DNA of 54,326 bases from Patescibacteria group bacterium (GTDB lineage Bacteria > Patescibacteriota > Minisyncoccia > Phycocordibacterales > Phycocordibacteraceae): assembly GCA_038064595.1 (NCBI GenBank), contig JBBTSV010000014.1, positions 1-54,326 of the forward strand, read 5' to 3'. The position numbers and the translations under genes are program-made. Below, in pieces: positions 1 to 54,326 of this stretch (positions are counted from its first letter, which is position 1; each line of letters begins with the position of its first letter). The notes under the pieces are model-generated. The model saw nothing but the letters and a program-made list of their open reading frames with translations, was not told the origin of the DNA and did not search any database.

Positions 1-951
1 TCGCCATGCGATCCGAGCATCTAGTTGGTGCCTCTTGGAATAGAGAAGTCCAACCACGCCGTGGCGGCGTGAAGCGAAATCGCAGCGTTGAATCCGCGAG
101 GGTTAACGTGAAGGGTGAAAGTAGCAGTATGTAGCGTGAACGCCAGTTTGTGGCACCTAGAGTGGGAGATCCCGCGAGTACAGGGAGAATCCAGCCACAC
201 CAAAGCTCTAGGTGTGTAGTGGCGTCGCGATACCTATACACAGATGTTCGGGTTACCGTGGGAGATCTGAAATGTTCCTCGGGGTATACTAACCTCGAGG
301 TATGTGGATAAGTAATTATCACAAATGACATGTCAGAAGTCAGCAGAGGTCGTAGTACTCCGGTATGAAAGGAAAGCGCAATCCGCGCCTCCTCGAGCCA
401 GTGGGGAAGGACCGAATTCGTAGAGAGCCGCTCGATGGCGCCTATGTTGCCGGATTTATTGATGGAGAAGGTTCCTTTTCTATCAGTATCGGCAAACATA
501 AAACGCTGTCGAGAGGACTTGAAGTGCGTCCAGAATTTGAAATTGAATTACGTGCGGATGATCGAGAAATTCTCGAGCGGATCGTCGTAAGTATTGGCTG
601 TGGGAAAATCTATGACTGCTCGTATGAGCGGTACGGATGGTACCCGCATGTTAAATACAAGGTTATGAGTACGCGTGAGATGGAAGAGATTCTCTTCCCG
701 TTTCTCGATTCTCATCCGCTCCAAGCGAAGAAAGCGAAGTCGTATGTTCTCTTCAAAGAGATCGTACTCTCGTATCGGCGCAAGGAGCATCTCACTGATG
801 CCGGGTTCAACAAGATTCTGTCGATGCGCGATCAATTACGAGCTCTCGGTAAGAAAGCTCGTACCTACGGAAACCGCTAGGGTGCAGGAAAGCTGCTTGC
901 CCAGTGGTGTGAGTGATTGTGATTATACAATGAAAATCACAACTAGTCAAT
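1..951 (+). mobile_element. Group II intron (IIC-like core, 5' end upstream of window) inserted in 16S rRNA at about E. coli 1397/1398
   Basis: TTACCGTGGGAGATCTG (253-269), GTCAGAAGTCAGCAGAGGTCGTAGTAC (332-358) and GGGGAAGGACCGAA (403-416) match the D1-end/D2/J2-3/D3 motifs of IIC introns; D5 at 873-908 (ACCGCT...GAAA...AGTGGT, CGC triad); D6 stem TTGTGATT/AATCACAA; ends ...TCAAT directly before the 16S motif ACCGCCCGTCA. Confidence 0.9.
365..880 (+). CDS. Single-motif LAGLIDADG homing endonuclease (intron-encoded)
   Basis: AYVAGFIDGEGSFSI motif, GCGKIY and PFLDSHPLQAKK segments typical of LAGLIDADG_1; 171 aa; exact start uncertain. Confidence 0.92.
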   Translation: MKGKRNPRLLEPVGKDRIRREPLDGAYVAGFIDGEGSFSISIGKHKTLSRGLEVRPEFEIELRADDREILERIVVSIGCGKIYDCSYERYGWYPHVKYKVMSTREMEEILFPFLDSHPLQAKKAKSYVLFKEIVLSYRRKEHLTDAGFNKILSMRDQLRALGKKARTYGNR

Positions 952-1083
952 ACCGCCCGTCAAGTCAAGGGAGCTGGGGGTGCCCGAAGGTCTGCCTCGC
1001 GCAGGACTACGGCAAATTCAGTGACAAGGACTAAGTCGTAACAAGGCACGGGTAGCGGAAGCTGTTCGTGGAACATATCCAAT
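952..1083 (+). rRNA. rrs: 16S rRNA 3' exon (short helix 44, helix 45, non-canonical tail)
   Basis: ACCGCCCGTCAAG (952), AAGTCGTAACAAGG (1033-1046), h45 CACGGGTAGC-GGAA-GCTGTTCGTG; 3' end placed by analogy to E. coli. Confidence 0.93.
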
Positions 1084-1120
1084 TGGAACCGATGTCGCTC
1101 GAAAGGCACATCATGTCGAT

Positions 1121-1149
1121 ACCCGCCCTTTCTCCAAGAAAGGGCGGGT
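1121..1149. repeat. Perfect 13-bp hairpin after 16S
   Basis: ACCCGCCCTTTCT-CCA-AGAAAGGGCGGGT; no U-tract. Confidence 0.8.
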
Positions 1150-1337
1150 GAGAAATAGTAGTCATCTCTAACTGCTACTCGAGTGCCGGCCTAAACCAAT
1201 TGCTTGCAATTGGTCGGCCCGAACACGTGCAAACGTGTTTAGGGGGAACGTAATCCGGCGGTTGCTTGAAGGCCACACGTGAGCCTTCAAGTGAGACAGA
1301 ATAGGCGGAACAAAAGGCATCTCACATCTTTTTCTCA
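1149..1337 (+). ncRNA. Candidate structured RNA or pre-rRNA trailer
   Basis: Nested complementarities TGAGAAA/TTTCTCA, GAGTGCC/GGCATCTC, GCCTA/TAGGC enclosing three hairpins. Confidence 0.4.
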
Positions 1338-1345
1338 TACTCAAG

Positions 1346-1371
1346 CAAAACGCCCCGACAGGGGTGTTTTG
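1346..1371 (+). terminator. Probable intrinsic terminator ending the 16S transcript
   Basis: CAAAACGCCCC-GACA-GGGGTGTTTTG. Confidence 0.65.
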
Positions 1372-1443
1372 TGCTTGTTGCAAAGCATTACTATTAGGTG
1401 TAGAGTCCGCGACGGACCCTCAACCAAACTAGGAGCAACGTCC

Positions 1444-1713
1444 ATGCCGCAGATCATCAACACCGCCCTGCTTCATGCCCTCAATCCCGACTACGCAGAT
1501 GCCATCGCGCGAGGCGAGCCGTGGGCGATCAAACACGCCATGCGGGTCGACTCGATCAACCGTGGCGAGCCCGAACGGATGCGTCGCGAGTTCGACGGCC
1601 AGCCAAGGAAATGGTGCGGCGAGGCTTGTGGAAGCCCCGAAGGGTGCATCGTGTGCACTCTTCCGGAGAAGCCAGATGTGGCGCGCACCAACCGTCGCTA
1701 CAAGCCCGACTAG
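1444..1713 (+). CDS. Orphan 89-aa protein with four-Cys cluster (CGEAC-x5-CIVC)
   Basis: AGGAG at 1431-1435 before ATG 1444; TTGCAA-17-TAGAGT upstream; own terminator. Confidence 0.65.
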   Translation: MPQIINTALLHALNPDYADAIARGEPWAIKHAMRVDSINRGEPERMRREFDGQPRKWCGEACGSPEGCIVCTLPEKPDVARTNRRYKPD

Positions 1714-1734
1714 GGCGGTGAGACCACCGCAGTG

Positions 1735-1768
1735 CGAGGCCCGGGAGCGATCCCGGGCCGTCGTTTTT
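1735..1768 (+). terminator. Intrinsic terminator
   Basis: GGCCCGGGA-GCGA-TCCCGGGCC followed by GTCGTTTTT. Confidence 0.75.
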
Positions 1769-1816
1769 ACAGGTGGAAGAAATACGAGTTTTTTGGTACT
1801 ATACTCATGTTCCACC

Positions 1817-1892
1817 AATGCACGCTTAGCTCAGCCCCGACGCCATCAGATGGAGTCGGGGAGCCGACCGGAGCGTCGGCTTTGGTAGAGCA
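1817..1892 (+). pseudogene. Duplicated 5' part of tRNA-Ile interrupted by a 47-nt double-hairpin insert
   Basis: AATGCACGCTTAGCTCAG[1835-1881]TTGGTAGAGCA is identical to 1902-1930 apart from the insert. Confidence 0.8.
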
Positions 1893-1904
1893 AAATGTGC
1901 GAAT

Positions 1905-1977
1905 GCACGCTTAGCTCAGTTGGTAGAGCACCCGACTGATACTCGGGCGGTCCTAGGTTCGACTCCTAGAGCGTGCA
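1905..1977 (+). tRNA. tRNA-Ile(GAT), no encoded CCA
   Basis: Acceptor GCACGCT/AGCGTGC, D arm GCTC-AGTTGGTA-GAGC, anticodon arm CCCGA-CTGATAC-TCGGG, T arm CTAGG-TTCGACT-CCTAG. Confidence 0.93.
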
Positions 1978-2087
1978 CAATAAAAAGCAGATCAGTCAGA
2001 AGACCATAATGGGGGTAAGTGCACCTGTACCCTATTCTTATCTTATACTAGGCATAGTATCCACTACCCATAACCTCACAGTCCTCT

Positions 2088-3956
2088 ATGGAAGAAAAGT
2101 CCAGCACACAGTCTTGGGAAGGAAGGTTCGCGTGGATGAAACAGCGTATCCCGACCCCAGACGGTCTCGTAATCATTCTGTTGTTTTTTGTCGGCGCGCT
2201 GCTTTCTATACGTACGATGAACTCGTTTGAGCCTGCCTTGGTTATCTATGGAGTTAGCGCGGCAGATGAGTCAGCCGCCGCTATCCCAAGAGGCGGGGTC
2301 ACCGACCGTGCCACCGACCGCATTCTCGTGAAGTTTAAGAAAAGTCTCCCCGAGCAGGCACAGTCGGCGATCCTTGCGCGCTATAACTTAAGTGAGAAAT
2401 CAAACCTCCCTCATATTGGGGTGAAGATTATCTCGATCCCTTCAGGCACGACTCCCGAGGCAGCGATCGAAGGTCTGAAGCAAAATGAAAAAAATAATGT
2501 TGATTTCGCTGAGGTTGACGCACTCCTAGAGCCAGATTACATCCCGAGTGACCCGCTCGTGGGCTCGGAGTGGCATATTAGTAAAATTGTTGCTCCAAAC
2601 GCGTGGGATAGCGCAAAGGGATCCGGAGTAACGATCGCCATTCTCGATACGGGCATTGACTGCACCCATCCAGACCTAGCGGCAAACTGTGTACCCGGAC
2701 GGAATGTTGTCAGTAATAATAGCGATACGGGTCCTGTCCACCCCCACGGAACATACACAGCGGGGACGGCGGCAGCAGTGGGGGACAATCTGAATCAAAT
2801 GGCGGGAGTCACCTATACGTCTAAAATTATGCCCGTCCGTATCACCAATGATTCAACAGGTTATGCGTACTGGTCGGATATTGCCAATGGGGTCATTTGG
2901 GCAGCCGATCATGGCGCAAAGGTGGTAACCAATAGCTATGGTTCTCATGTGAGCAGTACGGTGCAAAGTGCAGCATCCTACCTCAACTCGAAGGGGGGCC
3001 TCATGTTTAATTCGGCCATGAACAGTGCAACTCTTATGACCCAGGACAATCCACCCTCTATGGTCACCGTTTCAGCGACCGACCAGAATGACTCCTTAGC
3101 CAGTTTCTCTAACTATGGAACACCGATCGATCTTTCAGCACCGGGGGTCAGTGTTATGTGTACGACGCCTGGAGGGGGGATAGGCTCGTGTTCAGGGACA
3201 TCGTTTTCAGCACCGATAGCCGCAGCTACGGCTGCTTTAGTATGGTCAGTTAAACCGTCACTCTCACCGAGTCAAGTAGAGAGTATATTAAAATCGACAG
3301 CTCAAGACCTTGGGTCTACTGGTTGGGACCAGTATTACGGATGGGGAAGAATTCACGCCGGGAGGGCAGTACAGGCGGCACTTGGTACGGCCTCCGATAC
3401 GACACCGCCATCTGCGCCGACTGGTTTAGGTACCTCCACGTCAGACTCGAGTTCCGTTACGCTTTCTTGGACAGCGTCAACCGATAATGTTGCTGTCGGT
3501 GGGTATGCCATCTTCCGTAATAACACCAAGATTGGCACTACCGCAAACGTCTCGTATACTGACACCTCTGTTACCGCTGGAGCGACCTACACCTATGTGG
3601 TTTCCGCATATGACTCGTCGAACAATGTTTCTCCTAGCAGCAATACCCTTTCGGTGACCATCCCGATGCCACCTCAAACCCTTTCAGTCTCAACCGTCTC
3701 GGCGATAACACAGAAAACCTCCGCCACGGTGAGTTGGAATACGAATGTGACCTCGGTCGGTACTGTCTACTATGGTACAAGTGCTGGAAACCTGACGCTA
3801 ACCGGAACTGATACTACTAAATCAACCGCGCACTCGATCCTCCTGACCGGGCTCGATGCGAAAAAGCAGTACTACTATCAAGTCCGTGCCACGACCCCCG
3901 ACAGTGGCTTGAGCGCGAATTCTGGCGTACAGAGCTTCAGAACAAGAAACCGCTAA
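2088..3956 (+). CDS. Membrane-anchored or secreted subtilisin-family (S8) serine protease with C-terminal FN3/Ig-like domains
   Basis: N-terminal TM, propeptide, catalytic ILDTG / HGT / GTSFS motifs; DTTPPSAPTGL...YTYVVSAYD FN3 repeat; second beta-sandwich. Confidence 0.92.
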   Translation: MEEKSSTQSWEGRFAWMKQRIPTPDGLVIILLFFVGALLSIRTMNSFEPALVIYGVSAADESAAAIPRGGVTDRATDRILVKFKKSLPEQAQSAILARYNLSEKSNLPHIGVKIISIPSGTTPEAAIEGLKQNEKNNVDFAEVDALLEPDYIPSDPLVGSEWHISKIVAPNAWDSAKGSGVTIAILDTGIDCTHPDLAANCVPGRNVVSNNSDTGPVHPHGTYTAGTAAAVGDNLNQMAGVTYTSKIMPVRITNDSTGYAYWSDIANGVIWAADHGAKVVTNSYGSHVSSTVQSAASYLNSKGGLMFNSAMNSATLMTQDNPPSMVTVSATDQNDSLASFSNYGTPIDLSAPGVSVMCTTPGGGIGSCSGTSFSAPIAAATAALVWSVKPSLSPSQVESILKSTAQDLGSTGWDQYYGWGRIHAGRAVQAALGTASDTTPPSAPTGLGTSTSDSSSVTLSWTASTDNVAVGGYAIFRNNTKIGTTANVSYTDTSVTAGATYTYVVSAYDSSNNVSPSSNTLSVTIPMPPQTLSVSTVSAITQKTSATVSWNTNVTSVGTVYYGTSAGNLTLTGTDTTKSTAHSILLTGLDAKKQYYYQVRATTPDSGLSANSGVQSFRTRNR

Positions 3957-4020
3957 CTCGGCCATTTGAGACGTAGAGGGCGCGCGTGCACAAGACGTGC
4001 TGGTGCGCTAGATTTAGCCT

Positions 4021-5334
4021 ATGGACGCTCCCACACACTTCCGCGGCAAGCGTATCACCCTTATGCGGATCGGGCTTTTGGGCCGTGGGATAGGGGACGC
4101 TGCCTATCTGGCAGAGTGCGGCGCTGACGTTTTGGTGGTTGATGATGCCTCACAGGAGGTGATGCAACCCGCGGTCGATGCGTTGAAAGCGTTCAAAAAT
4201 ATTACATTCAAATTTGGCCCGTACGACCTCAACGATTTTAAAAATTGTGACCTCGTACTCAAAGGTGCGGGCACTCCAATCGACTCTCCTGAAATTGCAG
4301 AGGCGAAGAAAAATGATATTCCCGTGCGGATGAGCGCCGATCTCTTTCTAGAATCGTCAGGCGTTACGTGTGTGGGCGTCACGGGCACGCGCGGTAAGTC
4401 GACCGTGACGCACATGATTTTCGCAATTTTGAAAGAAGCAGGGAAGAAGGTGTTGCTCGGAGGCAACATTCGTGGCGTCTCCAATCTCGAGTTGCTTAAA
4501 GAAGTGACGCCAGAGCATGTTGCCGTCCTCGAGCTTGATAGCTGGCAGTGTCAGGGCTTCGGTGAGGCGCAGATGAGCCCGCACACTGCAGTCTTCACGA
4601 CCCTCTTCGCCGACCACATGAATTATTACAAGGAGGACTTGAATGCGTATCTCGCGGACAAGGCGAATATATTTCTCTACCAGCACGAAGAGGACACGCT
4701 TATACTCGGCAAGCAGTGCGCGCCCATTGTTATCGACCGCTATGGCGAGCAGATCGAGGCGCAGACGCAGGTGATCGACGAGACCAAGCTCCCGGACACG
4801 TGGATACTGAAAGTCCCAGGAATGCACAACCGCTATAACGCTGCCCTGGCGCTCGCTGCCGCTCGCGCGCTCGGCGTCGCTGACGAGGTGAGCCGCGCGG
4901 CGCTCGCGGCCTTCAGTGGCGTCCCGGGCCGCCTCGAGCTCGTGCGGGAGGTCAACGGGGTGAAGATCTACAACGACACCACAGCGACCACGCCCGAGGC
5001 GACCCTCGTCGCGCTTGCCGCGCTCGGCACCGAGCGCACGGTACTCATCATGGGTGGCAACGACAAAAATCTCGACATGACCGCGCTCATCGAGAAGGTG
5101 AAGGAGGTTAAGCACCTCGTCCTACTCGCCGGCACCGGCACGGAGCGCATTAAAGATCAGCTCGATGCAAAAGGTATGATATATCATACCTTTGCGGAAG
5201 CGGTGGCAGACGCGGTGAAGGCCGCCGCGCCGGGCGACACGATCCTCTTCTCGCCCGCCTTCACCTCGTTTGGTATGTTTAAAAACGAGTTCGACCGCGG
5301 CGACCAGTTCAATGCCCTCGTCAATGCACTATGA
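4021..5334 (+). CDS. murD: UDP-MurNAc-L-Ala--D-Glu ligase
   Basis: GVTGTRGKST, GGNI, LELDSWQ, DHMNYY, YNDTTATT, FSPAFTSFGMFKNEFDRG. Confidence 0.93.
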   Translation: MDAPTHFRGKRITLMRIGLLGRGIGDAAYLAECGADVLVVDDASQEVMQPAVDALKAFKNITFKFGPYDLNDFKNCDLVLKGAGTPIDSPEIAEAKKNDIPVRMSADLFLESSGVTCVGVTGTRGKSTVTHMIFAILKEAGKKVLLGGNIRGVSNLELLKEVTPEHVAVLELDSWQCQGFGEAQMSPHTAVFTTLFADHMNYYKEDLNAYLADKANIFLYQHEEDTLILGKQCAPIVIDRYGEQIEAQTQVIDETKLPDTWILKVPGMHNRYNAALALAAARALGVADEVSRAALAAFSGVPGRLELVREVNGVKIYNDTTATTPEATLVALAALGTERTVLIMGGNDKNLDMTALIEKVKEVKHLVLLAGTGTERIKDQLDAKGMIYHTFAEAVADAVKAAAPGDTILFSPAFTSFGMFKNEFDRGDQFNALVNAL

Positions 5335-5981
5335 ATGAAGTTGATACCAACGCGAAGATTATTTGGGACTACATGCTCATGCATCATGAGCTGCGACCGA
5401 TGGATGCAATCTTTGGACTCGGGACGCACACCACGCTGGTTGCAGAGCGTGCCGTAGATCTTTTCCTTGCCGGGTACGGTAACTACCTGATCTTTGCCGG
5501 TGAAAGCGGTGAGAAACACGGCAAGACACGTCATTTTGATAAACCTGAAGCAGAGGTATATGCGGACATTGCTCTCCAGCGCGGTGTTCCCAAGGAGAAA
5601 ATTATCATCGAAAATAAATCCACCAGCACTGGCGAAAATATACTCTTCGTCAAAAAGCTACTTGAGGATAAGAATCTCGATATACACTCATTTATTCTTG
5701 TGCAGGAACCATATATGGAGCGACGCACCTATGCGACTTTTAAGAAGCAGTGGCCAGAAGCTGAATGTGTAGTCACTTCACCAAAGATGTCATACGAATC
5801 TTGGGCCACTGAAGCTCGAAGCAAAGATCGTTTTATTGATACGATGGTAGGCGATTTACAAAGAATAAAAGAATACTCAACTCAAGGTTTTCAGATACCC
5901 CAAGAAATTCCTAACGAAGTATGGAGAGCATTTGAATATCTGGTCGCGCAAGGTTTTACTCGTCGGCTGATCAAACCGTAA
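5331..5981 (+). CDS. DUF218 (YdcF/ElyC/SanA-like) protein
   Basis: PEAEVYADIA, IIIENKSTSTGENILF, VQEPYMERR motifs; visibly more AT-rich than flanks. Confidence 0.85.
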   Translation: MNEVDTNAKIIWDYMLMHHELRPMDAIFGLGTHTTLVAERAVDLFLAGYGNYLIFAGESGEKHGKTRHFDKPEAEVYADIALQRGVPKEKIIIENKSTSTGENILFVKKLLEDKNLDIHSFILVQEPYMERRTYATFKKQWPEAECVVTSPKMSYESWATEARSKDRFIDTMVGDLQRIKEYSTQGFQIPQEIPNEVWRAFEYLVAQGFTRRLIKP

Positions 5982-5982
5982 T

Positions 5983-7254
5983 ATGAAAAAGATTCATTTT
6001 GTGGGGGTTGGAGGGATCGGGATGAGTGCTTTGGCGCAGTACTATGCTGATCATGGAGCGGAGGTGACGGGGTCAGACCGGGAGGCGAGTCCGGTGACGG
6101 AGCTGCTTCAGAAGAAGGAGATCAGGGTGGTTATCGGCCAGCAGGCAGACAACGTTCCCGCCGATGCTGAGCTGCTGGTCTACAGCGATGCGGTGCCGCC
6201 TGAGAATAGCGAGCGCGCGCGAGCGCGCGAGCTCGGGATTACCGAGCAGTCGTACTTTCAGGCGCTTGGGGCGGTGACGAAAGAGAAGAAGACCATCGCG
6301 GTCGCGGGGACCCATGGCAAGACGACCACTACGGGGATGATCGCCAAAATCCTCGCCGACGCAGGAGGGTCGCCGACCGCGATCGTCGGGTCTATTGTCA
6401 AAGACTTCGGCAGCAACTACCTGCATGGGGATTCTGAACTCTTTGTCGTTGAGGCCGACGAATATAAGGCGCATCTTCTGGAGCTCTCGCCGACTATCCT
6501 CGTGATAAATAACCTCGAGTGGGATCATACCGACTTCTACCCCTCACTCGCAGCGATGCAGGAGACGTTTAAACAGGCGATCGAGAAGGTACCCTCTGAG
6601 GGCGTCATCGTGACGAACCCTACGAATCCAAACATCGCGCCTCTTCTCGTGAATGCGAATGCAAAGGTTGTTGACTACACCAAGGAACCCTCCTACACGC
6701 TGCGGCTCCCGGGGGAATTTAATCAGAGTAATGCACGGGCGGCCGCAGCGGCCGCCCGTGCGGCGTACCCAGAAATCACTGAAGATTCTATCGCGACCTC
6801 ACTCTCCCACTTCCACGGCACGTGGCGTCGTTTTGAATATAAAGGTAAGACCGCCAAGGGTGCCGAGGTCTACGACGACTACGCGCACCACCCGACCGCT
6901 GTGCGCGAGACACTCCACGCGCTTCGCGCAAAAACAGAAGGTAAGATTATTGTCGCCTTCCACCCCCACCTCTACTCGCGCACGCGCGATCTGCTCGATG
7001 AGTTCGCCACCGCCTTTACCGATGCCGACACCGTGCTCATCGCGCCCATCTACGCAGCGCGCGAGGTCGACGACGGCAGCATCTCGAGCGAGATTCTCGC
7101 CGCGCGCATCAGTGCGACTGGCGTTGACGCACAGGCAATGAGCTTCGACGATATCGAGAAAACACTCCAAGAAGTGCCCGCAGGCGACACCATCATGACC
7201 ATGGGTGCCGGCGACATCTACAAAGTCGCCGACGATCTCGTCGCACAAAAGTAA
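5983..7254 (+). CDS. murC: UDP-MurNAc--L-Ala ligase
   Basis: IHFVGVGGIGMSALA, AGTHGKTTT, VEADEY, DDYAHHPT, FHPHLYSRT, TMGAGDI. Confidence 0.95.
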   Translation: MKKIHFVGVGGIGMSALAQYYADHGAEVTGSDREASPVTELLQKKEIRVVIGQQADNVPADAELLVYSDAVPPENSERARARELGITEQSYFQALGAVTKEKKTIAVAGTHGKTTTTGMIAKILADAGGSPTAIVGSIVKDFGSNYLHGDSELFVVEADEYKAHLLELSPTILVINNLEWDHTDFYPSLAAMQETFKQAIEKVPSEGVIVTNPTNPNIAPLLVNANAKVVDYTKEPSYTLRLPGEFNQSNARAAAAAARAAYPEITEDSIATSLSHFHGTWRRFEYKGKTAKGAEVYDDYAHHPTAVRETLHALRAKTEGKIIVAFHPHLYSRTRDLLDEFATAFTDADTVLIAPIYAAREVDDGSISSEILAARISATGVDAQAMSFDDIEKTLQEVPAGDTIMTMGAGDIYKVADDLVAQK

Positions 7255-7255
7255 T

Positions 7256-7929
7256 ATGGGTAAGCTCTCAATCGTCGCGACACCGATAGGGAATATGGAG
7301 GACATCACGCTGCGCGCTCTGCGGACGCTCAAGGAGTGTGATGTTATTTATGCCGAGGACACGCGCGTCATTTCTAAACTCCTTACGAAATACGGACATC
7401 GTAAGTCCGTATTTCGGCTTGATGCCGCAACGGAAGTAAAAAAAGCAGAAGAGATTATTGCGCGGCTCGAGGCAGGGGAGCACGTTGTTTATGTCTCTGA
7501 CGCCGGCACGCCGGGAATAAGTGATCCGGGCGCGCGCCTTGTGGCGCGGGGCCCCCCCGCGAAGCGGGCGCGACCATCGAAGCGATCCCGGGCGCTTCGG
7601 CGCTTACCGCCGCGCTTTCCATTGCTGGACTCGACACGGACCACTTCACCTTTCTTGGCTTTCTCCCACACAAAAAAGGGAGACAGACGGCGCTTGCGGC
7701 CCTCGCCGATAGCAAGATCCCCGTTGTCCTCTATGAGTCCCCGCACCGCATTTTGAAACTCTTGGAGGAGTTATCGCTTCTGGGCGAACAACGTCGCGTT
7801 GTTATAGCCCGTGAGCTCACCAAGGTGCATGAAGAAGTGCTCACGGGCACGCCTGCCGAGCTCCTCGCGCACTTCACTGCGCACCCTGACACCGTCCGCG
7901 GCGAGTTTGTGGTCATCGTGACCCCCTGA
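7256..7929 (+). pseudogene. rsmI: 16S rRNA C1402 2'-O-methyltransferase, frameshifted at a G4C7 run (real or sequencing error)
   Basis: Frame 1: VATPIGNMEDITLRA, AEDTR, VSDAGTPGISDPG; continues in another frame after 7560 as EAGATIEAIPGASA...GFLPHKKGR...YESPHR...ARELTKVHEE...GEFVVIV, TGA at 7927-7929. Confidence 0.85.
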
Positions 7930-7941
7930 TATACTTGGCTC

Positions 7942-8184
7942 ATGTCACGTACTAGTACCCTTATTCTTCTTGGCGTTTTGATTATCCTCACTCCCTATTC
8001 AGGTCTGCCGATCGCGATCCGCACCCTGCTTGAAGTCGTCTTTGGTGCGCTGGTTGCCGGTATCGGTCTCCTCATACGCACCCGTGAGATACAGAACGTG
8101 GCCTCCGCCGAGCCGCCAGCTCCCGCTCCAGAGAGCGAACGAGCCGAGCTCGAGGCGCTGCCCCAGAGCGTTTCTCCCATTTGA
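7942..8184 (+). CDS. Small two-TM membrane protein
   Basis: Two hydrophobic helices around SGLP plus acidic/Pro tail; TGATATACT 6 nt before ATG. Confidence 0.75.
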   Translation: MSRTSTLILLGVLIILTPYSGLPIAIRTLLEVVFGALVAGIGLLIRTREIQNVASAEPPAPAPESERAELEALPQSVSPI

Positions 8185-8202
8185 TTTGATATACTAAGCG
8201 CA

Positions 8203-9990
8203 ATGGAGAATCCAGAGCGCGTCACTTACTTCGCCGCGACCGACAGCCGCGGGAAGTTTGTCCCGTTCGGCATTAAGTCAAAGGACCGTGACCGTCACAT
8301 GTACGTGATCGGGAAAACCGGCATGGGCAAGTCGACCATGCTTGAGAACATGGCGATCCAAGATATTCGAAATGGTGAAGGACTCGCGTTCATCGACCCG
8401 CACGGTGGGACTATTGAGCGCCTGCTCGACTATATCCCGGAAGACCGCATCACTGATGTGGTCTACTTCGCTCCGTTCGACATGGATCACCCCATCGCGT
8501 TCAATGTGATGGAGGACGTGGGCTATGATCGCCGCCACCTCGTGGTCTCTGGCCTCATGGCCACGTTTAAGAAGATCTGGGAAGACGCGTGGAGCGCGCG
8601 TATGGAGTACATCCTCACCAACACGCTTCTGGCTCTCCTCGAGTACCCGGGCGCAACGCTCCTTGGTGTGAACCGCATGTACACCGACAAGGAGTACCGC
8701 ACCAAGGTGATCGACAATGTGAAGGATCCGGTGGTCAAAGATTTCTGGCTCAAAGAGTTTGCCAATTATGGCGACCGTTATACACAAGAAGCGACTCCTG
8801 CTATCCAAAATAAAGTCGGCCAATTTACCGGCAACCCGCTCATCCGCAACATTATCGGGCAACCCAAGTCCTCCTTTGACATTCGTACGATGATGGATGA
8901 ACGCAAGATCCTCCTCATCAACCTCTCAAAAGGGCTCATCGGAGAGACCAACATGAACCTCCTCGGCTCGATGCTCACCACCCGACTCTTCCTCGCGGCG
9001 ATGAGCCGTGCTAATGCGCCCGCTGCCGAGCTCGCCAAGCTCCCGCACTTCTACTTCTATGTGGATGAGTTCCAAAACTTTGCCAATAAGACCTTTGCCG
9101 AGATTCTTTCCGAATCCCGCAAGTATAAGCTCAATCTCGTCATCACCCACCAGTACATCGAGCAGATGGAGGAGGAGGTGCGTGATGCGGTTTTTGGCAA
9201 CGTGGGGACCACGGTCGTCTTTCGCGTTGGTCCGTTTGATGCCGAAGTCTTGGAGACGATCTTTATGCCCAAATTCACCAAAGAAGATATTGTGATTCTT
9301 GATCGACGCCAGGTCTATATCACCCTCATGATCGACGGCGTGGGCTCGGCACCCTTCTCGGCAGTGACCATTCCACCCATTGAGCCGCCGTCCGTTTCTT
9401 ACGCCAAGCAGGTCAAGGAGGCGTCGCGCGCCCACTACACCACCGCGCGTGCCACGATTGAGAACGCCATCCTTGAAGAGCTCGCGACGAGTACGGCGGC
9501 ACCTGCGCCCTTCGACGCACGAATGAAGAAGAAGCCGGTGAGCAATCAAGCGTCCGCGTCACACCCTCCGTCGGTGCGCCGCCCCGAGGCGCGCCCACCC
9601 CAGCAGCACCAGACACCTCAACCAAAGCGGCAGGAGTCGCCTCCGCGTGAGTACCCGCCTGCTCCGGCAACCAAGAGCGCTGAAGACCTGAAGGCCATTC
9701 TTCGCGCCATGACCGAGAAGCACTCGGGAGAAAAGGAGAAGCGAGAGAGCGCCCAGAAGAGCGAGCTCAAGCACACTCTGGTGGAGGTGGTTCATAAGAA
9801 TCCGCCCCCCCTAGACAATCCGCCAAGCGGATTGTCGGGCGAGCGTTCTGCACCGCAGAACGCTATAGCCGCGCCCAAGCCCGTACCGGCCGCCGCGCAG
9901 ACGCCACCCCCCGAACCTGTCTTTGAGGCAGAGCGACCATTTGAAGTCCCTGAAGAGAAGCTGAAGAAAGTGCTCAAGGGAGAGGCATAA
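8203..9990 (+). CDS. VirD4/TraG/TrwB-like (HerA/FtsK superfamily) ATPase with disordered C-terminal tail
   Basis: Walker A GKTGMGKS, FIDPHG, Walker B YVDEFQNF, SESRKY, HQYIEQ, FGNVGT. Confidence 0.88.
   Translation: MENPERVTYFAATDSRGKFVPFGIKSKDRDRHMYVIGKTGMGKSTMLENMAIQDIRNGEGLAFIDPHGGTIERLLDYIPEDRITDVVYFAPFDMDHPIAFNVMEDVGYDRRHLVVSGLMATFKKIWEDAWSARMEYILTNTLLALLEYPGATLLGVNRMYTDKEYRTKVIDNVKDPVVKDFWLKEFANYGDRYTQEATPAIQNKVGQFTGNPLIRNIIGQPKSSFDIRTMMDERKILLINLSKGLIGETNMNLLGSMLTTRLFLAAMSRANAPAAELAKLPHFYFYVDEFQNFANKTFAEILSESRKYKLNLVITHQYIEQMEEEVRDAVFGNVGTTVVFRVGPFDAEVLETIFMPKFTKEDIVILDRRQVYITLMIDGVGSAPFSAVTIPPIEPPSVSYAKQVKEASRAHYTTARATIENAILEELATSTAAPAPFDARMKKKPVSNQASASHPPSVRRPEARPPQQHQTPQPKRQESPPREYPPAPATKSAEDLKAILRAMTEKHSGEKEKRESAQKSELKHTLVEVVHKNPPPLDNPPSGLSGERSAPQNAIAAPKPVPAAAQTPPPEPVFEAERPFEVPEEKLKKVLKGEA
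9814..9836. repeat. In-frame palindromic element inside the ATPase tail
   Basis: GACAATCCGC-CAA-GCGGATTGTC perfect 10-bp stem, within LDNPPSGLSG. Confidence 0.6.
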
Positions 9991-9996
9991 GAGCCC

Positions 9997-11094
9997 ATGC
10001 GCGCCCTCACCCTCCTCGCGCTCACACTCCTCACCCCCAGCATCGCGTTTGCCGCCCTCGTTAATATCAATACCGCTGACGTGGAGCTCCTCGACACGCT
10101 CCCGGGTATCGGACCCGCCAAGGCAGCGGCGATTATCGACTACCGCACGCAGCATGGTCCTTTTGCAAAAATTGAAGACATCCAAAATGTGAGCGGCATT
10201 GGCCCGAGCACCTTCGCTGAGATCAAGCCCTTCATCACCGTCGGTGACAGTGGCAGCGTGCCGCTACCAACGGCGAGCTCGACTCCTACGGGCGGCGGCG
10301 GGAGTACCTACGTGCCACCGCCCTCGGCAATTACGGCCACCTTGTACGGCCCTCATGATGTGTTCGTGCACGTACCGTTTCGGCTCCACGCGCAAGTGAC
10401 TGTCAAGGGAGGCGGAGTCGACCCGCTGGCCCAGATCGCGTGGAGCTTTGGAGACGGATCGTCACAGACCGGGACCGAAGTCGAGAAGGTCTATCACTAC
10501 CCGGGTACGTACCTCATCACGATGCATGCACGTGATGGGGGCGCCAAGGCAAGTGACGAGCTTCTCGTCACCGTCCGTACAGCCTTGGTCGAGCTGCGTA
10601 CGTCTGGAGAGGGAATCACGCTAGTCAACAATACTGACGAGCGGATCGACCTTTCGGGCTGGCGCCTGCGCGCCGACTCGAGCTCCTTCCGTATCCCTGA
10701 CGGGACGATCCTCATGCCCCACCTAGGCACCTTGTTCCCTACGAGTATCACCAATCTCCCGGTGGTCGCTGATGTGACGTTACTCTACCCAAGTGAGGTT
10801 GTCGCTGCCGTGGGTGTGCAACCTTCTCCTGTGGTGACGCGTTCTCAATTAGTACAGACAGAAATTACCAACGTAGCTCCAGCTCCCCATGTTAAACCAG
10901 TGATTGCCCCCGCAGCGGCGAATGAACTCGCAGCTGCGGGGGCCCTCGTTGCTCCTCCTGACGAATCGGCCGCGACCGAGACGCCCACGAGCTCCACAGA
11001 ACCCTTCCGATCGCCTCTGGTTGTGGGACTGCTCGCGGTGATTGCGGTCGCGGGCGGGGCATTTATTTTTTCTCCAAGCTCGCATAAACCATAG
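9997..11094 (+). CDS. comEA: ComEA-family DNA receptor (HhH) fused to PKD and lamin-tail-like domains, with C-terminal TM
   Basis: Signal peptide; VNINTA...LPGIGPAKA...VSGIGP; WSFGDG...YHYPGTY; NNTDERIDLSGWRL. Confidence 0.85.
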   Translation: MRALTLLALTLLTPSIAFAALVNINTADVELLDTLPGIGPAKAAAIIDYRTQHGPFAKIEDIQNVSGIGPSTFAEIKPFITVGDSGSVPLPTASSTPTGGGGSTYVPPPSAITATLYGPHDVFVHVPFRLHAQVTVKGGGVDPLAQIAWSFGDGSSQTGTEVEKVYHYPGTYLITMHARDGGAKASDELLVTVRTALVELRTSGEGITLVNNTDERIDLSGWRLRADSSSFRIPDGTILMPHLGTLFPTSITNLPVVADVTLLYPSEVVAAVGVQPSPVVTRSQLVQTEITNVAPAPHVKPVIAPAAANELAAAGALVAPPDESAATETPTSSTEPFRSPLVVGLLAVIAVAGGAFIFSPSSHKP

Positions 11095-11114
11095 TTTTAC
11101 CGTACTCTCTACCC

Positions 11115-11990
11115 ATGTCTGACTCAAAAACCATACTTGTCACTGGCGGTGCGGGCTTTATCGGCTCGCATCTCTGTGAGCGCCTGCATACCGAAGGGCA
11201 CCGGGTCATCTCGCTCGACAACTACTTCACCGGGAGCCGCGAGAATCATGTCTCGGGGGTCGAGTATCGCGAGGGACATGCTAAAGATATTGCACAGCTC
11301 ATTCCCGAGACACCTGATCTGGTATATCACCTCGGTGAATATTCGCGCGTTGCACAAAGCAAGGAAGAACCAGATGTCGTGTGGGATCTCAATCTTGTTG
11401 GTACCACTGCAGTTCTTGAATACTGTCGCAAGAAAAAGGTAAAGCTCGTGTATGCGGGCTCTTCGACTAAGTTTGCTAATGAGCGCGCTGATGGCACCGC
11501 CGGCCGCGACCTCTCGCCCTATACGTGGGCAAAGGCGGTCAACACCGAGCTCGTGAAGAATTATGGCGCGTGGTATGACGTGCCCTACGCGACCGCCTAT
11601 TTCTATAATGTCTATGGTCCGCGCGAGCTCTCTGGGAAGTACGGCACCGTGATCGAGCTCTTCAAGCAGAAGTATCTCGCGGGCGAACCGCTCCCGGTCA
11701 ACAGCCCGGGCACTCAGACGCGCACCTACACCCACGTACTCGATACGATCGATGCGCTTATGCTCATTGGTAAGCACGGCGCGAGTGAGGAGTACGGCAT
11801 CTCTTCAGACGACACCTACTCGACAAGAGAAGTTGCGGATCTCTTTGGTGGCGAGATCGTGATGATGCCAGCACGCGCAACTAGCCGCCCCTCTACCCCG
11901 ACCGATAATAGCGCCGCGCGCGCACTCGGCTGGGTACCGAAGCGCTCCCTCAAGGAGTATATCGAGGCGTGCAAAGTGGCCCGGGCATGA
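11115..11990 (+). CDS. NAD-dependent sugar epimerase/dehydratase
   Basis: TGGAGFIGSH, SPYTWAK (YxxxK), NVYGP. Confidence 0.9.
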   Translation: MSDSKTILVTGGAGFIGSHLCERLHTEGHRVISLDNYFTGSRENHVSGVEYREGHAKDIAQLIPETPDLVYHLGEYSRVAQSKEEPDVVWDLNLVGTTAVLEYCRKKKVKLVYAGSSTKFANERADGTAGRDLSPYTWAKAVNTELVKNYGAWYDVPYATAYFYNVYGPRELSGKYGTVIELFKQKYLAGEPLPVNSPGTQTRTYTHVLDTIDALMLIGKHGASEEYGISSDDTYSTREVADLFGGEIVMMPARATSRPSTPTDNSAARALGWVPKRSLKEYIEACKVARA

Positions 11991-13165
11991 AGCGGGTCTT
12001 GATCTTCTCGCTCGCATACTACCCATCTCATGTGAGTGGAGCAGAGGTTGCGGTCAAGGAGATCACCGATCGGGTAGACCCCGGCGACATCGAGTTCTCG
12101 ATGGTCACGCATCGCTTCAGTGCCGACGCACCGTCTGAAGAGCAGATCGGGAATGTGCACGTATATCGCGTCGGTATCGGCCCGAGTTATCTCTCCAAGA
12201 TACTCTTTATCCCGCTTGCGGCGCTCAAGGCGCGCGCGCTCCACCGTGTGCACCCCTTCGACGGGGCGTGGGTGATGATGACCTATATGCTCCTCCCGCT
12301 CATGGTTGCCCGTATGAAAGGCGTGCGTGTCCCGTATCTACTCACGCTCCAGGACGGCGACCCGTATGAGAAAGTCTTTGGGCGATGGTTTGTCCGCCCA
12401 CTTGCACCCCTTTTAAACGCCGGGTTTCGCAAGGCGACCGTGATCCAGGCCATCTCGCACTCTCTCGCAGAGTGGCCCGCGCGCCGAGGCTCCACACGGC
12501 CGGTCGTCGTGATCCCAAACGGAGCGTCGACCGGGTCGGCACGCGTCTACCCACAAGCCGAGCTCGATGCGCTCGCGCACTCGCTCAATAAAAAAGAAGG
12601 GGACGTCTTTCTTCTCACCATCGGGCGGCTGGTTCATCAGAAAGCAACCGATGTGATTATCCGCGCTTTGCCGCTTCTGCCCGCGCAGGTGCACTTGGTG
12701 GTGGTCGGGAGTGGGAGCAGTGGGCAGCGACTTGAAGAGCTCGCGCAGGAACTAGGAGTCGCGTCGCGGGTGCGTTTTGTGGGACAGGTAGATCGCAACG
12801 AGACCGCCAAGTACAGAAAGGTCTGTGACCTCTTTGTACTCCCAAGTCGCTCGGAGGGGCAGGGGATCTCAATCATCTCCTCCATGCTCGCGGGGATACC
12901 AGTGATTGCCACCCAGGTTGGGGGTATCGCCGATTTTCTCTTTGACGCCAAGCGCAACCCAGAGAAGCCCTCCACCGGCTGGGCCGTCGACCCTGATAGC
13001 CCTGAGCAGATAGCCGAAGCGGTGCAGTACATCATCTCGCACCCTGAAGAAGCGCGCGCTGTCGCCGAGACCGCCACGAGAATGGTTGAGGAGCGATATG
13101 ACTGGGACGTACTCGTCCCCACCCTCCGCACCGAGGCCTTCGGCCCGGTATTGCAGGATAGATAG
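11987..13165 (+). CDS. GT4 glycosyltransferase
   Basis: GRLVHQK, FVLPSRSEGQG, PVIATQVGGI; ATGA overlap with upstream stop. Confidence 0.92.
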   Translation: MKRVLIFSLAYYPSHVSGAEVAVKEITDRVDPGDIEFSMVTHRFSADAPSEEQIGNVHVYRVGIGPSYLSKILFIPLAALKARALHRVHPFDGAWVMMTYMLLPLMVARMKGVRVPYLLTLQDGDPYEKVFGRWFVRPLAPLLNAGFRKATVIQAISHSLAEWPARRGSTRPVVVIPNGASTGSARVYPQAELDALAHSLNKKEGDVFLLTIGRLVHQKATDVIIRALPLLPAQVHLVVVGSGSSGQRLEELAQELGVASRVRFVGQVDRNETAKYRKVCDLFVLPSRSEGQGISIISSMLAGIPVIATQVGGIADFLFDAKRNPEKPSTGWAVDPDSPEQIAEAVQYIISHPEEARAVAETATRMVEERYDWDVLVPTLRTEAFGPVLQDR

Positions 13166-13243
13166 TTTTATGTTTTAATATTTTTGGATTCAGGACCCTC
13201 CTGTTCCGCTTTGTGCAACTAGACTAGATTGGAGGGCATATAT

Positions 13244-13705
13244 ATGCCACGGATTTTGACGAGTGAAGAGTGCGTCGCGCGCGGTGTCGAACCACGCAGT
13301 CGCCTGATGGAAAACGGAGAATATCGCGACAGCCTGACTGTTGGCGGCAATCATGGAATTGGCTACATCCTCACAACGATGCCGTCGGACTCAGGCGGCG
13401 GGTGGCAGAACGCCCACTTCCACGTGAAGGCCAGGGAGACCTACGTCGTGCAGAAGGGTTGGATCGCAAGCGCCCTGCTTCTTGTTCCGGGCGGTGAACC
13501 GATCTACCGTATCTTTCGGGAAGGCGGCGTGTTCACAACTCAGCCGATGCAGGCGCACAACGTCTACATGCCGGCCGGCGCAGTGATCCACACCGTTCGT
13601 CACGGTGACGTCACTGGTGAGAAGGACTGGTTCGCGAGCGAAGAGCTTGATCGACTGAGCAAGCGACTCGCCGAGGCCGACATCCTCCGTTTGGCTGCCG
13701 AGTGA
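13244..13705 (+). CDS. Cupin-domain protein
   Basis: QNAHFH...ETYVVQKG...P..AHNV cupin metal motifs; GGAGG upstream; own terminator. Confidence 0.8.
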   Translation: MPRILTSEECVARGVEPRSRLMENGEYRDSLTVGGNHGIGYILTTMPSDSGGGWQNAHFHVKARETYVVQKGWIASALLLVPGGEPIYRIFREGGVFTTQPMQAHNVYMPAGAVIHTVRHGDVTGEKDWFASEELDRLSKRLAEADILRLAAE

Positions 13706-13713
13706 AGCATGAT

Positions 13714-13749
13714 TGGGGCGCGACTTCGCAGTCGCGCCCCACGTTTTTT
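13714..13749 (+). terminator. Intrinsic terminator
   Basis: TGGGGCGCGACT-TCGC-AGTCGCGCCCCA then CGTTTTTT. Confidence 0.85.
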
Positions 13750-13766
13750 CATAGTAAGCTTGCCGT

Positions 13767-14549
13767 ATGAATCCCTACGACTTTTGTATACAGAAGGTGA
13801 AGGAGGCGGGGGAGCTGTTACTTCAAGTGCGGGAGAAGGGTTTTGAGGTCGCAACCAAGGGCGGGAACGCGCGCGACATCATCACGAGCGTTGATCGTGA
13901 CGTGAATGAGTTTCTTATTGCGGCAATTAAAAAAGAATTCCCCACGCATTGGATTTATTCTGAGGAGGGAGCAGGAGCAGGTGTAGAGAGCGAGTACGAG
14001 TGGATGATTGACCCGATCGATGGTTCATCCAACTTCTCGCGCGGCATCCCGCACTTTGCCGTATGCCTTGGGCTCGTACAGGGCGGCGCGCCGGTGGTGG
14101 GAGCGGTCTATAACCCCGTCACGCGCGAGCTCTTTAGTTTTGAAAAGGGCAGAGGCGCATTTCTAAACGGGACCCCGATACACGTCTCTACCGTGAGCGA
14201 GCTCGCGCAGGCGCAGGTCGTCTTTAGCCCGGGCTCACGCAAGCGAGAACTCTGGGATTGGGCAGCGGCCTCCTATCGGACCCTGCTCGAACACGCCCTC
14301 AAGCGCGGTATGTACGGCTCTTCTGCGCTCGATCTCTGCTACATCGCCTCTGGCCGCGCCGATGCGGGAGTGTATGGGACGCTTACGACGCGCGACATTG
14401 CTGCCGCGCTCGGAATTCTTACCGAGGCGGGTGGCGCGGCCATAAACGCTCTCGGCGAGCCGGTTGCGCTTTTAGGCGAGCCGCAGAAAGTGTTTATGGG
14501 CAATAGCGTGAGGATGGCAGAGGAGATCCGCGTTTTGCTCGAGGGCTAG
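13767..14549 (+). CDS. Inositol monophosphatase family (SuhB-like)
   Basis: SEEG, WMIDPIDGSSNF, GSSALDLCYIASGRAD, DIAAA. Confidence 0.92.
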   Translation: MNPYDFCIQKVKEAGELLLQVREKGFEVATKGGNARDIITSVDRDVNEFLIAAIKKEFPTHWIYSEEGAGAGVESEYEWMIDPIDGSSNFSRGIPHFAVCLGLVQGGAPVVGAVYNPVTRELFSFEKGRGAFLNGTPIHVSTVSELAQAQVVFSPGSRKRELWDWAAASYRTLLEHALKRGMYGSSALDLCYIASGRADAGVYGTLTTRDIAAALGILTEAGGAAINALGEPVALLGEPQKVFMGNSVRMAEEIRVLLEG

Positions 14550-15655
14550 TGGAGCGCTGCCTGGCGCTTTTTTTCTTCCTCACTACGAAGCAGGTCGCGA
14601 TCTCTCTGGTAACGTACAATGACCGCATCATCGAGCGGTTTGTCATCAAGCAGAGACTCAAGCACCGCAAGCCAAAAGGTGACCCGAGTCCGGCTCAACT
14701 CTGCGACGTCACCGCTTGCCGCAGCTGCGGCGCCCACGTGGTACTCGAGAAGTTTCCCAAGCTTGTAGATACGCATGAGGCGGAGCGACAGCACCTCTTC
14801 AGGAGTGCGATTATCACTGACGTACTGAATGAGCGCTGCCTCAAGCGGGCGGTTGTAGAGCAGCATAAAGTTTGTAAAGCGTCCCCAGCTTTCGTATTTA
14901 TTCCCAAAATGAAGTGACGCCGCATCGAGCAAAAATACATGCCCATCGTTTACGCGGATGTTGTGCGGGACAAAATCGGCATGGGTGAGAAAGCCGCAGT
15001 ACTGCTCGATAGTCTCTCGATGCGTGGCAAGTTCTGCGCGGGCTCGCTCGAGGGTCTGTGCAAGTGCATCCTGTTCTAGACCATGACGACGTACGTTAGT
15101 GACGAACGTTTCAAACGAACGGAGGTAGTCAGGCGCGGCGAAGCTTCCAAAGATCTGCTCCACCTCGCGCGCATGTGCAGAGGTAGTTGCATGGATACTC
15201 TCCTGTGCTTTGAGTGCGCGAAGCGCAAGTGCAAACTGCTCGGGGAGCGGACGACTGATAAACGTGCGTTCTTGTTCAATACAGTCGGTGATGAAGATCC
15301 GGTATCCGTCGAGGACGGTGAAGAGAAGCTCGGTCGGGACCGTGATGGTTTGGTAGGCAAACGGGAGGGAGCGCACGGTCTCTCTCGCGCGCCGCTCGGT
15401 CTCGATCTCACGGATACCGTTGCGCTCGCTGCTTGCCTTGATAACCACGCGACGTCCGTCGTGGGCGCGACTCCCAAGCAGTACGAGCTTGTAGCCGCCT
15501 CCACCCACATCACGTTCGCCGGCCATGAGGAAGCGCTCGCCCAAGAGATGTGGCTGTTCGACATCAAGCACAAAACCGAGCCGCGCGAGCACGGGCGTGG
15601 CTCGCGCGAGCTCGTGACGTTGGTAAGTCTCCCACGCTGGTGCGGTACTAGGCAT
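14546..15655 (-). CDS. APH/choline-kinase-like phosphotransferase
   Basis: VVIKAS, HADFVPHN (HxDxxxxN), LLD motif; start MPSTAP overlaps upstream stop. Confidence 0.72.
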   Translation of the reverse strand: MPSTAPAWETYQRHELARATPVLARLGFVLDVEQPHLLGERFLMAGERDVGGGGYKLVLLGSRAHDGRRVVIKASSERNGIREIETERRARETVRSLPFAYQTITVPTELLFTVLDGYRIFITDCIEQERTFISRPLPEQFALALRALKAQESIHATTSAHAREVEQIFGSFAAPDYLRSFETFVTNVRRHGLEQDALAQTLERARAELATHRETIEQYCGFLTHADFVPHNIRVNDGHVFLLDAASLHFGNKYESWGRFTNFMLLYNRPLEAALIQYVSDNRTPEEVLSLRLMRIYKLGKLLEYHVGAAAAASGDVAELSRTRVTFWLAVLESLLDDKPLDDAVIVRYQRDRDLLRSEEEKKRQAALH

Positions 15656-16190
15656 GGGTGAAGGTGTCATGGAGGAGCTCGAGATGCTCACTCCATGAGT
15701 GCTCGTAGCTCGAGAAGGCGATCGACGGATAGGGCTCAAAGGGAATGATCTCCGGGCGTGGGAAGGGGAAGGTGTGTATGCACGCACGAGCGCGTGATTG
15801 CGCGAGGTGTGCCACCAATCGTGCAAGCCATCTCGTCTGTGCTTGCCGAACGGCGACAGGGTCAGAACAAGCGAGTACGACTTGTCGGTGGGGAAGGAAA
15901 GAGGTGAGGAATACGGGAAGCTCCACCGACATGCCGTTCATCGCATAGATCATATCTGCGTTTCTCGACGCGCGTGAGAGAGCGAAAAAGAATGAGAGGA
16001 GGCGGAGCGGGAGCACACGCCGCTTCTCGACCGTGAGCATACGCACCCCCGGGACCTTTTCTGGGAGATGGGTGTACGCGAGGAGGGTGACCTCATGCTG
16101 GGCCGCAAGGCGCGTCACGAGCTCCTTCACGTAGGGGGCTGGCTCCGCGATTTCAGGCGGGTAGAGGGGGGTAACGACCAGGATACGCAT
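15648..16190 (-). CDS. Truncated GT4 N-terminal-domain-only protein
   Basis: MRILVVTPLYPPEIAEPAPYVKEL parallels MRLVIATPLYPPDIGGPATYARLL of the divergent gene; no C-terminal domain. Confidence 0.75.
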   Translation of the reverse strand: MRILVVTPLYPPEIAEPAPYVKELVTRLAAQHEVTLLAYTHLPEKVPGVRMLTVEKRRVLPLRLLSFFFALSRASRNADMIYAMNGMSVELPVFLTSFLPHRQVVLACSDPVAVRQAQTRWLARLVAHLAQSRARACIHTFPFPRPEIIPFEPYPSIAFSSYEHSWSEHLELLHDTFTHA

Positions 16191-16260
16191 AGGGGAAATC
16201 TACCATATCTGTAACCTGTGCCTGCGACGATTAGATGCAGAAACGGGTTAGAATAGGGGT

Positions 16261-17346
16261 ATGCGTCTCGTGATAGCGACCCCCCTCTACCCGCCTGACA
16301 TTGGCGGTCCTGCTACCTATGCCAGGCTACTGGAGGCAGGGCTACCCGCACACGGTATTGACGTGGAGCTCGTAAAATTCAGCGAGGTACGGCGTCTGCC
16401 GAAGCTCATCCGGCACTATGTGTACTACCGCCGCGTACTGCGAGCAGCGCGAACGGCAGACCTCGTACTCGCCCTCGACCCAGTCTCAGTCGGCCTCCCC
16501 GCGATGAAGGCGGCGCAAAGGGCCTGCAAACCTCTCGTGGTGAAGGTTGTCGGCGACTATGCGTGGGAACAGGGGCAGCAGCGGTTCGGCATCACCCAAA
16601 CGCTTGATGAGTTCGTACGGACAGCGCAGGTGCCATTTCTGGCTCGTGTTCTCCGCAGAATACAGACCCGTGTCGCACAGAGCGCAACGCGAGTGATTGT
16701 GCCGAGTACCTACCTGAAAGGCATCGTCACCGCATGGGGAATCCCGGAAGAAAAAATCACGGTTATCTACAATGCCGTGTCTCTGGGAGAAATCGGAACA
16801 GTGCCTGAAGCAGTCGCACGGTTGCCGCGACCCCTGGTCGTGACTGCGGGGAGACTCGTCCCCTGGAAGCATATCGACACCGTGATTGATGCCGTCGCGG
16901 GCACATCTGGCATCTCACTCGCGATAGTGGGAGACGGGCCAGAACGTGCGGCGCTTGCGCGCCGTGCTCAAGAAAAATTGGCGGCTCGTGCTGTGTTTAC
17001 GGGACAGGTGCCGCATGAAGATATGCTCGCGGTGATGAAATTCGCCGATGTATTCGTACTCAACTCGTCCTATGAGGGTCTCTCTCATCTCCTTATTGAA
17101 GCACTTGTGCTTGGCGTGCCGACCATCGCCACTAACGTCGGCGGTAATCCTGAAGTCATCACTGACCGCGCCGATGGTTTTTTGATTCCGCCCCACGACA
17201 CTCGAGCGCTCGCGAATGCACTTGCCCGGATGATCGGTGACGATAGCGTTCGCGCACACCTGAAAGAAAAAGCAAAGGAATCAGGAAAGCGTTTTTCAAC
17301 AGAGGCCATGCTACGAGAAACGGCCGCATTTTTGACCTCACTATGA
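16261..17346 (+). CDS. GT4 glycosyltransferase
   Basis: GRLVPWK, LNSSYEGLSHLLIEA, ATNVGGNPE. Confidence 0.92.
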   Translation: MRLVIATPLYPPDIGGPATYARLLEAGLPAHGIDVELVKFSEVRRLPKLIRHYVYYRRVLRAARTADLVLALDPVSVGLPAMKAAQRACKPLVVKVVGDYAWEQGQQRFGITQTLDEFVRTAQVPFLARVLRRIQTRVAQSATRVIVPSTYLKGIVTAWGIPEEKITVIYNAVSLGEIGTVPEAVARLPRPLVVTAGRLVPWKHIDTVIDAVAGTSGISLAIVGDGPERAALARRAQEKLAARAVFTGQVPHEDMLAVMKFADVFVLNSSYEGLSHLLIEALVLGVPTIATNVGGNPEVITDRADGFLIPPHDTRALANALARMIGDDSVRAHLKEKAKESGKRFSTEAMLRETAAFLTSL

Positions 17347-18263
17347 AGGTACTGATGATTAGCGGAGACCAGAAGCTTCTTCGAGAAGGAAGCGAGGAGC
17401 ACGCACGGTTGCAACTGCAGCGAAGCCGCGTCGAACGGCTTGATGTCTTTGTCTGGCCGCACGTGCATTCAGTGGTGGAGATAGGGCGTGCGGCACGCGC
17501 ACATCACTACGATGTTATAACGACGCAAGACCCGTTTTGGCGTGGACTGCTCGGCCTCACACTGTCATGGCTTACGAGAGCGAGACTCAACGTGCAGGTG
17601 CATGCCGATATTGCCGGACAGTCTGTTATCAAACGCGTTCTCGCGCGGATTGTGTTGCGACAGGCAGACTCGGTTCGGGTCGTTTCAGAAAAACTGAAGC
17701 GTCAAGTGCTACACATCGTACCGAACGTAACGGTAACTCTATTGCCCCTATACATTGATATCTCAAAATTCTCTTCGATATATCGAAGGCCGCACTCCGG
17801 AAAGAATGTGCTATGGATGGGACGATTTGAAAGAGAGAAAGATCCGCTCGAAGCGATTCACGTTCTGAAAGAAGTGCTGAAAGAAATCCCCGACGCAACG
17901 CTCACTATGATAGGCGACGGCAGCTTGCGGCATCACCTTTCAGCTGCGGCAGCTGATTTGCCGGTACACCTGCCTTCAGGTTGGCAAGATCCACTCGTCT
18001 ATCTCGACACTGCCGACGTGCTTCTCTCGACCTCGCCGTATGAAAGTTGGGGGGCCGTTTTTGTTGAGGCGCTTGCTGCTGGTGTGCCGGTTGTCGCACC
18101 GGACGTCGGCATCGCAAGAGAAGCGGGTGCGATTGTCGTACCCCGCTCCAAACTCGCATCGGCGGTGGTCAAGGTGCTACAGTCTGGCGAACAGGGTGTG
18201 CTGAAACTACCGCTGCCAAGCGCCGAAGAGTGGGCGAGGCAGTGGCGAGAATCGCTCATATGA
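17343..18263 (+). CDS. GT4 glycosyltransferase
   Basis: GRFEREKD, SPYESWGAVFVEALAAGVPVV. Confidence 0.9.
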   Translation: MKVLMISGDQKLLREGSEEHARLQLQRSRVERLDVFVWPHVHSVVEIGRAARAHHYDVITTQDPFWRGLLGLTLSWLTRARLNVQVHADIAGQSVIKRVLARIVLRQADSVRVVSEKLKRQVLHIVPNVTVTLLPLYIDISKFSSIYRRPHSGKNVLWMGRFEREKDPLEAIHVLKEVLKEIPDATLTMIGDGSLRHHLSAAAADLPVHLPSGWQDPLVYLDTADVLLSTSPYESWGAVFVEALAAGVPVVAPDVGIAREAGAIVVPRSKLASAVVKVLQSGEQGVLKLPLPSAEEWARQWRESLI

Positions 18264-19159
18264 AATTACTTATTACCACACAAGCGGTAGACAACACCGA
18301 CTCTGATCTCGGATTTTTTGTGCGGTGGATAGAAGAATTTGCGCGTCACTGTGAGCAGGTGACGGTGATTTGTATCCGAGAAGGACCACACGAGCTGCCC
18401 ACGAACGTGACGGTCATACCGCTCGGGAAGACTTCTCGCGCCTCGCGAGCGCTAAGCCTCTGGCGCCTCTCTGTGTCTCATCGCTCTGCGTATGATGCTG
18501 TCTTTGTGCATATGAATCCCGAGTATATCGTTGCAGCGGGCATCCTCTGGCGACTGATGAAGAAGCGTACTGCCCTGTGGTATACGCACAAGAGCGTCGA
18601 CATGAAGCTCCGCGTCGCAACGCTTCTCGCGGACATCATCTTCACCGCGTCAAAGGAAAGTTTCAGGTTGCGCACCAGGAAACTGCACGTGATGGGGCAC
18701 GGTATTGATACGGATTTCTTTTCTCCCGACCCGAACGTTGCTCGCGGTGACTGGGCACTCTCGGTGGGGCGTCTGATGCCAAGCAAGCGCCATGACCTCG
18801 CTATTGAGGAGGCCGTGAATGAAGGGAGGGAGCTGCGCATTGCGGGCGAGGGGCCCGAGCGTGAACACCTCGTCGCGTTCGCGCGCGCTCTCGGCGCGAA
18901 GGTGCATTTTTTGGGGCCGCTCACTCAAGAACACCTGCGCAGTGAGTACCGCCGGGCGAGAATCCTTATCCATACCAGCCAAACGGGAAGTCTGGACAAG
19001 GTCGTTCTCGAGGCGCTCGCCTGCGGTCTTCCGGTCCGTACCCATGACCCAGCGCTTACCTCAATCGAAAACGCCGACCCAGAGTACGTACGGAAGCACC
19101 ATTCGCTCACGACACTCATCTCGCGTATTATAGAGGCCTATGTACATCCTCGCGTATAA
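18260..19159 (+). CDS. GT4 glycosyltransferase
   Basis: VGRLMPSK, SQTGSLDKVVLEALACGLPV. Confidence 0.9.
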   Translation: MKLLITTQAVDNTDSDLGFFVRWIEEFARHCEQVTVICIREGPHELPTNVTVIPLGKTSRASRALSLWRLSVSHRSAYDAVFVHMNPEYIVAAGILWRLMKKRTALWYTHKSVDMKLRVATLLADIIFTASKESFRLRTRKLHVMGHGIDTDFFSPDPNVARGDWALSVGRLMPSKRHDLAIEEAVNEGRELRIAGEGPEREHLVAFARALGAKVHFLGPLTQEHLRSEYRRARILIHTSQTGSLDKVVLEALACGLPVRTHDPALTSIENADPEYVRKHHSLTTLISRIIEAYVHPRV

Positions 19160-20885
19160 AGACGGACACGACCCGGCGGCGTGTCTTATGGAAGACGGGG
19201 TGCTCATTGCCGCCGTTGAGGAGGAGCGTTTTACGAGGAAGAAACATGCGCCGAGCGTTTTTCCGACCGAGTCCATCCGCTATTGTCTTAAGGAGGCCGG
19301 TATTACTGAATCAGACGTAACGCACGTCGTCTACGCACGCCTGAAGCCGATCCCGACGGCGTTTGTGGTGTTGTGGTATTACCTCACGCACCCACCGCGT
19401 ACGCGCATAGCGCTGCGCTATGCGCGTACACACCTTCTCGTGCAAGTGCGAGGTGCGCTACAGGAGATGCTCGGACGAGCAGGTTACCAAAAAATTCGCC
19501 GCGCATTTCCGCACCTCCCTAAGAAGATATGGAGCTTTAATCACCATCTCTGTCATGCGGCGAGCGCCTTTTTCTTTTCATCTTTCGATAAGGCTCTTGT
19601 TATAACCTGGGATGGAAAAGGGGAAGCGACGTCGCTCACGATAAGTGAAGGGGCTGGTGCGCGCATGTCTGTGCGTGAGCGGCGCGGCATATTTCAATCG
19701 CTCGGGCTGTGGTTTTCAGGCATCACCCAGTTCTTGGGATTTACGCCGAACGATGGTGAATATAAGGTGATGGGGCTCGCTCCCTACGGAACTCCCGGGG
19801 TAGACCTCTCAAGCATGGTGGCGCCAGACGAGCAGCGCGGATTTCGTATAAGTGCTGATTACGCGCTCTATCCCGCTTCTGCTAACGCGTTTGTGCGAGC
19901 GCTTGGTGAGCCACGCATGCGCGAAGCAGAGCTCACTGAGCGTTATAAAGACATAGGACGCGCCGCGCAGGACGCGCTTGAGACTGCAGGTCTCTCTTTT
20001 CTGCAGTATGCAAAGCGGCTTGTGCCAGCGGAGAATCTCTGTCTCGCCGGTGGCGTTGCACTCAATGTAAAGCTCAACAAGGTGTTGTGGGAATCTGGTT
20101 TGTGCAAACGATTGTTCATACAACCAGCTTCTGGAGATGACGGTCTTCCGCTTGGTGCCGCAGCGCTTCTCTCTGCACAACTCACGGGAAAGCGTCCTGC
20201 GCCGCTTTCCCACCTCTATCTCGGACCATCCTATTCTAACGAAGAAGTAGAGATGGCTTTACGTGCGCGCGGCGTCGTGTACAAAAAAAGCGCTGATGTG
20301 GAGAACGAAACAGCAGCACTCATCGCGGAGGGGAAGGTGGTCGGCTGGTTCCAGGGTCGTATGGAATTTGGACCTCGCGCACTCGGCAATCGTTCCGTGC
20401 TCGCGCACCCGAGTTTCCCGGACATGAAGGAAATCATCAATGCAAAAATAAAATTTCGCGAATCGTTTCGACCATTCTGCCCCTCTATTCTCGAAGAAAA
20501 GGTACGTGACTTTTGCGTGAATTACACAGAATCCCCCTACATGGTTTCGTCTTTTACTGTTGTACCCAGTGCGGCGGAGGCAATTGCGGCAACCGTGCAC
20601 GTGGATGGAACTATTCGCCCGCAAGCAGTTTCAAAAAAGACAAACGAGAGATACCATCGGCTCATCGAGGCATTTGAGAAGAAAACGGGGATCCCGGCAC
20701 TCCTTAACACCTCAATGAACATTCGTGGAGAGCCAATCGTTTGCACACCGAACGACTTTATTGATTTTTTCCAAAAAACAAATGTAGATGCGGTCGTGGC
20801 AGGAGATCTCATCGCTTTGCGCGCTGATCAGTCTCCGACCTTCTTCCAGACGCTCTCGCGTGAGAAGCTGCACACGCACTACTGA
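19140..20885 (+). CDS. O-carbamoyltransferase (NodU/CmcH family)
   Basis: HDPAA, EEERFTRKKH, HHLCHA, DGKGE, EYKVMGLAPYG, GRMEFGPRALGNRS, KFRESFRPF, LNTSMN. Confidence 0.93.
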   Translation: MYILAYKDGHDPAACLMEDGVLIAAVEEERFTRKKHAPSVFPTESIRYCLKEAGITESDVTHVVYARLKPIPTAFVVLWYYLTHPPRTRIALRYARTHLLVQVRGALQEMLGRAGYQKIRRAFPHLPKKIWSFNHHLCHAASAFFFSSFDKALVITWDGKGEATSLTISEGAGARMSVRERRGIFQSLGLWFSGITQFLGFTPNDGEYKVMGLAPYGTPGVDLSSMVAPDEQRGFRISADYALYPASANAFVRALGEPRMREAELTERYKDIGRAAQDALETAGLSFLQYAKRLVPAENLCLAGGVALNVKLNKVLWESGLCKRLFIQPASGDDGLPLGAAALLSAQLTGKRPAPLSHLYLGPSYSNEEVEMALRARGVVYKKSADVENETAALIAEGKVVGWFQGRMEFGPRALGNRSVLAHPSFPDMKEIINAKIKFRESFRPFCPSILEEKVRDFCVNYTESPYMVSSFTVVPSAAEAIAATVHVDGTIRPQAVSKKTNERYHRLIEAFEKKTGIPALLNTSMNIRGEPIVCTPNDFIDFFQKTNVDAVVAGDLIALRADQSPTFFQTLSREKLHTHY

Positions 20886-20898
20886 TCCCGACACAGGT

Positions 20899-21990
20899 AT
20901 GAAGATTGTGTATATAGCGAATATCCGCCTCCCGACCGAGAAGGCGCACGGAGTGCAGATCATGAAGATGTGCGAGGCGTTTGCCCTACTCGGTCACGAC
21001 ATCGAACTCGTCGTGCCGGATCGAGAATCAAAGATCTCCGAAGATCCATTTTCGTACTACGGACTCACGAAACATTTTCCTATACATCGCCTCCCCGTGA
21101 GCGACACGATTGGTGGGTATGGTGCGTTCGGATTTCTTGTCGAGTCGCTTTCTTTTGTCTACGCTGTGCGTCGCTACCTTCGCGACGCCTCGTTTGATGT
21201 TCTCTACGGAAGGGATGAACACATTCTCGCGTGCTTACCCGGGCCGTTTGTATGGGAGTCGCACACGGGTGCGTGGAATAGTGCGGCACGCATCGTCGCA
21301 CGTCGCGCGAGACGCCTCGTGGTCATTTCACACGGTCTCAAGGCGTTATATGTTGCAAAGGGTATCCCTACGGAGAAAATAGCTGTTGCTCACGACGGCG
21401 TTGACCTTGAAGACTTTGCACACCCCCAGTCAAAGAGGGAGGCACGCATACGGCTCAATCTTCCTCTAGATACAAAAATCGCTCTCTATATAGGGCGCCT
21501 TGATGGCTGGAAGGGAGTCGAGACCCTCCTTGAGGCATCGAACCTTTTTGCCAGTGACGTCGTACTCGCTGTTATGGGTGGCGAGGCAGCACAGGTAGAG
21601 AAGCTCTCCCGTCAGTATCCGCTGGTACGGTTTCTTGGTTTTCATCCATACCGAGAACTGCCGGATAATATGGCAGCAGCCGATGTGCTCGTGTTACCCA
21701 ATACGGGAAAGAGCGATGTGTCAGCGAGGTTTACCTCCCCACTCAAACTGTTCGCCTATATGGCAAGCGGTGTTCCTATTGTCGCGAGTGATTTGCCAAG
21801 CATCCGTGAAGTGCTCGATGAACAGTCTGCCTTTTTCTTCACGCCGGACGACGCGACAGCTCTCGCAACAAGCGTGCACCGAGCACTTGAAAATGGCAGT
21901 GCGCAGGCCAAACATGCGCGTTCGCTGGTGGAGGAATACACGTGGAGGCACCGTGCAGAGTACATACTCGCCGCGTGTGCGAGCGCGTGA
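20899..21990 (+). CDS. GT4 glycosyltransferase
   Basis: NIRLPTEKAHGVQI, GRLDGWKG, TSPLKLFAYMASGVPIVASDLP. Confidence 0.92.
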   Translation: MKIVYIANIRLPTEKAHGVQIMKMCEAFALLGHDIELVVPDRESKISEDPFSYYGLTKHFPIHRLPVSDTIGGYGAFGFLVESLSFVYAVRRYLRDASFDVLYGRDEHILACLPGPFVWESHTGAWNSAARIVARRARRLVVISHGLKALYVAKGIPTEKIAVAHDGVDLEDFAHPQSKREARIRLNLPLDTKIALYIGRLDGWKGVETLLEASNLFASDVVLAVMGGEAAQVEKLSRQYPLVRFLGFHPYRELPDNMAAADVLVLPNTGKSDVSARFTSPLKLFAYMASGVPIVASDLPSIREVLDEQSAFFFTPDDATALATSVHRALENGSAQAKHARSLVEEYTWRHRAEYILAACASA

Positions 21991-22004
21991 AGTACTCACG
22001 CCGG

Positions 22005-23276
22005 TCACCGTATGAAATACAAAGCTCCGAGGTACGAGGCGGCGGTAACGCACTTGCTTATCAAGGACGCGACGATGGCGCCCATGATGCCGTAGGTGGG
22101 GATGAGCACCACAAAGAGTCCAATGGCGATCACGGGCTGTATGTTGGAGAGTGTATATTGTAGAGCCGTCTTTTGTTGAGCAGAGAAGATGGCGATGGGA
22201 ATGGACGCGACATTTGTAATCAGAGCGAGCGCATAGAGCTGGGAGTACGAAACGCTCATGACGTATTGTGGGAAGACGAGAGCGAACAGGTAGGGAGCAG
22301 CGGCGACATAGATGAGTGACAGGCCGAGGAGTCCCAGTGCATACAGTGCAATCTTGCGCCACAGAGCTGGAAGATTTTCTCTAATCTGTTCAGGGGTTTG
22401 TGCGGCAAATTTTGGAAAGGCGAGTTCGCCGATGCCCTTCAGTGGACCCTTGAACTGCTCGGGAATCGCAAGGGCGAACGTATAGATGGCGACCTGCGCT
22501 GGACCGAGGAATTTCCATATAAGAACCTTATCGATCTCGCCTGCCACCATGCCGAGAACCTGCATCGCCGTGAGATGCTTGCCATAGCGAATCGTGTCCC
22601 CGTCTTCTTCGGTGTGTGTGCGCGGGATGGTGCGCACGACATAGAGATACTGTGCAGCGCGCACGAGCGTGAGCGGTATGAAATAGGCGAGAAGAATGAA
22701 AATGAGGTTATCGGTAACAAGGAGTGTCCCGACGAGCGCGAACACACTGATGACTTGAGTCGCCGCATAATATTTTGTCCGTAGATCAAAGCGTCGCTTG
22801 CCAACGAAATAAAAGAGATACGACGTGAGGGTATCAAAGAGAGGCAGTGCGGCCGCTATGACAAGAAGAGCGAGAGAGAGCTCCACGTTCCCTTTCAGGA
22901 GGTAATACGCGCTTCCGGCAAGCGCGATGATGCTCCCAACACATGCGTGAACAACCCGAGAGCGCGTGGCGGTATGCACGACAGAGTCGTGTCCACGCGC
23001 AACGGCGCGCGCGATCGCAGTGTTTATACCCGGGAGCGAAACGATTGCGAAGATGCCAGCGAGTGACAGGATGTACTTATATGTCCCGTACACTTCTGGG
23101 GGTACAAGGTTCGCAAATGCAATAGCAAGCGCGAGTGCAGAGAGGGAAGCCACCACCTGCCCAACGATGTACCAGAAGCTACCCGATACGAGATACAGCA
23201 TATCGGTTTTCGTATAGCGCTCGCTCCAGCGCAGCACACGAATAGGCCAGCTCGTCAACCCCCTCAGCGTATTCAT
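22005..23276 (-). CDS. wzx: Polysaccharide flippase (Wzx/MOP family)
   Basis: About 12 TM, YGTYKYILS, IDKVLIWKFLGPAQVAIYTFA, LIPTYGIMGA. Confidence 0.85.
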   Translation of the reverse strand: MNTLRGLTSWPIRVLRWSERYTKTDMLYLVSGSFWYIVGQVVASLSALALAIAFANLVPPEVYGTYKYILSLAGIFAIVSLPGINTAIARAVARGHDSVVHTATRSRVVHACVGSIIALAGSAYYLLKGNVELSLALLVIAAALPLFDTLTSYLFYFVGKRRFDLRTKYYAATQVISVFALVGTLLVTDNLIFILLAYFIPLTLVRAAQYLYVVRTIPRTHTEEDGDTIRYGKHLTAMQVLGMVAGEIDKVLIWKFLGPAQVAIYTFALAIPEQFKGPLKGIGELAFPKFAAQTPEQIRENLPALWRKIALYALGLLGLSLIYVAAAPYLFALVFPQYVMSVSYSQLYALALITNVASIPIAIFSAQQKTALQYTLSNIQPVIAIGLFVVLIPTYGIMGAIVASLISKCVTAASYLGALYFIR

Positions 23277-23374
23277 CTACCTATGGTACTGGTTACCTGC
23301 CGCTTCTGCCAGTGCCCCTCGACGAGGGGTGCGCGGCTTTCAAAAACGAGCGAAGAGGTATACTATGCGACCTA

Positions 23375-24304
23375 ATGAAGGACTCGGCAAAGCCAGAGAT
23401 ATCGGTTGTTGTTCCTGTGTATGGATCTGACAAGGTGCTCCATGAGCTCTATCGACGCACGATGGCGGCGCTTGAGCCGATTACGCACAACGTTGAACTC
23501 ATTCTCGTCAACGACGCGAGCCCTGACACTGCGTGGGAAGTGATACAGGAGCTCGCCAAGGAAGATGCGCGCGTGCGTGGCCTGAATCTCTCGCGCAACT
23601 TTGGTCAATATGCCGCGCTCACGGCAGGCCTGCAGGCCTCGCGTGGCGAGTGGGTCGTCGTTATGGACTGCGACCTCCAAGATCAGCCCGAGGCGATAGG
23701 AGCGATGTATCGCAAAGCGCAGGAGGGCTACTTTGTGGTCGTTGGGTCGCGCACGGTCCGGCACGACAGCGCGCTACGGACCTTTTTCTCAGTCGCGTTT
23801 TATACCCTCTTTGGTTATCTCGCGGGGAGAAAGCAGGATCGCACACTCACCAACTTTGGCATCTATCATCGGCGCGTCATTGATGCGATTCTGTCCATCC
23901 AGGTGCGCATGCGGTTCTTCTCGGTCATGGTGCGCTGGGCGGGCTTTCGTACTGCGACGATACCGGTGGAGCATGCGCCTCGCCAAGGTGGCAAGTCGGG
24001 ATATTCTCTCCGAAAGCTGTTCAGCCTAGCGATAGATATCATCCTTGCTTATTCTGAAAGGCCACTTCGGATTATCGTTAAAATCGGAGGGATTGTGGTC
24101 GTTGTTTCTGGTCTCTATTTTGTGTTCATCATCGGGCGTGGCATCCTTGCTGAACCGGCCTCCTCTTTGGAGCTCATTATGGGCTCACTGTGGTTTATCT
24201 TTGGGGCGCTCTCCACGATGCTCGGCGTTGTCGCGCTCTACCTCGGCAAGACGTTCGAGGAGGTGAAACAACGCCCGATTTACATCGTGCAGGATGAGAT
24301 TTAG
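23375..24304 (+). CDS. GT2 polyprenol-phosphate glycosyltransferase (GtrB/ArnC-like)
   Basis: ISVVVPVY, VNDASPD, SRNFGQ, MDCDLQD, two C-terminal TMs, RPIYIV. Confidence 0.9.
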   Translation: MKDSAKPEISVVVPVYGSDKVLHELYRRTMAALEPITHNVELILVNDASPDTAWEVIQELAKEDARVRGLNLSRNFGQYAALTAGLQASRGEWVVVMDCDLQDQPEAIGAMYRKAQEGYFVVVGSRTVRHDSALRTFFSVAFYTLFGYLAGRKQDRTLTNFGIYHRRVIDAILSIQVRMRFFSVMVRWAGFRTATIPVEHAPRQGGKSGYSLRKLFSLAIDIILAYSERPLRIIVKIGGIVVVVSGLYFVFIIGRGILAEPASSLELIMGSLWFIFGALSTMLGVVALYLGKTFEEVKQRPIYIVQDEI

Positions 24305-24316
24305 AATACGGGAAAT

Positions 24317-25405
24317 ATGACAAAACAGAACGTGCGGCGGGGCACACCAAACAAGACGTTAAACGGCCAAACCGTACTTGTGTGGGGCGGCGCCGGGTTT
24401 ATTGGGTCAAACTTCATACACTATATTCTTGAAAAATATCCAAAGGTACGGATCATCAATGTTGACAAGCTGACCTACTCGGGCAACCTCGACAACCTTC
24501 GCACGGTCGCCAAGGACCCTCGCTACACATTTGTGCGTGGCGATGTCGCTGATAAAAAGAAGGTCGATGCAGTACTTAAGAAATATCGTCCAGACTACCT
24601 GATCAACTTTGCCGCCGAGACGCACGTCGATCGCAGTATCCACGTCGGCGCACTCGAATTCATTAACACCAACGTTGTCGGGGTATTCAATCTTCTTGAG
24701 GCGGTAAAGGCTGTCGACACCGTACGTTCGTACGTACAGGTCTCGACTGATGAAGTTTATGGCTCTCTCGATCTAAACTCGAAAGCACTGTTTACAGAAA
24801 CCACAGCATTCGCGCCGAACGTCCCGTACGCTGCGACCAAAGCTGGCGGCGATATGCTCTGCCGCGCTTATCACAACACGTGGGGCGTGCCGGTTGTTGT
24901 GACGCACTGCTCAAACAACTACGGCCCCCGCCAGTATCCGGAGAAACTTATCCCGTTCTTTGTCTTGCGCATGCTCGAAGGCAAGACACTCCCGCTCTAC
25001 GGCGATGGCAAGAATGTCCGCGACTGGATCCACGTACTCGATCACTGTGCGGCACTCGAGAAGTGTCTCTTACAGGGTACGCCCGGAGCCGTCTATAACA
25101 TTGGTGCTGATAATGAGCTCAATAACCGCGAGATAGCGAAGCTCATTCTTGCGCATTTCAAAAAAGACGAGTCTTGTATCGAGTTTGTGGGAGACCGCCC
25201 CGGGCATGACCGACGGTACGCAATCGACGCATCACGCATCCATAAGGAACTCGGGTGGAAGCCGACGCGGTCGTTTAAGAAGGGACTCACTGAAACGATC
25301 GAGTGGTACGTGAATAATCCAGAGTGGATTAATAAAATTCGAGTAAAGACTGGCGTATTTAATCCTCATATAGACCTATGGCGCGCGCACCACGTAAAAA
25401 AGTAA
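24317..25405 (+). CDS. rmlB: dTDP-glucose 4,6-dehydratase
   Basis: GGAGFIGSNF, DKLTYSGN, AAETHVDRSI, STDEVYG, SNNYGP.QYPEKLIP, DRPGHDRRY. Confidence 0.95.
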   Translation: MTKQNVRRGTPNKTLNGQTVLVWGGAGFIGSNFIHYILEKYPKVRIINVDKLTYSGNLDNLRTVAKDPRYTFVRGDVADKKKVDAVLKKYRPDYLINFAAETHVDRSIHVGALEFINTNVVGVFNLLEAVKAVDTVRSYVQVSTDEVYGSLDLNSKALFTETTAFAPNVPYAATKAGGDMLCRAYHNTWGVPVVVTHCSNNYGPRQYPEKLIPFFVLRMLEGKTLPLYGDGKNVRDWIHVLDHCAALEKCLLQGTPGAVYNIGADNELNNREIAKLILAHFKKDESCIEFVGDRPGHDRRYAIDASRIHKELGWKPTRSFKKGLTETIEWYVNNPEWINKIRVKTGVFNPHIDLWRAHHVKK

Positions 25406-26124
25406 GGGGTGTGATTCTTGCGGGTGGCTTGGGTACTCGCCTTGCACCACTAACGAAGATCACCAACAAGCATCTGCTCCCGATATACGACAAGCCGATG
25501 ATTCTCTACCCGCTCGAGACACTCAAAAAGTCTGGCGTCGTTGACATCATGGTAGTGACAGGGCGCGAGCACGCAAGCCACTTCATGAACTTCCTCGGAT
25601 CGGGTAAAGAACTGGGTGTCTCCATTTCATACGCGATTCAAGACAGGAACAACGGCGGCATTGCTGACGCTCTTAGATATGCAGAAGACTTCTCTCGAGG
25701 CGACCCAGTCGCCGTGATTCTTGGTGACAACATCTTCGAGCAGCACTTCAAGAAGGAGGTCGCCGCCTTTACCAAAGGAGCCATGATGTTTTTTAAAGAG
25801 GTGGAGGACCCGACACGTTTTGGCGTCCCCGTGTTCGATAAGAGTGGCACGCGCATTGTCCGGATAGAGGAAAAACCAAAAGAGCCAAAGTCAATGTACG
25901 CACAGGCGGGGTTTTATCTCTACGACGCGAAGATCTTTGCTGATATCAAGAAGCTCAAGCCCTCCGGCCGAGGTGAGCTTGAAATCACTGACGTGAATAA
26001 TAAATATCTCCAGAGAGGGGAGCTATCGTTCGCCTATATAAAGGGGTTTTGGTCGGATGCGGGCACCTTCGAGTCTCTCTTGAAAGCGAGTATGGAACAA
26101 GCACGCAGATATGGCGCAGTTTGA
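25378..26124 (+). CDS. rmlA: Glucose-1-phosphate thymidylyltransferase (short form)
   Basis: ILAGGLGTRL, KHLLPIYDKPMI, LGDNIF, EEKP, PSGRGELEITD. Confidence 0.93.
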   Translation: MARAPRKKVRGVILAGGLGTRLAPLTKITNKHLLPIYDKPMILYPLETLKKSGVVDIMVVTGREHASHFMNFLGSGKELGVSISYAIQDRNNGGIADALRYAEDFSRGDPVAVILGDNIFEQHFKKEVAAFTKGAMMFFKEVEDPTRFGVPVFDKSGTRIVRIEEKPKEPKSMYAQAGFYLYDAKIFADIKKLKPSGRGELEITDVNNKYLQRGELSFAYIKGFWSDAGTFESLLKASMEQARRYGAV

Positions 26125-26965
26125 CTTCGAAAAAGTGCTCACCATAGGTGCGAGCGGGATGATAGGGTCATACGTCGACTTCGGCATGCGTCCGGGGCAT
26201 GCCGAGTGCGACATTACCGACGAGGAGTCGGTCGCGCGATATGTCGCACGCTCCCGACCAAGCACGATACTCTACCTCGCAGGCGCCACCGACATGGTGC
26301 GCGCGGAGAGCGAGCCGGCGTATGCGTACGCACTGAATGTCCAGGGCACCCATGCGGTCGCGCGTGCTGCGCGTGAAGCAGGAGCAACGATGGTATACGT
26401 TTCAACCTCGCGCGTATTTCGGGGCGACAAAGAAGTCCCGTATAGCGAGGAAGATACTCCGGATCCAGAGACGCATTATGGAATGACAAAGTATGCCGGA
26501 GAACTCATTACGGCGGCCACGGTTCCGGAGTACATCATTGCCCGCACGTCGTGGGTGTTTGGCGGCGGCCCTAAGCGGGACAATAAGTTCTACGGCAAAG
26601 TTTTAAAACAACTGCAGTCAGGCGTACCGGAGATCGTCGCGCTTGCGGACGTGCAGGGCTCACCGACCTATGCAAAGGATTTTATCTCAACGATTAAGGA
26701 TCTACTTGCGCGGGGAGAGCGCGGCGTATTCCATATTGCCAACGCTGGTGTCGCAACACGCTTCGAGCTCGCGAAAGCGATGACGGCACAGGTACACTCG
26801 AGCATCCCCGTGCGCGGTGTCGACCGGAGTTTCTTTCAGTCGGGCAGCACCTTGCCAGCCAATGAGTCAATCTCTTCACAGCGTTGCGCACTGCGACCGT
26901 GGCAAGAAGCACTGTGGGAATATATCGATACCGAATGGATCAGCGCTTTTCCTTCAAAAACATAA
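26111..26965 (+). CDS. rmlD: RmlD-family dTDP-4-keto sugar reductase
   Basis: GASGMIG, AESEP..AYALN, YGMTKYAGE, RTSWVFG, GSPT. Confidence 0.85.
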   Translation: MAQFDFEKVLTIGASGMIGSYVDFGMRPGHAECDITDEESVARYVARSRPSTILYLAGATDMVRAESEPAYAYALNVQGTHAVARAAREAGATMVYVSTSRVFRGDKEVPYSEEDTPDPETHYGMTKYAGELITAATVPEYIIARTSWVFGGGPKRDNKFYGKVLKQLQSGVPEIVALADVQGSPTYAKDFISTIKDLLARGERGVFHIANAGVATRFELAKAMTAQVHSSIPVRGVDRSFFQSGSTLPANESISSQRCALRPWQEALWEYIDTEWISAFPSKT

Positions 26966-26988
26966 GCACGGCACCTTGTTTCAAGCCC

Positions 26989-27756
26989 ATGGAAAATACG
27001 ATTGACGCTCAACATCCCGACGAGATACACAAAACGCTCGCACGTCTCGTCACGAGCCCTCCCGATGCGTTTTTTGTACTCGCCGGGGCCATGACATATG
27101 ACGAGACCAAGGGTGAGTACGTAACTGGATCTTTTGATACGCTCGATGAGAATAGTACGTCGGCGCTCGGAGTAGCACTTCCCTCTGGCGGCAGAGATCG
27201 AGTGCTTGCAGCTTTCGAAATGCACAAAGCGTTTCCTGAGGCATACCTCGTTACTATGTCCAAGACACGAGATGGAAACAAACCAACGTACGCATCTGTC
27301 GCAAGAAAAGAGCTCGTAGAAAAGGGTGTTGATCAAAATCGAATCCTACTGAGCGAGGCTTCTGTGGATACCATCACCGAGCTTAAGGAAGCCATTCGTC
27401 TCTCCAGAGAGCGTGGGTGGCGACACATCGTACTTATCGTAGGTGAGTGGCAGAGACCCCGCGCAGAAGCACTTCTTAATCATATTGAGGATTTTGTCGA
27501 AAAAGAGGAGGAGAAGTTTTTTTCATCTTTTGTCAGTGCGATTACAACCGGAGCACTCGCGGTACACTTTTTAGATACCACCACCATTCTCTCAGCGGTA
27601 GACGATACTCATAAACGATTCTTTGAGGAAACGCTTGGTGCTCATCCTGGGATGCAGGCCCGTATCATTGCCGAAGCAAACGGTGTGCGACAGATCGCGG
27701 AGGGAACCTATGGCGGTAGGAAGCTCACGCATAAAATGTGGAAAGAAAAGCCCTAA
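26989..27756 (+). CDS. Divergent DUF218-like hypothetical protein
   Basis: VLAG, RVLAA, ELVEKGV...ILLSEASVDTITEL, WQRPRA resemble DUF218 motifs. Confidence 0.6.
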   Translation: MENTIDAQHPDEIHKTLARLVTSPPDAFFVLAGAMTYDETKGEYVTGSFDTLDENSTSALGVALPSGGRDRVLAAFEMHKAFPEAYLVTMSKTRDGNKPTYASVARKELVEKGVDQNRILLSEASVDTITELKEAIRLSRERGWRHIVLIVGEWQRPRAEALLNHIEDFVEKEEEKFFSSFVSAITTGALAVHFLDTTTILSAVDDTHKRFFEETLGAHPGMQARIIAEANGVRQIAEGTYGGRKLTHKMWKEKP

Positions 27757-27815
27757 CAGGGCGTAGCATCGAAAGGTGAGTGGACAGTGTATCCCCCATC
27801 ATTTAGACTCACGTC

Positions 27816-29045
27816 ATGGGCCACACACACAAAGATACCTGCCGGATTTGTAAAGGAAGTGATTTGGTGCGTGTGCTTTCTTTGGGCGAGCACCCGCCAG
27901 TCGACAATTTCGTCGCTCCAGATGCGGTGGGAGAGGAGAAGCGGTATCCGCTCGACGTGTATTTCTGTCGCGCGTGCAGCCTGGTGCAGCTGGTTGACGT
28001 GGTTCCGCCCACCGAGCTCTTTCACAACGCCTATGCATACTTTTCGTCAGCGTCGGTGCCACTCGTCCGCCATTTTGAATCGTATGCGAAGCAAATAAAA
28101 GAGAAGTACCTTTCGCCGGGTGATTTTGTCGTCGATATCGGGAGTAATGATGGCGTACTGCTTCAGTTCTTCCTTCCCGAACATCGAGTGCTGGGCATTG
28201 AACCCTCGAGCAATGTCGCCGAAGTTGCGCGCGAACAGGGCATCGAGACACTCATTGAATTTTTTGACGAAAAACTCGCGCAACGTATTGTCGAGACACA
28301 CGGCAAAGCAAAAGTGATAACAGCCAATAACGTGTTCGCGCACATCGATGATCTGGACGAAATCGTGCGAGGCGTGAAGACGCTCCTCACGGACGACGGG
28401 GTCTTTGTGTCTGAGTCGCACTATCTCCTCGATCTGGTGGAGCACATGGAGTTTGATACCATCTACCACGAGCACCTCTGCTACTACACCGTGAAGCCCC
28501 TCCAGCATTTGTTTAATCGCTTTGACATGGAGGTATTCGATGTCGAACGAGTGGCGCAACATGGCGGATCTATTCGAGTCTTTGCACGAAAGCGCTCTAC
28601 AGAGCCGCTATCACCCCGAGTCAAAGAACTTTTGGATCTAGAAGAAAAAAACGGGCTGTATACACCCGATACCTTTCTTGGGCTAGAGGAGCGTGTCAAA
28701 GGCGTGCGTGAGAAGCTTGTCTCAATGGTGCGCGAGCTTCGTCACGAAGGGAAGAAGGTAATAGGATACGGTGCGCCCGCGAAGAGCGGCACTCTGCTCA
28801 ATTATTGCGGGTTCACTGCTGATGATCTCTCCTACATCACCGACACGACACCCCACAAGGTGGGTAAGCTCACTCCCGGGAGCCATATCCCGGTTGTCTC
28901 GCCGGATATTTTGAAAACGGAGACCCCCGACTACATCCTCCTGCTTTCTTGGAACTATCGCGACTTTATTTTAGAGAAGGAGAAGGATGTGCGTGCGCGC
29001 GGCGCGAAATTTATTATCCCGGTACCAAAAGTCGAAATCGTATGA
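27816..29045 (+). CDS. NDP-hexose C-methyltransferase (TylC3/EryBIII-like)
   Basis: Zn motif CRIC...CRAC, DIGSNDG, NNVFAH, DTIYHEHLCYY, HGGS, GYGAPAK. Confidence 0.9.
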   Translation: MGHTHKDTCRICKGSDLVRVLSLGEHPPVDNFVAPDAVGEEKRYPLDVYFCRACSLVQLVDVVPPTELFHNAYAYFSSASVPLVRHFESYAKQIKEKYLSPGDFVVDIGSNDGVLLQFFLPEHRVLGIEPSSNVAEVAREQGIETLIEFFDEKLAQRIVETHGKAKVITANNVFAHIDDLDEIVRGVKTLLTDDGVFVSESHYLLDLVEHMEFDTIYHEHLCYYTVKPLQHLFNRFDMEVFDVERVAQHGGSIRVFARKRSTEPLSPRVKELLDLEEKNGLYTPDTFLGLEERVKGVREKLVSMVRELRHEGKKVIGYGAPAKSGTLLNYCGFTADDLSYITDTTPHKVGKLTPGSHIPVVSPDILKTETPDYILLLSWNYRDFILEKEKDVRARGAKFIIPVPKVEIV

Positions 29046-29785
29046 ATCTAAAAGAAGAAGTGCTCACAGTTGTCTCTCGTGCCGGACACCACATCTCACC
29101 GGAGGTGGAGCGTGTCGTCGAGTCACTCGAGGAGCTGGTGCGCGCCGAACGCGAGTCAGACATTGAGCCAATCCTTGCGTGGCTTAAGAAACGGCGAGAC
29201 GAGTATCCTGCCGAGGTGACTGAAATCCCTCTAAAGGAGGTTGCGGGGTGGAGTGCGGATGCCGAAACGGGCAACATCAACCACCAATCGGGGGGCTTCT
29301 TCTCGGTGATCGGCGTACGGACCACGGGGGCAGGGGAGCGAGAGGTCGCCTCGTGGGACCAGCCCATCGTGAAGCAAATGAAGAGCAGTATCTCTGGGGT
29401 GCTCTGCCAGCGCCGAAACGGCATCATGCATTACCTCTTTCATGGCAAGTTCGAGCCGGGTAATCTCCACAAGATTCAGATCTCTCCGGCGCTCCAAGCT
29501 ACCCCAAGCAATCTCGAGCGCACGCACACTGGGAGGCGGCCTCGGCTCGCTGAATATTTCGCAGATGAGGGCAAAGGAAGGTTGGTGACCATGGTCGAAG
29601 GGGCCGAAGATGGCGGGCGATTTTTCAAAAAGACTATCCGAAATATGTTGGTTGAAGTCGACGAGACGGAAGACGTGCCTATCACGAACGAGTATATCTG
29701 GCTGACTCGACCGCAGATTATGAAATTGCTCATGGTCGATGGAGCCATGAATTCGCTCTCGCGCAGCGTGTGCGTTCTCCTATGA
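29042..29785 (+). CDS. NDP-hexose 2,3-dehydratase (single-domain form)
   Basis: H.SGGFFSVIG, WDQPI, KFEPGN, QISPALQATPSN, EDGGRFFKK..RNM. Confidence 0.85.
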   Translation: MNLKEEVLTVVSRAGHHISPEVERVVESLEELVRAERESDIEPILAWLKKRRDEYPAEVTEIPLKEVAGWSADAETGNINHQSGGFFSVIGVRTTGAGEREVASWDQPIVKQMKSSISGVLCQRRNGIMHYLFHGKFEPGNLHKIQISPALQATPSNLERTHTGRRPRLAEYFADEGKGRLVTMVEGAEDGGRFFKKTIRNMLVEVDETEDVPITNEYIWLTRPQIMKLLMVDGAMNSLSRSVCVLL

Positions 29786-30786
29786 GTACCCCGAGGGTGG
29801 TCACCGTAGGCATTCTTGGTACAGCCGATATCGCGGCACGATATGCGATCCCCGCTTTCCAATCGCTACCACATACGAAGCTCGTTGCTATTGCAAGTAG
29901 AAATAAGGACAGGGCAGAGGAGTGGGCAAAAAAATATTCCCTTGATGCAGAGTCTTACGAATCCTTACTTGCGCGAGAAGATATCGAGGTCATCTACAGC
30001 CCACTCCCCGTAGGAGTACAGGAAGAATGGGCCATCAAAGCTATGGCGATGGGGAAGCATGTGATATGCGAGAAGTCTATCACCTACAGTTTAGAGTCGG
30101 CACAGCGAATGGTAGACGCCGCCGGGGAAGCGGGTGTGGCTCTCTACGAAAACTTTGTCCCTGAATTTCATCCACAACACGCACGCATACTCGCTCTCAT
30201 AAAAGAGGGGAGAATAGGTGAGCCGCGTGTGTGGATCGGCACATACGGGTACCCGTTCCTACCAAAAAATGATATTCGCTACCGAGCAGATTTGAAAGGG
30301 GGCGAATTGAACTATTGCGGATGTTATACCGCGTTTATGGCGCGCAAGATCATGCAGCAGGAGCCGGTGGCGGTGACGTGTGCGCTTCGCACCGATGGAC
30401 GCGAGGTTGATATCTACGGATCGGCATTCTTTGAATTTGAGAGGGGGACCGCGCACATGTCGTTTGGCTTTGACTATCTGTACCAAAATACCTACACGGT
30501 GTGGGGATCGAGGGGACTGCTGCGGACCGACCGCGCATTTGCGCTCCCGCCGACTCTGGCACCCACGGTCGAGCTCATCACCAACAACGGCAAAGCGGAA
30601 CAGCGCGAACCCATCGACGTCTCTGCCGCGAATCAATTTGCACTAAGCTTTGACTTCTTTTGTTCGGCCGTTGCCGCCGGTGACCGCGTTCAGTTTCAGG
30701 ATATGTACCACCGCATCACGAGCCAAGCCCGCGTTCTTGAGGCAATGCGCACCTCTGCGCGCGAGGGTAGACGGGTCGAGCTTTAG
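29782..30786 (+). CDS. Gfo/Idh/MocA oxidoreductase (NDP-hexose 3-ketoreductase-like)
   Basis: GILGTADIA, AIASR, GKHVICEKS, ENF..FHPQH, DIRY...GG. Confidence 0.87.
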   Translation: MSTPRVVTVGILGTADIAARYAIPAFQSLPHTKLVAIASRNKDRAEEWAKKYSLDAESYESLLAREDIEVIYSPLPVGVQEEWAIKAMAMGKHVICEKSITYSLESAQRMVDAAGEAGVALYENFVPEFHPQHARILALIKEGRIGEPRVWIGTYGYPFLPKNDIRYRADLKGGELNYCGCYTAFMARKIMQQEPVAVTCALRTDGREVDIYGSAFFEFERGTAHMSFGFDYLYQNTYTVWGSRGLLRTDRAFALPPTLAPTVELITNNGKAEQREPIDVSAANQFALSFDFFCSAVAAGDRVQFQDMYHRITSQARVLEAMRTSAREGRRVEL

Positions 30787-31079
30787 CTCCGGCTCTCAAA
30801 CCACGTGAGAACTTTTTCAAGCTCCGCCTCCGTATCAACTCCCCGTTCTTCTGCAAGAATGAGCGCATCAGCGATAATCGCGCCGATCGAGTGATTCACG
30901 TCTTTGTGTGCCAGGTGACTGCTTTTAGCCCGCCCCTCCTCGACAGAGAGCGCCACCTCGACGTCGTCTACTTGGCGGTAGACTGATGCGACACGGTCTT
31001 GAACCCCCCAGCTACTCTTTGGGAATTTGTGGTCCGCCCCCGCCTTCAGCGCCTTTTGCCATTCGGTAATACTCCTCAT
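30783..31079 (-). CDS. Small all-alpha protein, possibly MazG-like NTP pyrophosphohydrolase
   Basis: 98 aa; IGAIIADALILAEERGVDTE resembles the MazG C-terminal helix; TATACT 6 nt before ATG. Confidence 0.55.
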   Translation of the reverse strand: MRSITEWQKALKAGADHKFPKSSWGVQDRVASVYRQVDDVEVALSVEEGRAKSSHLAHKDVNHSIGAIIADALILAEERGVDTEAELEKVLTWFESRS

Positions 31080-31152
31080 ATCGATAGTATATCCTACATT
31101 TTTCGATATTTTGCAACATTTCTTTTTTAACGACGCCTGCTATACTGTCCCC

Positions 31153-31734
31153 ATGTCAAAGGAAGACTGGGCAAAGAACACCCTACCGGTCTTGCTGGGA
31201 GACGCAGGACTGTGGCCGTGGAAGGAGGGTGAGATCGTTTCAGTTCTCGACGTGGCGTGTGGTCTCTCGCTTAAATCGAAGTACATCCCCGCACAGATAC
31301 GGGTCGGGGTTGACATTCATGAACCCTATTTTAGTCACATCGAGACCGATGTGCCGTATGTCGTGATGAAGTACGACATCCGTAAGCTGCGCGAGATTTT
31401 CGTCCCGAAGAGCTTCGATCTCGTCATCGCCGTCGATATTATCGAGCACATAACGAAGGAGGAGGGGCTACAGCTCATGCGTGACTGTGAGGAGATCGCC
31501 CGCAAAGCGGTCATCTTCGAGACCCCAAAGGGATACGTGCCCCAGAATATCGACATCCAGGGCTACGGCGGTGACGAGTGGCAGACGCACCGTTCAGGCT
31601 GGGATGTAACCGATTTCACCGAACACGGGTATAAGGTACTAGAGCGTGACTACAAAATGTCAGACGCAAAGCGTCATACTGAACTCGAAGTCGAGCGAGA
31701 TGTAACTCTTATCGACGCGATAAAGTTCTTATAG
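31153..31734 (+). CDS. Class I SAM-dependent methyltransferase
   Basis: VLDVACG, GVDIH, FDLVIAVDIIEH, ETP. Confidence 0.87.
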   Translation: MSKEDWAKNTLPVLLGDAGLWPWKEGEIVSVLDVACGLSLKSKYIPAQIRVGVDIHEPYFSHIETDVPYVVMKYDIRKLREIFVPKSFDLVIAVDIIEHITKEEGLQLMRDCEEIARKAVIFETPKGYVPQNIDIQGYGGDEWQTHRSGWDVTDFTEHGYKVLERDYKMSDAKRHTELEVERDVTLIDAIKFL

Positions 31735-31736
31735 GT

Positions 31737-32738
31737 ATGCGAGTCCTCATCACTGGCGGTACAGGCTCATTCGGCCACACTGCAGTTGAGCGCTTTTTGA
31801 AACGCTCGGAGGTTGAACAGGTGGTCGTTTTTAGTCGTGATGAAAAAAAGCAGCACGATATGCGCCATGCGTTCAAAAACAATGACCGCCTCACATTTAT
31901 TGTCGGTGATGTGCGTGACCGCGGCTCGCTCCGGCACGCGATGCGGTCGGTCGATGTCGTATTTCATGCCGCGGCGCTAAAGCAGGTCCCGACAGGAGAA
32001 TTTTTTCCTTGGGAAATGATTAAGACTAATGTAGTCGGTTCGCACAATGTCGCGGATATAGCTGAGCAGACAGGAGTTAAGAAGGTGATCTTCCTCAGTA
32101 CAGACAAAGCCGTGCATCCTATCAACGCCATGGGTATGTCAAAGGCGCTCGCAGAGAAGACGATGACGGCGTTCTCCCGCACCGCCCAAAAGACGGTATT
32201 CTGTGCCGTCAGATACGGAAATGTCGCGGCATCGCGGGGCTCGGTCATCCCGCTGTTCGTCGACTGCATCAAAGCCCACAAGCCGCTGCCGATCACTGTC
32301 CGGCACATGACGCGCTTCTTGCTCTCGCTTGACGATGCGGTCAATCTTGTCGAGCTCGCGGTCGATAAGGGCGAGCAGGGCAATATTTTTATTAAAAAAT
32401 CTCCGGCGGCGACGGTTCAGGATCTCGCGCAGGCAATCAAAGAGCTGTTTAATGCATCGGAGCCTATAGAAATTGTCGGGATCCGCGAAGGCGAGAAGAT
32501 CCATGAGATTCTCGCCCATAACCTCGAAATAATGAACGCGGAAGATATGGGAGGATTTTTCCGTATATACACTGATCGAAAGTTCGATTACGAGAAGTAT
32601 TTTGAAGAAGGGGGAGGCACTCTACCAGAAAAAGAACACTACGCCTCCAACACCACACAGCAGCTCACGGTGCCGGAGATCAAAGATTTCCTCCGTACGC
32701 TGCCCTATATCCAAGAAGAACTGCGACTGCGCGCATGA
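31737..32738 (+). CDS. fnlA: UDP-GlcNAc 4,6-dehydratase/5-epimerase (FnlA/CapE/WbjB)
   Basis: TGGTGSFG, SRDEKKQ, HAAALKQVP, STDKAV.PINAMG.SK, RYGNV..SRGSVIP. Confidence 0.9.
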   Translation: MRVLITGGTGSFGHTAVERFLKRSEVEQVVVFSRDEKKQHDMRHAFKNNDRLTFIVGDVRDRGSLRHAMRSVDVVFHAAALKQVPTGEFFPWEMIKTNVVGSHNVADIAEQTGVKKVIFLSTDKAVHPINAMGMSKALAEKTMTAFSRTAQKTVFCAVRYGNVAASRGSVIPLFVDCIKAHKPLPITVRHMTRFLLSLDDAVNLVELAVDKGEQGNIFIKKSPAATVQDLAQAIKELFNASEPIEIVGIREGEKIHEILAHNLEIMNAEDMGGFFRIYTDRKFDYEKYFEEGGGTLPEKEHYASNTTQQLTVPEIKDFLRTLPYIQEELRLRA

Positions 32739-33832
32739 AAATAGCAATAACCGGTGCAAGTGGCTTTCTCGGGCAGCATGTCCGGTTCTACCTGTTGCCG
32801 TTTGAAAAACAGGGAGAGCATAGTGTTGTTGTCGTACCGAAGGGGGCGTTTGGAAACGTTGAGAAACTTCGCGAGTTAGTCGCGCCGTGTGATGCGGTGA
32901 TCCACCTTGCTGGCATGAACCAGGGTGACGATGCAGACGTCTACGAGACAAATGTTCGTCTCGCCCGCACGCTCGCCGAGGCGTGCGGGGGTGCGCGCCC
33001 CCACATCGTGCTTGCGTCGTCGACGCACATCGAACGCGATACAGCCTACGGCACGTCGAAAAAAGAGGCGGGGGACATACTGCAGGCGTGGGGTGCAAAA
33101 AATAATGCACGGGTTTCGATAGCCGTCCTACCGCATGTTTTTGGGGAGTTTGCGAAGCCGTTTTACAATTCTGGCGTCGCCACGCTCTGTCACCAGATCG
33201 CGCAGGATCTCCCGCCGAAGCTCAACCCAGAGGCATGGGTTGAGCTCATCCATGCTCGCGACGTGGCCCATCGTCTCATAGACATGCTCAAGACAGAAGG
33301 CGGCGTCACACGTCTCGAAGGGCGCCCGATTGCGCTCAGCGCGGTATATGAGATGCTGGCGCTCTGGGCGCAGCAGTATCGGAGCGGCGTCATACCGATG
33401 CTCAGTGATCGCTTCGAAACGGCGCTGTTCATGACGCTCCATTCGCACCTTTTCCCCACCATGTTTCCCCGCTCGCTCGAGGTGAAGTCTGACGATCGAG
33501 GAAGCCTGTTTGAGGTTGTGCGGAGCGCCAAGCCCGACCTTGTGTTTTTTTCGACTACGGTCCCTGGGGCGACACGAGGCAGCCACTACCACACGCGAAA
33601 GTTTGAGCGCTTCTGTGTGGTGCGAGGCGAGGGGCGGATTTCCCTACGGAAACTCCTGACCAACGAGATTAGAACGTACGACGTCTCAGGCGAGAAGCCC
33701 GTTGTCATCGATATGCCGACCTACTGGACGCACGCGCTCACCAACACTGGCACAGGCGACCTGAGTGCGGTATTTTGGATAAGTGAGCATCTTGATCCAA
33801 GTGACCCCGACACATACCATGAACCAGTATAA
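32735..33832 (+). CDS. fnlB: SDR + cupin epimerase/reductase (FnlB/CapF/WbjC)
   Basis: TGASGFLG, YGTSKKE, KPFYNS.VAT.CH, DDRGSLFE, GSHYHTRKFERF. Confidence 0.9.
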   Translation: MKIAITGASGFLGQHVRFYLLPFEKQGEHSVVVVPKGAFGNVEKLRELVAPCDAVIHLAGMNQGDDADVYETNVRLARTLAEACGGARPHIVLASSTHIERDTAYGTSKKEAGDILQAWGAKNNARVSIAVLPHVFGEFAKPFYNSGVATLCHQIAQDLPPKLNPEAWVELIHARDVAHRLIDMLKTEGGVTRLEGRPIALSAVYEMLALWAQQYRSGVIPMLSDRFETALFMTLHSHLFPTMFPRSLEVKSDDRGSLFEVVRSAKPDLVFFSTTVPGATRGSHYHTRKFERFCVVRGEGRISLRKLLTNEIRTYDVSGEKPVVIDMPTYWTHALTNTGTGDLSAVFWISEHLDPSDPDTYHEPV

Positions 33833-34958
33833 AAACATCAAGGTGGTGACGATTGTCGGGACGCGGCCGGAAATCATACGGCTTTCTGAAGTGATTAAAG
33901 AGCTCGACGCGACCACGAACCATATTCTTGTCCATACTGGGCAGAATTATGATTATGATCTCAATGAAATATTCTTTAGTGATTTAAATCTCCGCAAGCC
34001 TGACTATTTTCTAGCAGCGGCGGGGAAGACGCCCGTTCAGACTGTCGCTCAAGTGCTGGCGAAGGTTGACGAGGTGCTTGAAAGGGAAAAGCCGGATGCG
34101 GTGCTCGTGCTCGGCGATACCAACAGCGCGCTGGCACTCTATGCGGCAAAACGTCGTAAGATCCCGACCTTCCATATGGAGGCAGGGAACCGCTGCTTTG
34201 ACGAACGCGTCCCGGAAGAGATAAACCGCCGCATCGTCGACCACATGAGTGATATCAATTTCGTTTACAGTGAACGGGCGCGCGATTATCTTCTGCGCGA
34301 GAATATGCCACCGGATCGTGTGATCAAAACCGGCTCCCCGCTCTTTGAGGTGCTCGCGGCGAACAAGAAAGCTATCGATGCGTCCTCCATCCTCACTACG
34401 CTCGGTCTCGAGAAGGGGAAGTATTTCGTGGCGAGCTTCCACCGCGAGGAAAACATCTCGAGCGACCGCGCGCTCGACGGAATCCTCGAAGGGCTGTCGC
34501 TCGTTGCAAAGGCACATGGATTGCCAGTCGTCATCTCGACGCATCCACGTACAAAAAAACGCATGGATGAGCGCAAGATCAAAGCACCCGAGCAACTGCG
34601 TTTTCTAAAGCCGCTGGGATTTCATGATTACGTCAAGCTCCAGATTGAGGCGGCTTGTGTTATTTCTGACAGCGGAACTATCAGCGAAGAATCCTCTATC
34701 CTAAATCTTACCGCGGTTATGCTCCGAGAGGCTCACGAGCGTCCGGAAGCCTCCGATGAGGCCACGATTATCATGGCGGGTGTTTCGCCAGAGAGGATTG
34801 TGCAGTCGGTTGCGCTTGCGATACGGCACGCCAACCCGGATCGACCGTTTCGACTGGTGAGCGATTACTCTATGCCGAATGTCTCAAAAAAGATCGTGCG
34901 TCTTATTCTCGGCTATACGGACTATGTCCGTCGACGAGTGTGGATGCAGCATGAGTAG
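33819..34958 (+). CDS. fnlC: UDP-hexNAc 2-epimerase (FnlC/CapG/WbjD)
   Basis: VGTRPEIIRLS, HTGQNYD, LGDTNS, HMEAGNRCFD..VPEEINR, SDSGTISEE. Confidence 0.92.
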   Translation: MNQYKNIKVVTIVGTRPEIIRLSEVIKELDATTNHILVHTGQNYDYDLNEIFFSDLNLRKPDYFLAAAGKTPVQTVAQVLAKVDEVLEREKPDAVLVLGDTNSALALYAAKRRKIPTFHMEAGNRCFDERVPEEINRRIVDHMSDINFVYSERARDYLLRENMPPDRVIKTGSPLFEVLAANKKAIDASSILTTLGLEKGKYFVASFHREENISSDRALDGILEGLSLVAKAHGLPVVISTHPRTKKRMDERKIKAPEQLRFLKPLGFHDYVKLQIEAACVISDSGTISEESSILNLTAVMLREAHERPEASDEATIIMAGVSPERIVQSVALAIRHANPDRPFRLVSDYSMPNVSKKIVRLILGYTDYVRRRVWMQHE

Positions 34959-36039
34959 GGTTCTTTTTCTTTGTGATATAGAGCTCGCAGACGCGAAACG
35001 AGGGACGCCCATTCATGTGGCACGCCTGCTCACAGAACTGCGCCGCGAACACGACATGATAGTCTGCGCCGCATCGGTACCAGAAGCACTTCAAGACGTG
35101 TTTGTGCCGTATCCGCAAGAGAAGGGGATGGGTAAGCTTCGTGCACTCCTTCGGATAGTCGACCAGTACAAACCGAAGACCGTTTTCACCATAGGTCAGG
35201 TCGGACTCATGGGCCCGATTCTCCTCAAACTTTTTCGCGGTGTCCGCATTGTCACTGAATTGCAGGGTGTGGAATATATCGAGAAATATGCGATGGGTCA
35301 CATCGGGCTTCTTGAGTCCTACGTCTGGAAGTATAAGTCGATGCTCCTGTTGCCTTTCTATGACGTCGTCATCGCTTTTACGAGGCGCACAGCCTCGCTG
35401 TACCCCTTTCTACGAAAGATCGCCATCATCTTCCCGGGTATTGACCTAGAGACCCTTCCACAAGCCACGTGTCGCGCCATACCTCCTCTCGTTGTCGGCT
35501 ATTCTGGCAATACGGATGCCTATCAGGGACTCACACATATCATCGAGGCTGTCGCACTGGTTCGAAAAAAGGGAATCGATGTGCGGCTTCACCTCGTCTT
35601 AAGCGGCACTGACGCCAAAGTTCGCCCGACCCTCGATCTTATCGAGGCGCAGGGTCTTACCAGCGTGACGACCATCTTGCGCAATCTGTCGCACAAGGAA
35701 TCAATCACAGAGATGTTGACGGCGTCAGTACTCCCGATACCTCGCACGAGAGCGCTCGAATCGGTGTACGGCTTCCCCTCAAAACTGCCAGAGTCTCTCG
35801 CTCTCGGCGTCCCCGTCATCACGACGAACGTGGGCGCTGTGCCAGAACTCATGCCCGATCTTGGTAATCACGCAACGGTTATTCCCGCCGAAGGCATTAC
35901 GCAGAATCTTGCAGATGCGCTTATGCGAGTCGCGCATATGAGTATTGAGGAGCGAGAAGTGCGAGGCGCGGCTGCACGCGAATATGCTAAGCGCTTTAGC
36001 TGGGAGCGGGCTACTCAAATCGCGAGTGAGACGTTGTAG
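34951..36039 (+). CDS. GT4 glycosyltransferase
   Basis: GYSGN..YQG, FPSKLPE.LA.GVPVITTNVG. Confidence 0.88.
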   Translation: MSRVLFLCDIELADAKRGTPIHVARLLTELRREHDMIVCAASVPEALQDVFVPYPQEKGMGKLRALLRIVDQYKPKTVFTIGQVGLMGPILLKLFRGVRIVTELQGVEYIEKYAMGHIGLLESYVWKYKSMLLLPFYDVVIAFTRRTASLYPFLRKIAIIFPGIDLETLPQATCRAIPPLVVGYSGNTDAYQGLTHIIEAVALVRKKGIDVRLHLVLSGTDAKVRPTLDLIEAQGLTSVTTILRNLSHKESITEMLTASVLPIPRTRALESVYGFPSKLPESLALGVPVITTNVGAVPELMPDLGNHATVIPAEGITQNLADALMRVAHMSIEEREVRGAAAREYAKRFSWERATQIASETL

Positions 36040-36087
36040 GGGCGCCGTTGTTACTTTCAGTGAGTTGTAGACGTTATACTAAGGGCT

Positions 36088-37857
36088 ATGTGCGGCATAA
36101 TCGGCATTGTGGGGGGTGACACAAAAACGCGTGAAGACGCTGTCGTGCGGGCGATCCCCACCTTGTCGCGTCGCGGTCCAGACGGTCATGGAAGCATGTT
36201 CTTCTCTCGTGCGGCACTCGGGCACACTCGTCTTGCGATTATCGACCTCGCGACCGGTACCCAGCCCATGAAAGATACCACGCGCAACATCGCCATCTCC
36301 TTTAATGGCGAGATATTCAATTATCGAGAACTACGCCGAGAGCTTGAAATGCGTGGACATCATTTTGCCACCACGTCGGATACGGAGGTTATCCTAAAAG
36401 CATATAGCGAATATGGTGACCGATGCCCGGAATATCTCGACGGTCAATTTGCTTTTGCGATATGGGACAATGAACGGTCGCGACTGTTTATGGCGCGCGA
36501 TCGGTTTGGAGAAAAACCGTTTTTTTATAGCCATCGCGACAACACGTTTCTTTTTGCGTCTGAAATTAAGGCATTGCGTGCGACGGGGATGGTGCGTGAC
36601 GAGCTCGATCTCGTGTCGATCGACAATTATCTCGCATTGTATTTCATACCACCGTGGCGGACCATGTATCGCGATATCACCCCCCTACTTCCCGCACATC
36701 GAGCGGTATTTGAAGCAGGGAAGTTTACCACCGAGCGCTATTGGTCACTCAAGCGTTCCCCCGCCACCCTCTCGTTTGACGACGCGGCTTCACGCGTACG
36801 CGACCTGCTCTCTGCATCAGTCAAGAGTCGGCTGATCGCTGATGTTGAAGTGGGAGTGTTTCTTTCGGGCGGCATTGATTCAAGCATTGTTACTGCACTC
36901 GCGCGCGCACACACCTCAGCATCGCTCAAATCGTTTTCGGCAGGATTTGATGAATATCGAAATGAATTACCCTATGCGCGTGAAGTGGCGGAGCATGTGG
37001 GTACCGATCATCACGAACGAAACATATCCGTCTCGCTCGACGCTATTCGCGCGGTTACGCGCTACTATGACGAACCTCTTGGCGATTCTTCAAACATACC
37101 AACCGCGCTTATCGCTCAATTGGCGCGGGAGAAAGTGACCGTAGCCCTTTCCGGAGACGGGGGAGATGAGCTCTTTTTTGGGTATGGCCATTACCGCGCA
37201 CACTGGCATCTGCCTGCCTATAAGAAGATACTCGCGCAGGTACTCGGCTACACTCCTGATCGGCTCTTCATACGCAGTCATCTCACCATGTTCTCAGTAG
37301 GTGAGCGGCAGCGGCTCTGGAAAGATGGAGCAGTCATCGAACGCGACCTTACGGCACGGATCGATCTTGGAGAGGCTGAGACACCGCTCCAGCGTCTCAA
37401 TCTTTTGGACTTCTATCTTAAACTTCCCGGCGACATGCTTACCAAGGTAGACCGCTCGTCCATGATGCACTCCTTGGAGGTGCGCAGCCCGTTTCTCAAT
37501 CATGAGCTCGCAGAGTTTGCTTTTAACCTGCCTGACGCATACAAAACCAATCACACACAAGGCAAGATTATATTGGAAAAGGCGTTTAGTAACTTGCTCC
37601 CGGCCACGGTGTTTGCGAGAAAGAAACAAGGATTCGGCGCGCCGGTAAAAGACTGGCTCAAAGAAGCATCAATTCGCACGGCGCTCCACGATATGTTTAG
37701 AGATCCGCGCGTTGGCACCCTTCTTGAGGGTGATGCGGTGCGCTCCTATATCGATGCTTTTTATAACGGGGACGAACACTTAAGTTACAAACTCTGGATG
37801 CTCTTTACGCTCGAGCTGTGGATGCGCGAGCACGAGGGCGAGTACACCGTGAGTTAG
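36088..37857 (+). CDS. asnB: Asparagine-synthase-like glutamine amidotransferase (WbpS-type sugar amidation likely from context)
   Basis: MCGI, RRGPD, HTRLAIID, FNGEIFN, LSGGIDSS, SGDGGDELF, KVDR.SM..SLEVR. Confidence 0.9.
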   Translation: MCGIIGIVGGDTKTREDAVVRAIPTLSRRGPDGHGSMFFSRAALGHTRLAIIDLATGTQPMKDTTRNIAISFNGEIFNYRELRRELEMRGHHFATTSDTEVILKAYSEYGDRCPEYLDGQFAFAIWDNERSRLFMARDRFGEKPFFYSHRDNTFLFASEIKALRATGMVRDELDLVSIDNYLALYFIPPWRTMYRDITPLLPAHRAVFEAGKFTTERYWSLKRSPATLSFDDAASRVRDLLSASVKSRLIADVEVGVFLSGGIDSSIVTALARAHTSASLKSFSAGFDEYRNELPYAREVAEHVGTDHHERNISVSLDAIRAVTRYYDEPLGDSSNIPTALIAQLAREKVTVALSGDGGDELFFGYGHYRAHWHLPAYKKILAQVLGYTPDRLFIRSHLTMFSVGERQRLWKDGAVIERDLTARIDLGEAETPLQRLNLLDFYLKLPGDMLTKVDRSSMMHSLEVRSPFLNHELAEFAFNLPDAYKTNHTQGKIILEKAFSNLLPATVFARKKQGFGAPVKDWLKEASIRTALHDMFRDPRVGTLLEGDAVRSYIDAFYNGDEHLSYKLWMLFTLELWMREHEGEYTVS

Positions 37858-38516
37858 CGTGCACTGGCGTGAGTCGAGCTGGCCGTAAAGACATAACCAA
37901 GCGGGAATCGGACGCGTGAGGCGGGACGCAGAAACAGAAACAGTCGATCTAGGAGTGCGTAGGGGATATACAGAAGGGGGCGCACAAGACGGGGGAAAGA
38001 GAGCACCACGGTATTAAAATTAGCTATGAAAGGGCCGCCCCCTATACGCGTAATAGTGACATCCTTAAAACCTGCTTCGGCAAACATCTTGAATAACGCT
38101 TCGTGTGTGTAGCGGAAGTAGTCGTGCGGGTCTGGATGGTATCCAGCCCAGAACGGAACAAAGCCGATGATTCTGCCGTCGGGTCGTAAGATTCTGTGCG
38201 TTTCTCCGATAAGGTGGGTATATCGGTAAATATGTTCGAGGACGTTACAGAGGAGTACGGTATCGATTGACCCCGATGCATACGGCAAAGGGTCTTTCTC
38301 AAAATCAATAGGGCTTGATGAAAGGTCAGATACTTCAACTGCTGTGCCGCTCTCACTCTGCAGGTAAGAGAAATAGTCAGGGGAGCGGCCACCCCCCACG
38401 TCGACGACGTGACCCCGTATTGTCTCATGGGTGAGTGCGCGGTTCATGAGTATCCGGCACAAAGACTGACCGGCGTAGAGCTTTCGCAGGGTGTGACCGA
38501 TTCCGTACTTTTTCAT
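37854..38516 (-). CDS. Class I SAM-dependent methyltransferase
   Basis: VDVGGG, NVLEH, RILRPDG, HPDPHDYFRYT. Confidence 0.88.
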   Translation of the reverse strand: MKKYGIGHTLRKLYAGQSLCRILMNRALTHETIRGHVVDVGGGRSPDYFSYLQSESGTAVEVSDLSSSPIDFEKDPLPYASGSIDTVLLCNVLEHIYRYTHLIGETHRILRPDGRIIGFVPFWAGYHPDPHDYFRYTHEALFKMFAEAGFKDVTITRIGGGPFIANFNTVVLSFPRLVRPLLYIPYALLDRLFLFLRPASRVRFPLGYVFTASSTHASAR

Positions 38517-39823
38517 ACGGACGGTGATTGTGTGCGTGCGCTAGTGGGCATACGGCGTCGGATATGGGTAAGCATATAGGTACCGCCAACCGTCGCAAGT
38601 GCGATAAAAATCGGGTCAATGGGTAGCCGATAACGGGGATTAGTACCGAAGGCCGCAGGGATACTCGTCAGTGCGAAGTATGCGACCAGAAGGACAAGGA
38701 ACACTGCGCGGAGTGAGCGTTCGGTGAATATGAAAAAGGCGGCCCCAATGAACGCGGCAAGCGTAATCGCGATCCACAGAAGTCGTGCGATTACCAACAG
38801 GGGCAGGTACTCGCGCGGTTCATAGCCGCTACGGGCGAGAAGCGTGTACATACCGTCGTTGGTGAAGAAGGTAAAGAGTGATTTACCGGCAACAAATAGT
38901 GTCGCATCGGGGTGTGCACGCACCACTTCGAGAGCGCGTGCCGTATAGACATCGCCATTCGCGAGCGTTATCGCGTCACCACGGAATTCTTCTTTCGTCA
39001 GGAATGCCTGCAGCTCATCGGCGAGTGTGGTGCCATTGGCTACGGAGCGCACCGCCGGGGCGAGATTGGTATAGAGCACAAAGGGTGCCTGTGCGGAGAG
39101 ACCGGGGACGCTAAACACGAGCGTGTTACGTATGATCCATGGCGCGACGAGTGCCCCCACGAAAAGCAGATAGATACTCGCGTGCGCTACGCCACGCCGC
39201 CAGTCTACGGTGCCATGCTGCCACAGAACAAATGCGACGAATAGGAAAGGTATATACTGCACGCTTGCTTTGACGAGTATCGCGCAGCCAAGCAGCAGTG
39301 CCCCCATGATAAGTGAAGAGATGGTGCGCTTTTCGAGGTAGCGTAGGGACGCAAGTATCCAAAGAAAGAAGAGCAGGAGAAAGAGTGTTTCGGTATAAAA
39401 CTGGAATGAGAGCAGGGCAAGCGTTGGATCAAGAGCGAGAATAGCTCCCACGGCAATACTCATTTTCCGCGAACGGGTCATGCGCTCCGCTATTTGCATA
39501 CCGAGTGGTGGCAGTACGGACGCGGCGAGCATCTGGATACCTATCGCTCCACCGATACCGAACAGACCGATAAGGAGGGCGAGCACATAACTATAGCCGG
39601 GAGTTCGCAGTGGGTTCGGCGCATAAGGAGGTGATGAGCTCCACGAAAACCCGTTTCCGGCGAGGATGTTTTCGGCAAGCTCATAAAAACCGTCGTCACC
39701 GCGGACCGCGTTTAGAATATGCCCGTCGTTTGCGTGGACAACAAACAGAAAGCACCCAAGGTGCACCACCAGCGCTACGACGGCGAGGATGAGCTCTACT
39801 CGGTATCTTCTGATAACGGTCAT
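38513..39823 (-). CDS. GT-C (ArnT/PMT-like) membrane glycosyltransferase
   Basis: DD.FY.LA.N, RTPGY, TETLF, PWIIRN, RYRLP; multi-TM. Confidence 0.85.
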   Translation of the reverse strand: MTVIRRYRVELILAVVALVVHLGCFLFVVHANDGHILNAVRGDDGFYELAENILAGNGFSWSSSPPYAPNPLRTPGYSYVLALLIGLFGIGGAIGIQMLAASVLPPLGMQIAERMTRSRKMSIAVGAILALDPTLALLSFQFYTETLFLLLFFLWILASLRYLEKRTISSLIMGALLLGCAILVKASVQYIPFLFVAFVLWQHGTVDWRRGVAHASIYLLFVGALVAPWIIRNTLVFSVPGLSAQAPFVLYTNLAPAVRSVANGTTLADELQAFLTKEEFRGDAITLANGDVYTARALEVVRAHPDATLFVAGKSLFTFFTNDGMYTLLARSGYEPREYLPLLVIARLLWIAITLAAFIGAAFFIFTERSLRAVFLVLLVAYFALTSIPAAFGTNPRYRLPIDPIFIALATVGGTYMLTHIRRRMPTSARTQSPSV

Positions 39824-40263
39824 ACCGCGGGAACACGCTCACGAAATACAAAATGCTGATACGCGAAGTAGCCGACAACGGCGACGGTGCCGGTCGCAAG
39901 TACTTGTGCAAAGAGGTACCAGAGACCGATTTTTTCGATCAAAAGGTACATGACCACCGTATTGAGTATCAGATTACAAAACACCACCATACTGTACCGG
40001 ACAAACTGTGGTTGAACGTCGTAGATGGGCTTGTCCTGAAAGGTCCAGAATTTTTGTAGGGAAAACGAAACCACCATGGACAGTACAAACGCGATTACCG
40101 ATGCGTGAAGGTAATACACACGGCCAAAATGGACGAGAATAAACACGATGGCCAAATTGCTCGCCGCCGCCGCTGTACCAGACATGAGGTAACGAAGCAG
40201 GCGGTACATGCGTGGACCAAGGACATCCTCGGTTACTGTGTGGATTCTCAGGAGCCACCCCAT
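39820..40263 (-). CDS. gtrA: GtrA-family small flippase-like protein
   Basis: Four TMs, RYLMSG, FSLQKFWTF, FVF. Confidence 0.87.
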   Translation of the reverse strand: MGWLLRIHTVTEDVLGPRMYRLLRYLMSGTAAAASNLAIVFILVHFGRVYYLHASVIAFVLSMVVSFSLQKFWTFQDKPIYDVQPQFVRYSMVVFCNLILNTVVMYLLIEKIGLWYLFAQVLATGTVAVVGYFAYQHFVFRERVPAV

Positions 40264-40323
40264 AGGGAACAGTATAGCGTTTCGTGAGAAGAAGCTCTAT
40301 CTTTGGGAGTATACTACCTCCTA

Positions 40324-41961
40324 ATGAAAGAGGCGTTGTACAGACTGATCCGACACCTGTCAGTCGAAACGGTTCTCGTTGCCCTTTTTGGGTTGAGCTT
40401 TTTCATCGGCATTTGGTATGCGCTCCCGATGGTAAACACGGTTACCGACGTGTGGGCATTTGGTGGGGGTGTTCTGCGGGCGATGGAAGACCATTCGTTA
40501 CTTCCCGGTTATGGCGTTGCCTATGGGACACTCTCGTTTTACCAAAATTATATAGCGATGGTGGTGGTGCTTCTTTTCGCCCTGCCTTTTTTCGGTTTTA
40601 ACTTTGCCGCGTTAAAAACGGCACTCATTCTTAATCCGTCATACACACTGCTGGTGCCGCGTATGGTGTCCGCAGTGACCGCGGTAGTATTTTTGGGCGT
40701 CGTTTACCACTTTCTCAAGCGTGAAGTCCCTTCAGTATCCTGGCGAGTTGCACTGCTTGTGCTTGCGTTCGGTAACGTCCTGGCTACGATTTTGGTGCGT
40801 TCAGGAAAGATGTGGATTCTATCAACTACCCTCTGCATCGTGTCTTTTATATATGCGTATCGAGCTATTACGGAGGAAGCCCCCAAGGGCAAACCGGGTG
40901 TTTTTTCTGTGGTGTCCATATTTTCAGCGTTTCTCGCAGCCGCAAATTTTGCATTCGCCGGCCTCTTCCTTATCAACCTACCCATTTTTATATATGTATT
41001 TCCGAAGACACGAGAGGTGTTCATACGGCTCGCTACAGCCGTCGCTGGTGGGGTAGCTCTCTTTGTAGCGATATCCGCGCTGAACGCCGCGAATGTCATA
41101 GAACAAGTCTCTGCGTTTGCCGGTTCGCTTTTGGGAACACCGGGAAATATCGGAAATGGCGTGACGATGTTGTCATTTACTGAGGCATTTGCGGTAAATG
41201 CACGCCAAGCAATCGAGGCATTCCCGCTCCTTCTGGTCGCCCTCGTGGTTGTGGCATGGTATGGCGTACGCAATAAGACGCTCGCTCTTCTTGCGGCGCT
41301 ATACGCCGTGTTGTATATGTTAGCCCTCTCTGCTGTTTTTCGAGTTGATGACGGAGTCGCGCTCAATATACGACATGTGTTTCCGGTGGGCTTTTTTCTC
41401 ATGTGTATACTCGCGTCATGTAGGCCCCCCGCAAGATTCATTTCTTACGTTTTTGCCACCGTTGGACTAGTTGTATACGTATACAGCGTTATGCTCCTCT
41501 CATTTCCGACGACCTATAACCGCATGCTAGACCATGTCGTCAGTCGTTATAGCGATGCTCATATCAGAATAGACGAAAGCGTGTTTGAGCTGACGCTACC
41601 GATGAACAAGGAATCATACCTGCTTCACGGCACCTCTTCGTGTGGTTCTGCATGCACGCACGCCCTCGCATTGCCGAGAGATATAGCTTTTAGCCCTATT
41701 GTCGTTACGCATGATGCGGATCCTGAACGAGTAGCTCTCATACCACACCCAGATCTGTTTATCTCTTCGTCCGGTATTGATGGGTGCACCCCTCTCGCTC
41801 GTTTCGGCAACGAAGTCTCAGATGATGCTGTTTTTGACATAGACATCAATCTCGGACGCATGTTGATGCCTGAATTCTATGGGCTACGTATGCTGGGGAA
41901 GAACTTATATCTCTATGATGCACACTCGTGCACCCCACCGCCGTATGCCGTGCGACAGTGA
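40324..41961 (+). CDS. Polytopic membrane protein (possible GT-C fold)
   Basis: About 11 hydrophobic segments plus soluble C-terminus; glycan-locus context. Confidence 0.65.
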   Translation: MKEALYRLIRHLSVETVLVALFGLSFFIGIWYALPMVNTVTDVWAFGGGVLRAMEDHSLLPGYGVAYGTLSFYQNYIAMVVVLLFALPFFGFNFAALKTALILNPSYTLLVPRMVSAVTAVVFLGVVYHFLKREVPSVSWRVALLVLAFGNVLATILVRSGKMWILSTTLCIVSFIYAYRAITEEAPKGKPGVFSVVSIFSAFLAAANFAFAGLFLINLPIFIYVFPKTREVFIRLATAVAGGVALFVAISALNAANVIEQVSAFAGSLLGTPGNIGNGVTMLSFTEAFAVNARQAIEAFPLLLVALVVVAWYGVRNKTLALLAALYAVLYMLALSAVFRVDDGVALNIRHVFPVGFFLMCILASCRPPARFISYVFATVGLVVYVYSVMLLSFPTTYNRMLDHVVSRYSDAHIRIDESVFELTLPMNKESYLLHGTSSCGSACTHALALPRDIAFSPIVVTHDADPERVALIPHPDLFISSSGIDGCTPLARFGNEVSDDAVFDIDINLGRMLMPEFYGLRMLGKNLYLYDAHSCTPPPYAVRQ

Positions 41962-42029
41962 GTGAGGGAGCTGAACGCCGTTGTCTTGTGGGGCGGGAGC
42001 GAGCACTCTGTGCTATAGTGCTCCCTACG

Positions 42030-44225
42030 ATGAAGCAGACAAAGGTTGAGGAGGTATCGGTTGATACGACTGCAAAAAATGTCGCGCGCTGGGTCGCGCT
42101 CGGGGCGCTGTTCCTTCTCCCACTCATGCCGCTTATGGTGGCCAACTCCTACTTCTTCCCGTTCATCACCGGCAAGGCGTTTTATTTCCGCATTCTGGTT
42201 GAGATAGCGTTTGCCGCATGGGTAGTGCTCGCCTTTTTGGATAAGGCGTATCGTCCGCGCTTCTCCTGGGTTGGGACCTTGGTGCTCGCCTTTGTCGTGT
42301 GGATGGGTATCGCTGACGCATTTGCCATAAATGCCCAGAAGGCATTCTGGAGCAACTTCGAGCGTATGGAGGGGTGGGTCCTTCTGGTACACGCACTCGG
42401 TTTCTTTGTCGCGGCGGGTGCCGTGCTGCGGGTGGAGGAAAAGTGGCGAGCATGGTTTCTCACCATGCTCGGTGTCTCTTCGGTCATTGTTATCTATGCG
42501 CTCTTTCAAATCAATGGCTCTCTCGCGATTCATCAAGGGTCAACACGCATTGATGCTACCCTTGGCAACTCGTCATATCTCGCGGTCTACTTGTTGCTCA
42601 GCGTGGGGATCGCGGTATGGCTCGCTCTTACCGAGCAGCGTCACTGGCTCCGTTGGCTTCTTATAGGTTTGGCAACCATTGAAGGAGTCTTGGTGATTTT
42701 TACTGAAACGCGCGGAGCGGTGATTGGGCTTGCCGTGGGACTCGCGCTCGCGGCAATACTTACCGCGCTTACCGCGGGGAAACAGGCGCGTCGAGTGGCG
42801 GTCGTTGGCCTGCTTATGCTGACGGTTGTGGTCGGGGGGCTGTACGTTGCGCGTAACTCCGATGCCGTAAAGAACAATTCAACACTGCGGCGTGTCACCT
42901 CTATCTCGCTTAATGACGGAGCGACGCGCTTCACACTCTGGAACATGGCATGGCAAGGTACGCTCGAGCGGCCACTTATTGGGTGGGGGCAGGAGGGGTA
43001 CAACTATATATTCAATAAGTACTACGAGCCAAGTTTGTATAAACAGGAGCAGTGGTTTGATCGTGCCCACAACACATTTATTGATTGGCTCGTTGCGGGC
43101 GGATTCCCTGCATTCTTCCTCTACATCGCACTCTTTGTCTCGGCGATGATCGCGCTCTGGCGGCACTCAAACCTCTCGCGACCCGAGCGGATCGTGCTTA
43201 CCGCCGCTCTGGTGGGGTACGCAATCCACAATTTCTTTGTGTTCGATAATCTGGTCTCCTATCTCTATTTCTTTGCGATTCTCGCACTCATTGACTCTCA
43301 AGTTGCACGTCCTTTTCCTCGTCTTGAGAGAGCACCGACTCTTGCAGGGGAGGCAGGGCTTACCATGGCGCTCCCGGTGGCGACCGTTCTCCTCATTGTC
43401 ACGGTATGGGTTGTTAATGTACCGGGGATGCAGGTGGCGGGTAAAATCATCACGGCACTCTCCTCACAGCAGGTTGAAACCATTACGGCAACGTTCCAAG
43501 ATCTTGCGCTCAATCCTGCGTTTGCAGCGCAAGAGGTGCGCGAGCAGATTGTGAACTTCGCCGCATCAGCTGCGCAGAGCACCCAGCTCTCGGATGAACA
43601 GAAACAGCAGATAGCCGCACTGGCGGTGACCGAGATACAGAAACAAATTAAAGCGTATCCGCTCGACGCACGACAACACCTTCAGCTCGCGTACGTGTAC
43701 CGTTCATTTGGCGTCTATGATGAGGCACTGAAAGCTATGGAACAGGCGAACGCCCTGTCACCTAAAAAGATTGATATGTACCTTCTACGAGGGATCACCG
43801 CGTGGGATAAGGGGGACACCCAGTTCGCCAGAGAGATGTTTACCACCGCGTATACACTCGCACCGCAGTTTACCGACCTCGCCGAGTACGCTGCCGCGGG
43901 GGAGCTTGCTGCGGGCAACGTTACCGCCGCCGACGCTATTTTAACCACCGCATTCGGGACCACCACAGTCGACAGTAATATACTGGCGACTGCGTACTAC
44001 CGCGCTCGCAACTGGCCTCGCCTTATCGCACTCTGGGAGCGTCGGGTCGCTGCGCCGGACGCGACGGTACAACACTGGTTCTCACTTGCCGCCGCCTACT
44101 ACACGGCGGGAGCCAACGCGCAAGCTATTGCGATACTTACCGAGGCAGGGAAGCGGTTCCCTGATGCTGCTGAATCCGTACGTGAGGCAATCAAGCAGGT
44201 GCAGGGTGCAGCGAATGTTCAATGA
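42030..44225 (+). CDS. O-antigen ligase / O-oligosaccharyltransferase family (Wzy_C) with TPR repeats
   Basis: SNFERMEG, TLGN, TETRGA, RPLIGWG, FDRAHN...GG; C-terminal TPR-like helices. Confidence 0.87.
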   Translation: MKQTKVEEVSVDTTAKNVARWVALGALFLLPLMPLMVANSYFFPFITGKAFYFRILVEIAFAAWVVLAFLDKAYRPRFSWVGTLVLAFVVWMGIADAFAINAQKAFWSNFERMEGWVLLVHALGFFVAAGAVLRVEEKWRAWFLTMLGVSSVIVIYALFQINGSLAIHQGSTRIDATLGNSSYLAVYLLLSVGIAVWLALTEQRHWLRWLLIGLATIEGVLVIFTETRGAVIGLAVGLALAAILTALTAGKQARRVAVVGLLMLTVVVGGLYVARNSDAVKNNSTLRRVTSISLNDGATRFTLWNMAWQGTLERPLIGWGQEGYNYIFNKYYEPSLYKQEQWFDRAHNTFIDWLVAGGFPAFFLYIALFVSAMIALWRHSNLSRPERIVLTAALVGYAIHNFFVFDNLVSYLYFFAILALIDSQVARPFPRLERAPTLAGEAGLTMALPVATVLLIVTVWVVNVPGMQVAGKIITALSSQQVETITATFQDLALNPAFAAQEVREQIVNFAASAAQSTQLSDEQKQQIAALAVTEIQKQIKAYPLDARQHLQLAYVYRSFGVYDEALKAMEQANALSPKKIDMYLLRGITAWDKGDTQFAREMFTTAYTLAPQFTDLAEYAAAGELAAGNVTAADAILTTAFGTTTVDSNILATAYYRARNWPRLIALWERRVAAPDATVQHWFSLAAAYYTAGANAQAIAILTEAGKRFPDAAESVREAIKQVQGAANVQ

Positions 44226-45238
44226 CCGTTCTTGAGCGCGCACCCCTTGCTCCTCGTACCACTCTCGGCGTTGGCGGTACCGCACGATTTTTAGTTACCG
44301 TCGAAGGTGACGACGATGTACGTACGGCGATAGCGTTTGCACAGAAACAGGCGCTCCCGCTGCGGGTGCTCGGCGCAGGGAGTAATGTATTGATTCCAGA
44401 CACCATGCTTGATGCCGTTGTGGTGCAGCTCACACTCACGGATATCACTATCACCGATGAAGGAGAGACCGTGCTCGTGCATGCGGCTGCTGGTGCACTC
44501 TGGGAGTCGGTGGTGATGCTGTGTGAGGAGCATGCACTATGGGGCATTGAAAATCTCGCAGGTATCCCCGGATCGGTTGGTGGCGCCGCAGTGCAGAACA
44601 TTGGTGCGTATGGCGCTGAATTGAGTTCAGTATTTCTATACGCGGACACGATTGACAGCGCAACGGGTACCACTGCACGGATACTTCATGAGCATGCTGC
44701 GCTCGCGTATCGTTCCAGTTTTTTCAAAACACACCCAGCGCTCGTGATCACGCACGTGGGGCTCAGGCTCGCAAAACACGCCCTCCCAAATCTCTCCTAC
44801 CCTGACCTCCTTCGGCTGCACGATACGGGTGCGGTGCTCTCCACTCCGAGAGAGATAGCGCAGGCAGTGCGCATGATTCGTGCAAATAAATTCCCGGCCA
44901 ACTCAGGCATGGGAACGGCGGGCTCGTTTTTCAAGAACCCCGTGGTGGACGCGACCTTGGCAGCGCACCTCGCCGAGCTCCACCCTGGGCTCCCTCAATT
45001 CCCGCAAGCCGACGGGAGAGTAAAACTCCCACTCGCCTGGATCCTCGATCACATTCTCGGTCTCAAGGGATACGCGTATGGATCGGTGCGCCTCTTCGAG
45101 AAGCAGCCTATGGTGATTGTCGCGGAGCGCGGAGCAACGGCGACTGAGGTCGATGCATTGGTTACCATGGTATGTGATCGTGTGTATGAGTCGATAGGGA
45201 TCACGATTGAACGTGAGGTAGAAACATTTACGGTGTGA
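44222..45238 (+). CDS. murB: UDP-N-acetylenolpyruvoylglucosamine reductase
   Basis: LGAGSNVL, IENLAGIPGSVGGAAVQNIGAYG, YRSS.FK, AGSFFKNP, EREV. Confidence 0.95.
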   Translation: MTVLERAPLAPRTTLGVGGTARFLVTVEGDDDVRTAIAFAQKQALPLRVLGAGSNVLIPDTMLDAVVVQLTLTDITITDEGETVLVHAAAGALWESVVMLCEEHALWGIENLAGIPGSVGGAAVQNIGAYGAELSSVFLYADTIDSATGTTARILHEHAALAYRSSFFKTHPALVITHVGLRLAKHALPNLSYPDLLRLHDTGAVLSTPREIAQAVRMIRANKFPANSGMGTAGSFFKNPVVDATLAAHLAELHPGLPQFPQADGRVKLPLAWILDHILGLKGYAYGSVRLFEKQPMVIVAERGATATEVDALVTMVCDRVYESIGITIEREVETFTV

Positions 45239-45268
45239 TGCGCAAAAAATTTCATACTCGACGCAAAG

Positions 45269-45277
45269 TTATCCACA
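45269..45277 (+). promoter_or_regulatory. Perfect DnaA box in AT-rich intergenic region
   Basis: TTATCCACA. Confidence 0.45.
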
Positions 45278-45403
45278 CGTTTTATTTTTTTCACACACAA
45301 AAATTTTTTTACGCGCGATAATGATCGTTAGAAACGTTTGAGTGTTGTTCACTCAACACACAGACGGGTCGACATATCAGCCATCATTTAATTCGCAACC
45401 ACC

Positions 45404-45475
45404 ATGGCAGCAAAGAAGCGAAAGACCGCAAAAAAGGCAACGAAGAAGCGCAAGGCAGCAAAGAAGCGCGGCTAG
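45404..45475 (+). CDS. 23-aa Lys/Arg/Ala-rich microprotein MAAKKRKTAKKATKKRKAAKKRG
   Basis: Clean ATG..TAG, histone-H1-like composition, only sensible ORF between AT-rich promoter region and a strong terminator. Confidence 0.75.
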   Translation: MAAKKRKTAKKATKKRKAAKKRG

Positions 45476-45480
45476 TTCCA

Positions 45481-45517
45481 AAGGAAAAACCCCGCTCCGG
45501 CGGGGTTTTTCCTTTTT
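45481..45517 (+). terminator. Strong (possibly bidirectional) intrinsic terminator
   Basis: AAGGAAAAACCCCGC-TCCG-GCGGGGTTTTTCCTT perfect 15-bp stem. Confidence 0.88.
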
Positions 45518-45553
45518 CGACCAGTGAGAACGAAAATGCTATAGTGGCTAGCG

Positions 45554-48073
45554 ATGCTCGGACTCTCCCGCCTTTTCTCGAAGAATCAGTCGGCTGCGTT
45601 TATCCGTGCCGCCGCGCCGGTTGTGGATGCTGTCCGCACACACGGCGAAGAGCTTGTCGGCCTCTCCCAGGAGACGCTGAAAGAGCGTCTCGCAGTTGTG
45701 CGGGCGCGAACACAGCAAGCAGGGGCTCCTCGTGAGGAGGACCTCCCGCTCGTTTTTGCTCTGGTACGTGAGGCGGCAAAGCGGACACGTCGTGAAGAAC
45801 ATTTTGACGTTCAGATCATTGGCGGACTCGCGATGGCGCAGGGCAAAATCGCCGAGATGCGCACCGGAGAAGGGAAGACCTTGGTCGCGACCTTACCCGC
45901 AACCTACCATGCACTTGCTGGGAAAGGCGTGCACGTGGTGACGGTGAACGATTACCTTGCACGTCGCGATACAACATGGATGGGGCAGGTCTACGAGTAT
46001 CTCGGTCTTACCGTTGGCGTGGTGACCTCAACCGGATCATATCGATACGATGCGTCGCATGTCGCACCAACCGAAGATACAGAGCGTGACAACGAGGGTT
46101 CATTTAAGGTGTTCTATGATTACTTACGTCCGGCGACAAAGCAGGAGGCGTATGCTGCCGATATCACCTACGTGACAAACAACGAGCTCGGATTTGACTA
46201 TCTTCGTGACAATACTGCCTACCTTCCCTCTCAGATTGTGCAGCGCAGCCATGCCTACGCGATTATCGACGAGGTTGACTCAATCCTGATCGATGAGGCG
46301 CGTACCCCGCTGATTATTTCAGGCCCAGCTGGCGACTCACAAAACCTCTACGAACGTTTTGCGCAGATTGTAGCCTCATTTGTAGCCACAGAGGACTACA
46401 CGGTCGACGAAAAACAGAAGGCCATCCAGATCACCGAGGCCGGTATGCACAAGGCAGAGACTGCGCTGGGTCTTGAAAATCTATATACCGAAGGGGGGAT
46501 GAAGTATGCCCACCATCTTGAGACGGCGGTGCGCGCGCTCGCACTGTTCCAGAAAGATAAGGAGTATGTGGTGCAGAACAATGAAGTGGTTATTGTGGAT
46601 GAGTTTACGGGAAGAATGCAGCCGGGGCGACGCTGGTCGGAGGGGCTTCACCAGGCGATCGAGGCGAAGGAGGGGGTTCGTGTTCAGGAGGAGACGCGGA
46701 CGTTTGCGACCGTTACCTTTCAGAACCTCTTTCGTATGTATGAGCGTCTTGCGGGTATGACCGGCACAGCTCTCTCCTCCGAAGAAGAGTTTTATACCGT
46801 CTATAAACTGGAGGTCGTCGCTATACCAACGAATAAGCCGTCAGCCCGCAAAGATCACGATGATCTCATTTTTCAAACGGCGGCAGGGAAGTACCGTGCC
46901 GTTGCGCGCGCCGTTGCTGAGCGACACACTCGTGGTCAGCCCGTTCTTGTGGGTACTGTTTCGATTGAAGATAATGAAACGGTGAGTGCGTATCTCGCGG
47001 AAGCGGGTATTCCCCATGAAGTGCTGAACGCGAAGAATCATGAACGAGAGGGAGAGATCATAGCTGAAGCAGGGAAGGAGGGTCGGGTGACCGTAGCGAC
47101 TAATCTCGCTGGTCGCGGTGTCGATATTAAGCTCGGGGGCGCGCTCGCGACGGCCGAAGAGCGTGCCGCGGTGGTGGCTTCGGGAGGGCTCTCGGTCGTT
47201 GGGACCGAGCGTCATGATGCGCGCCGCATCGATAACCAGTTGCGCGGTCGCTCGGGACGGCAAGGAGATCCCGGCGAGACGAGATTCTATGTCTCTCTTG
47301 AGGATAAGCTCATGCGTGTCTTTGCGTCGGATACATTGAAGCGGGTCATGGGCCGATTCGGTATCCCTGAAGATGAGCCGATTGAGAGCGCCCTTATTAC
47401 ACGCTCCCTCGAGACGGCTCAAGGGCGTATCGAAGGGTTCAATTTTGATGCACGCAAGCAGGTGCTTGCCTACGACAATGTGATGAATACCCAGCGCATC
47501 GCCATGTACGCGCGTCGCCGTGCGGCGCTTGTCGGATCACCAGACGAAGTAGAGACATTGGTGCGTACTTTGATCAGTTCAATCCCTGATGCATCAGCGG
47601 TTATGGATACAAAGAAGAGTGAGCTCGGGGAGGCCTTCCCTGACCACCTGCGTCGTCTCGTACTCCAGATTATTGACACATTCTGGCTTGAGCACCTCGA
47701 GACGATGGATTATCTCCGCCGTTCAGTCTCTCTCCGGGCCTATGGACAGCGTGATCCGTTAATTGAGTACCGTCGTGAAGGGTTGGTGCGGTTCCGTCTT
47801 CTTGAGGAACAGATCACACAAGCGATCGCTGCGGCGTTGCCACACATGCATGCAACCGACACAACGGGTATGCGCCCTGAAGAGGAGAAGATTCGTGCGG
47901 CCGCAGTTAATGCGGGGAAAGAGGAACAGGGTAGTGCCCCAATCGTCAAAACAGCGGGGTATGGACGAAACGATTTTGTAACAATCAGCAACGGCGAGGA
48001 GACCAAGACCGTGAAATTTAAAAAAGCAGAGCCACTTATTGCACAGGGGTGGGAAATCGTTCGCGGTGTCTAA
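45554..48073 (+). CDS. secA: Preprotein translocase ATPase SecA
   Basis: AEMRTGEGKT, VTVNDYLA, IIDEVDSILIDEARTPLIISG, TNLAGRGVDI, QLRGRSGRQGDPG. Confidence 0.97.
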   Translation: MLGLSRLFSKNQSAAFIRAAAPVVDAVRTHGEELVGLSQETLKERLAVVRARTQQAGAPREEDLPLVFALVREAAKRTRREEHFDVQIIGGLAMAQGKIAEMRTGEGKTLVATLPATYHALAGKGVHVVTVNDYLARRDTTWMGQVYEYLGLTVGVVTSTGSYRYDASHVAPTEDTERDNEGSFKVFYDYLRPATKQEAYAADITYVTNNELGFDYLRDNTAYLPSQIVQRSHAYAIIDEVDSILIDEARTPLIISGPAGDSQNLYERFAQIVASFVATEDYTVDEKQKAIQITEAGMHKAETALGLENLYTEGGMKYAHHLETAVRALALFQKDKEYVVQNNEVVIVDEFTGRMQPGRRWSEGLHQAIEAKEGVRVQEETRTFATVTFQNLFRMYERLAGMTGTALSSEEEFYTVYKLEVVAIPTNKPSARKDHDDLIFQTAAGKYRAVARAVAERHTRGQPVLVGTVSIEDNETVSAYLAEAGIPHEVLNAKNHEREGEIIAEAGKEGRVTVATNLAGRGVDIKLGGALATAEERAAVVASGGLSVVGTERHDARRIDNQLRGRSGRQGDPGETRFYVSLEDKLMRVFASDTLKRVMGRFGIPEDEPIESALITRSLETAQGRIEGFNFDARKQVLAYDNVMNTQRIAMYARRRAALVGSPDEVETLVRTLISSIPDASAVMDTKKSELGEAFPDHLRRLVLQIIDTFWLEHLETMDYLRRSVSLRAYGQRDPLIEYRREGLVRFRLLEEQITQAIAAALPHMHATDTTGMRPEEEKIRAAAVNAGKEEQGSAPIVKTAGYGRNDFVTISNGEETKTVKFKKAEPLIAQGWEIVRGV

Positions 48074-48120
48074 TTGGCAGCAGTAGAGTTTTGTGTCGAA
48101 ATGTGATACGCTAGAGCGTA

Positions 48121-49092
48121 ATGGCATTTGTCGATGAGGCGACTATTCACGTTGCGGCTGGAAACGGCGGTGATGGTGTGATTCGTTGGTTGCGCACAAA
48201 AGAGACTGCGCGGGGTGGACCATCGGGCGGAGACGGAGGTCGTGGTGGGGATGTGATACTTGTGGGAGTGCGTGATCTCGCCGCGCTCGCACGCTATCGC
48301 TACGAGAAAAAATTTCATGCTGAGCATGGAGAAGCGGGAAAGGGAGAGCTCAAGCACGGCAGCAATGGCGCGGACCTTCTTCTGTCGGTGCCTGTTGGCA
48401 CGCTTGTGCGCAAGATTGAAACGGGAGAAGAATATGAGATTACGCAAGAAGATGAACGTCTCCCTCTTTTTCGTGGGGGGTATGGAGGACTTGGCAATGC
48501 GCGCTTTAAAAGCTCAACGAACCAGAACCCTTTTCAGCAGACCAAAGGAAAAAAGGGGAAGGGTGGGGATATCCACCTGACACTCAAGATTATCGCCGAC
48601 GCAGGACTTGTCGGGCTTCCGAACGCTGGAAAGTCATCTCTCATCAACGCGCTTACCCGAGCCAAGTCCAAGGTAGGTGCCTATCCCTTCACCACGCTTG
48701 AGCCGCACCTCGGAGAGTTCCATGGATACATTCTCGCCGATATCCCCGGTCTTATAGAGGGAGCATCGAGCGGTCGCGGACTTGGCACCAAATTTCTCAA
48801 ACATGTTGAAAGGACAGGTTTTTTGCTACATCTTGTCTCGGCTGAACAAGATGACCCGTATCAAGCATATAGGGAAGTGCGCAAAGAGCTTGAATCCTCC
48901 ACAGGAGATCTCACTGCCAAGCGGGAAATCATTATCCTCTCAAAAGTAGACCTTATCTCTCCTCAGGAAGCCAAGACGAGGGCTACCCTCCTTGAAAAAG
49001 AGACCGGGAGGGAAGTACTCATGGTCACCACGGAGGACCCGGTGATTCTCAAGAAGTTTGCAGATCGACTCTCACAAATTCTCGCCGCATAA
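48121..49092 (+). CDS. obgE: GTPase Obg (no C-terminal extension)
   Basis: FVDE...AGNGGDG, GLVGLPNAGKS, YPFTTL, ADIPGLIEGA. Confidence 0.95.
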   Translation: MAFVDEATIHVAAGNGGDGVIRWLRTKETARGGPSGGDGGRGGDVILVGVRDLAALARYRYEKKFHAEHGEAGKGELKHGSNGADLLLSVPVGTLVRKIETGEEYEITQEDERLPLFRGGYGGLGNARFKSSTNQNPFQQTKGKKGKGGDIHLTLKIIADAGLVGLPNAGKSSLINALTRAKSKVGAYPFTTLEPHLGEFHGYILADIPGLIEGASSGRGLGTKFLKHVERTGFLLHLVSAEQDDPYQAYREVRKELESSTGDLTAKREIIILSKVDLISPQEAKTRATLLEKETGREVLMVTTEDPVILKKFADRLSQILAA

Positions 49093-49100
49093 ATCACACC

Positions 49101-49130
49101 GCTTGCAGTTTTACTCCTAAAGCTGCAAGC
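49101..49130. other. 13-bp hairpin between obgE and gatB
   Basis: GCTTGCAGTTTTA-CTCC-TAAAGCTGCAAGC (one G-T pair). Confidence 0.55.
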
Positions 49131-49138
49131 TAGAGTAA

Positions 49139-50551
49139 ATGGCTTACTATCCAACCATCGGACTTGAGATTCACGCTGAGCTCAAGACGCAGACCAAGAT
49201 GTTTTGCGATTCGCGGAATGATCCGGACGAAACGCGCCCAAACGTTAACGTATGTCCCGTGTGCCTTGCCCACCCAGGGACGCTCCCTGTTATCAATCAA
49301 GTCGCGGTACACCACGTACTACGGATCGGTGCGGCAGTCGGAGGGACACGTGCCGACTTCAGCGAGTTCGATCGAAAGAGCTACTTTTATCCTGATATCC
49401 CAAAGGGGTATCAGATCAGTCAGTATGAGCATCCCCTTGTGAAGGGCGGCACGCTTGCTGGAGTTGCGATCACACGGGTTCATCTCGAAGAGGATACCGC
49501 ACGTTCCACTCACGCTGGCGGAGAGAGTCTTGTCGATTTCAATCGTGCGGGCATTCCGCTCATGGAGTTGGTAACCGAGCCGGTCATTCATGACCCAGAG
49601 ACGGCGGGTCATTTCGCGCGTGAGCTGCAACTTCTCCTGAGAACGCTCGGAGCGAGTGAGGCCAATCTCGAGAAAGGGGAGATGCGTATCGAAGCAAATA
49701 TCTCTGTTTCTCCGGGGGAAAGCACGTTTGGTACAAAAGTAGAGATCAAGAATTTGAACTCGTTCCGTTCGGTTGAACGGGCGATCGCCTTCGAGATCGA
49801 ACGTCAAAGCACGCTCATCGACGAAGGGGGTACGGTGGTACAAGAGACCCGGGGCTGGGACGAAAGCAAGCAGGTTACCTTTCACCAGCGGTTTAAAGAA
49901 GGGAGCGCGGACTATCGTTATTTTCCAGAGCCAGACCTGCCGAAGCTTCGCCTCTCCGAGATGTCTATATTTACCCATGAGGCGCTTCGAGCATCGCTCC
50001 CAGAACTTCCCGAAGAACGTCGTGCACGGTATGCTCGCGAGTACCAGTTGCGTGAGAGTGATATCGATTACCTCACTGCAACACCTGAACGCGCGGCGTT
50101 TTTTGACGCAGTGGCGTCAGCGCTCGCGCCCGATACGACGACGCTCGCGCTCGCGGCTAATTATGTTGTATCGGACCTGGCCGGGATCTATACCAAAAAG
50201 GGGAGCGAAGCGTATGCCACACTTGACCCGCATGCTTTCGCAAAACTCATCATGCTCGCTAAGGGTCAAAAAGTGTCTTCCCGGGGCGCAAAGGACACCC
50301 TTGTACTTCTGGTTGAACACGGAGGCGATCCAGAAAAACTTGCTGAAGAAGCTGGTCTCATGCAGTCGCATGATAGCGAACACCTGCGAGCGGTCGTACG
50401 TACTGTTCTAGTAGAGGAGCAGAAGGCAGTTGCCGAGTATCATAGCGGCAAGGAGGCCGCTATCCAGTACCTTGTTGGAAAGTGCATGAAAGCAACTAAA
50501 GGCTCTGGGAACCCGACCCTCCTACGAGACCTTATTCTTAGTGAGATATAG
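49139..50551 (+). CDS. gatB: Asp/Glu-tRNA amidotransferase subunit B
   Basis: IGLEIHAEL, CPVCLAHPGTLP, FDRKSYFYPD, HLEED, DFNRAG, EIKNLNS, DYRYFPEPD. Confidence 0.96.
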   Translation: MAYYPTIGLEIHAELKTQTKMFCDSRNDPDETRPNVNVCPVCLAHPGTLPVINQVAVHHVLRIGAAVGGTRADFSEFDRKSYFYPDIPKGYQISQYEHPLVKGGTLAGVAITRVHLEEDTARSTHAGGESLVDFNRAGIPLMELVTEPVIHDPETAGHFARELQLLLRTLGASEANLEKGEMRIEANISVSPGESTFGTKVEIKNLNSFRSVERAIAFEIERQSTLIDEGGTVVQETRGWDESKQVTFHQRFKEGSADYRYFPEPDLPKLRLSEMSIFTHEALRASLPELPEERRARYAREYQLRESDIDYLTATPERAAFFDAVASALAPDTTTLALAANYVVSDLAGIYTKKGSEAYATLDPHAFAKLIMLAKGQKVSSRGAKDTLVLLVEHGGDPEKLAEEAGLMQSHDSEHLRAVVRTVLVEEQKAVAEYHSGKEAAIQYLVGKCMKATKGSGNPTLLRDLILSEI

Positions 50552-50638
50552 AAGTGGATGGTTGTGAGTTATGCGCGTTATGCACCACTTTAAATCAAAG
50601 CTCTTCCAAACAAGCCGAGATATGACTATACTAAAGCC

Positions 50639-51484
50639 ATGGACGAGATTCTTATAGACGAAAGAAAATATGTATCGTCAAAGCGAGCCGCAAAAATAAC
50701 CGGTTACGCAAAGGACTATATAGGGCAACTTTGTAGAGAAGGCCGAGTCCCCGCACGTCTTGTTGGTCGGAGTTGGTATGTCCTCGAGTCTGCCATAGAG
50801 GACCATCGATTTGGTGAAAAAGTAGAGAGAGAGCCACAGATAAAGGAAATGAAAGAAAAAAGTGATGAAAGTCTCACGCTACGCTCGACCTGGGAGTCCC
50901 CGCATTATGAGGCAACTCAAACCGAAGTACTTCCGTCAATCAATCGACTGAAAAATCCACCCACAACCCCTCCAGAAGGCTCAAAAATGCCCCAGGAAAC
51001 GATTGAAGATCAAAGAGGTGTTATAGAGCACCTCCAAAACTCATGGAAAGAGTGGTTTGATCGAACGGTCAAAGATGAAGAAGTTCAAGAACAACAATAT
51101 GATTCAAGACCTGACGAACTATCTGTAGAGCAGACGACACCAACACACCCAGAAATGGGCGTCATAATGGACGAAGGGGAAGTCGCCATACCGGTGCATA
51201 CAATCTATGATCTCCCACCGCAAGATTTGCTCCCTCACCACAGCAGTCGGATAGAAATAGTGGAACCTGAGGAGATCTCAAAGCCCGCAGAGCCAGAGCT
51301 CGCACCGGTCCAGAGGAGAAAATTTAAGCGTGGAGCCCTCTATCGTGCATTTATAACTTTCGTTCTCTTGGCAACATTCGCTATCGCAGGGATCTCGGTG
51401 CTTGGATCCGGTTTTATAGATTACATTTTATTCTCGCACACACGCGCTGGCTATATTTCTGGTTTTTCAGTCTACATAAAATAA
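50639..51484 (+). CDS. Excisionase/MerR-like HTH protein with acidic linker and C-terminal TM
   Basis: YVSSKRAAKITGYAKDYIGQLCREGRVPARLVGRSWYV; TM AFITFVLLATFAIAGISVLGSGF. Confidence 0.85.
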   Translation: MDEILIDERKYVSSKRAAKITGYAKDYIGQLCREGRVPARLVGRSWYVLESAIEDHRFGEKVEREPQIKEMKEKSDESLTLRSTWESPHYEATQTEVLPSINRLKNPPTTPPEGSKMPQETIEDQRGVIEHLQNSWKEWFDRTVKDEEVQEQQYDSRPDELSVEQTTPTHPEMGVIMDEGEVAIPVHTIYDLPPQDLLPHHSSRIEIVEPEEISKPAEPELAPVQRRKFKRGALYRAFITFVLLATFAIAGISVLGSGFIDYILFSHTRAGYISGFSVYIK

Positions 51485-51660
51485 TATAAATAAAACATAT
51501 CTCGTCTCGTTATATCGAGATGACCAATATATACTGCTTGCACTGGAGAGCTGATCATCTGCGAGCCATAAAAGCCTCATCAAGTGCGTATTAAGTGCTG
51601 GAAGTCGTGTCTAAGAGGGCAGTATAAGGCATTTTGCGTATACTGAAGGTTTTTAGAGGT

Positions 51661-51708
51661 TAAAATAACTACGCACAATATTTTTCAATATTGTGCGTAG
51701 TTATTTTA
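51661..51708. repeat. Perfect 22-bp inverted repeat (4-nt spacer)
   Basis: TAAAATAACTACGCACAATATT-TTTC-AATATTGTGCGTAGTTATTTTA. Confidence 0.9.
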
Positions 51709-52112
51709 GTAACGCGCATACCTTTATATAGGTCTATTGCGACTACCATAGTGGCGCCAGTATCGATATATGCCGCATAGACGACTTATCTAGCATCTAC
51801 AACCAAATTTCTGGCTCAAGTGATAGCCAAGTCGCGCTCGGCATTTTAAATCTAAGCCATTTACAGACTGCCTCTCTGCTCAAGTGTGAATATTTACAGG
51901 TAAAAAGTAGATCGAGGTGGTTTATTAACGTTTCTAATCGTATTTATAACGATTTTTGGCACTCCGTATGATGAATTTTGGCATAGTGGGAGCATGTAGT
52001 ACTGATAAAGTCTGATAATCTCTGTGTCTGCATACGAGCCTGCTATTGGGTGACCTGTGATTATTCGTTCGAGTATCATCGGTGAACGCCGCAAAAAAAT
52101 TTCTTGTTCATC

Positions 52113-52121
52113 TTATCCACA
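52113..52121 (+). promoter_or_regulatory. Perfect DnaA box 60 nt upstream of the large HTH ORF
   Basis: TTATCCACA. Confidence 0.45.
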
Positions 52122-52180
52122 TATTTGTTTAGGATATCACCGGAATATTGGTTATTATTTAGTTAATTCGGTTATCCGAC

Positions 52181-54326
52181 ATGGATCCTTTACCTGAAAA
52201 AAATTACGTTTCAACGAAAGAGGCTAGTGAACTTTTTGGCTACACTTCGGATTACCTAGCACGACTCGCACGCTCGGGAAAAGTAAGAGGGAAGCGCATT
52301 GGTCACAGTTGGTTTATCGAGCAGAACTCTCTCGAGGCGTTTTTCAATCATCAGAGCGATCGTAAGATTGATCGCGCACGCGCGCTCGCGCACGCGCGCG
52401 AAGAAGAGTATCGCTCTCATCGCTCACTCCGCGTGCGAGTGATGACGTCTTTGACAAAAACAATTTCAATTTCACAACTCGATACTGAGAAGACGCGCCC
52501 AACAGATACCGCATTTTTCTCTCCGCAACAATCGCTCCGCTCGCACATCACTGCCTCACTCGTGGCGGTTGTAGTGTTGCTCGTAAGTAGCGTTGGAGCT
52601 CGTGCCGCATTTATCCCCGACGGTGCAGCACACGCCGCAACGATTGCAGGAGAGGTTGCTCTCGGATTCTCATCGATCTTGAACGAAGTGCCGATGCGTA
52701 TTGCACTCCGTCTGCAAGACGCCGCACAACGTGCCGATGTACATCACACGCACGTCGCAACCATGCTCGGTGAATTTTCAAACGATCTTGCTCGAGCGTC
52801 GCTTATTCATCTCTCGACAGAGTCGCTTGCTGTCTTTGCACAGAATGAGATGCAGATGGAAGTACCACGTCAACGTACGACACCTGTTGCGAGCAGCGCA
52901 TCCGCACCTCCACAAACTTCACTCTCACTGCGTGACGGAGCACGTGGAATCATCACAGCGTTGACGCACCCGCACCATCTCATGGCCGCTGCACAGGAGG
53001 GGTATCACTCTGTCGGCTCGAGTACGTACGGTGCTATCGTGCATGCCCTCGAGCAGTACCGCCAGTTTGTTGCGGTTGCCGGAGAGCAAGCACTCGAGCT
53101 CGCCGACAGGACACGGAACGCTTTTGGCACTTTGCCGCAGATGGTACACACCATCACCCTAGCGCTTGGAAATGGAGTGATTAACACAACGCACAAACTC
53201 ATTCAGGCGGACGTCTCAATCGCGTATGGACTTTCTGCAGCAGCACCTGAGAGCGCGCGTGTGACCACAGCGTTCGTGAGTGGAATCGGAGGTCATCTCG
53301 CGCGTGTGGCGGAAGCAACTCCCGCGCTCGCGGTAGACACGTTCAGGCAGGTCACCACAGTTCCAGCGACACTTGCCCCACAGATCGCGGCGGCGGTTTT
53401 TGACGTTGAGTATGCGGGCGCCACGCATTTTGTCGCGGCTACTCGTTTTGTTGGGACGCAGTACCTTGCTGCCGTAGGTGGTATAGGCCACGCCGGCGCT
53501 ACAGTGGTCGGAGAGGTCACTGACCAGGTCAAGACCGTGCAGCGCTCGATTGCTATGATGCCGGCGCGAATTGAAGACACGTATCTCGGCGTTCTTGGTA
53601 AGAGCGCTCTTACACTAGAGCAGCTGACTCACTCATCGGGGATTGCAACAGTTCTTGACGCCGTCGAGAAACAGTCTGGTTCGTTATTCGCTGCAGCTGC
53701 TCCCGCACTCTCTACAGGAGAAAAGATCGCGTTCACGACCTACACTACCATTCACGGTTTCTTCGAGTCGGTCAACCGTACCCTTGCCTCCCTCCTTGGC
53801 CCACCGCCAACGATCACGATCGCGCGCGGAACTCCGCGCGTTACGGGCGGTTCGACGACAAAAATCACTACACGCCCGACGAGCGTGTCGAACGTTTCAG
53901 TAAGCACCCCGACGTACAACACCATTGTGCGCGGTGTGTCAGAAACTTTTGTAAATCAGTCACTCGCGGCACTGCGCGAGAATATTTTGGCGACGGTCGC
54001 TGGGATGGTCCAACCAATGTCGAATCAGATCGCGACGAATTCAACGACCATTCAGTACGTGAACATGATTCAGGATCTCTCCAATCTTATCGTGCGCAAC
54101 GGTCGCTTTATCGGCGGTAACTTTGACGGTGGAACATTGACCAACGGTATCTCTGTTCGGGCAACGACCGGTATTTTTGATAATTTGACGGGGGGAAATA
54201 CCACACTCGCCACGACGACCATCACGGGACCTCTTGTAGTAAATGGGGTAACGATTACTGGAAGTGGGGGTGGTGGTGCGGGAACCTTCGCCACCTCCAC
54301 CGCATACGGCTCCGTCCTCAACAACT
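52181..54326 (+). CDS. Large (>715 aa, 3'-truncated) protein: N-terminal excisionase-like HTH, TM, helical stalk, Thr/Gly-rich beta/fibre region
   Basis: Hand translation is open to the window end: MDPLPEKNYVSTKEASELFGYTSDYLARLARSGKVRGKRIGHSWFI...ITASLVAVVVLLVSSVG...NLTGGNTTLATTTITGPLVVNG; absent from the ORF track because there is no stop. Confidence 0.85.
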   Translation, partial: MDPLPEKNYVSTKEASELFGYTSDYLARLARSGKVRGKRIGHSWFIEQNSLEAFFNHQSDRKIDRARALAHAREEEYRSHRSLRVRVMTSLTKTISISQLDTEKTRPTDTAFFSPQQSLRSHITASLVAVVVLLVSSVGARAAFIPDGAAHAATIAGEVALGFSSILNEVPMRIALRLQDAAQRADVHHTHVATMLGEFSNDLARASLIHLSTESLAVFAQNEMQMEVPRQRTTPVASSASAPPQTSLSLRDGARGIITALTHPHHLMAAAQEGYHSVGSSTYGAIVHALEQYRQFVAVAGEQALELADRTRNAFGTLPQMVHTITLALGNGVINTTHKLIQADVSIAYGLSAAAPESARVTTAFVSGIGGHLARVAEATPALAVDTFRQVTTVPATLAPQIAAAVFDVEYAGATHFVAATRFVGTQYLAAVGGIGHAGATVVGEVTDQVKTVQRSIAMMPARIEDTYLGVLGKSALTLEQLTHSSGIATVLDAVEKQSGSLFAAAAPALSTGEKIAFTTYTTIHGFFESVNRTLASLLGPPPTITIARGTPRVTGGSTTKITTRPTSVSNVSVSTPTYNTIVRGVSETFVNQSLAALRENILATVAGMVQPMSNQIATNSTTIQYVNMIQDLSNLIVRNGRFIGGNFDGGTLTNGISVRATTGIFDNLTGGNTTLATTTITGPLVVNGVTITGSGGGGAGTFATSTAYGSVLNN

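Follow-up and report, generated by a model that had tools for sequence, protein, structure and literature searches.

Results

A 16S rRNA tail without the anti-Shine-Dalgarno core

How do genes begin translation in a bacterium whose 16S rRNA tail no longer carries the sequence that pairs with Shine-Dalgarno (SD) motifs? The question is raised by a contig of 54,326 nucleotides (the window, meaning the whole stretch of DNA analyzed here) from the 671-kb genome of a tiny groundwater bacterium, a Candidatus Kaiserbacteria MAG (Paceibacteria, CPR) with a completeness rating of 99.44%. The window contains the end of a 16S rRNA gene, with the following features.

about 950..1093, + strand: 16S rRNA gene 3' end (helix 44/45 region and tail), with the conserved 16-nt site at 1033-1048
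1076..1080, + strand: TATCC where the 16S of CPR from other classes has the anti-SD core CCTCC (by-eye comparison of tails)

Against the corresponding ends of full-length 16S genes from the same genus, this 3' end is 93 to 99% identical, with 98.6% over 145 nt in one case. An intron with a LAGLIDADG endonuclease ORF lies upstream of it. The tail at 1070-1080 reads GGAACATATCC. An earlier, sequence-only reading of this DNA had claimed that CCUCC was lost, and this was borne out, with TATCC standing in the place of CCTCC; the core was likewise absent from the readable tails of 19 relatives (12/12 from the same genus and 7/7 from the same order). With TATCC instead of CCTCC, classical SD:anti-SD pairing is therefore not available. 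The genome does encode bS1, with four S1 domains, and IF3, and it gave four matches to sigma-70 region-4. The uL1 profile (PF00687) had 0 matches in this 99.44%-complete draft, and a control profile was found in 14 of 14 genomes.

A promoter-like box immediately before start codons

The sequence-only reading had listed 17 ATGs preceded by a TAnnnT hexamer (the box, below). All 17 hexamers are present 6 to 8 nt upstream, and the TG prefixes it had noted were confirmed. Counted from the last T of the hexamer to the A of the ATG, the spacer is 6 nt at 11 sites, 7 nt at 3, and 8 nt at 3.

4009..4023, + strand: TAGATT, 6-nt spacer, ATG; Mur-ligase gene
7927..7944, + strand: extended -10 TGA-TATACT, 6-nt spacer, ATG; 80-aa ORF
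8187..8205, + strand: extended -10 TGA-TATACT, 7-nt spacer, ATG; TrwB/TraG-like coupling-protein gene
11103..11117, + strand: TACTCT, 6-nt spacer, ATG; NAD-dependent epimerase gene, Pfam profile from residue 7
13755..13769, + strand: TAAGCT, 6-nt spacer, ATG; inositol-monophosphatase-family gene
16188..16202, - strand: TAGATT (TGG in front), 6-nt spacer, ATG 16190; divergent from 16261, inter-ATG 70 nt
16249..16263, + strand: TAGAAT, 6-nt spacer, ATG; GT4 glycosyltransferase gene
23274..23288, - strand: TACCAT, 6-nt spacer, ATG 23276; polysaccharide-biosynthesis (flippase-like) gene
27804..27818, + strand: TAGACT, 6-nt spacer, ATG; C-methyltransferase gene, Pfam profile from residue 9
31077..31091, - strand: TATACT, 6-nt spacer, ATG 31079; 98-aa ORF
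31141..31155, + strand: TATACT (TGC in front), 6-nt spacer, ATG 31153; the caller chose an upstream TTG
36075..36090, + strand: TATACT, 7-nt spacer, ATG; asparagine synthase, N-terminus M-C-G
40261..40276, - strand: TATACT, 7-nt spacer, ATG 40263; GtrA-family gene, divergent from 40324, inter-ATG 60 nt
40310..40326, + strand: TATACT, 8-nt spacer, ATG 40324
45537..45556, + strand: extended -10 TGC-TATAGT, 8-nt spacer, ATG; secA
48104..48123, + strand: TGA-TACGCT, 8-nt spacer, ATG; obg, Pfam profile from residue 4
50627..50641, + strand: TATACT, 6-nt spacer, ATG 50639

Start calls were validated for several genes, whose Pfam profiles open at residues 1-9. The asparagine synthase (AsnB) begins M-C-G, which we take to match the N-terminal catalytic Cys of its amidotransferase class, and its start at 36088 therefore fits. 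When starts were chosen blind to the motif ("naive" starts), 21 of 48 window genes carried the box. At least one leading gene without the box, that at 2088, has a TATACT 37 nt upstream of its start, which implies a leader without SD.

Gene calls for the whole genome came from a purpose-built dicodon caller, which missed or mis-started some genes (e.g., those at 7256 and 31153). In 674 called genes, the region before the first ATG showed the positional peak anticipated by the sequence-only reading: TAnnnT stood at spacers 6, 7, and 8 in 122, 73, and 47 genes, against about 10 genes per position elsewhere (5-16 at spacers 13-39), and at 2951 internal in-frame ATGs it occurred at 0.1 to 1.7% per position. 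Nor is the hexamer merely as common as background, an outcome which that reading had allowed for; genome-wide, TAnnnT-N6-8-ATG was counted 671 times, versus 452 ± 18 in 10 simulations. The box preceded the naive start of 232/683 genes. As background, 1.8% of 7609 internal candidate starts had it, and positions farther upstream of leading genes had it at about 1.9% each. A permissive start rule raised the count to 306/683 genes, inflated by false picks such as the downstream GTGs at 31911 and 49259; the start codons behind the box were ATG (264), GTG (31), or TTG (10). The box fraction was even over contigs (0.25-0.50), except for contig C10 (0.10).

Gene context mattered. The box at spacer 6-8 preceded 205 of 430 unit-leading genes (47.7%, where background predicts about 5.6%), rising to 249/430 (57.9%) at spacer 5-12, versus 21/236 internal genes (8.9%). 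Between 42 and 52% of leading genes have no box (181/430 at spacer 5-12).

The 305 aligned boxes have the hexamer consensus TAtAcT, with TATACT the commonest form (69 occurrences). In 103 of them, TG stands at -3/-2 relative to the hexamer (about 6% expected, as estimated from base composition). A -35 hexamer with at least 4/6 consensus matches lies at 16-19 bp in 70/305, only slightly above the roughly 45 expected. The box looks like a sigma-70 extended -10 element (consensus TGnTAtAcT) with at most a weak -35. From such an element 6 to 8 nt away, RNA polymerase would begin transcription on the A of the AUG or no more than 1-2 nt from it, and because of this position the mRNAs are predicted to be leaderless. 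Ribosomes would then, on the model of Actinobacteria, Deinococcus, and archaea, engage the 5'-terminal AUG without SD pairing.

SD motifs do not exceed background, apart from a small residue of genes. SD 4-mers in -17..-4 were found in 6.9% of the leaderless class and 6.0% of the coupled class, versus 11.9% of the control. The residue lies among 184 leading genes without a box, where SD-like 4-mers peak at spacer 5-8 (43, versus about 2.5 per other position) and 21 genes carry GGAGG, AGGAG, or AAGGA, so some SD-like signal persists.

Divergent pairs and conservation

Seven divergent pairs in the genome have only 17-26 nt between their start codons. These gaps are filled by overlapping -10 boxes, in one case as a 22-nt palindrome, which leaves a leader no room.

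The box is conserved gene by gene among relatives. It was found at 124 of 160 sites in orthologues of 19 leaderless-type genes and at 26 of 139 sites in orthologues of 28 other genes; at secA loci of relatives, 49/58 had it at spacer 5-9.

Overlapping and abutting internal genes

Ten internal starts had been described as overlapping or abutting the upstream stop, and all ten do: eight junctions are 4-nt ATGA overlaps and two are TAA-t-ATG with a 1-nt gap.

5331..5334, + strand: ATGA overlap, Mur ligase to DUF218 gene
5979..5985, + strand: TAA-t-ATG, 1-nt gap, DUF218 gene to murC-like gene; start 5983
7252..7258, + strand: TAA-t-ATG, 1-nt gap, to TP_methylase gene (Pfam profile from residue 3); start 7256
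11987..11990, + strand: ATGA overlap, epimerase to GT4 glycosyltransferase
17343..17346, + strand: ATGA overlap, glycosyltransferase to glycosyltransferase
18260..18263, + strand: ATGA overlap, glycosyltransferase to glycosyltransferase
29042..29045, + strand: ATGA overlap, C-methyltransferase to NDP-hexose 2,3-dehydratase
29782..29785, + strand: ATGA overlap, dehydratase to GFO/IDH/MocA oxidoreductase
32735..32738, + strand: ATGA overlap, sugar-nucleotide enzyme gene to sugar-nucleotide enzyme gene
44222..44225, + strand: ATGA overlap, O-antigen-ligase-like gene to murB

Genome-wide, 45-49 of 498 same-strand pairs are at -4 and 93-98 of 498 at 0-10 nt. Overlap or abutment is no commoner than in SD-using CPR genomes, where it is about equally frequent (0.149 versus 0.119 by a crude metric); therefore the coupling architecture is ordinary, and what is unusual is the absence of SD. 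Internal genes mostly begin no more than 10 nt from the preceding stop and lack SD; they would most likely be read by termination-reinitiation, through ribosomes that have only just terminated.

Discussion

We consider it likely, judging from sequence, that about half of the leading genes are initiated on leaderless mRNAs, that genes inside units are reached by reinitiation, and that SD pairing has been lost. We were concerned that the pattern might be an artefact of start-codon choice or base composition, since the bare TAnnnT-N6-8-ATG count in the window is not significant (54 versus 45.4 ± 7.6 expected from 100 first-order Markov simulations) and the permissive start rule inflates counts. 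We rejected this explanation, which is now scarcely credible: the peak persists when starts are picked blind to the motif (as first start, first ATG, or best coding score), a caller-free ORF metric gave 23.6% versus 3.6% and no excess in non-CPR control loci (4.5% versus 5.1%), the genome-wide excess is clear, and Pfam N-termini agree with the starts. It is also conceivable that TAnnnT is a signal in the mRNA, a non-SD ribosome-binding element of the group B type recognized via the altered 16S tail or bS1, rather than a promoter. The lack of the anti-SD core could have allowed other recognition to evolve, bS1 is present, and the element is AU-rich at a fixed distance. We regard this as improbable, since the element strongly favors leading over internal genes, whereas group B motifs precede both gene kinds according to the available part of PMC6028130. 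Moreover, the TG extension is placed as in an extended -10 (103/305), by inspection nothing in the tail GGAACATATCCAATTGGAACC is complementary to TATACT, the same box is retained before secA in relatives with different 16S tails, and palindromic boxes serve both strands in the 17-26-nt divergent gaps.

A somewhat stronger competitor, though still an unlikely one, is that the boxes are mostly secondary or internal promoters and that the main protein output comes from longer, leadered transcripts initiated independently of SD (bS1, unstructured leaders). Among genes after 11-30-nt gaps, 55/80 have the box inside the end of the upstream gene, so read-through transcripts likely coexist; many leading genes have no box, and the presence of bS1 and IF3 is compatible with leadered initiation. 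Against this, the ATG at the predicted +1 is kept in relatives (124/160 sites; 49/58 at secA), for which there would be no reason if the leaderless form were unimportant, and the 17-26-nt divergent gaps offer no other non-coding space for a promoter.

Leaderless initiation with reinitiation remains our preferred account, in a more limited form than in the sequence-only reading, which had the two together replace SD initiation. The anatomy and distance of the box, its bias toward leading genes, its conservation, SD at background, and the altered tail favor that proposal. "Replaces" is too strong, because the box is missing from 42-52% of leading genes. A residue of genes also keeps a positioned SD-like motif. 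Leaderless use was also proposed to explain the anti-SD loss, which it may do, and correlating it with anti-SD state across CPR genomes was suggested as a check. That comparison gave a gradient and no switch: the spacer-6 peak was found in every CPR category sampled, CCTCC-bearing ones included, and therefore leaderless use is not one-to-one with anti-SD loss. We found in the literature no published description of this architecture; it would be a known mode of translation start in a new lineage.

Comparison with known systems

In Bacteroidetes the anti-SD is retained and mRNAs carry leaders with an A-rich context, unlike in this Kaiserbacteria genome, whose 16S tail is itself changed and whose mRNAs look leaderless. 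The two are alike in SD usage, 6-7% in the Kaiserbacteria genome and <10% at leading and overlapping genes of Bacteroidetes, as given in the available part of PMC6728339. Membership in group B, the Bacteroidetes type, was rejected, since it needs the same motif at initial and internal genes (here 47.7% versus 8.9%).

The closer likeness is to group C of GeneMarkS-2, which includes Actinobacteria (M. tuberculosis, for example) and Deinococcus-Thermus. As far as the available part of PMC6028130 describes it, group C has a Pribnow box 6-8 nt before the first genes of operons, 25-50% of transcripts predicted to be leaderless, and RBS sites at internal and leadered genes. The box here lies at the same distance before leading genes, with a predicted leaderless share of 47.7-57.9% of them. 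Group C, however, keeps the anti-SD and RBS, usually SD, at internal genes, whereas in the Kaiserbacteria genome the core is replaced and internal genes have no SD. The genome can thus be placed with the known group C as predicted to be rich in leaderless genes, the missing SD at internal genes setting it apart. No CPR names appear in the main text and five supplement files of PMC6028130.

Haloarchaea and Sulfolobus, in the available part of PMC6728339, also pair a large share of leaderless mRNAs with overlapping, coupled genes, and the predicted leaderless share and coupling here are similar. They differ in having archaeal promoters with a box about 26 nt upstream rather than a -10 box, and ample SD for reinitiation at overlaps, where SD at coupled starts is below background in the Kaiserbacteria genome. 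The divergent gaps of 17-26 nt are comparable with bidirectional promoters of E. coli and Salmonella, whose divergent starts lie 7-25 bp apart with overlapping -10 elements (PMC10268837, available part); the spacing here is about 20-23 nt versus an 18-bp optimum there, and the predicted products, unlike theirs, are both leaderless protein-gene mRNAs.

Finally, Tsurumaki et al. 2022 reported, in the available part of PMC9297842, that only 48% of Parcubacteria have the anti-SD motif, those without it overlapping a uL1-less group. The Kaiserbacteria genome resembles these lineages, with its CCTCC core absent and uL1 not found in the draft. The word "leaderless" has 0 occurrences in that part of the paper, which leaves the consequence of anti-SD loss for initiation open; relative to it, the new piece is the predicted promoter-at-ATG architecture.

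Results

A promoter-like hexamer at a fixed distance from start codons

The sequence-only reading had placed a −10-like hexamer, TAnnnT, 6 to 8 nt before 17 ATGs of the window, and we found it at all 17, the distance from its last T to the A being 6, 7, or 8 nt at 11, 3, and 3 sites, respectively. The genome as a whole (670,881 bases in 14 contigs, of which C14 is the window) was annotated with a simple dicodon caller; it called 683 genes, which together occupy 88.9% of the sequence. When the first ATGs of 674 of these genes were chosen by motif-blind start rules, the hexamer stood at a spacer of 6, 7, or 8 nt in 122, 73, and 47 genes, against a background of 5 to 16 genes per position at spacers 13 to 39; at 2951 internal in-frame ATGs, it occurred at 0.1 to 1.7% per position. 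With "naive" starts, 232 of 683 genes carried the box (hexamer at spacer 6–8) genome-wide, as did 21 of 48 in the window. The share per contig was 0.25 to 0.50 on all contigs except C10 (0.10), and we rejected mis-binned contigs as the source of the signal because of this uniformity. A permissive rule, accepting any candidate start within 60 codons, raised the count to 306 of 683, but this number contains false picks (e.g., downstream GTGs at window positions 31911 and 49259) and we do not use it as an estimate. The bare TAnnnT-spacer-ATG pattern, counted anywhere in the window, was not significantly enriched (54 observed versus 45.4 ± 7.6), while in the whole genome it occurred 671 times versus 452 ± 18 expected; the genome-wide surplus of ~220 equals the number of box-carrying gene starts.

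The starts themselves are supported by protein homology. Pfam profiles begin at residues 1 to 9 in box-bearing SecA, Obg, epimerase, C-methyltransferase, and inositol monophosphatase, and AsnB begins M-C-G, which we take to agree with the N-terminal catalytic cysteine of its enzyme class. The start at 7256, missed by the gene caller, is supported by a TP_methylase profile from residue 3. SecA of the window is 73 to 82% identical to proteins of Candidatus Kaiserbacteria, Paceibacterota, or Parcubacteria MAGs, and the host therefore belongs to the CPR class Paceibacteria. In relatives, secA has a TAnnnT at spacer 5 to 9 in 49 of 58 loci with an aligned N terminus, mostly as TGnTATAnT at spacer 8 within diverged flanks. 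Across 19 box-bearing genes with orthologous N termini in the loci of close relatives, the box was present at 124 of 160 sites, versus 26 of 139 sites for 28 other genes.

The window's gene content is mainly envelope and glycan enzymes (Mur ligases, MurB, GT4/GT2 glycosyltransferases, NDP-sugar enzymes, and an O-antigen-ligase-like protein), with SecA, Obg, GatB, and AsnB also encoded. Among the cell-envelope genes, at 8203–11094, a TrwB/TraG-like gene (type IV coupling protein) precedes a ComEA-like HHH and PKD-domain gene.

The box has the layout of a promoter and is concentrated at leading genes

Aligned on the hexamer, the consensus reads TAtAcT, with TATACT itself occurring 69 times and a TG two bases upstream of the hexamer in 103 of 305 cases. 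A −35 element is weak (at least 4/6 consensus matches in 70 of 305 versus ~45 expected), and taken together these features match the layout of an extended −10 promoter. With a spacer of 6, the predicted +1 falls on the A of the ATG. The sequencing runs listed as containing this DNA, 15 in 5 studies, include none recorded as RNA. Four sigma-70 region-4 matches were found in the genome. Leading genes, meaning those divergent from or >10 nt past their upstream neighbor, carry the box at spacer 6 to 8 in 205 of 430 cases and at spacer 5 to 12 in 249 of 430, leaving 42 to 52% without it; just 21 of 236 genes ≤10 nt from a codirectional neighbor have one. A motif for ribosome binding should also precede internal genes (PMC6028130). 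One leading gene of the window, a subtilase gene (ATG at 2088; 2040–2090), has a TATACT ~37 nt upstream and no SD, and is a probable example of a leadered, SD-less mRNA.

There are 84 divergent pairs in the genome, 28 of which have a box on both sides. In seven of the 28, the two start codons are 17 to 26 nt apart, and the space between them is made up of −10 boxes that overlap and are partly palindromic:

C1:42420/42442
C6:21450/21471
C9:29252/29273
C9:64235/64259
C12:14127/14150 (entire 22-nt gap palindromic around AGTATACT)
C8:10592/10619
C5:54434/54452

Gaps of this size filled by overlapping boxes have no space for a leader, and they look like bidirectional leaderless promoters.

Most internal genes overlap or abut the upstream stop, with U favored at −1

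The proposal that most internal genes overlap or abut the preceding stop codon held for all 10 internal starts it listed, eight being ATGA overlaps and two TAA-t-ATG junctions. It also held genome-wide, where most box-less internal genes begin at or beside the upstream stop; of 498 codirectional pairs, 45 to 49 have a 4-nt overlap and 93 to 98 have a gap of 0 to 10 nt. We rejected coupling as a special feature of this genome, since overlap or abutment, scored by a caller-free, crude ORF metric, has a similar frequency in SD-using CPR (0.119, versus 0.149 in this genome); the overlap habit itself is thus ordinary.

Genome-wide, U is strongly favored and G avoided at position −1 (e.g., window 5979–5985 and 7252–7258). 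Coupled genes with 0- to 10-nt gaps have T(−1) in 65% and G(−1) in 1%, box-bearing genes have T(−1) in 43%, and internal in-frame ATGs have T(−1) in 21% and G(−1) in 41%. A milder T(−1) surplus was present in every CPR group sampled. In E. coli, U(−1) has been proposed to pair with A37 of the initiator tRNA.

SD-like motifs persist in a residue of genes, and the 16S tail is altered

We counted SD 4-mers in positions −17 to −4 of starts.

SD 4-mers upstream of starts in this genome
Box-bearing genes: 21/305 (6.9%)
Box-less genes ≤10 nt from the upstream gene: 11/184 (6.0%)
Box-less leading genes: 34/184 (18.5%)
Control, 3069 internal ATGs: 11.9%

A TAnnnT peak and no SD had been expected upstream of all starts. 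The peak at spacer 6 to 8 is there, and SD is low at box-bearing and coupled genes; the expectation fails at box-less leading genes, which keep a real SD residue (43 matches at spacer 5–8 versus ~2.5 per other position). GGAGG, AGGAG, or AAGGA stands at canonical spacing in 21 of them despite the altered 16S tail; a gyrB-like gene (C9:75893–77953) and window 13244–13705 are two examples. In a wider count, 46 genes carried an SD 4-mer at spacer 4 to 10; these have a higher mean GC (0.579 versus 0.555) and a lower coding score (p = 0.01), hints that they are possibly acquired genes of foreign origin.

The 3′ end of 16S rRNA lies inside the window, whose GC is ~0.55. The conserved site at 1033–1048 was found by pattern search, 950–1093 is 93 to 99% identical to full-length 16S genes of the same genus, and the tail at 1070–1080 reads GGAACATATCC, with TATCC where CPR of other classes have the anti-SD core CCTCC. 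Rfam did not detect the SSU in either the genome or the window because the contig begins within an intron, leaving ~145 nt of 16S at the contig edge. The surrounding features are:

1–949, insertion in the 16S gene; the contig start lies inside it
301–412, group-II-intron-like D1–D4 element (48.9 bits)
365–880, LAGLIDADG homing-endonuclease ORF (E 1.9e-20)
1905–1978, tRNA-Ile(GAT), not followed by a 23S gene

Pairing of the box with the altered tail was considered and rejected, there being no complementarity by inspection.

16S tails with CCTCC
Same genus: 0/12 readable
Same order: 0/7 readable
Class-wide sample: 8/30
Phylum-wide sample: 29/30

The leaderless signal is wider than the loss of the anti-SD

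To compare samples, we scored TAnnnT at spacer 6 to 8 in front of the first ATG in each ORF that was 120 aa or longer.

TAnnnT at spacer 6–8 versus background
This genome: 23.6% vs 3.6%
50 loci, SecA at least 73% identical: 18.8% vs 3.6%
12 loci, SecA 65–71%: 19.9% vs 4.0%
15 loci, SecA 54–60%: 21.8% vs 5.6%
3 non-CPR loci: 4.5% vs 5.1% (SD 4-mers 51.7%)

Anti-SD state was set against the leaderless signal in 20 to 100 kb from each of 28 genomes, a comparison of related genomes and small samples by a crude metric. A TAnnnT peak of 8 to 12% at spacer 6 was present in all CPR categories, including CCTCC-bearing genomes of other classes. SD followed a gradient: other classes had ~8% per position at spacers 5 to 7; eight CCTCC-bearing Paceibacteria had 4.0% at spacer 6 (475 ORFs, uneven among genomes); eight Paceibacteria with replaced tails had ~4% at spacers 7 and 8; and the Kaiserbacteria genus and order stood at background. 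A first sample of four CCTCC-bearing Paceibacteria had no SD peak; with the eight, and their 475 ORFs, a modest one appeared, and we gave up the claim that the loss of SD use preceded that of the tail. Three sampled Paceibacteria whose tails lack CCTCC, G224 (locus L200), G257 (L191–L193), and G253 (L210), have SD-like 4-mers before 24 to 54% of ORFs in small stretches, which counts against a simple dependence of SD use on tail state. The trend across CPR agrees with the idea that leaderless initiation and reinitiation replaced SD initiation; a clean correlation was not obtained.

Discussion

We consider it most likely that extended −10 promoters fused to start codons yield leaderless mRNAs for about half of the transcription units. 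Such mRNAs would, as in known systems, load ribosomes on their 5′ AUG. For internal genes we lean toward reinitiation, judging by their geometry and missing SD. We put forward more tentatively, and with some doubt, that Kaiserbacteria may translate wholly without SD:anti-SD pairing, perhaps along with a large part of the anti-SD-less Paceibacteria, and that the leaderless habit came first. Each initiation would then be either loading on a 5′-terminal AUG at a promoter-fused start or reinitiation helped by U(−1), and a CPR-wide leaderless habit would have preceded the loss of the anti-SD and made it dispensable. If true, SD-using CPR, weak-SD Paceibacteria, and tail-less Kaiserbacteria would form a natural series for studying the loss of a core ribosome–mRNA contact, and the suggested succession of steps by which a conserved rRNA function is lost can be tested on thousands of public CPR genomes.

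There are practical consequences as well. Gene callers that expect a ribosome-binding site will misplace starts in such MAGs; the −10/ATG rule gives exact N termini and promoter positions for uncultured organisms; and leaderless constructs are advisable in CPR reporter or expression designs.

Neither component is new in itself, since leaderless genomes of the group-C type are known, as is loss of the anti-SD in Parcubacteria; what is unusual here is their combination in a leaderless-rich genome with an altered rRNA tail and no SD apart from a small residue of genes. Our full-text literature searches found no paper linking leaderless architecture with anti-SD loss or describing leaderless genes in CPR, Patescibacteria, or Parcubacteria; where papers contain both words, "leaderless" stands in the reference list or refers to YchF. 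Neither the main text of the GeneMarkS-2 survey nor the five supplement files searched mention a CPR lineage, and one further file may bear on the point.

Anti-SD loss in part of Parcubacteria is published, with its replacement left open (Tsurumaki et al., PMC9297842). This genome offers a testable answer, with promoter-fused starts at about half of leading genes and SD-free coupled starts. It also matches the Parcubacteria subgroup of that paper in lacking both uL1 and the anti-SD: we found no uL1 or bS21 in the genome, rated 99.44% complete, and did find a four-domain bS1 and IF3. The box spacing has the geometry of M. tuberculosis, where the Pribnow box is reported to lie 6 to 8 nt from gene starts (PMC6028130). 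The close divergent pairs fit the symmetrical bidirectional promoters of enterobacteria, whose TSS pairs are 7 to 25 bp apart (PMC10268837). Huber et al. report that, in 20 of 24 groups, ~50% or more of overlapping pairs have an SD before the downstream gene, and they name Bacteroidetes as the group without SD use either de novo or at overlaps (PMC6728339); in having no SD at overlaps, the genome described here differs from most prokaryotes.
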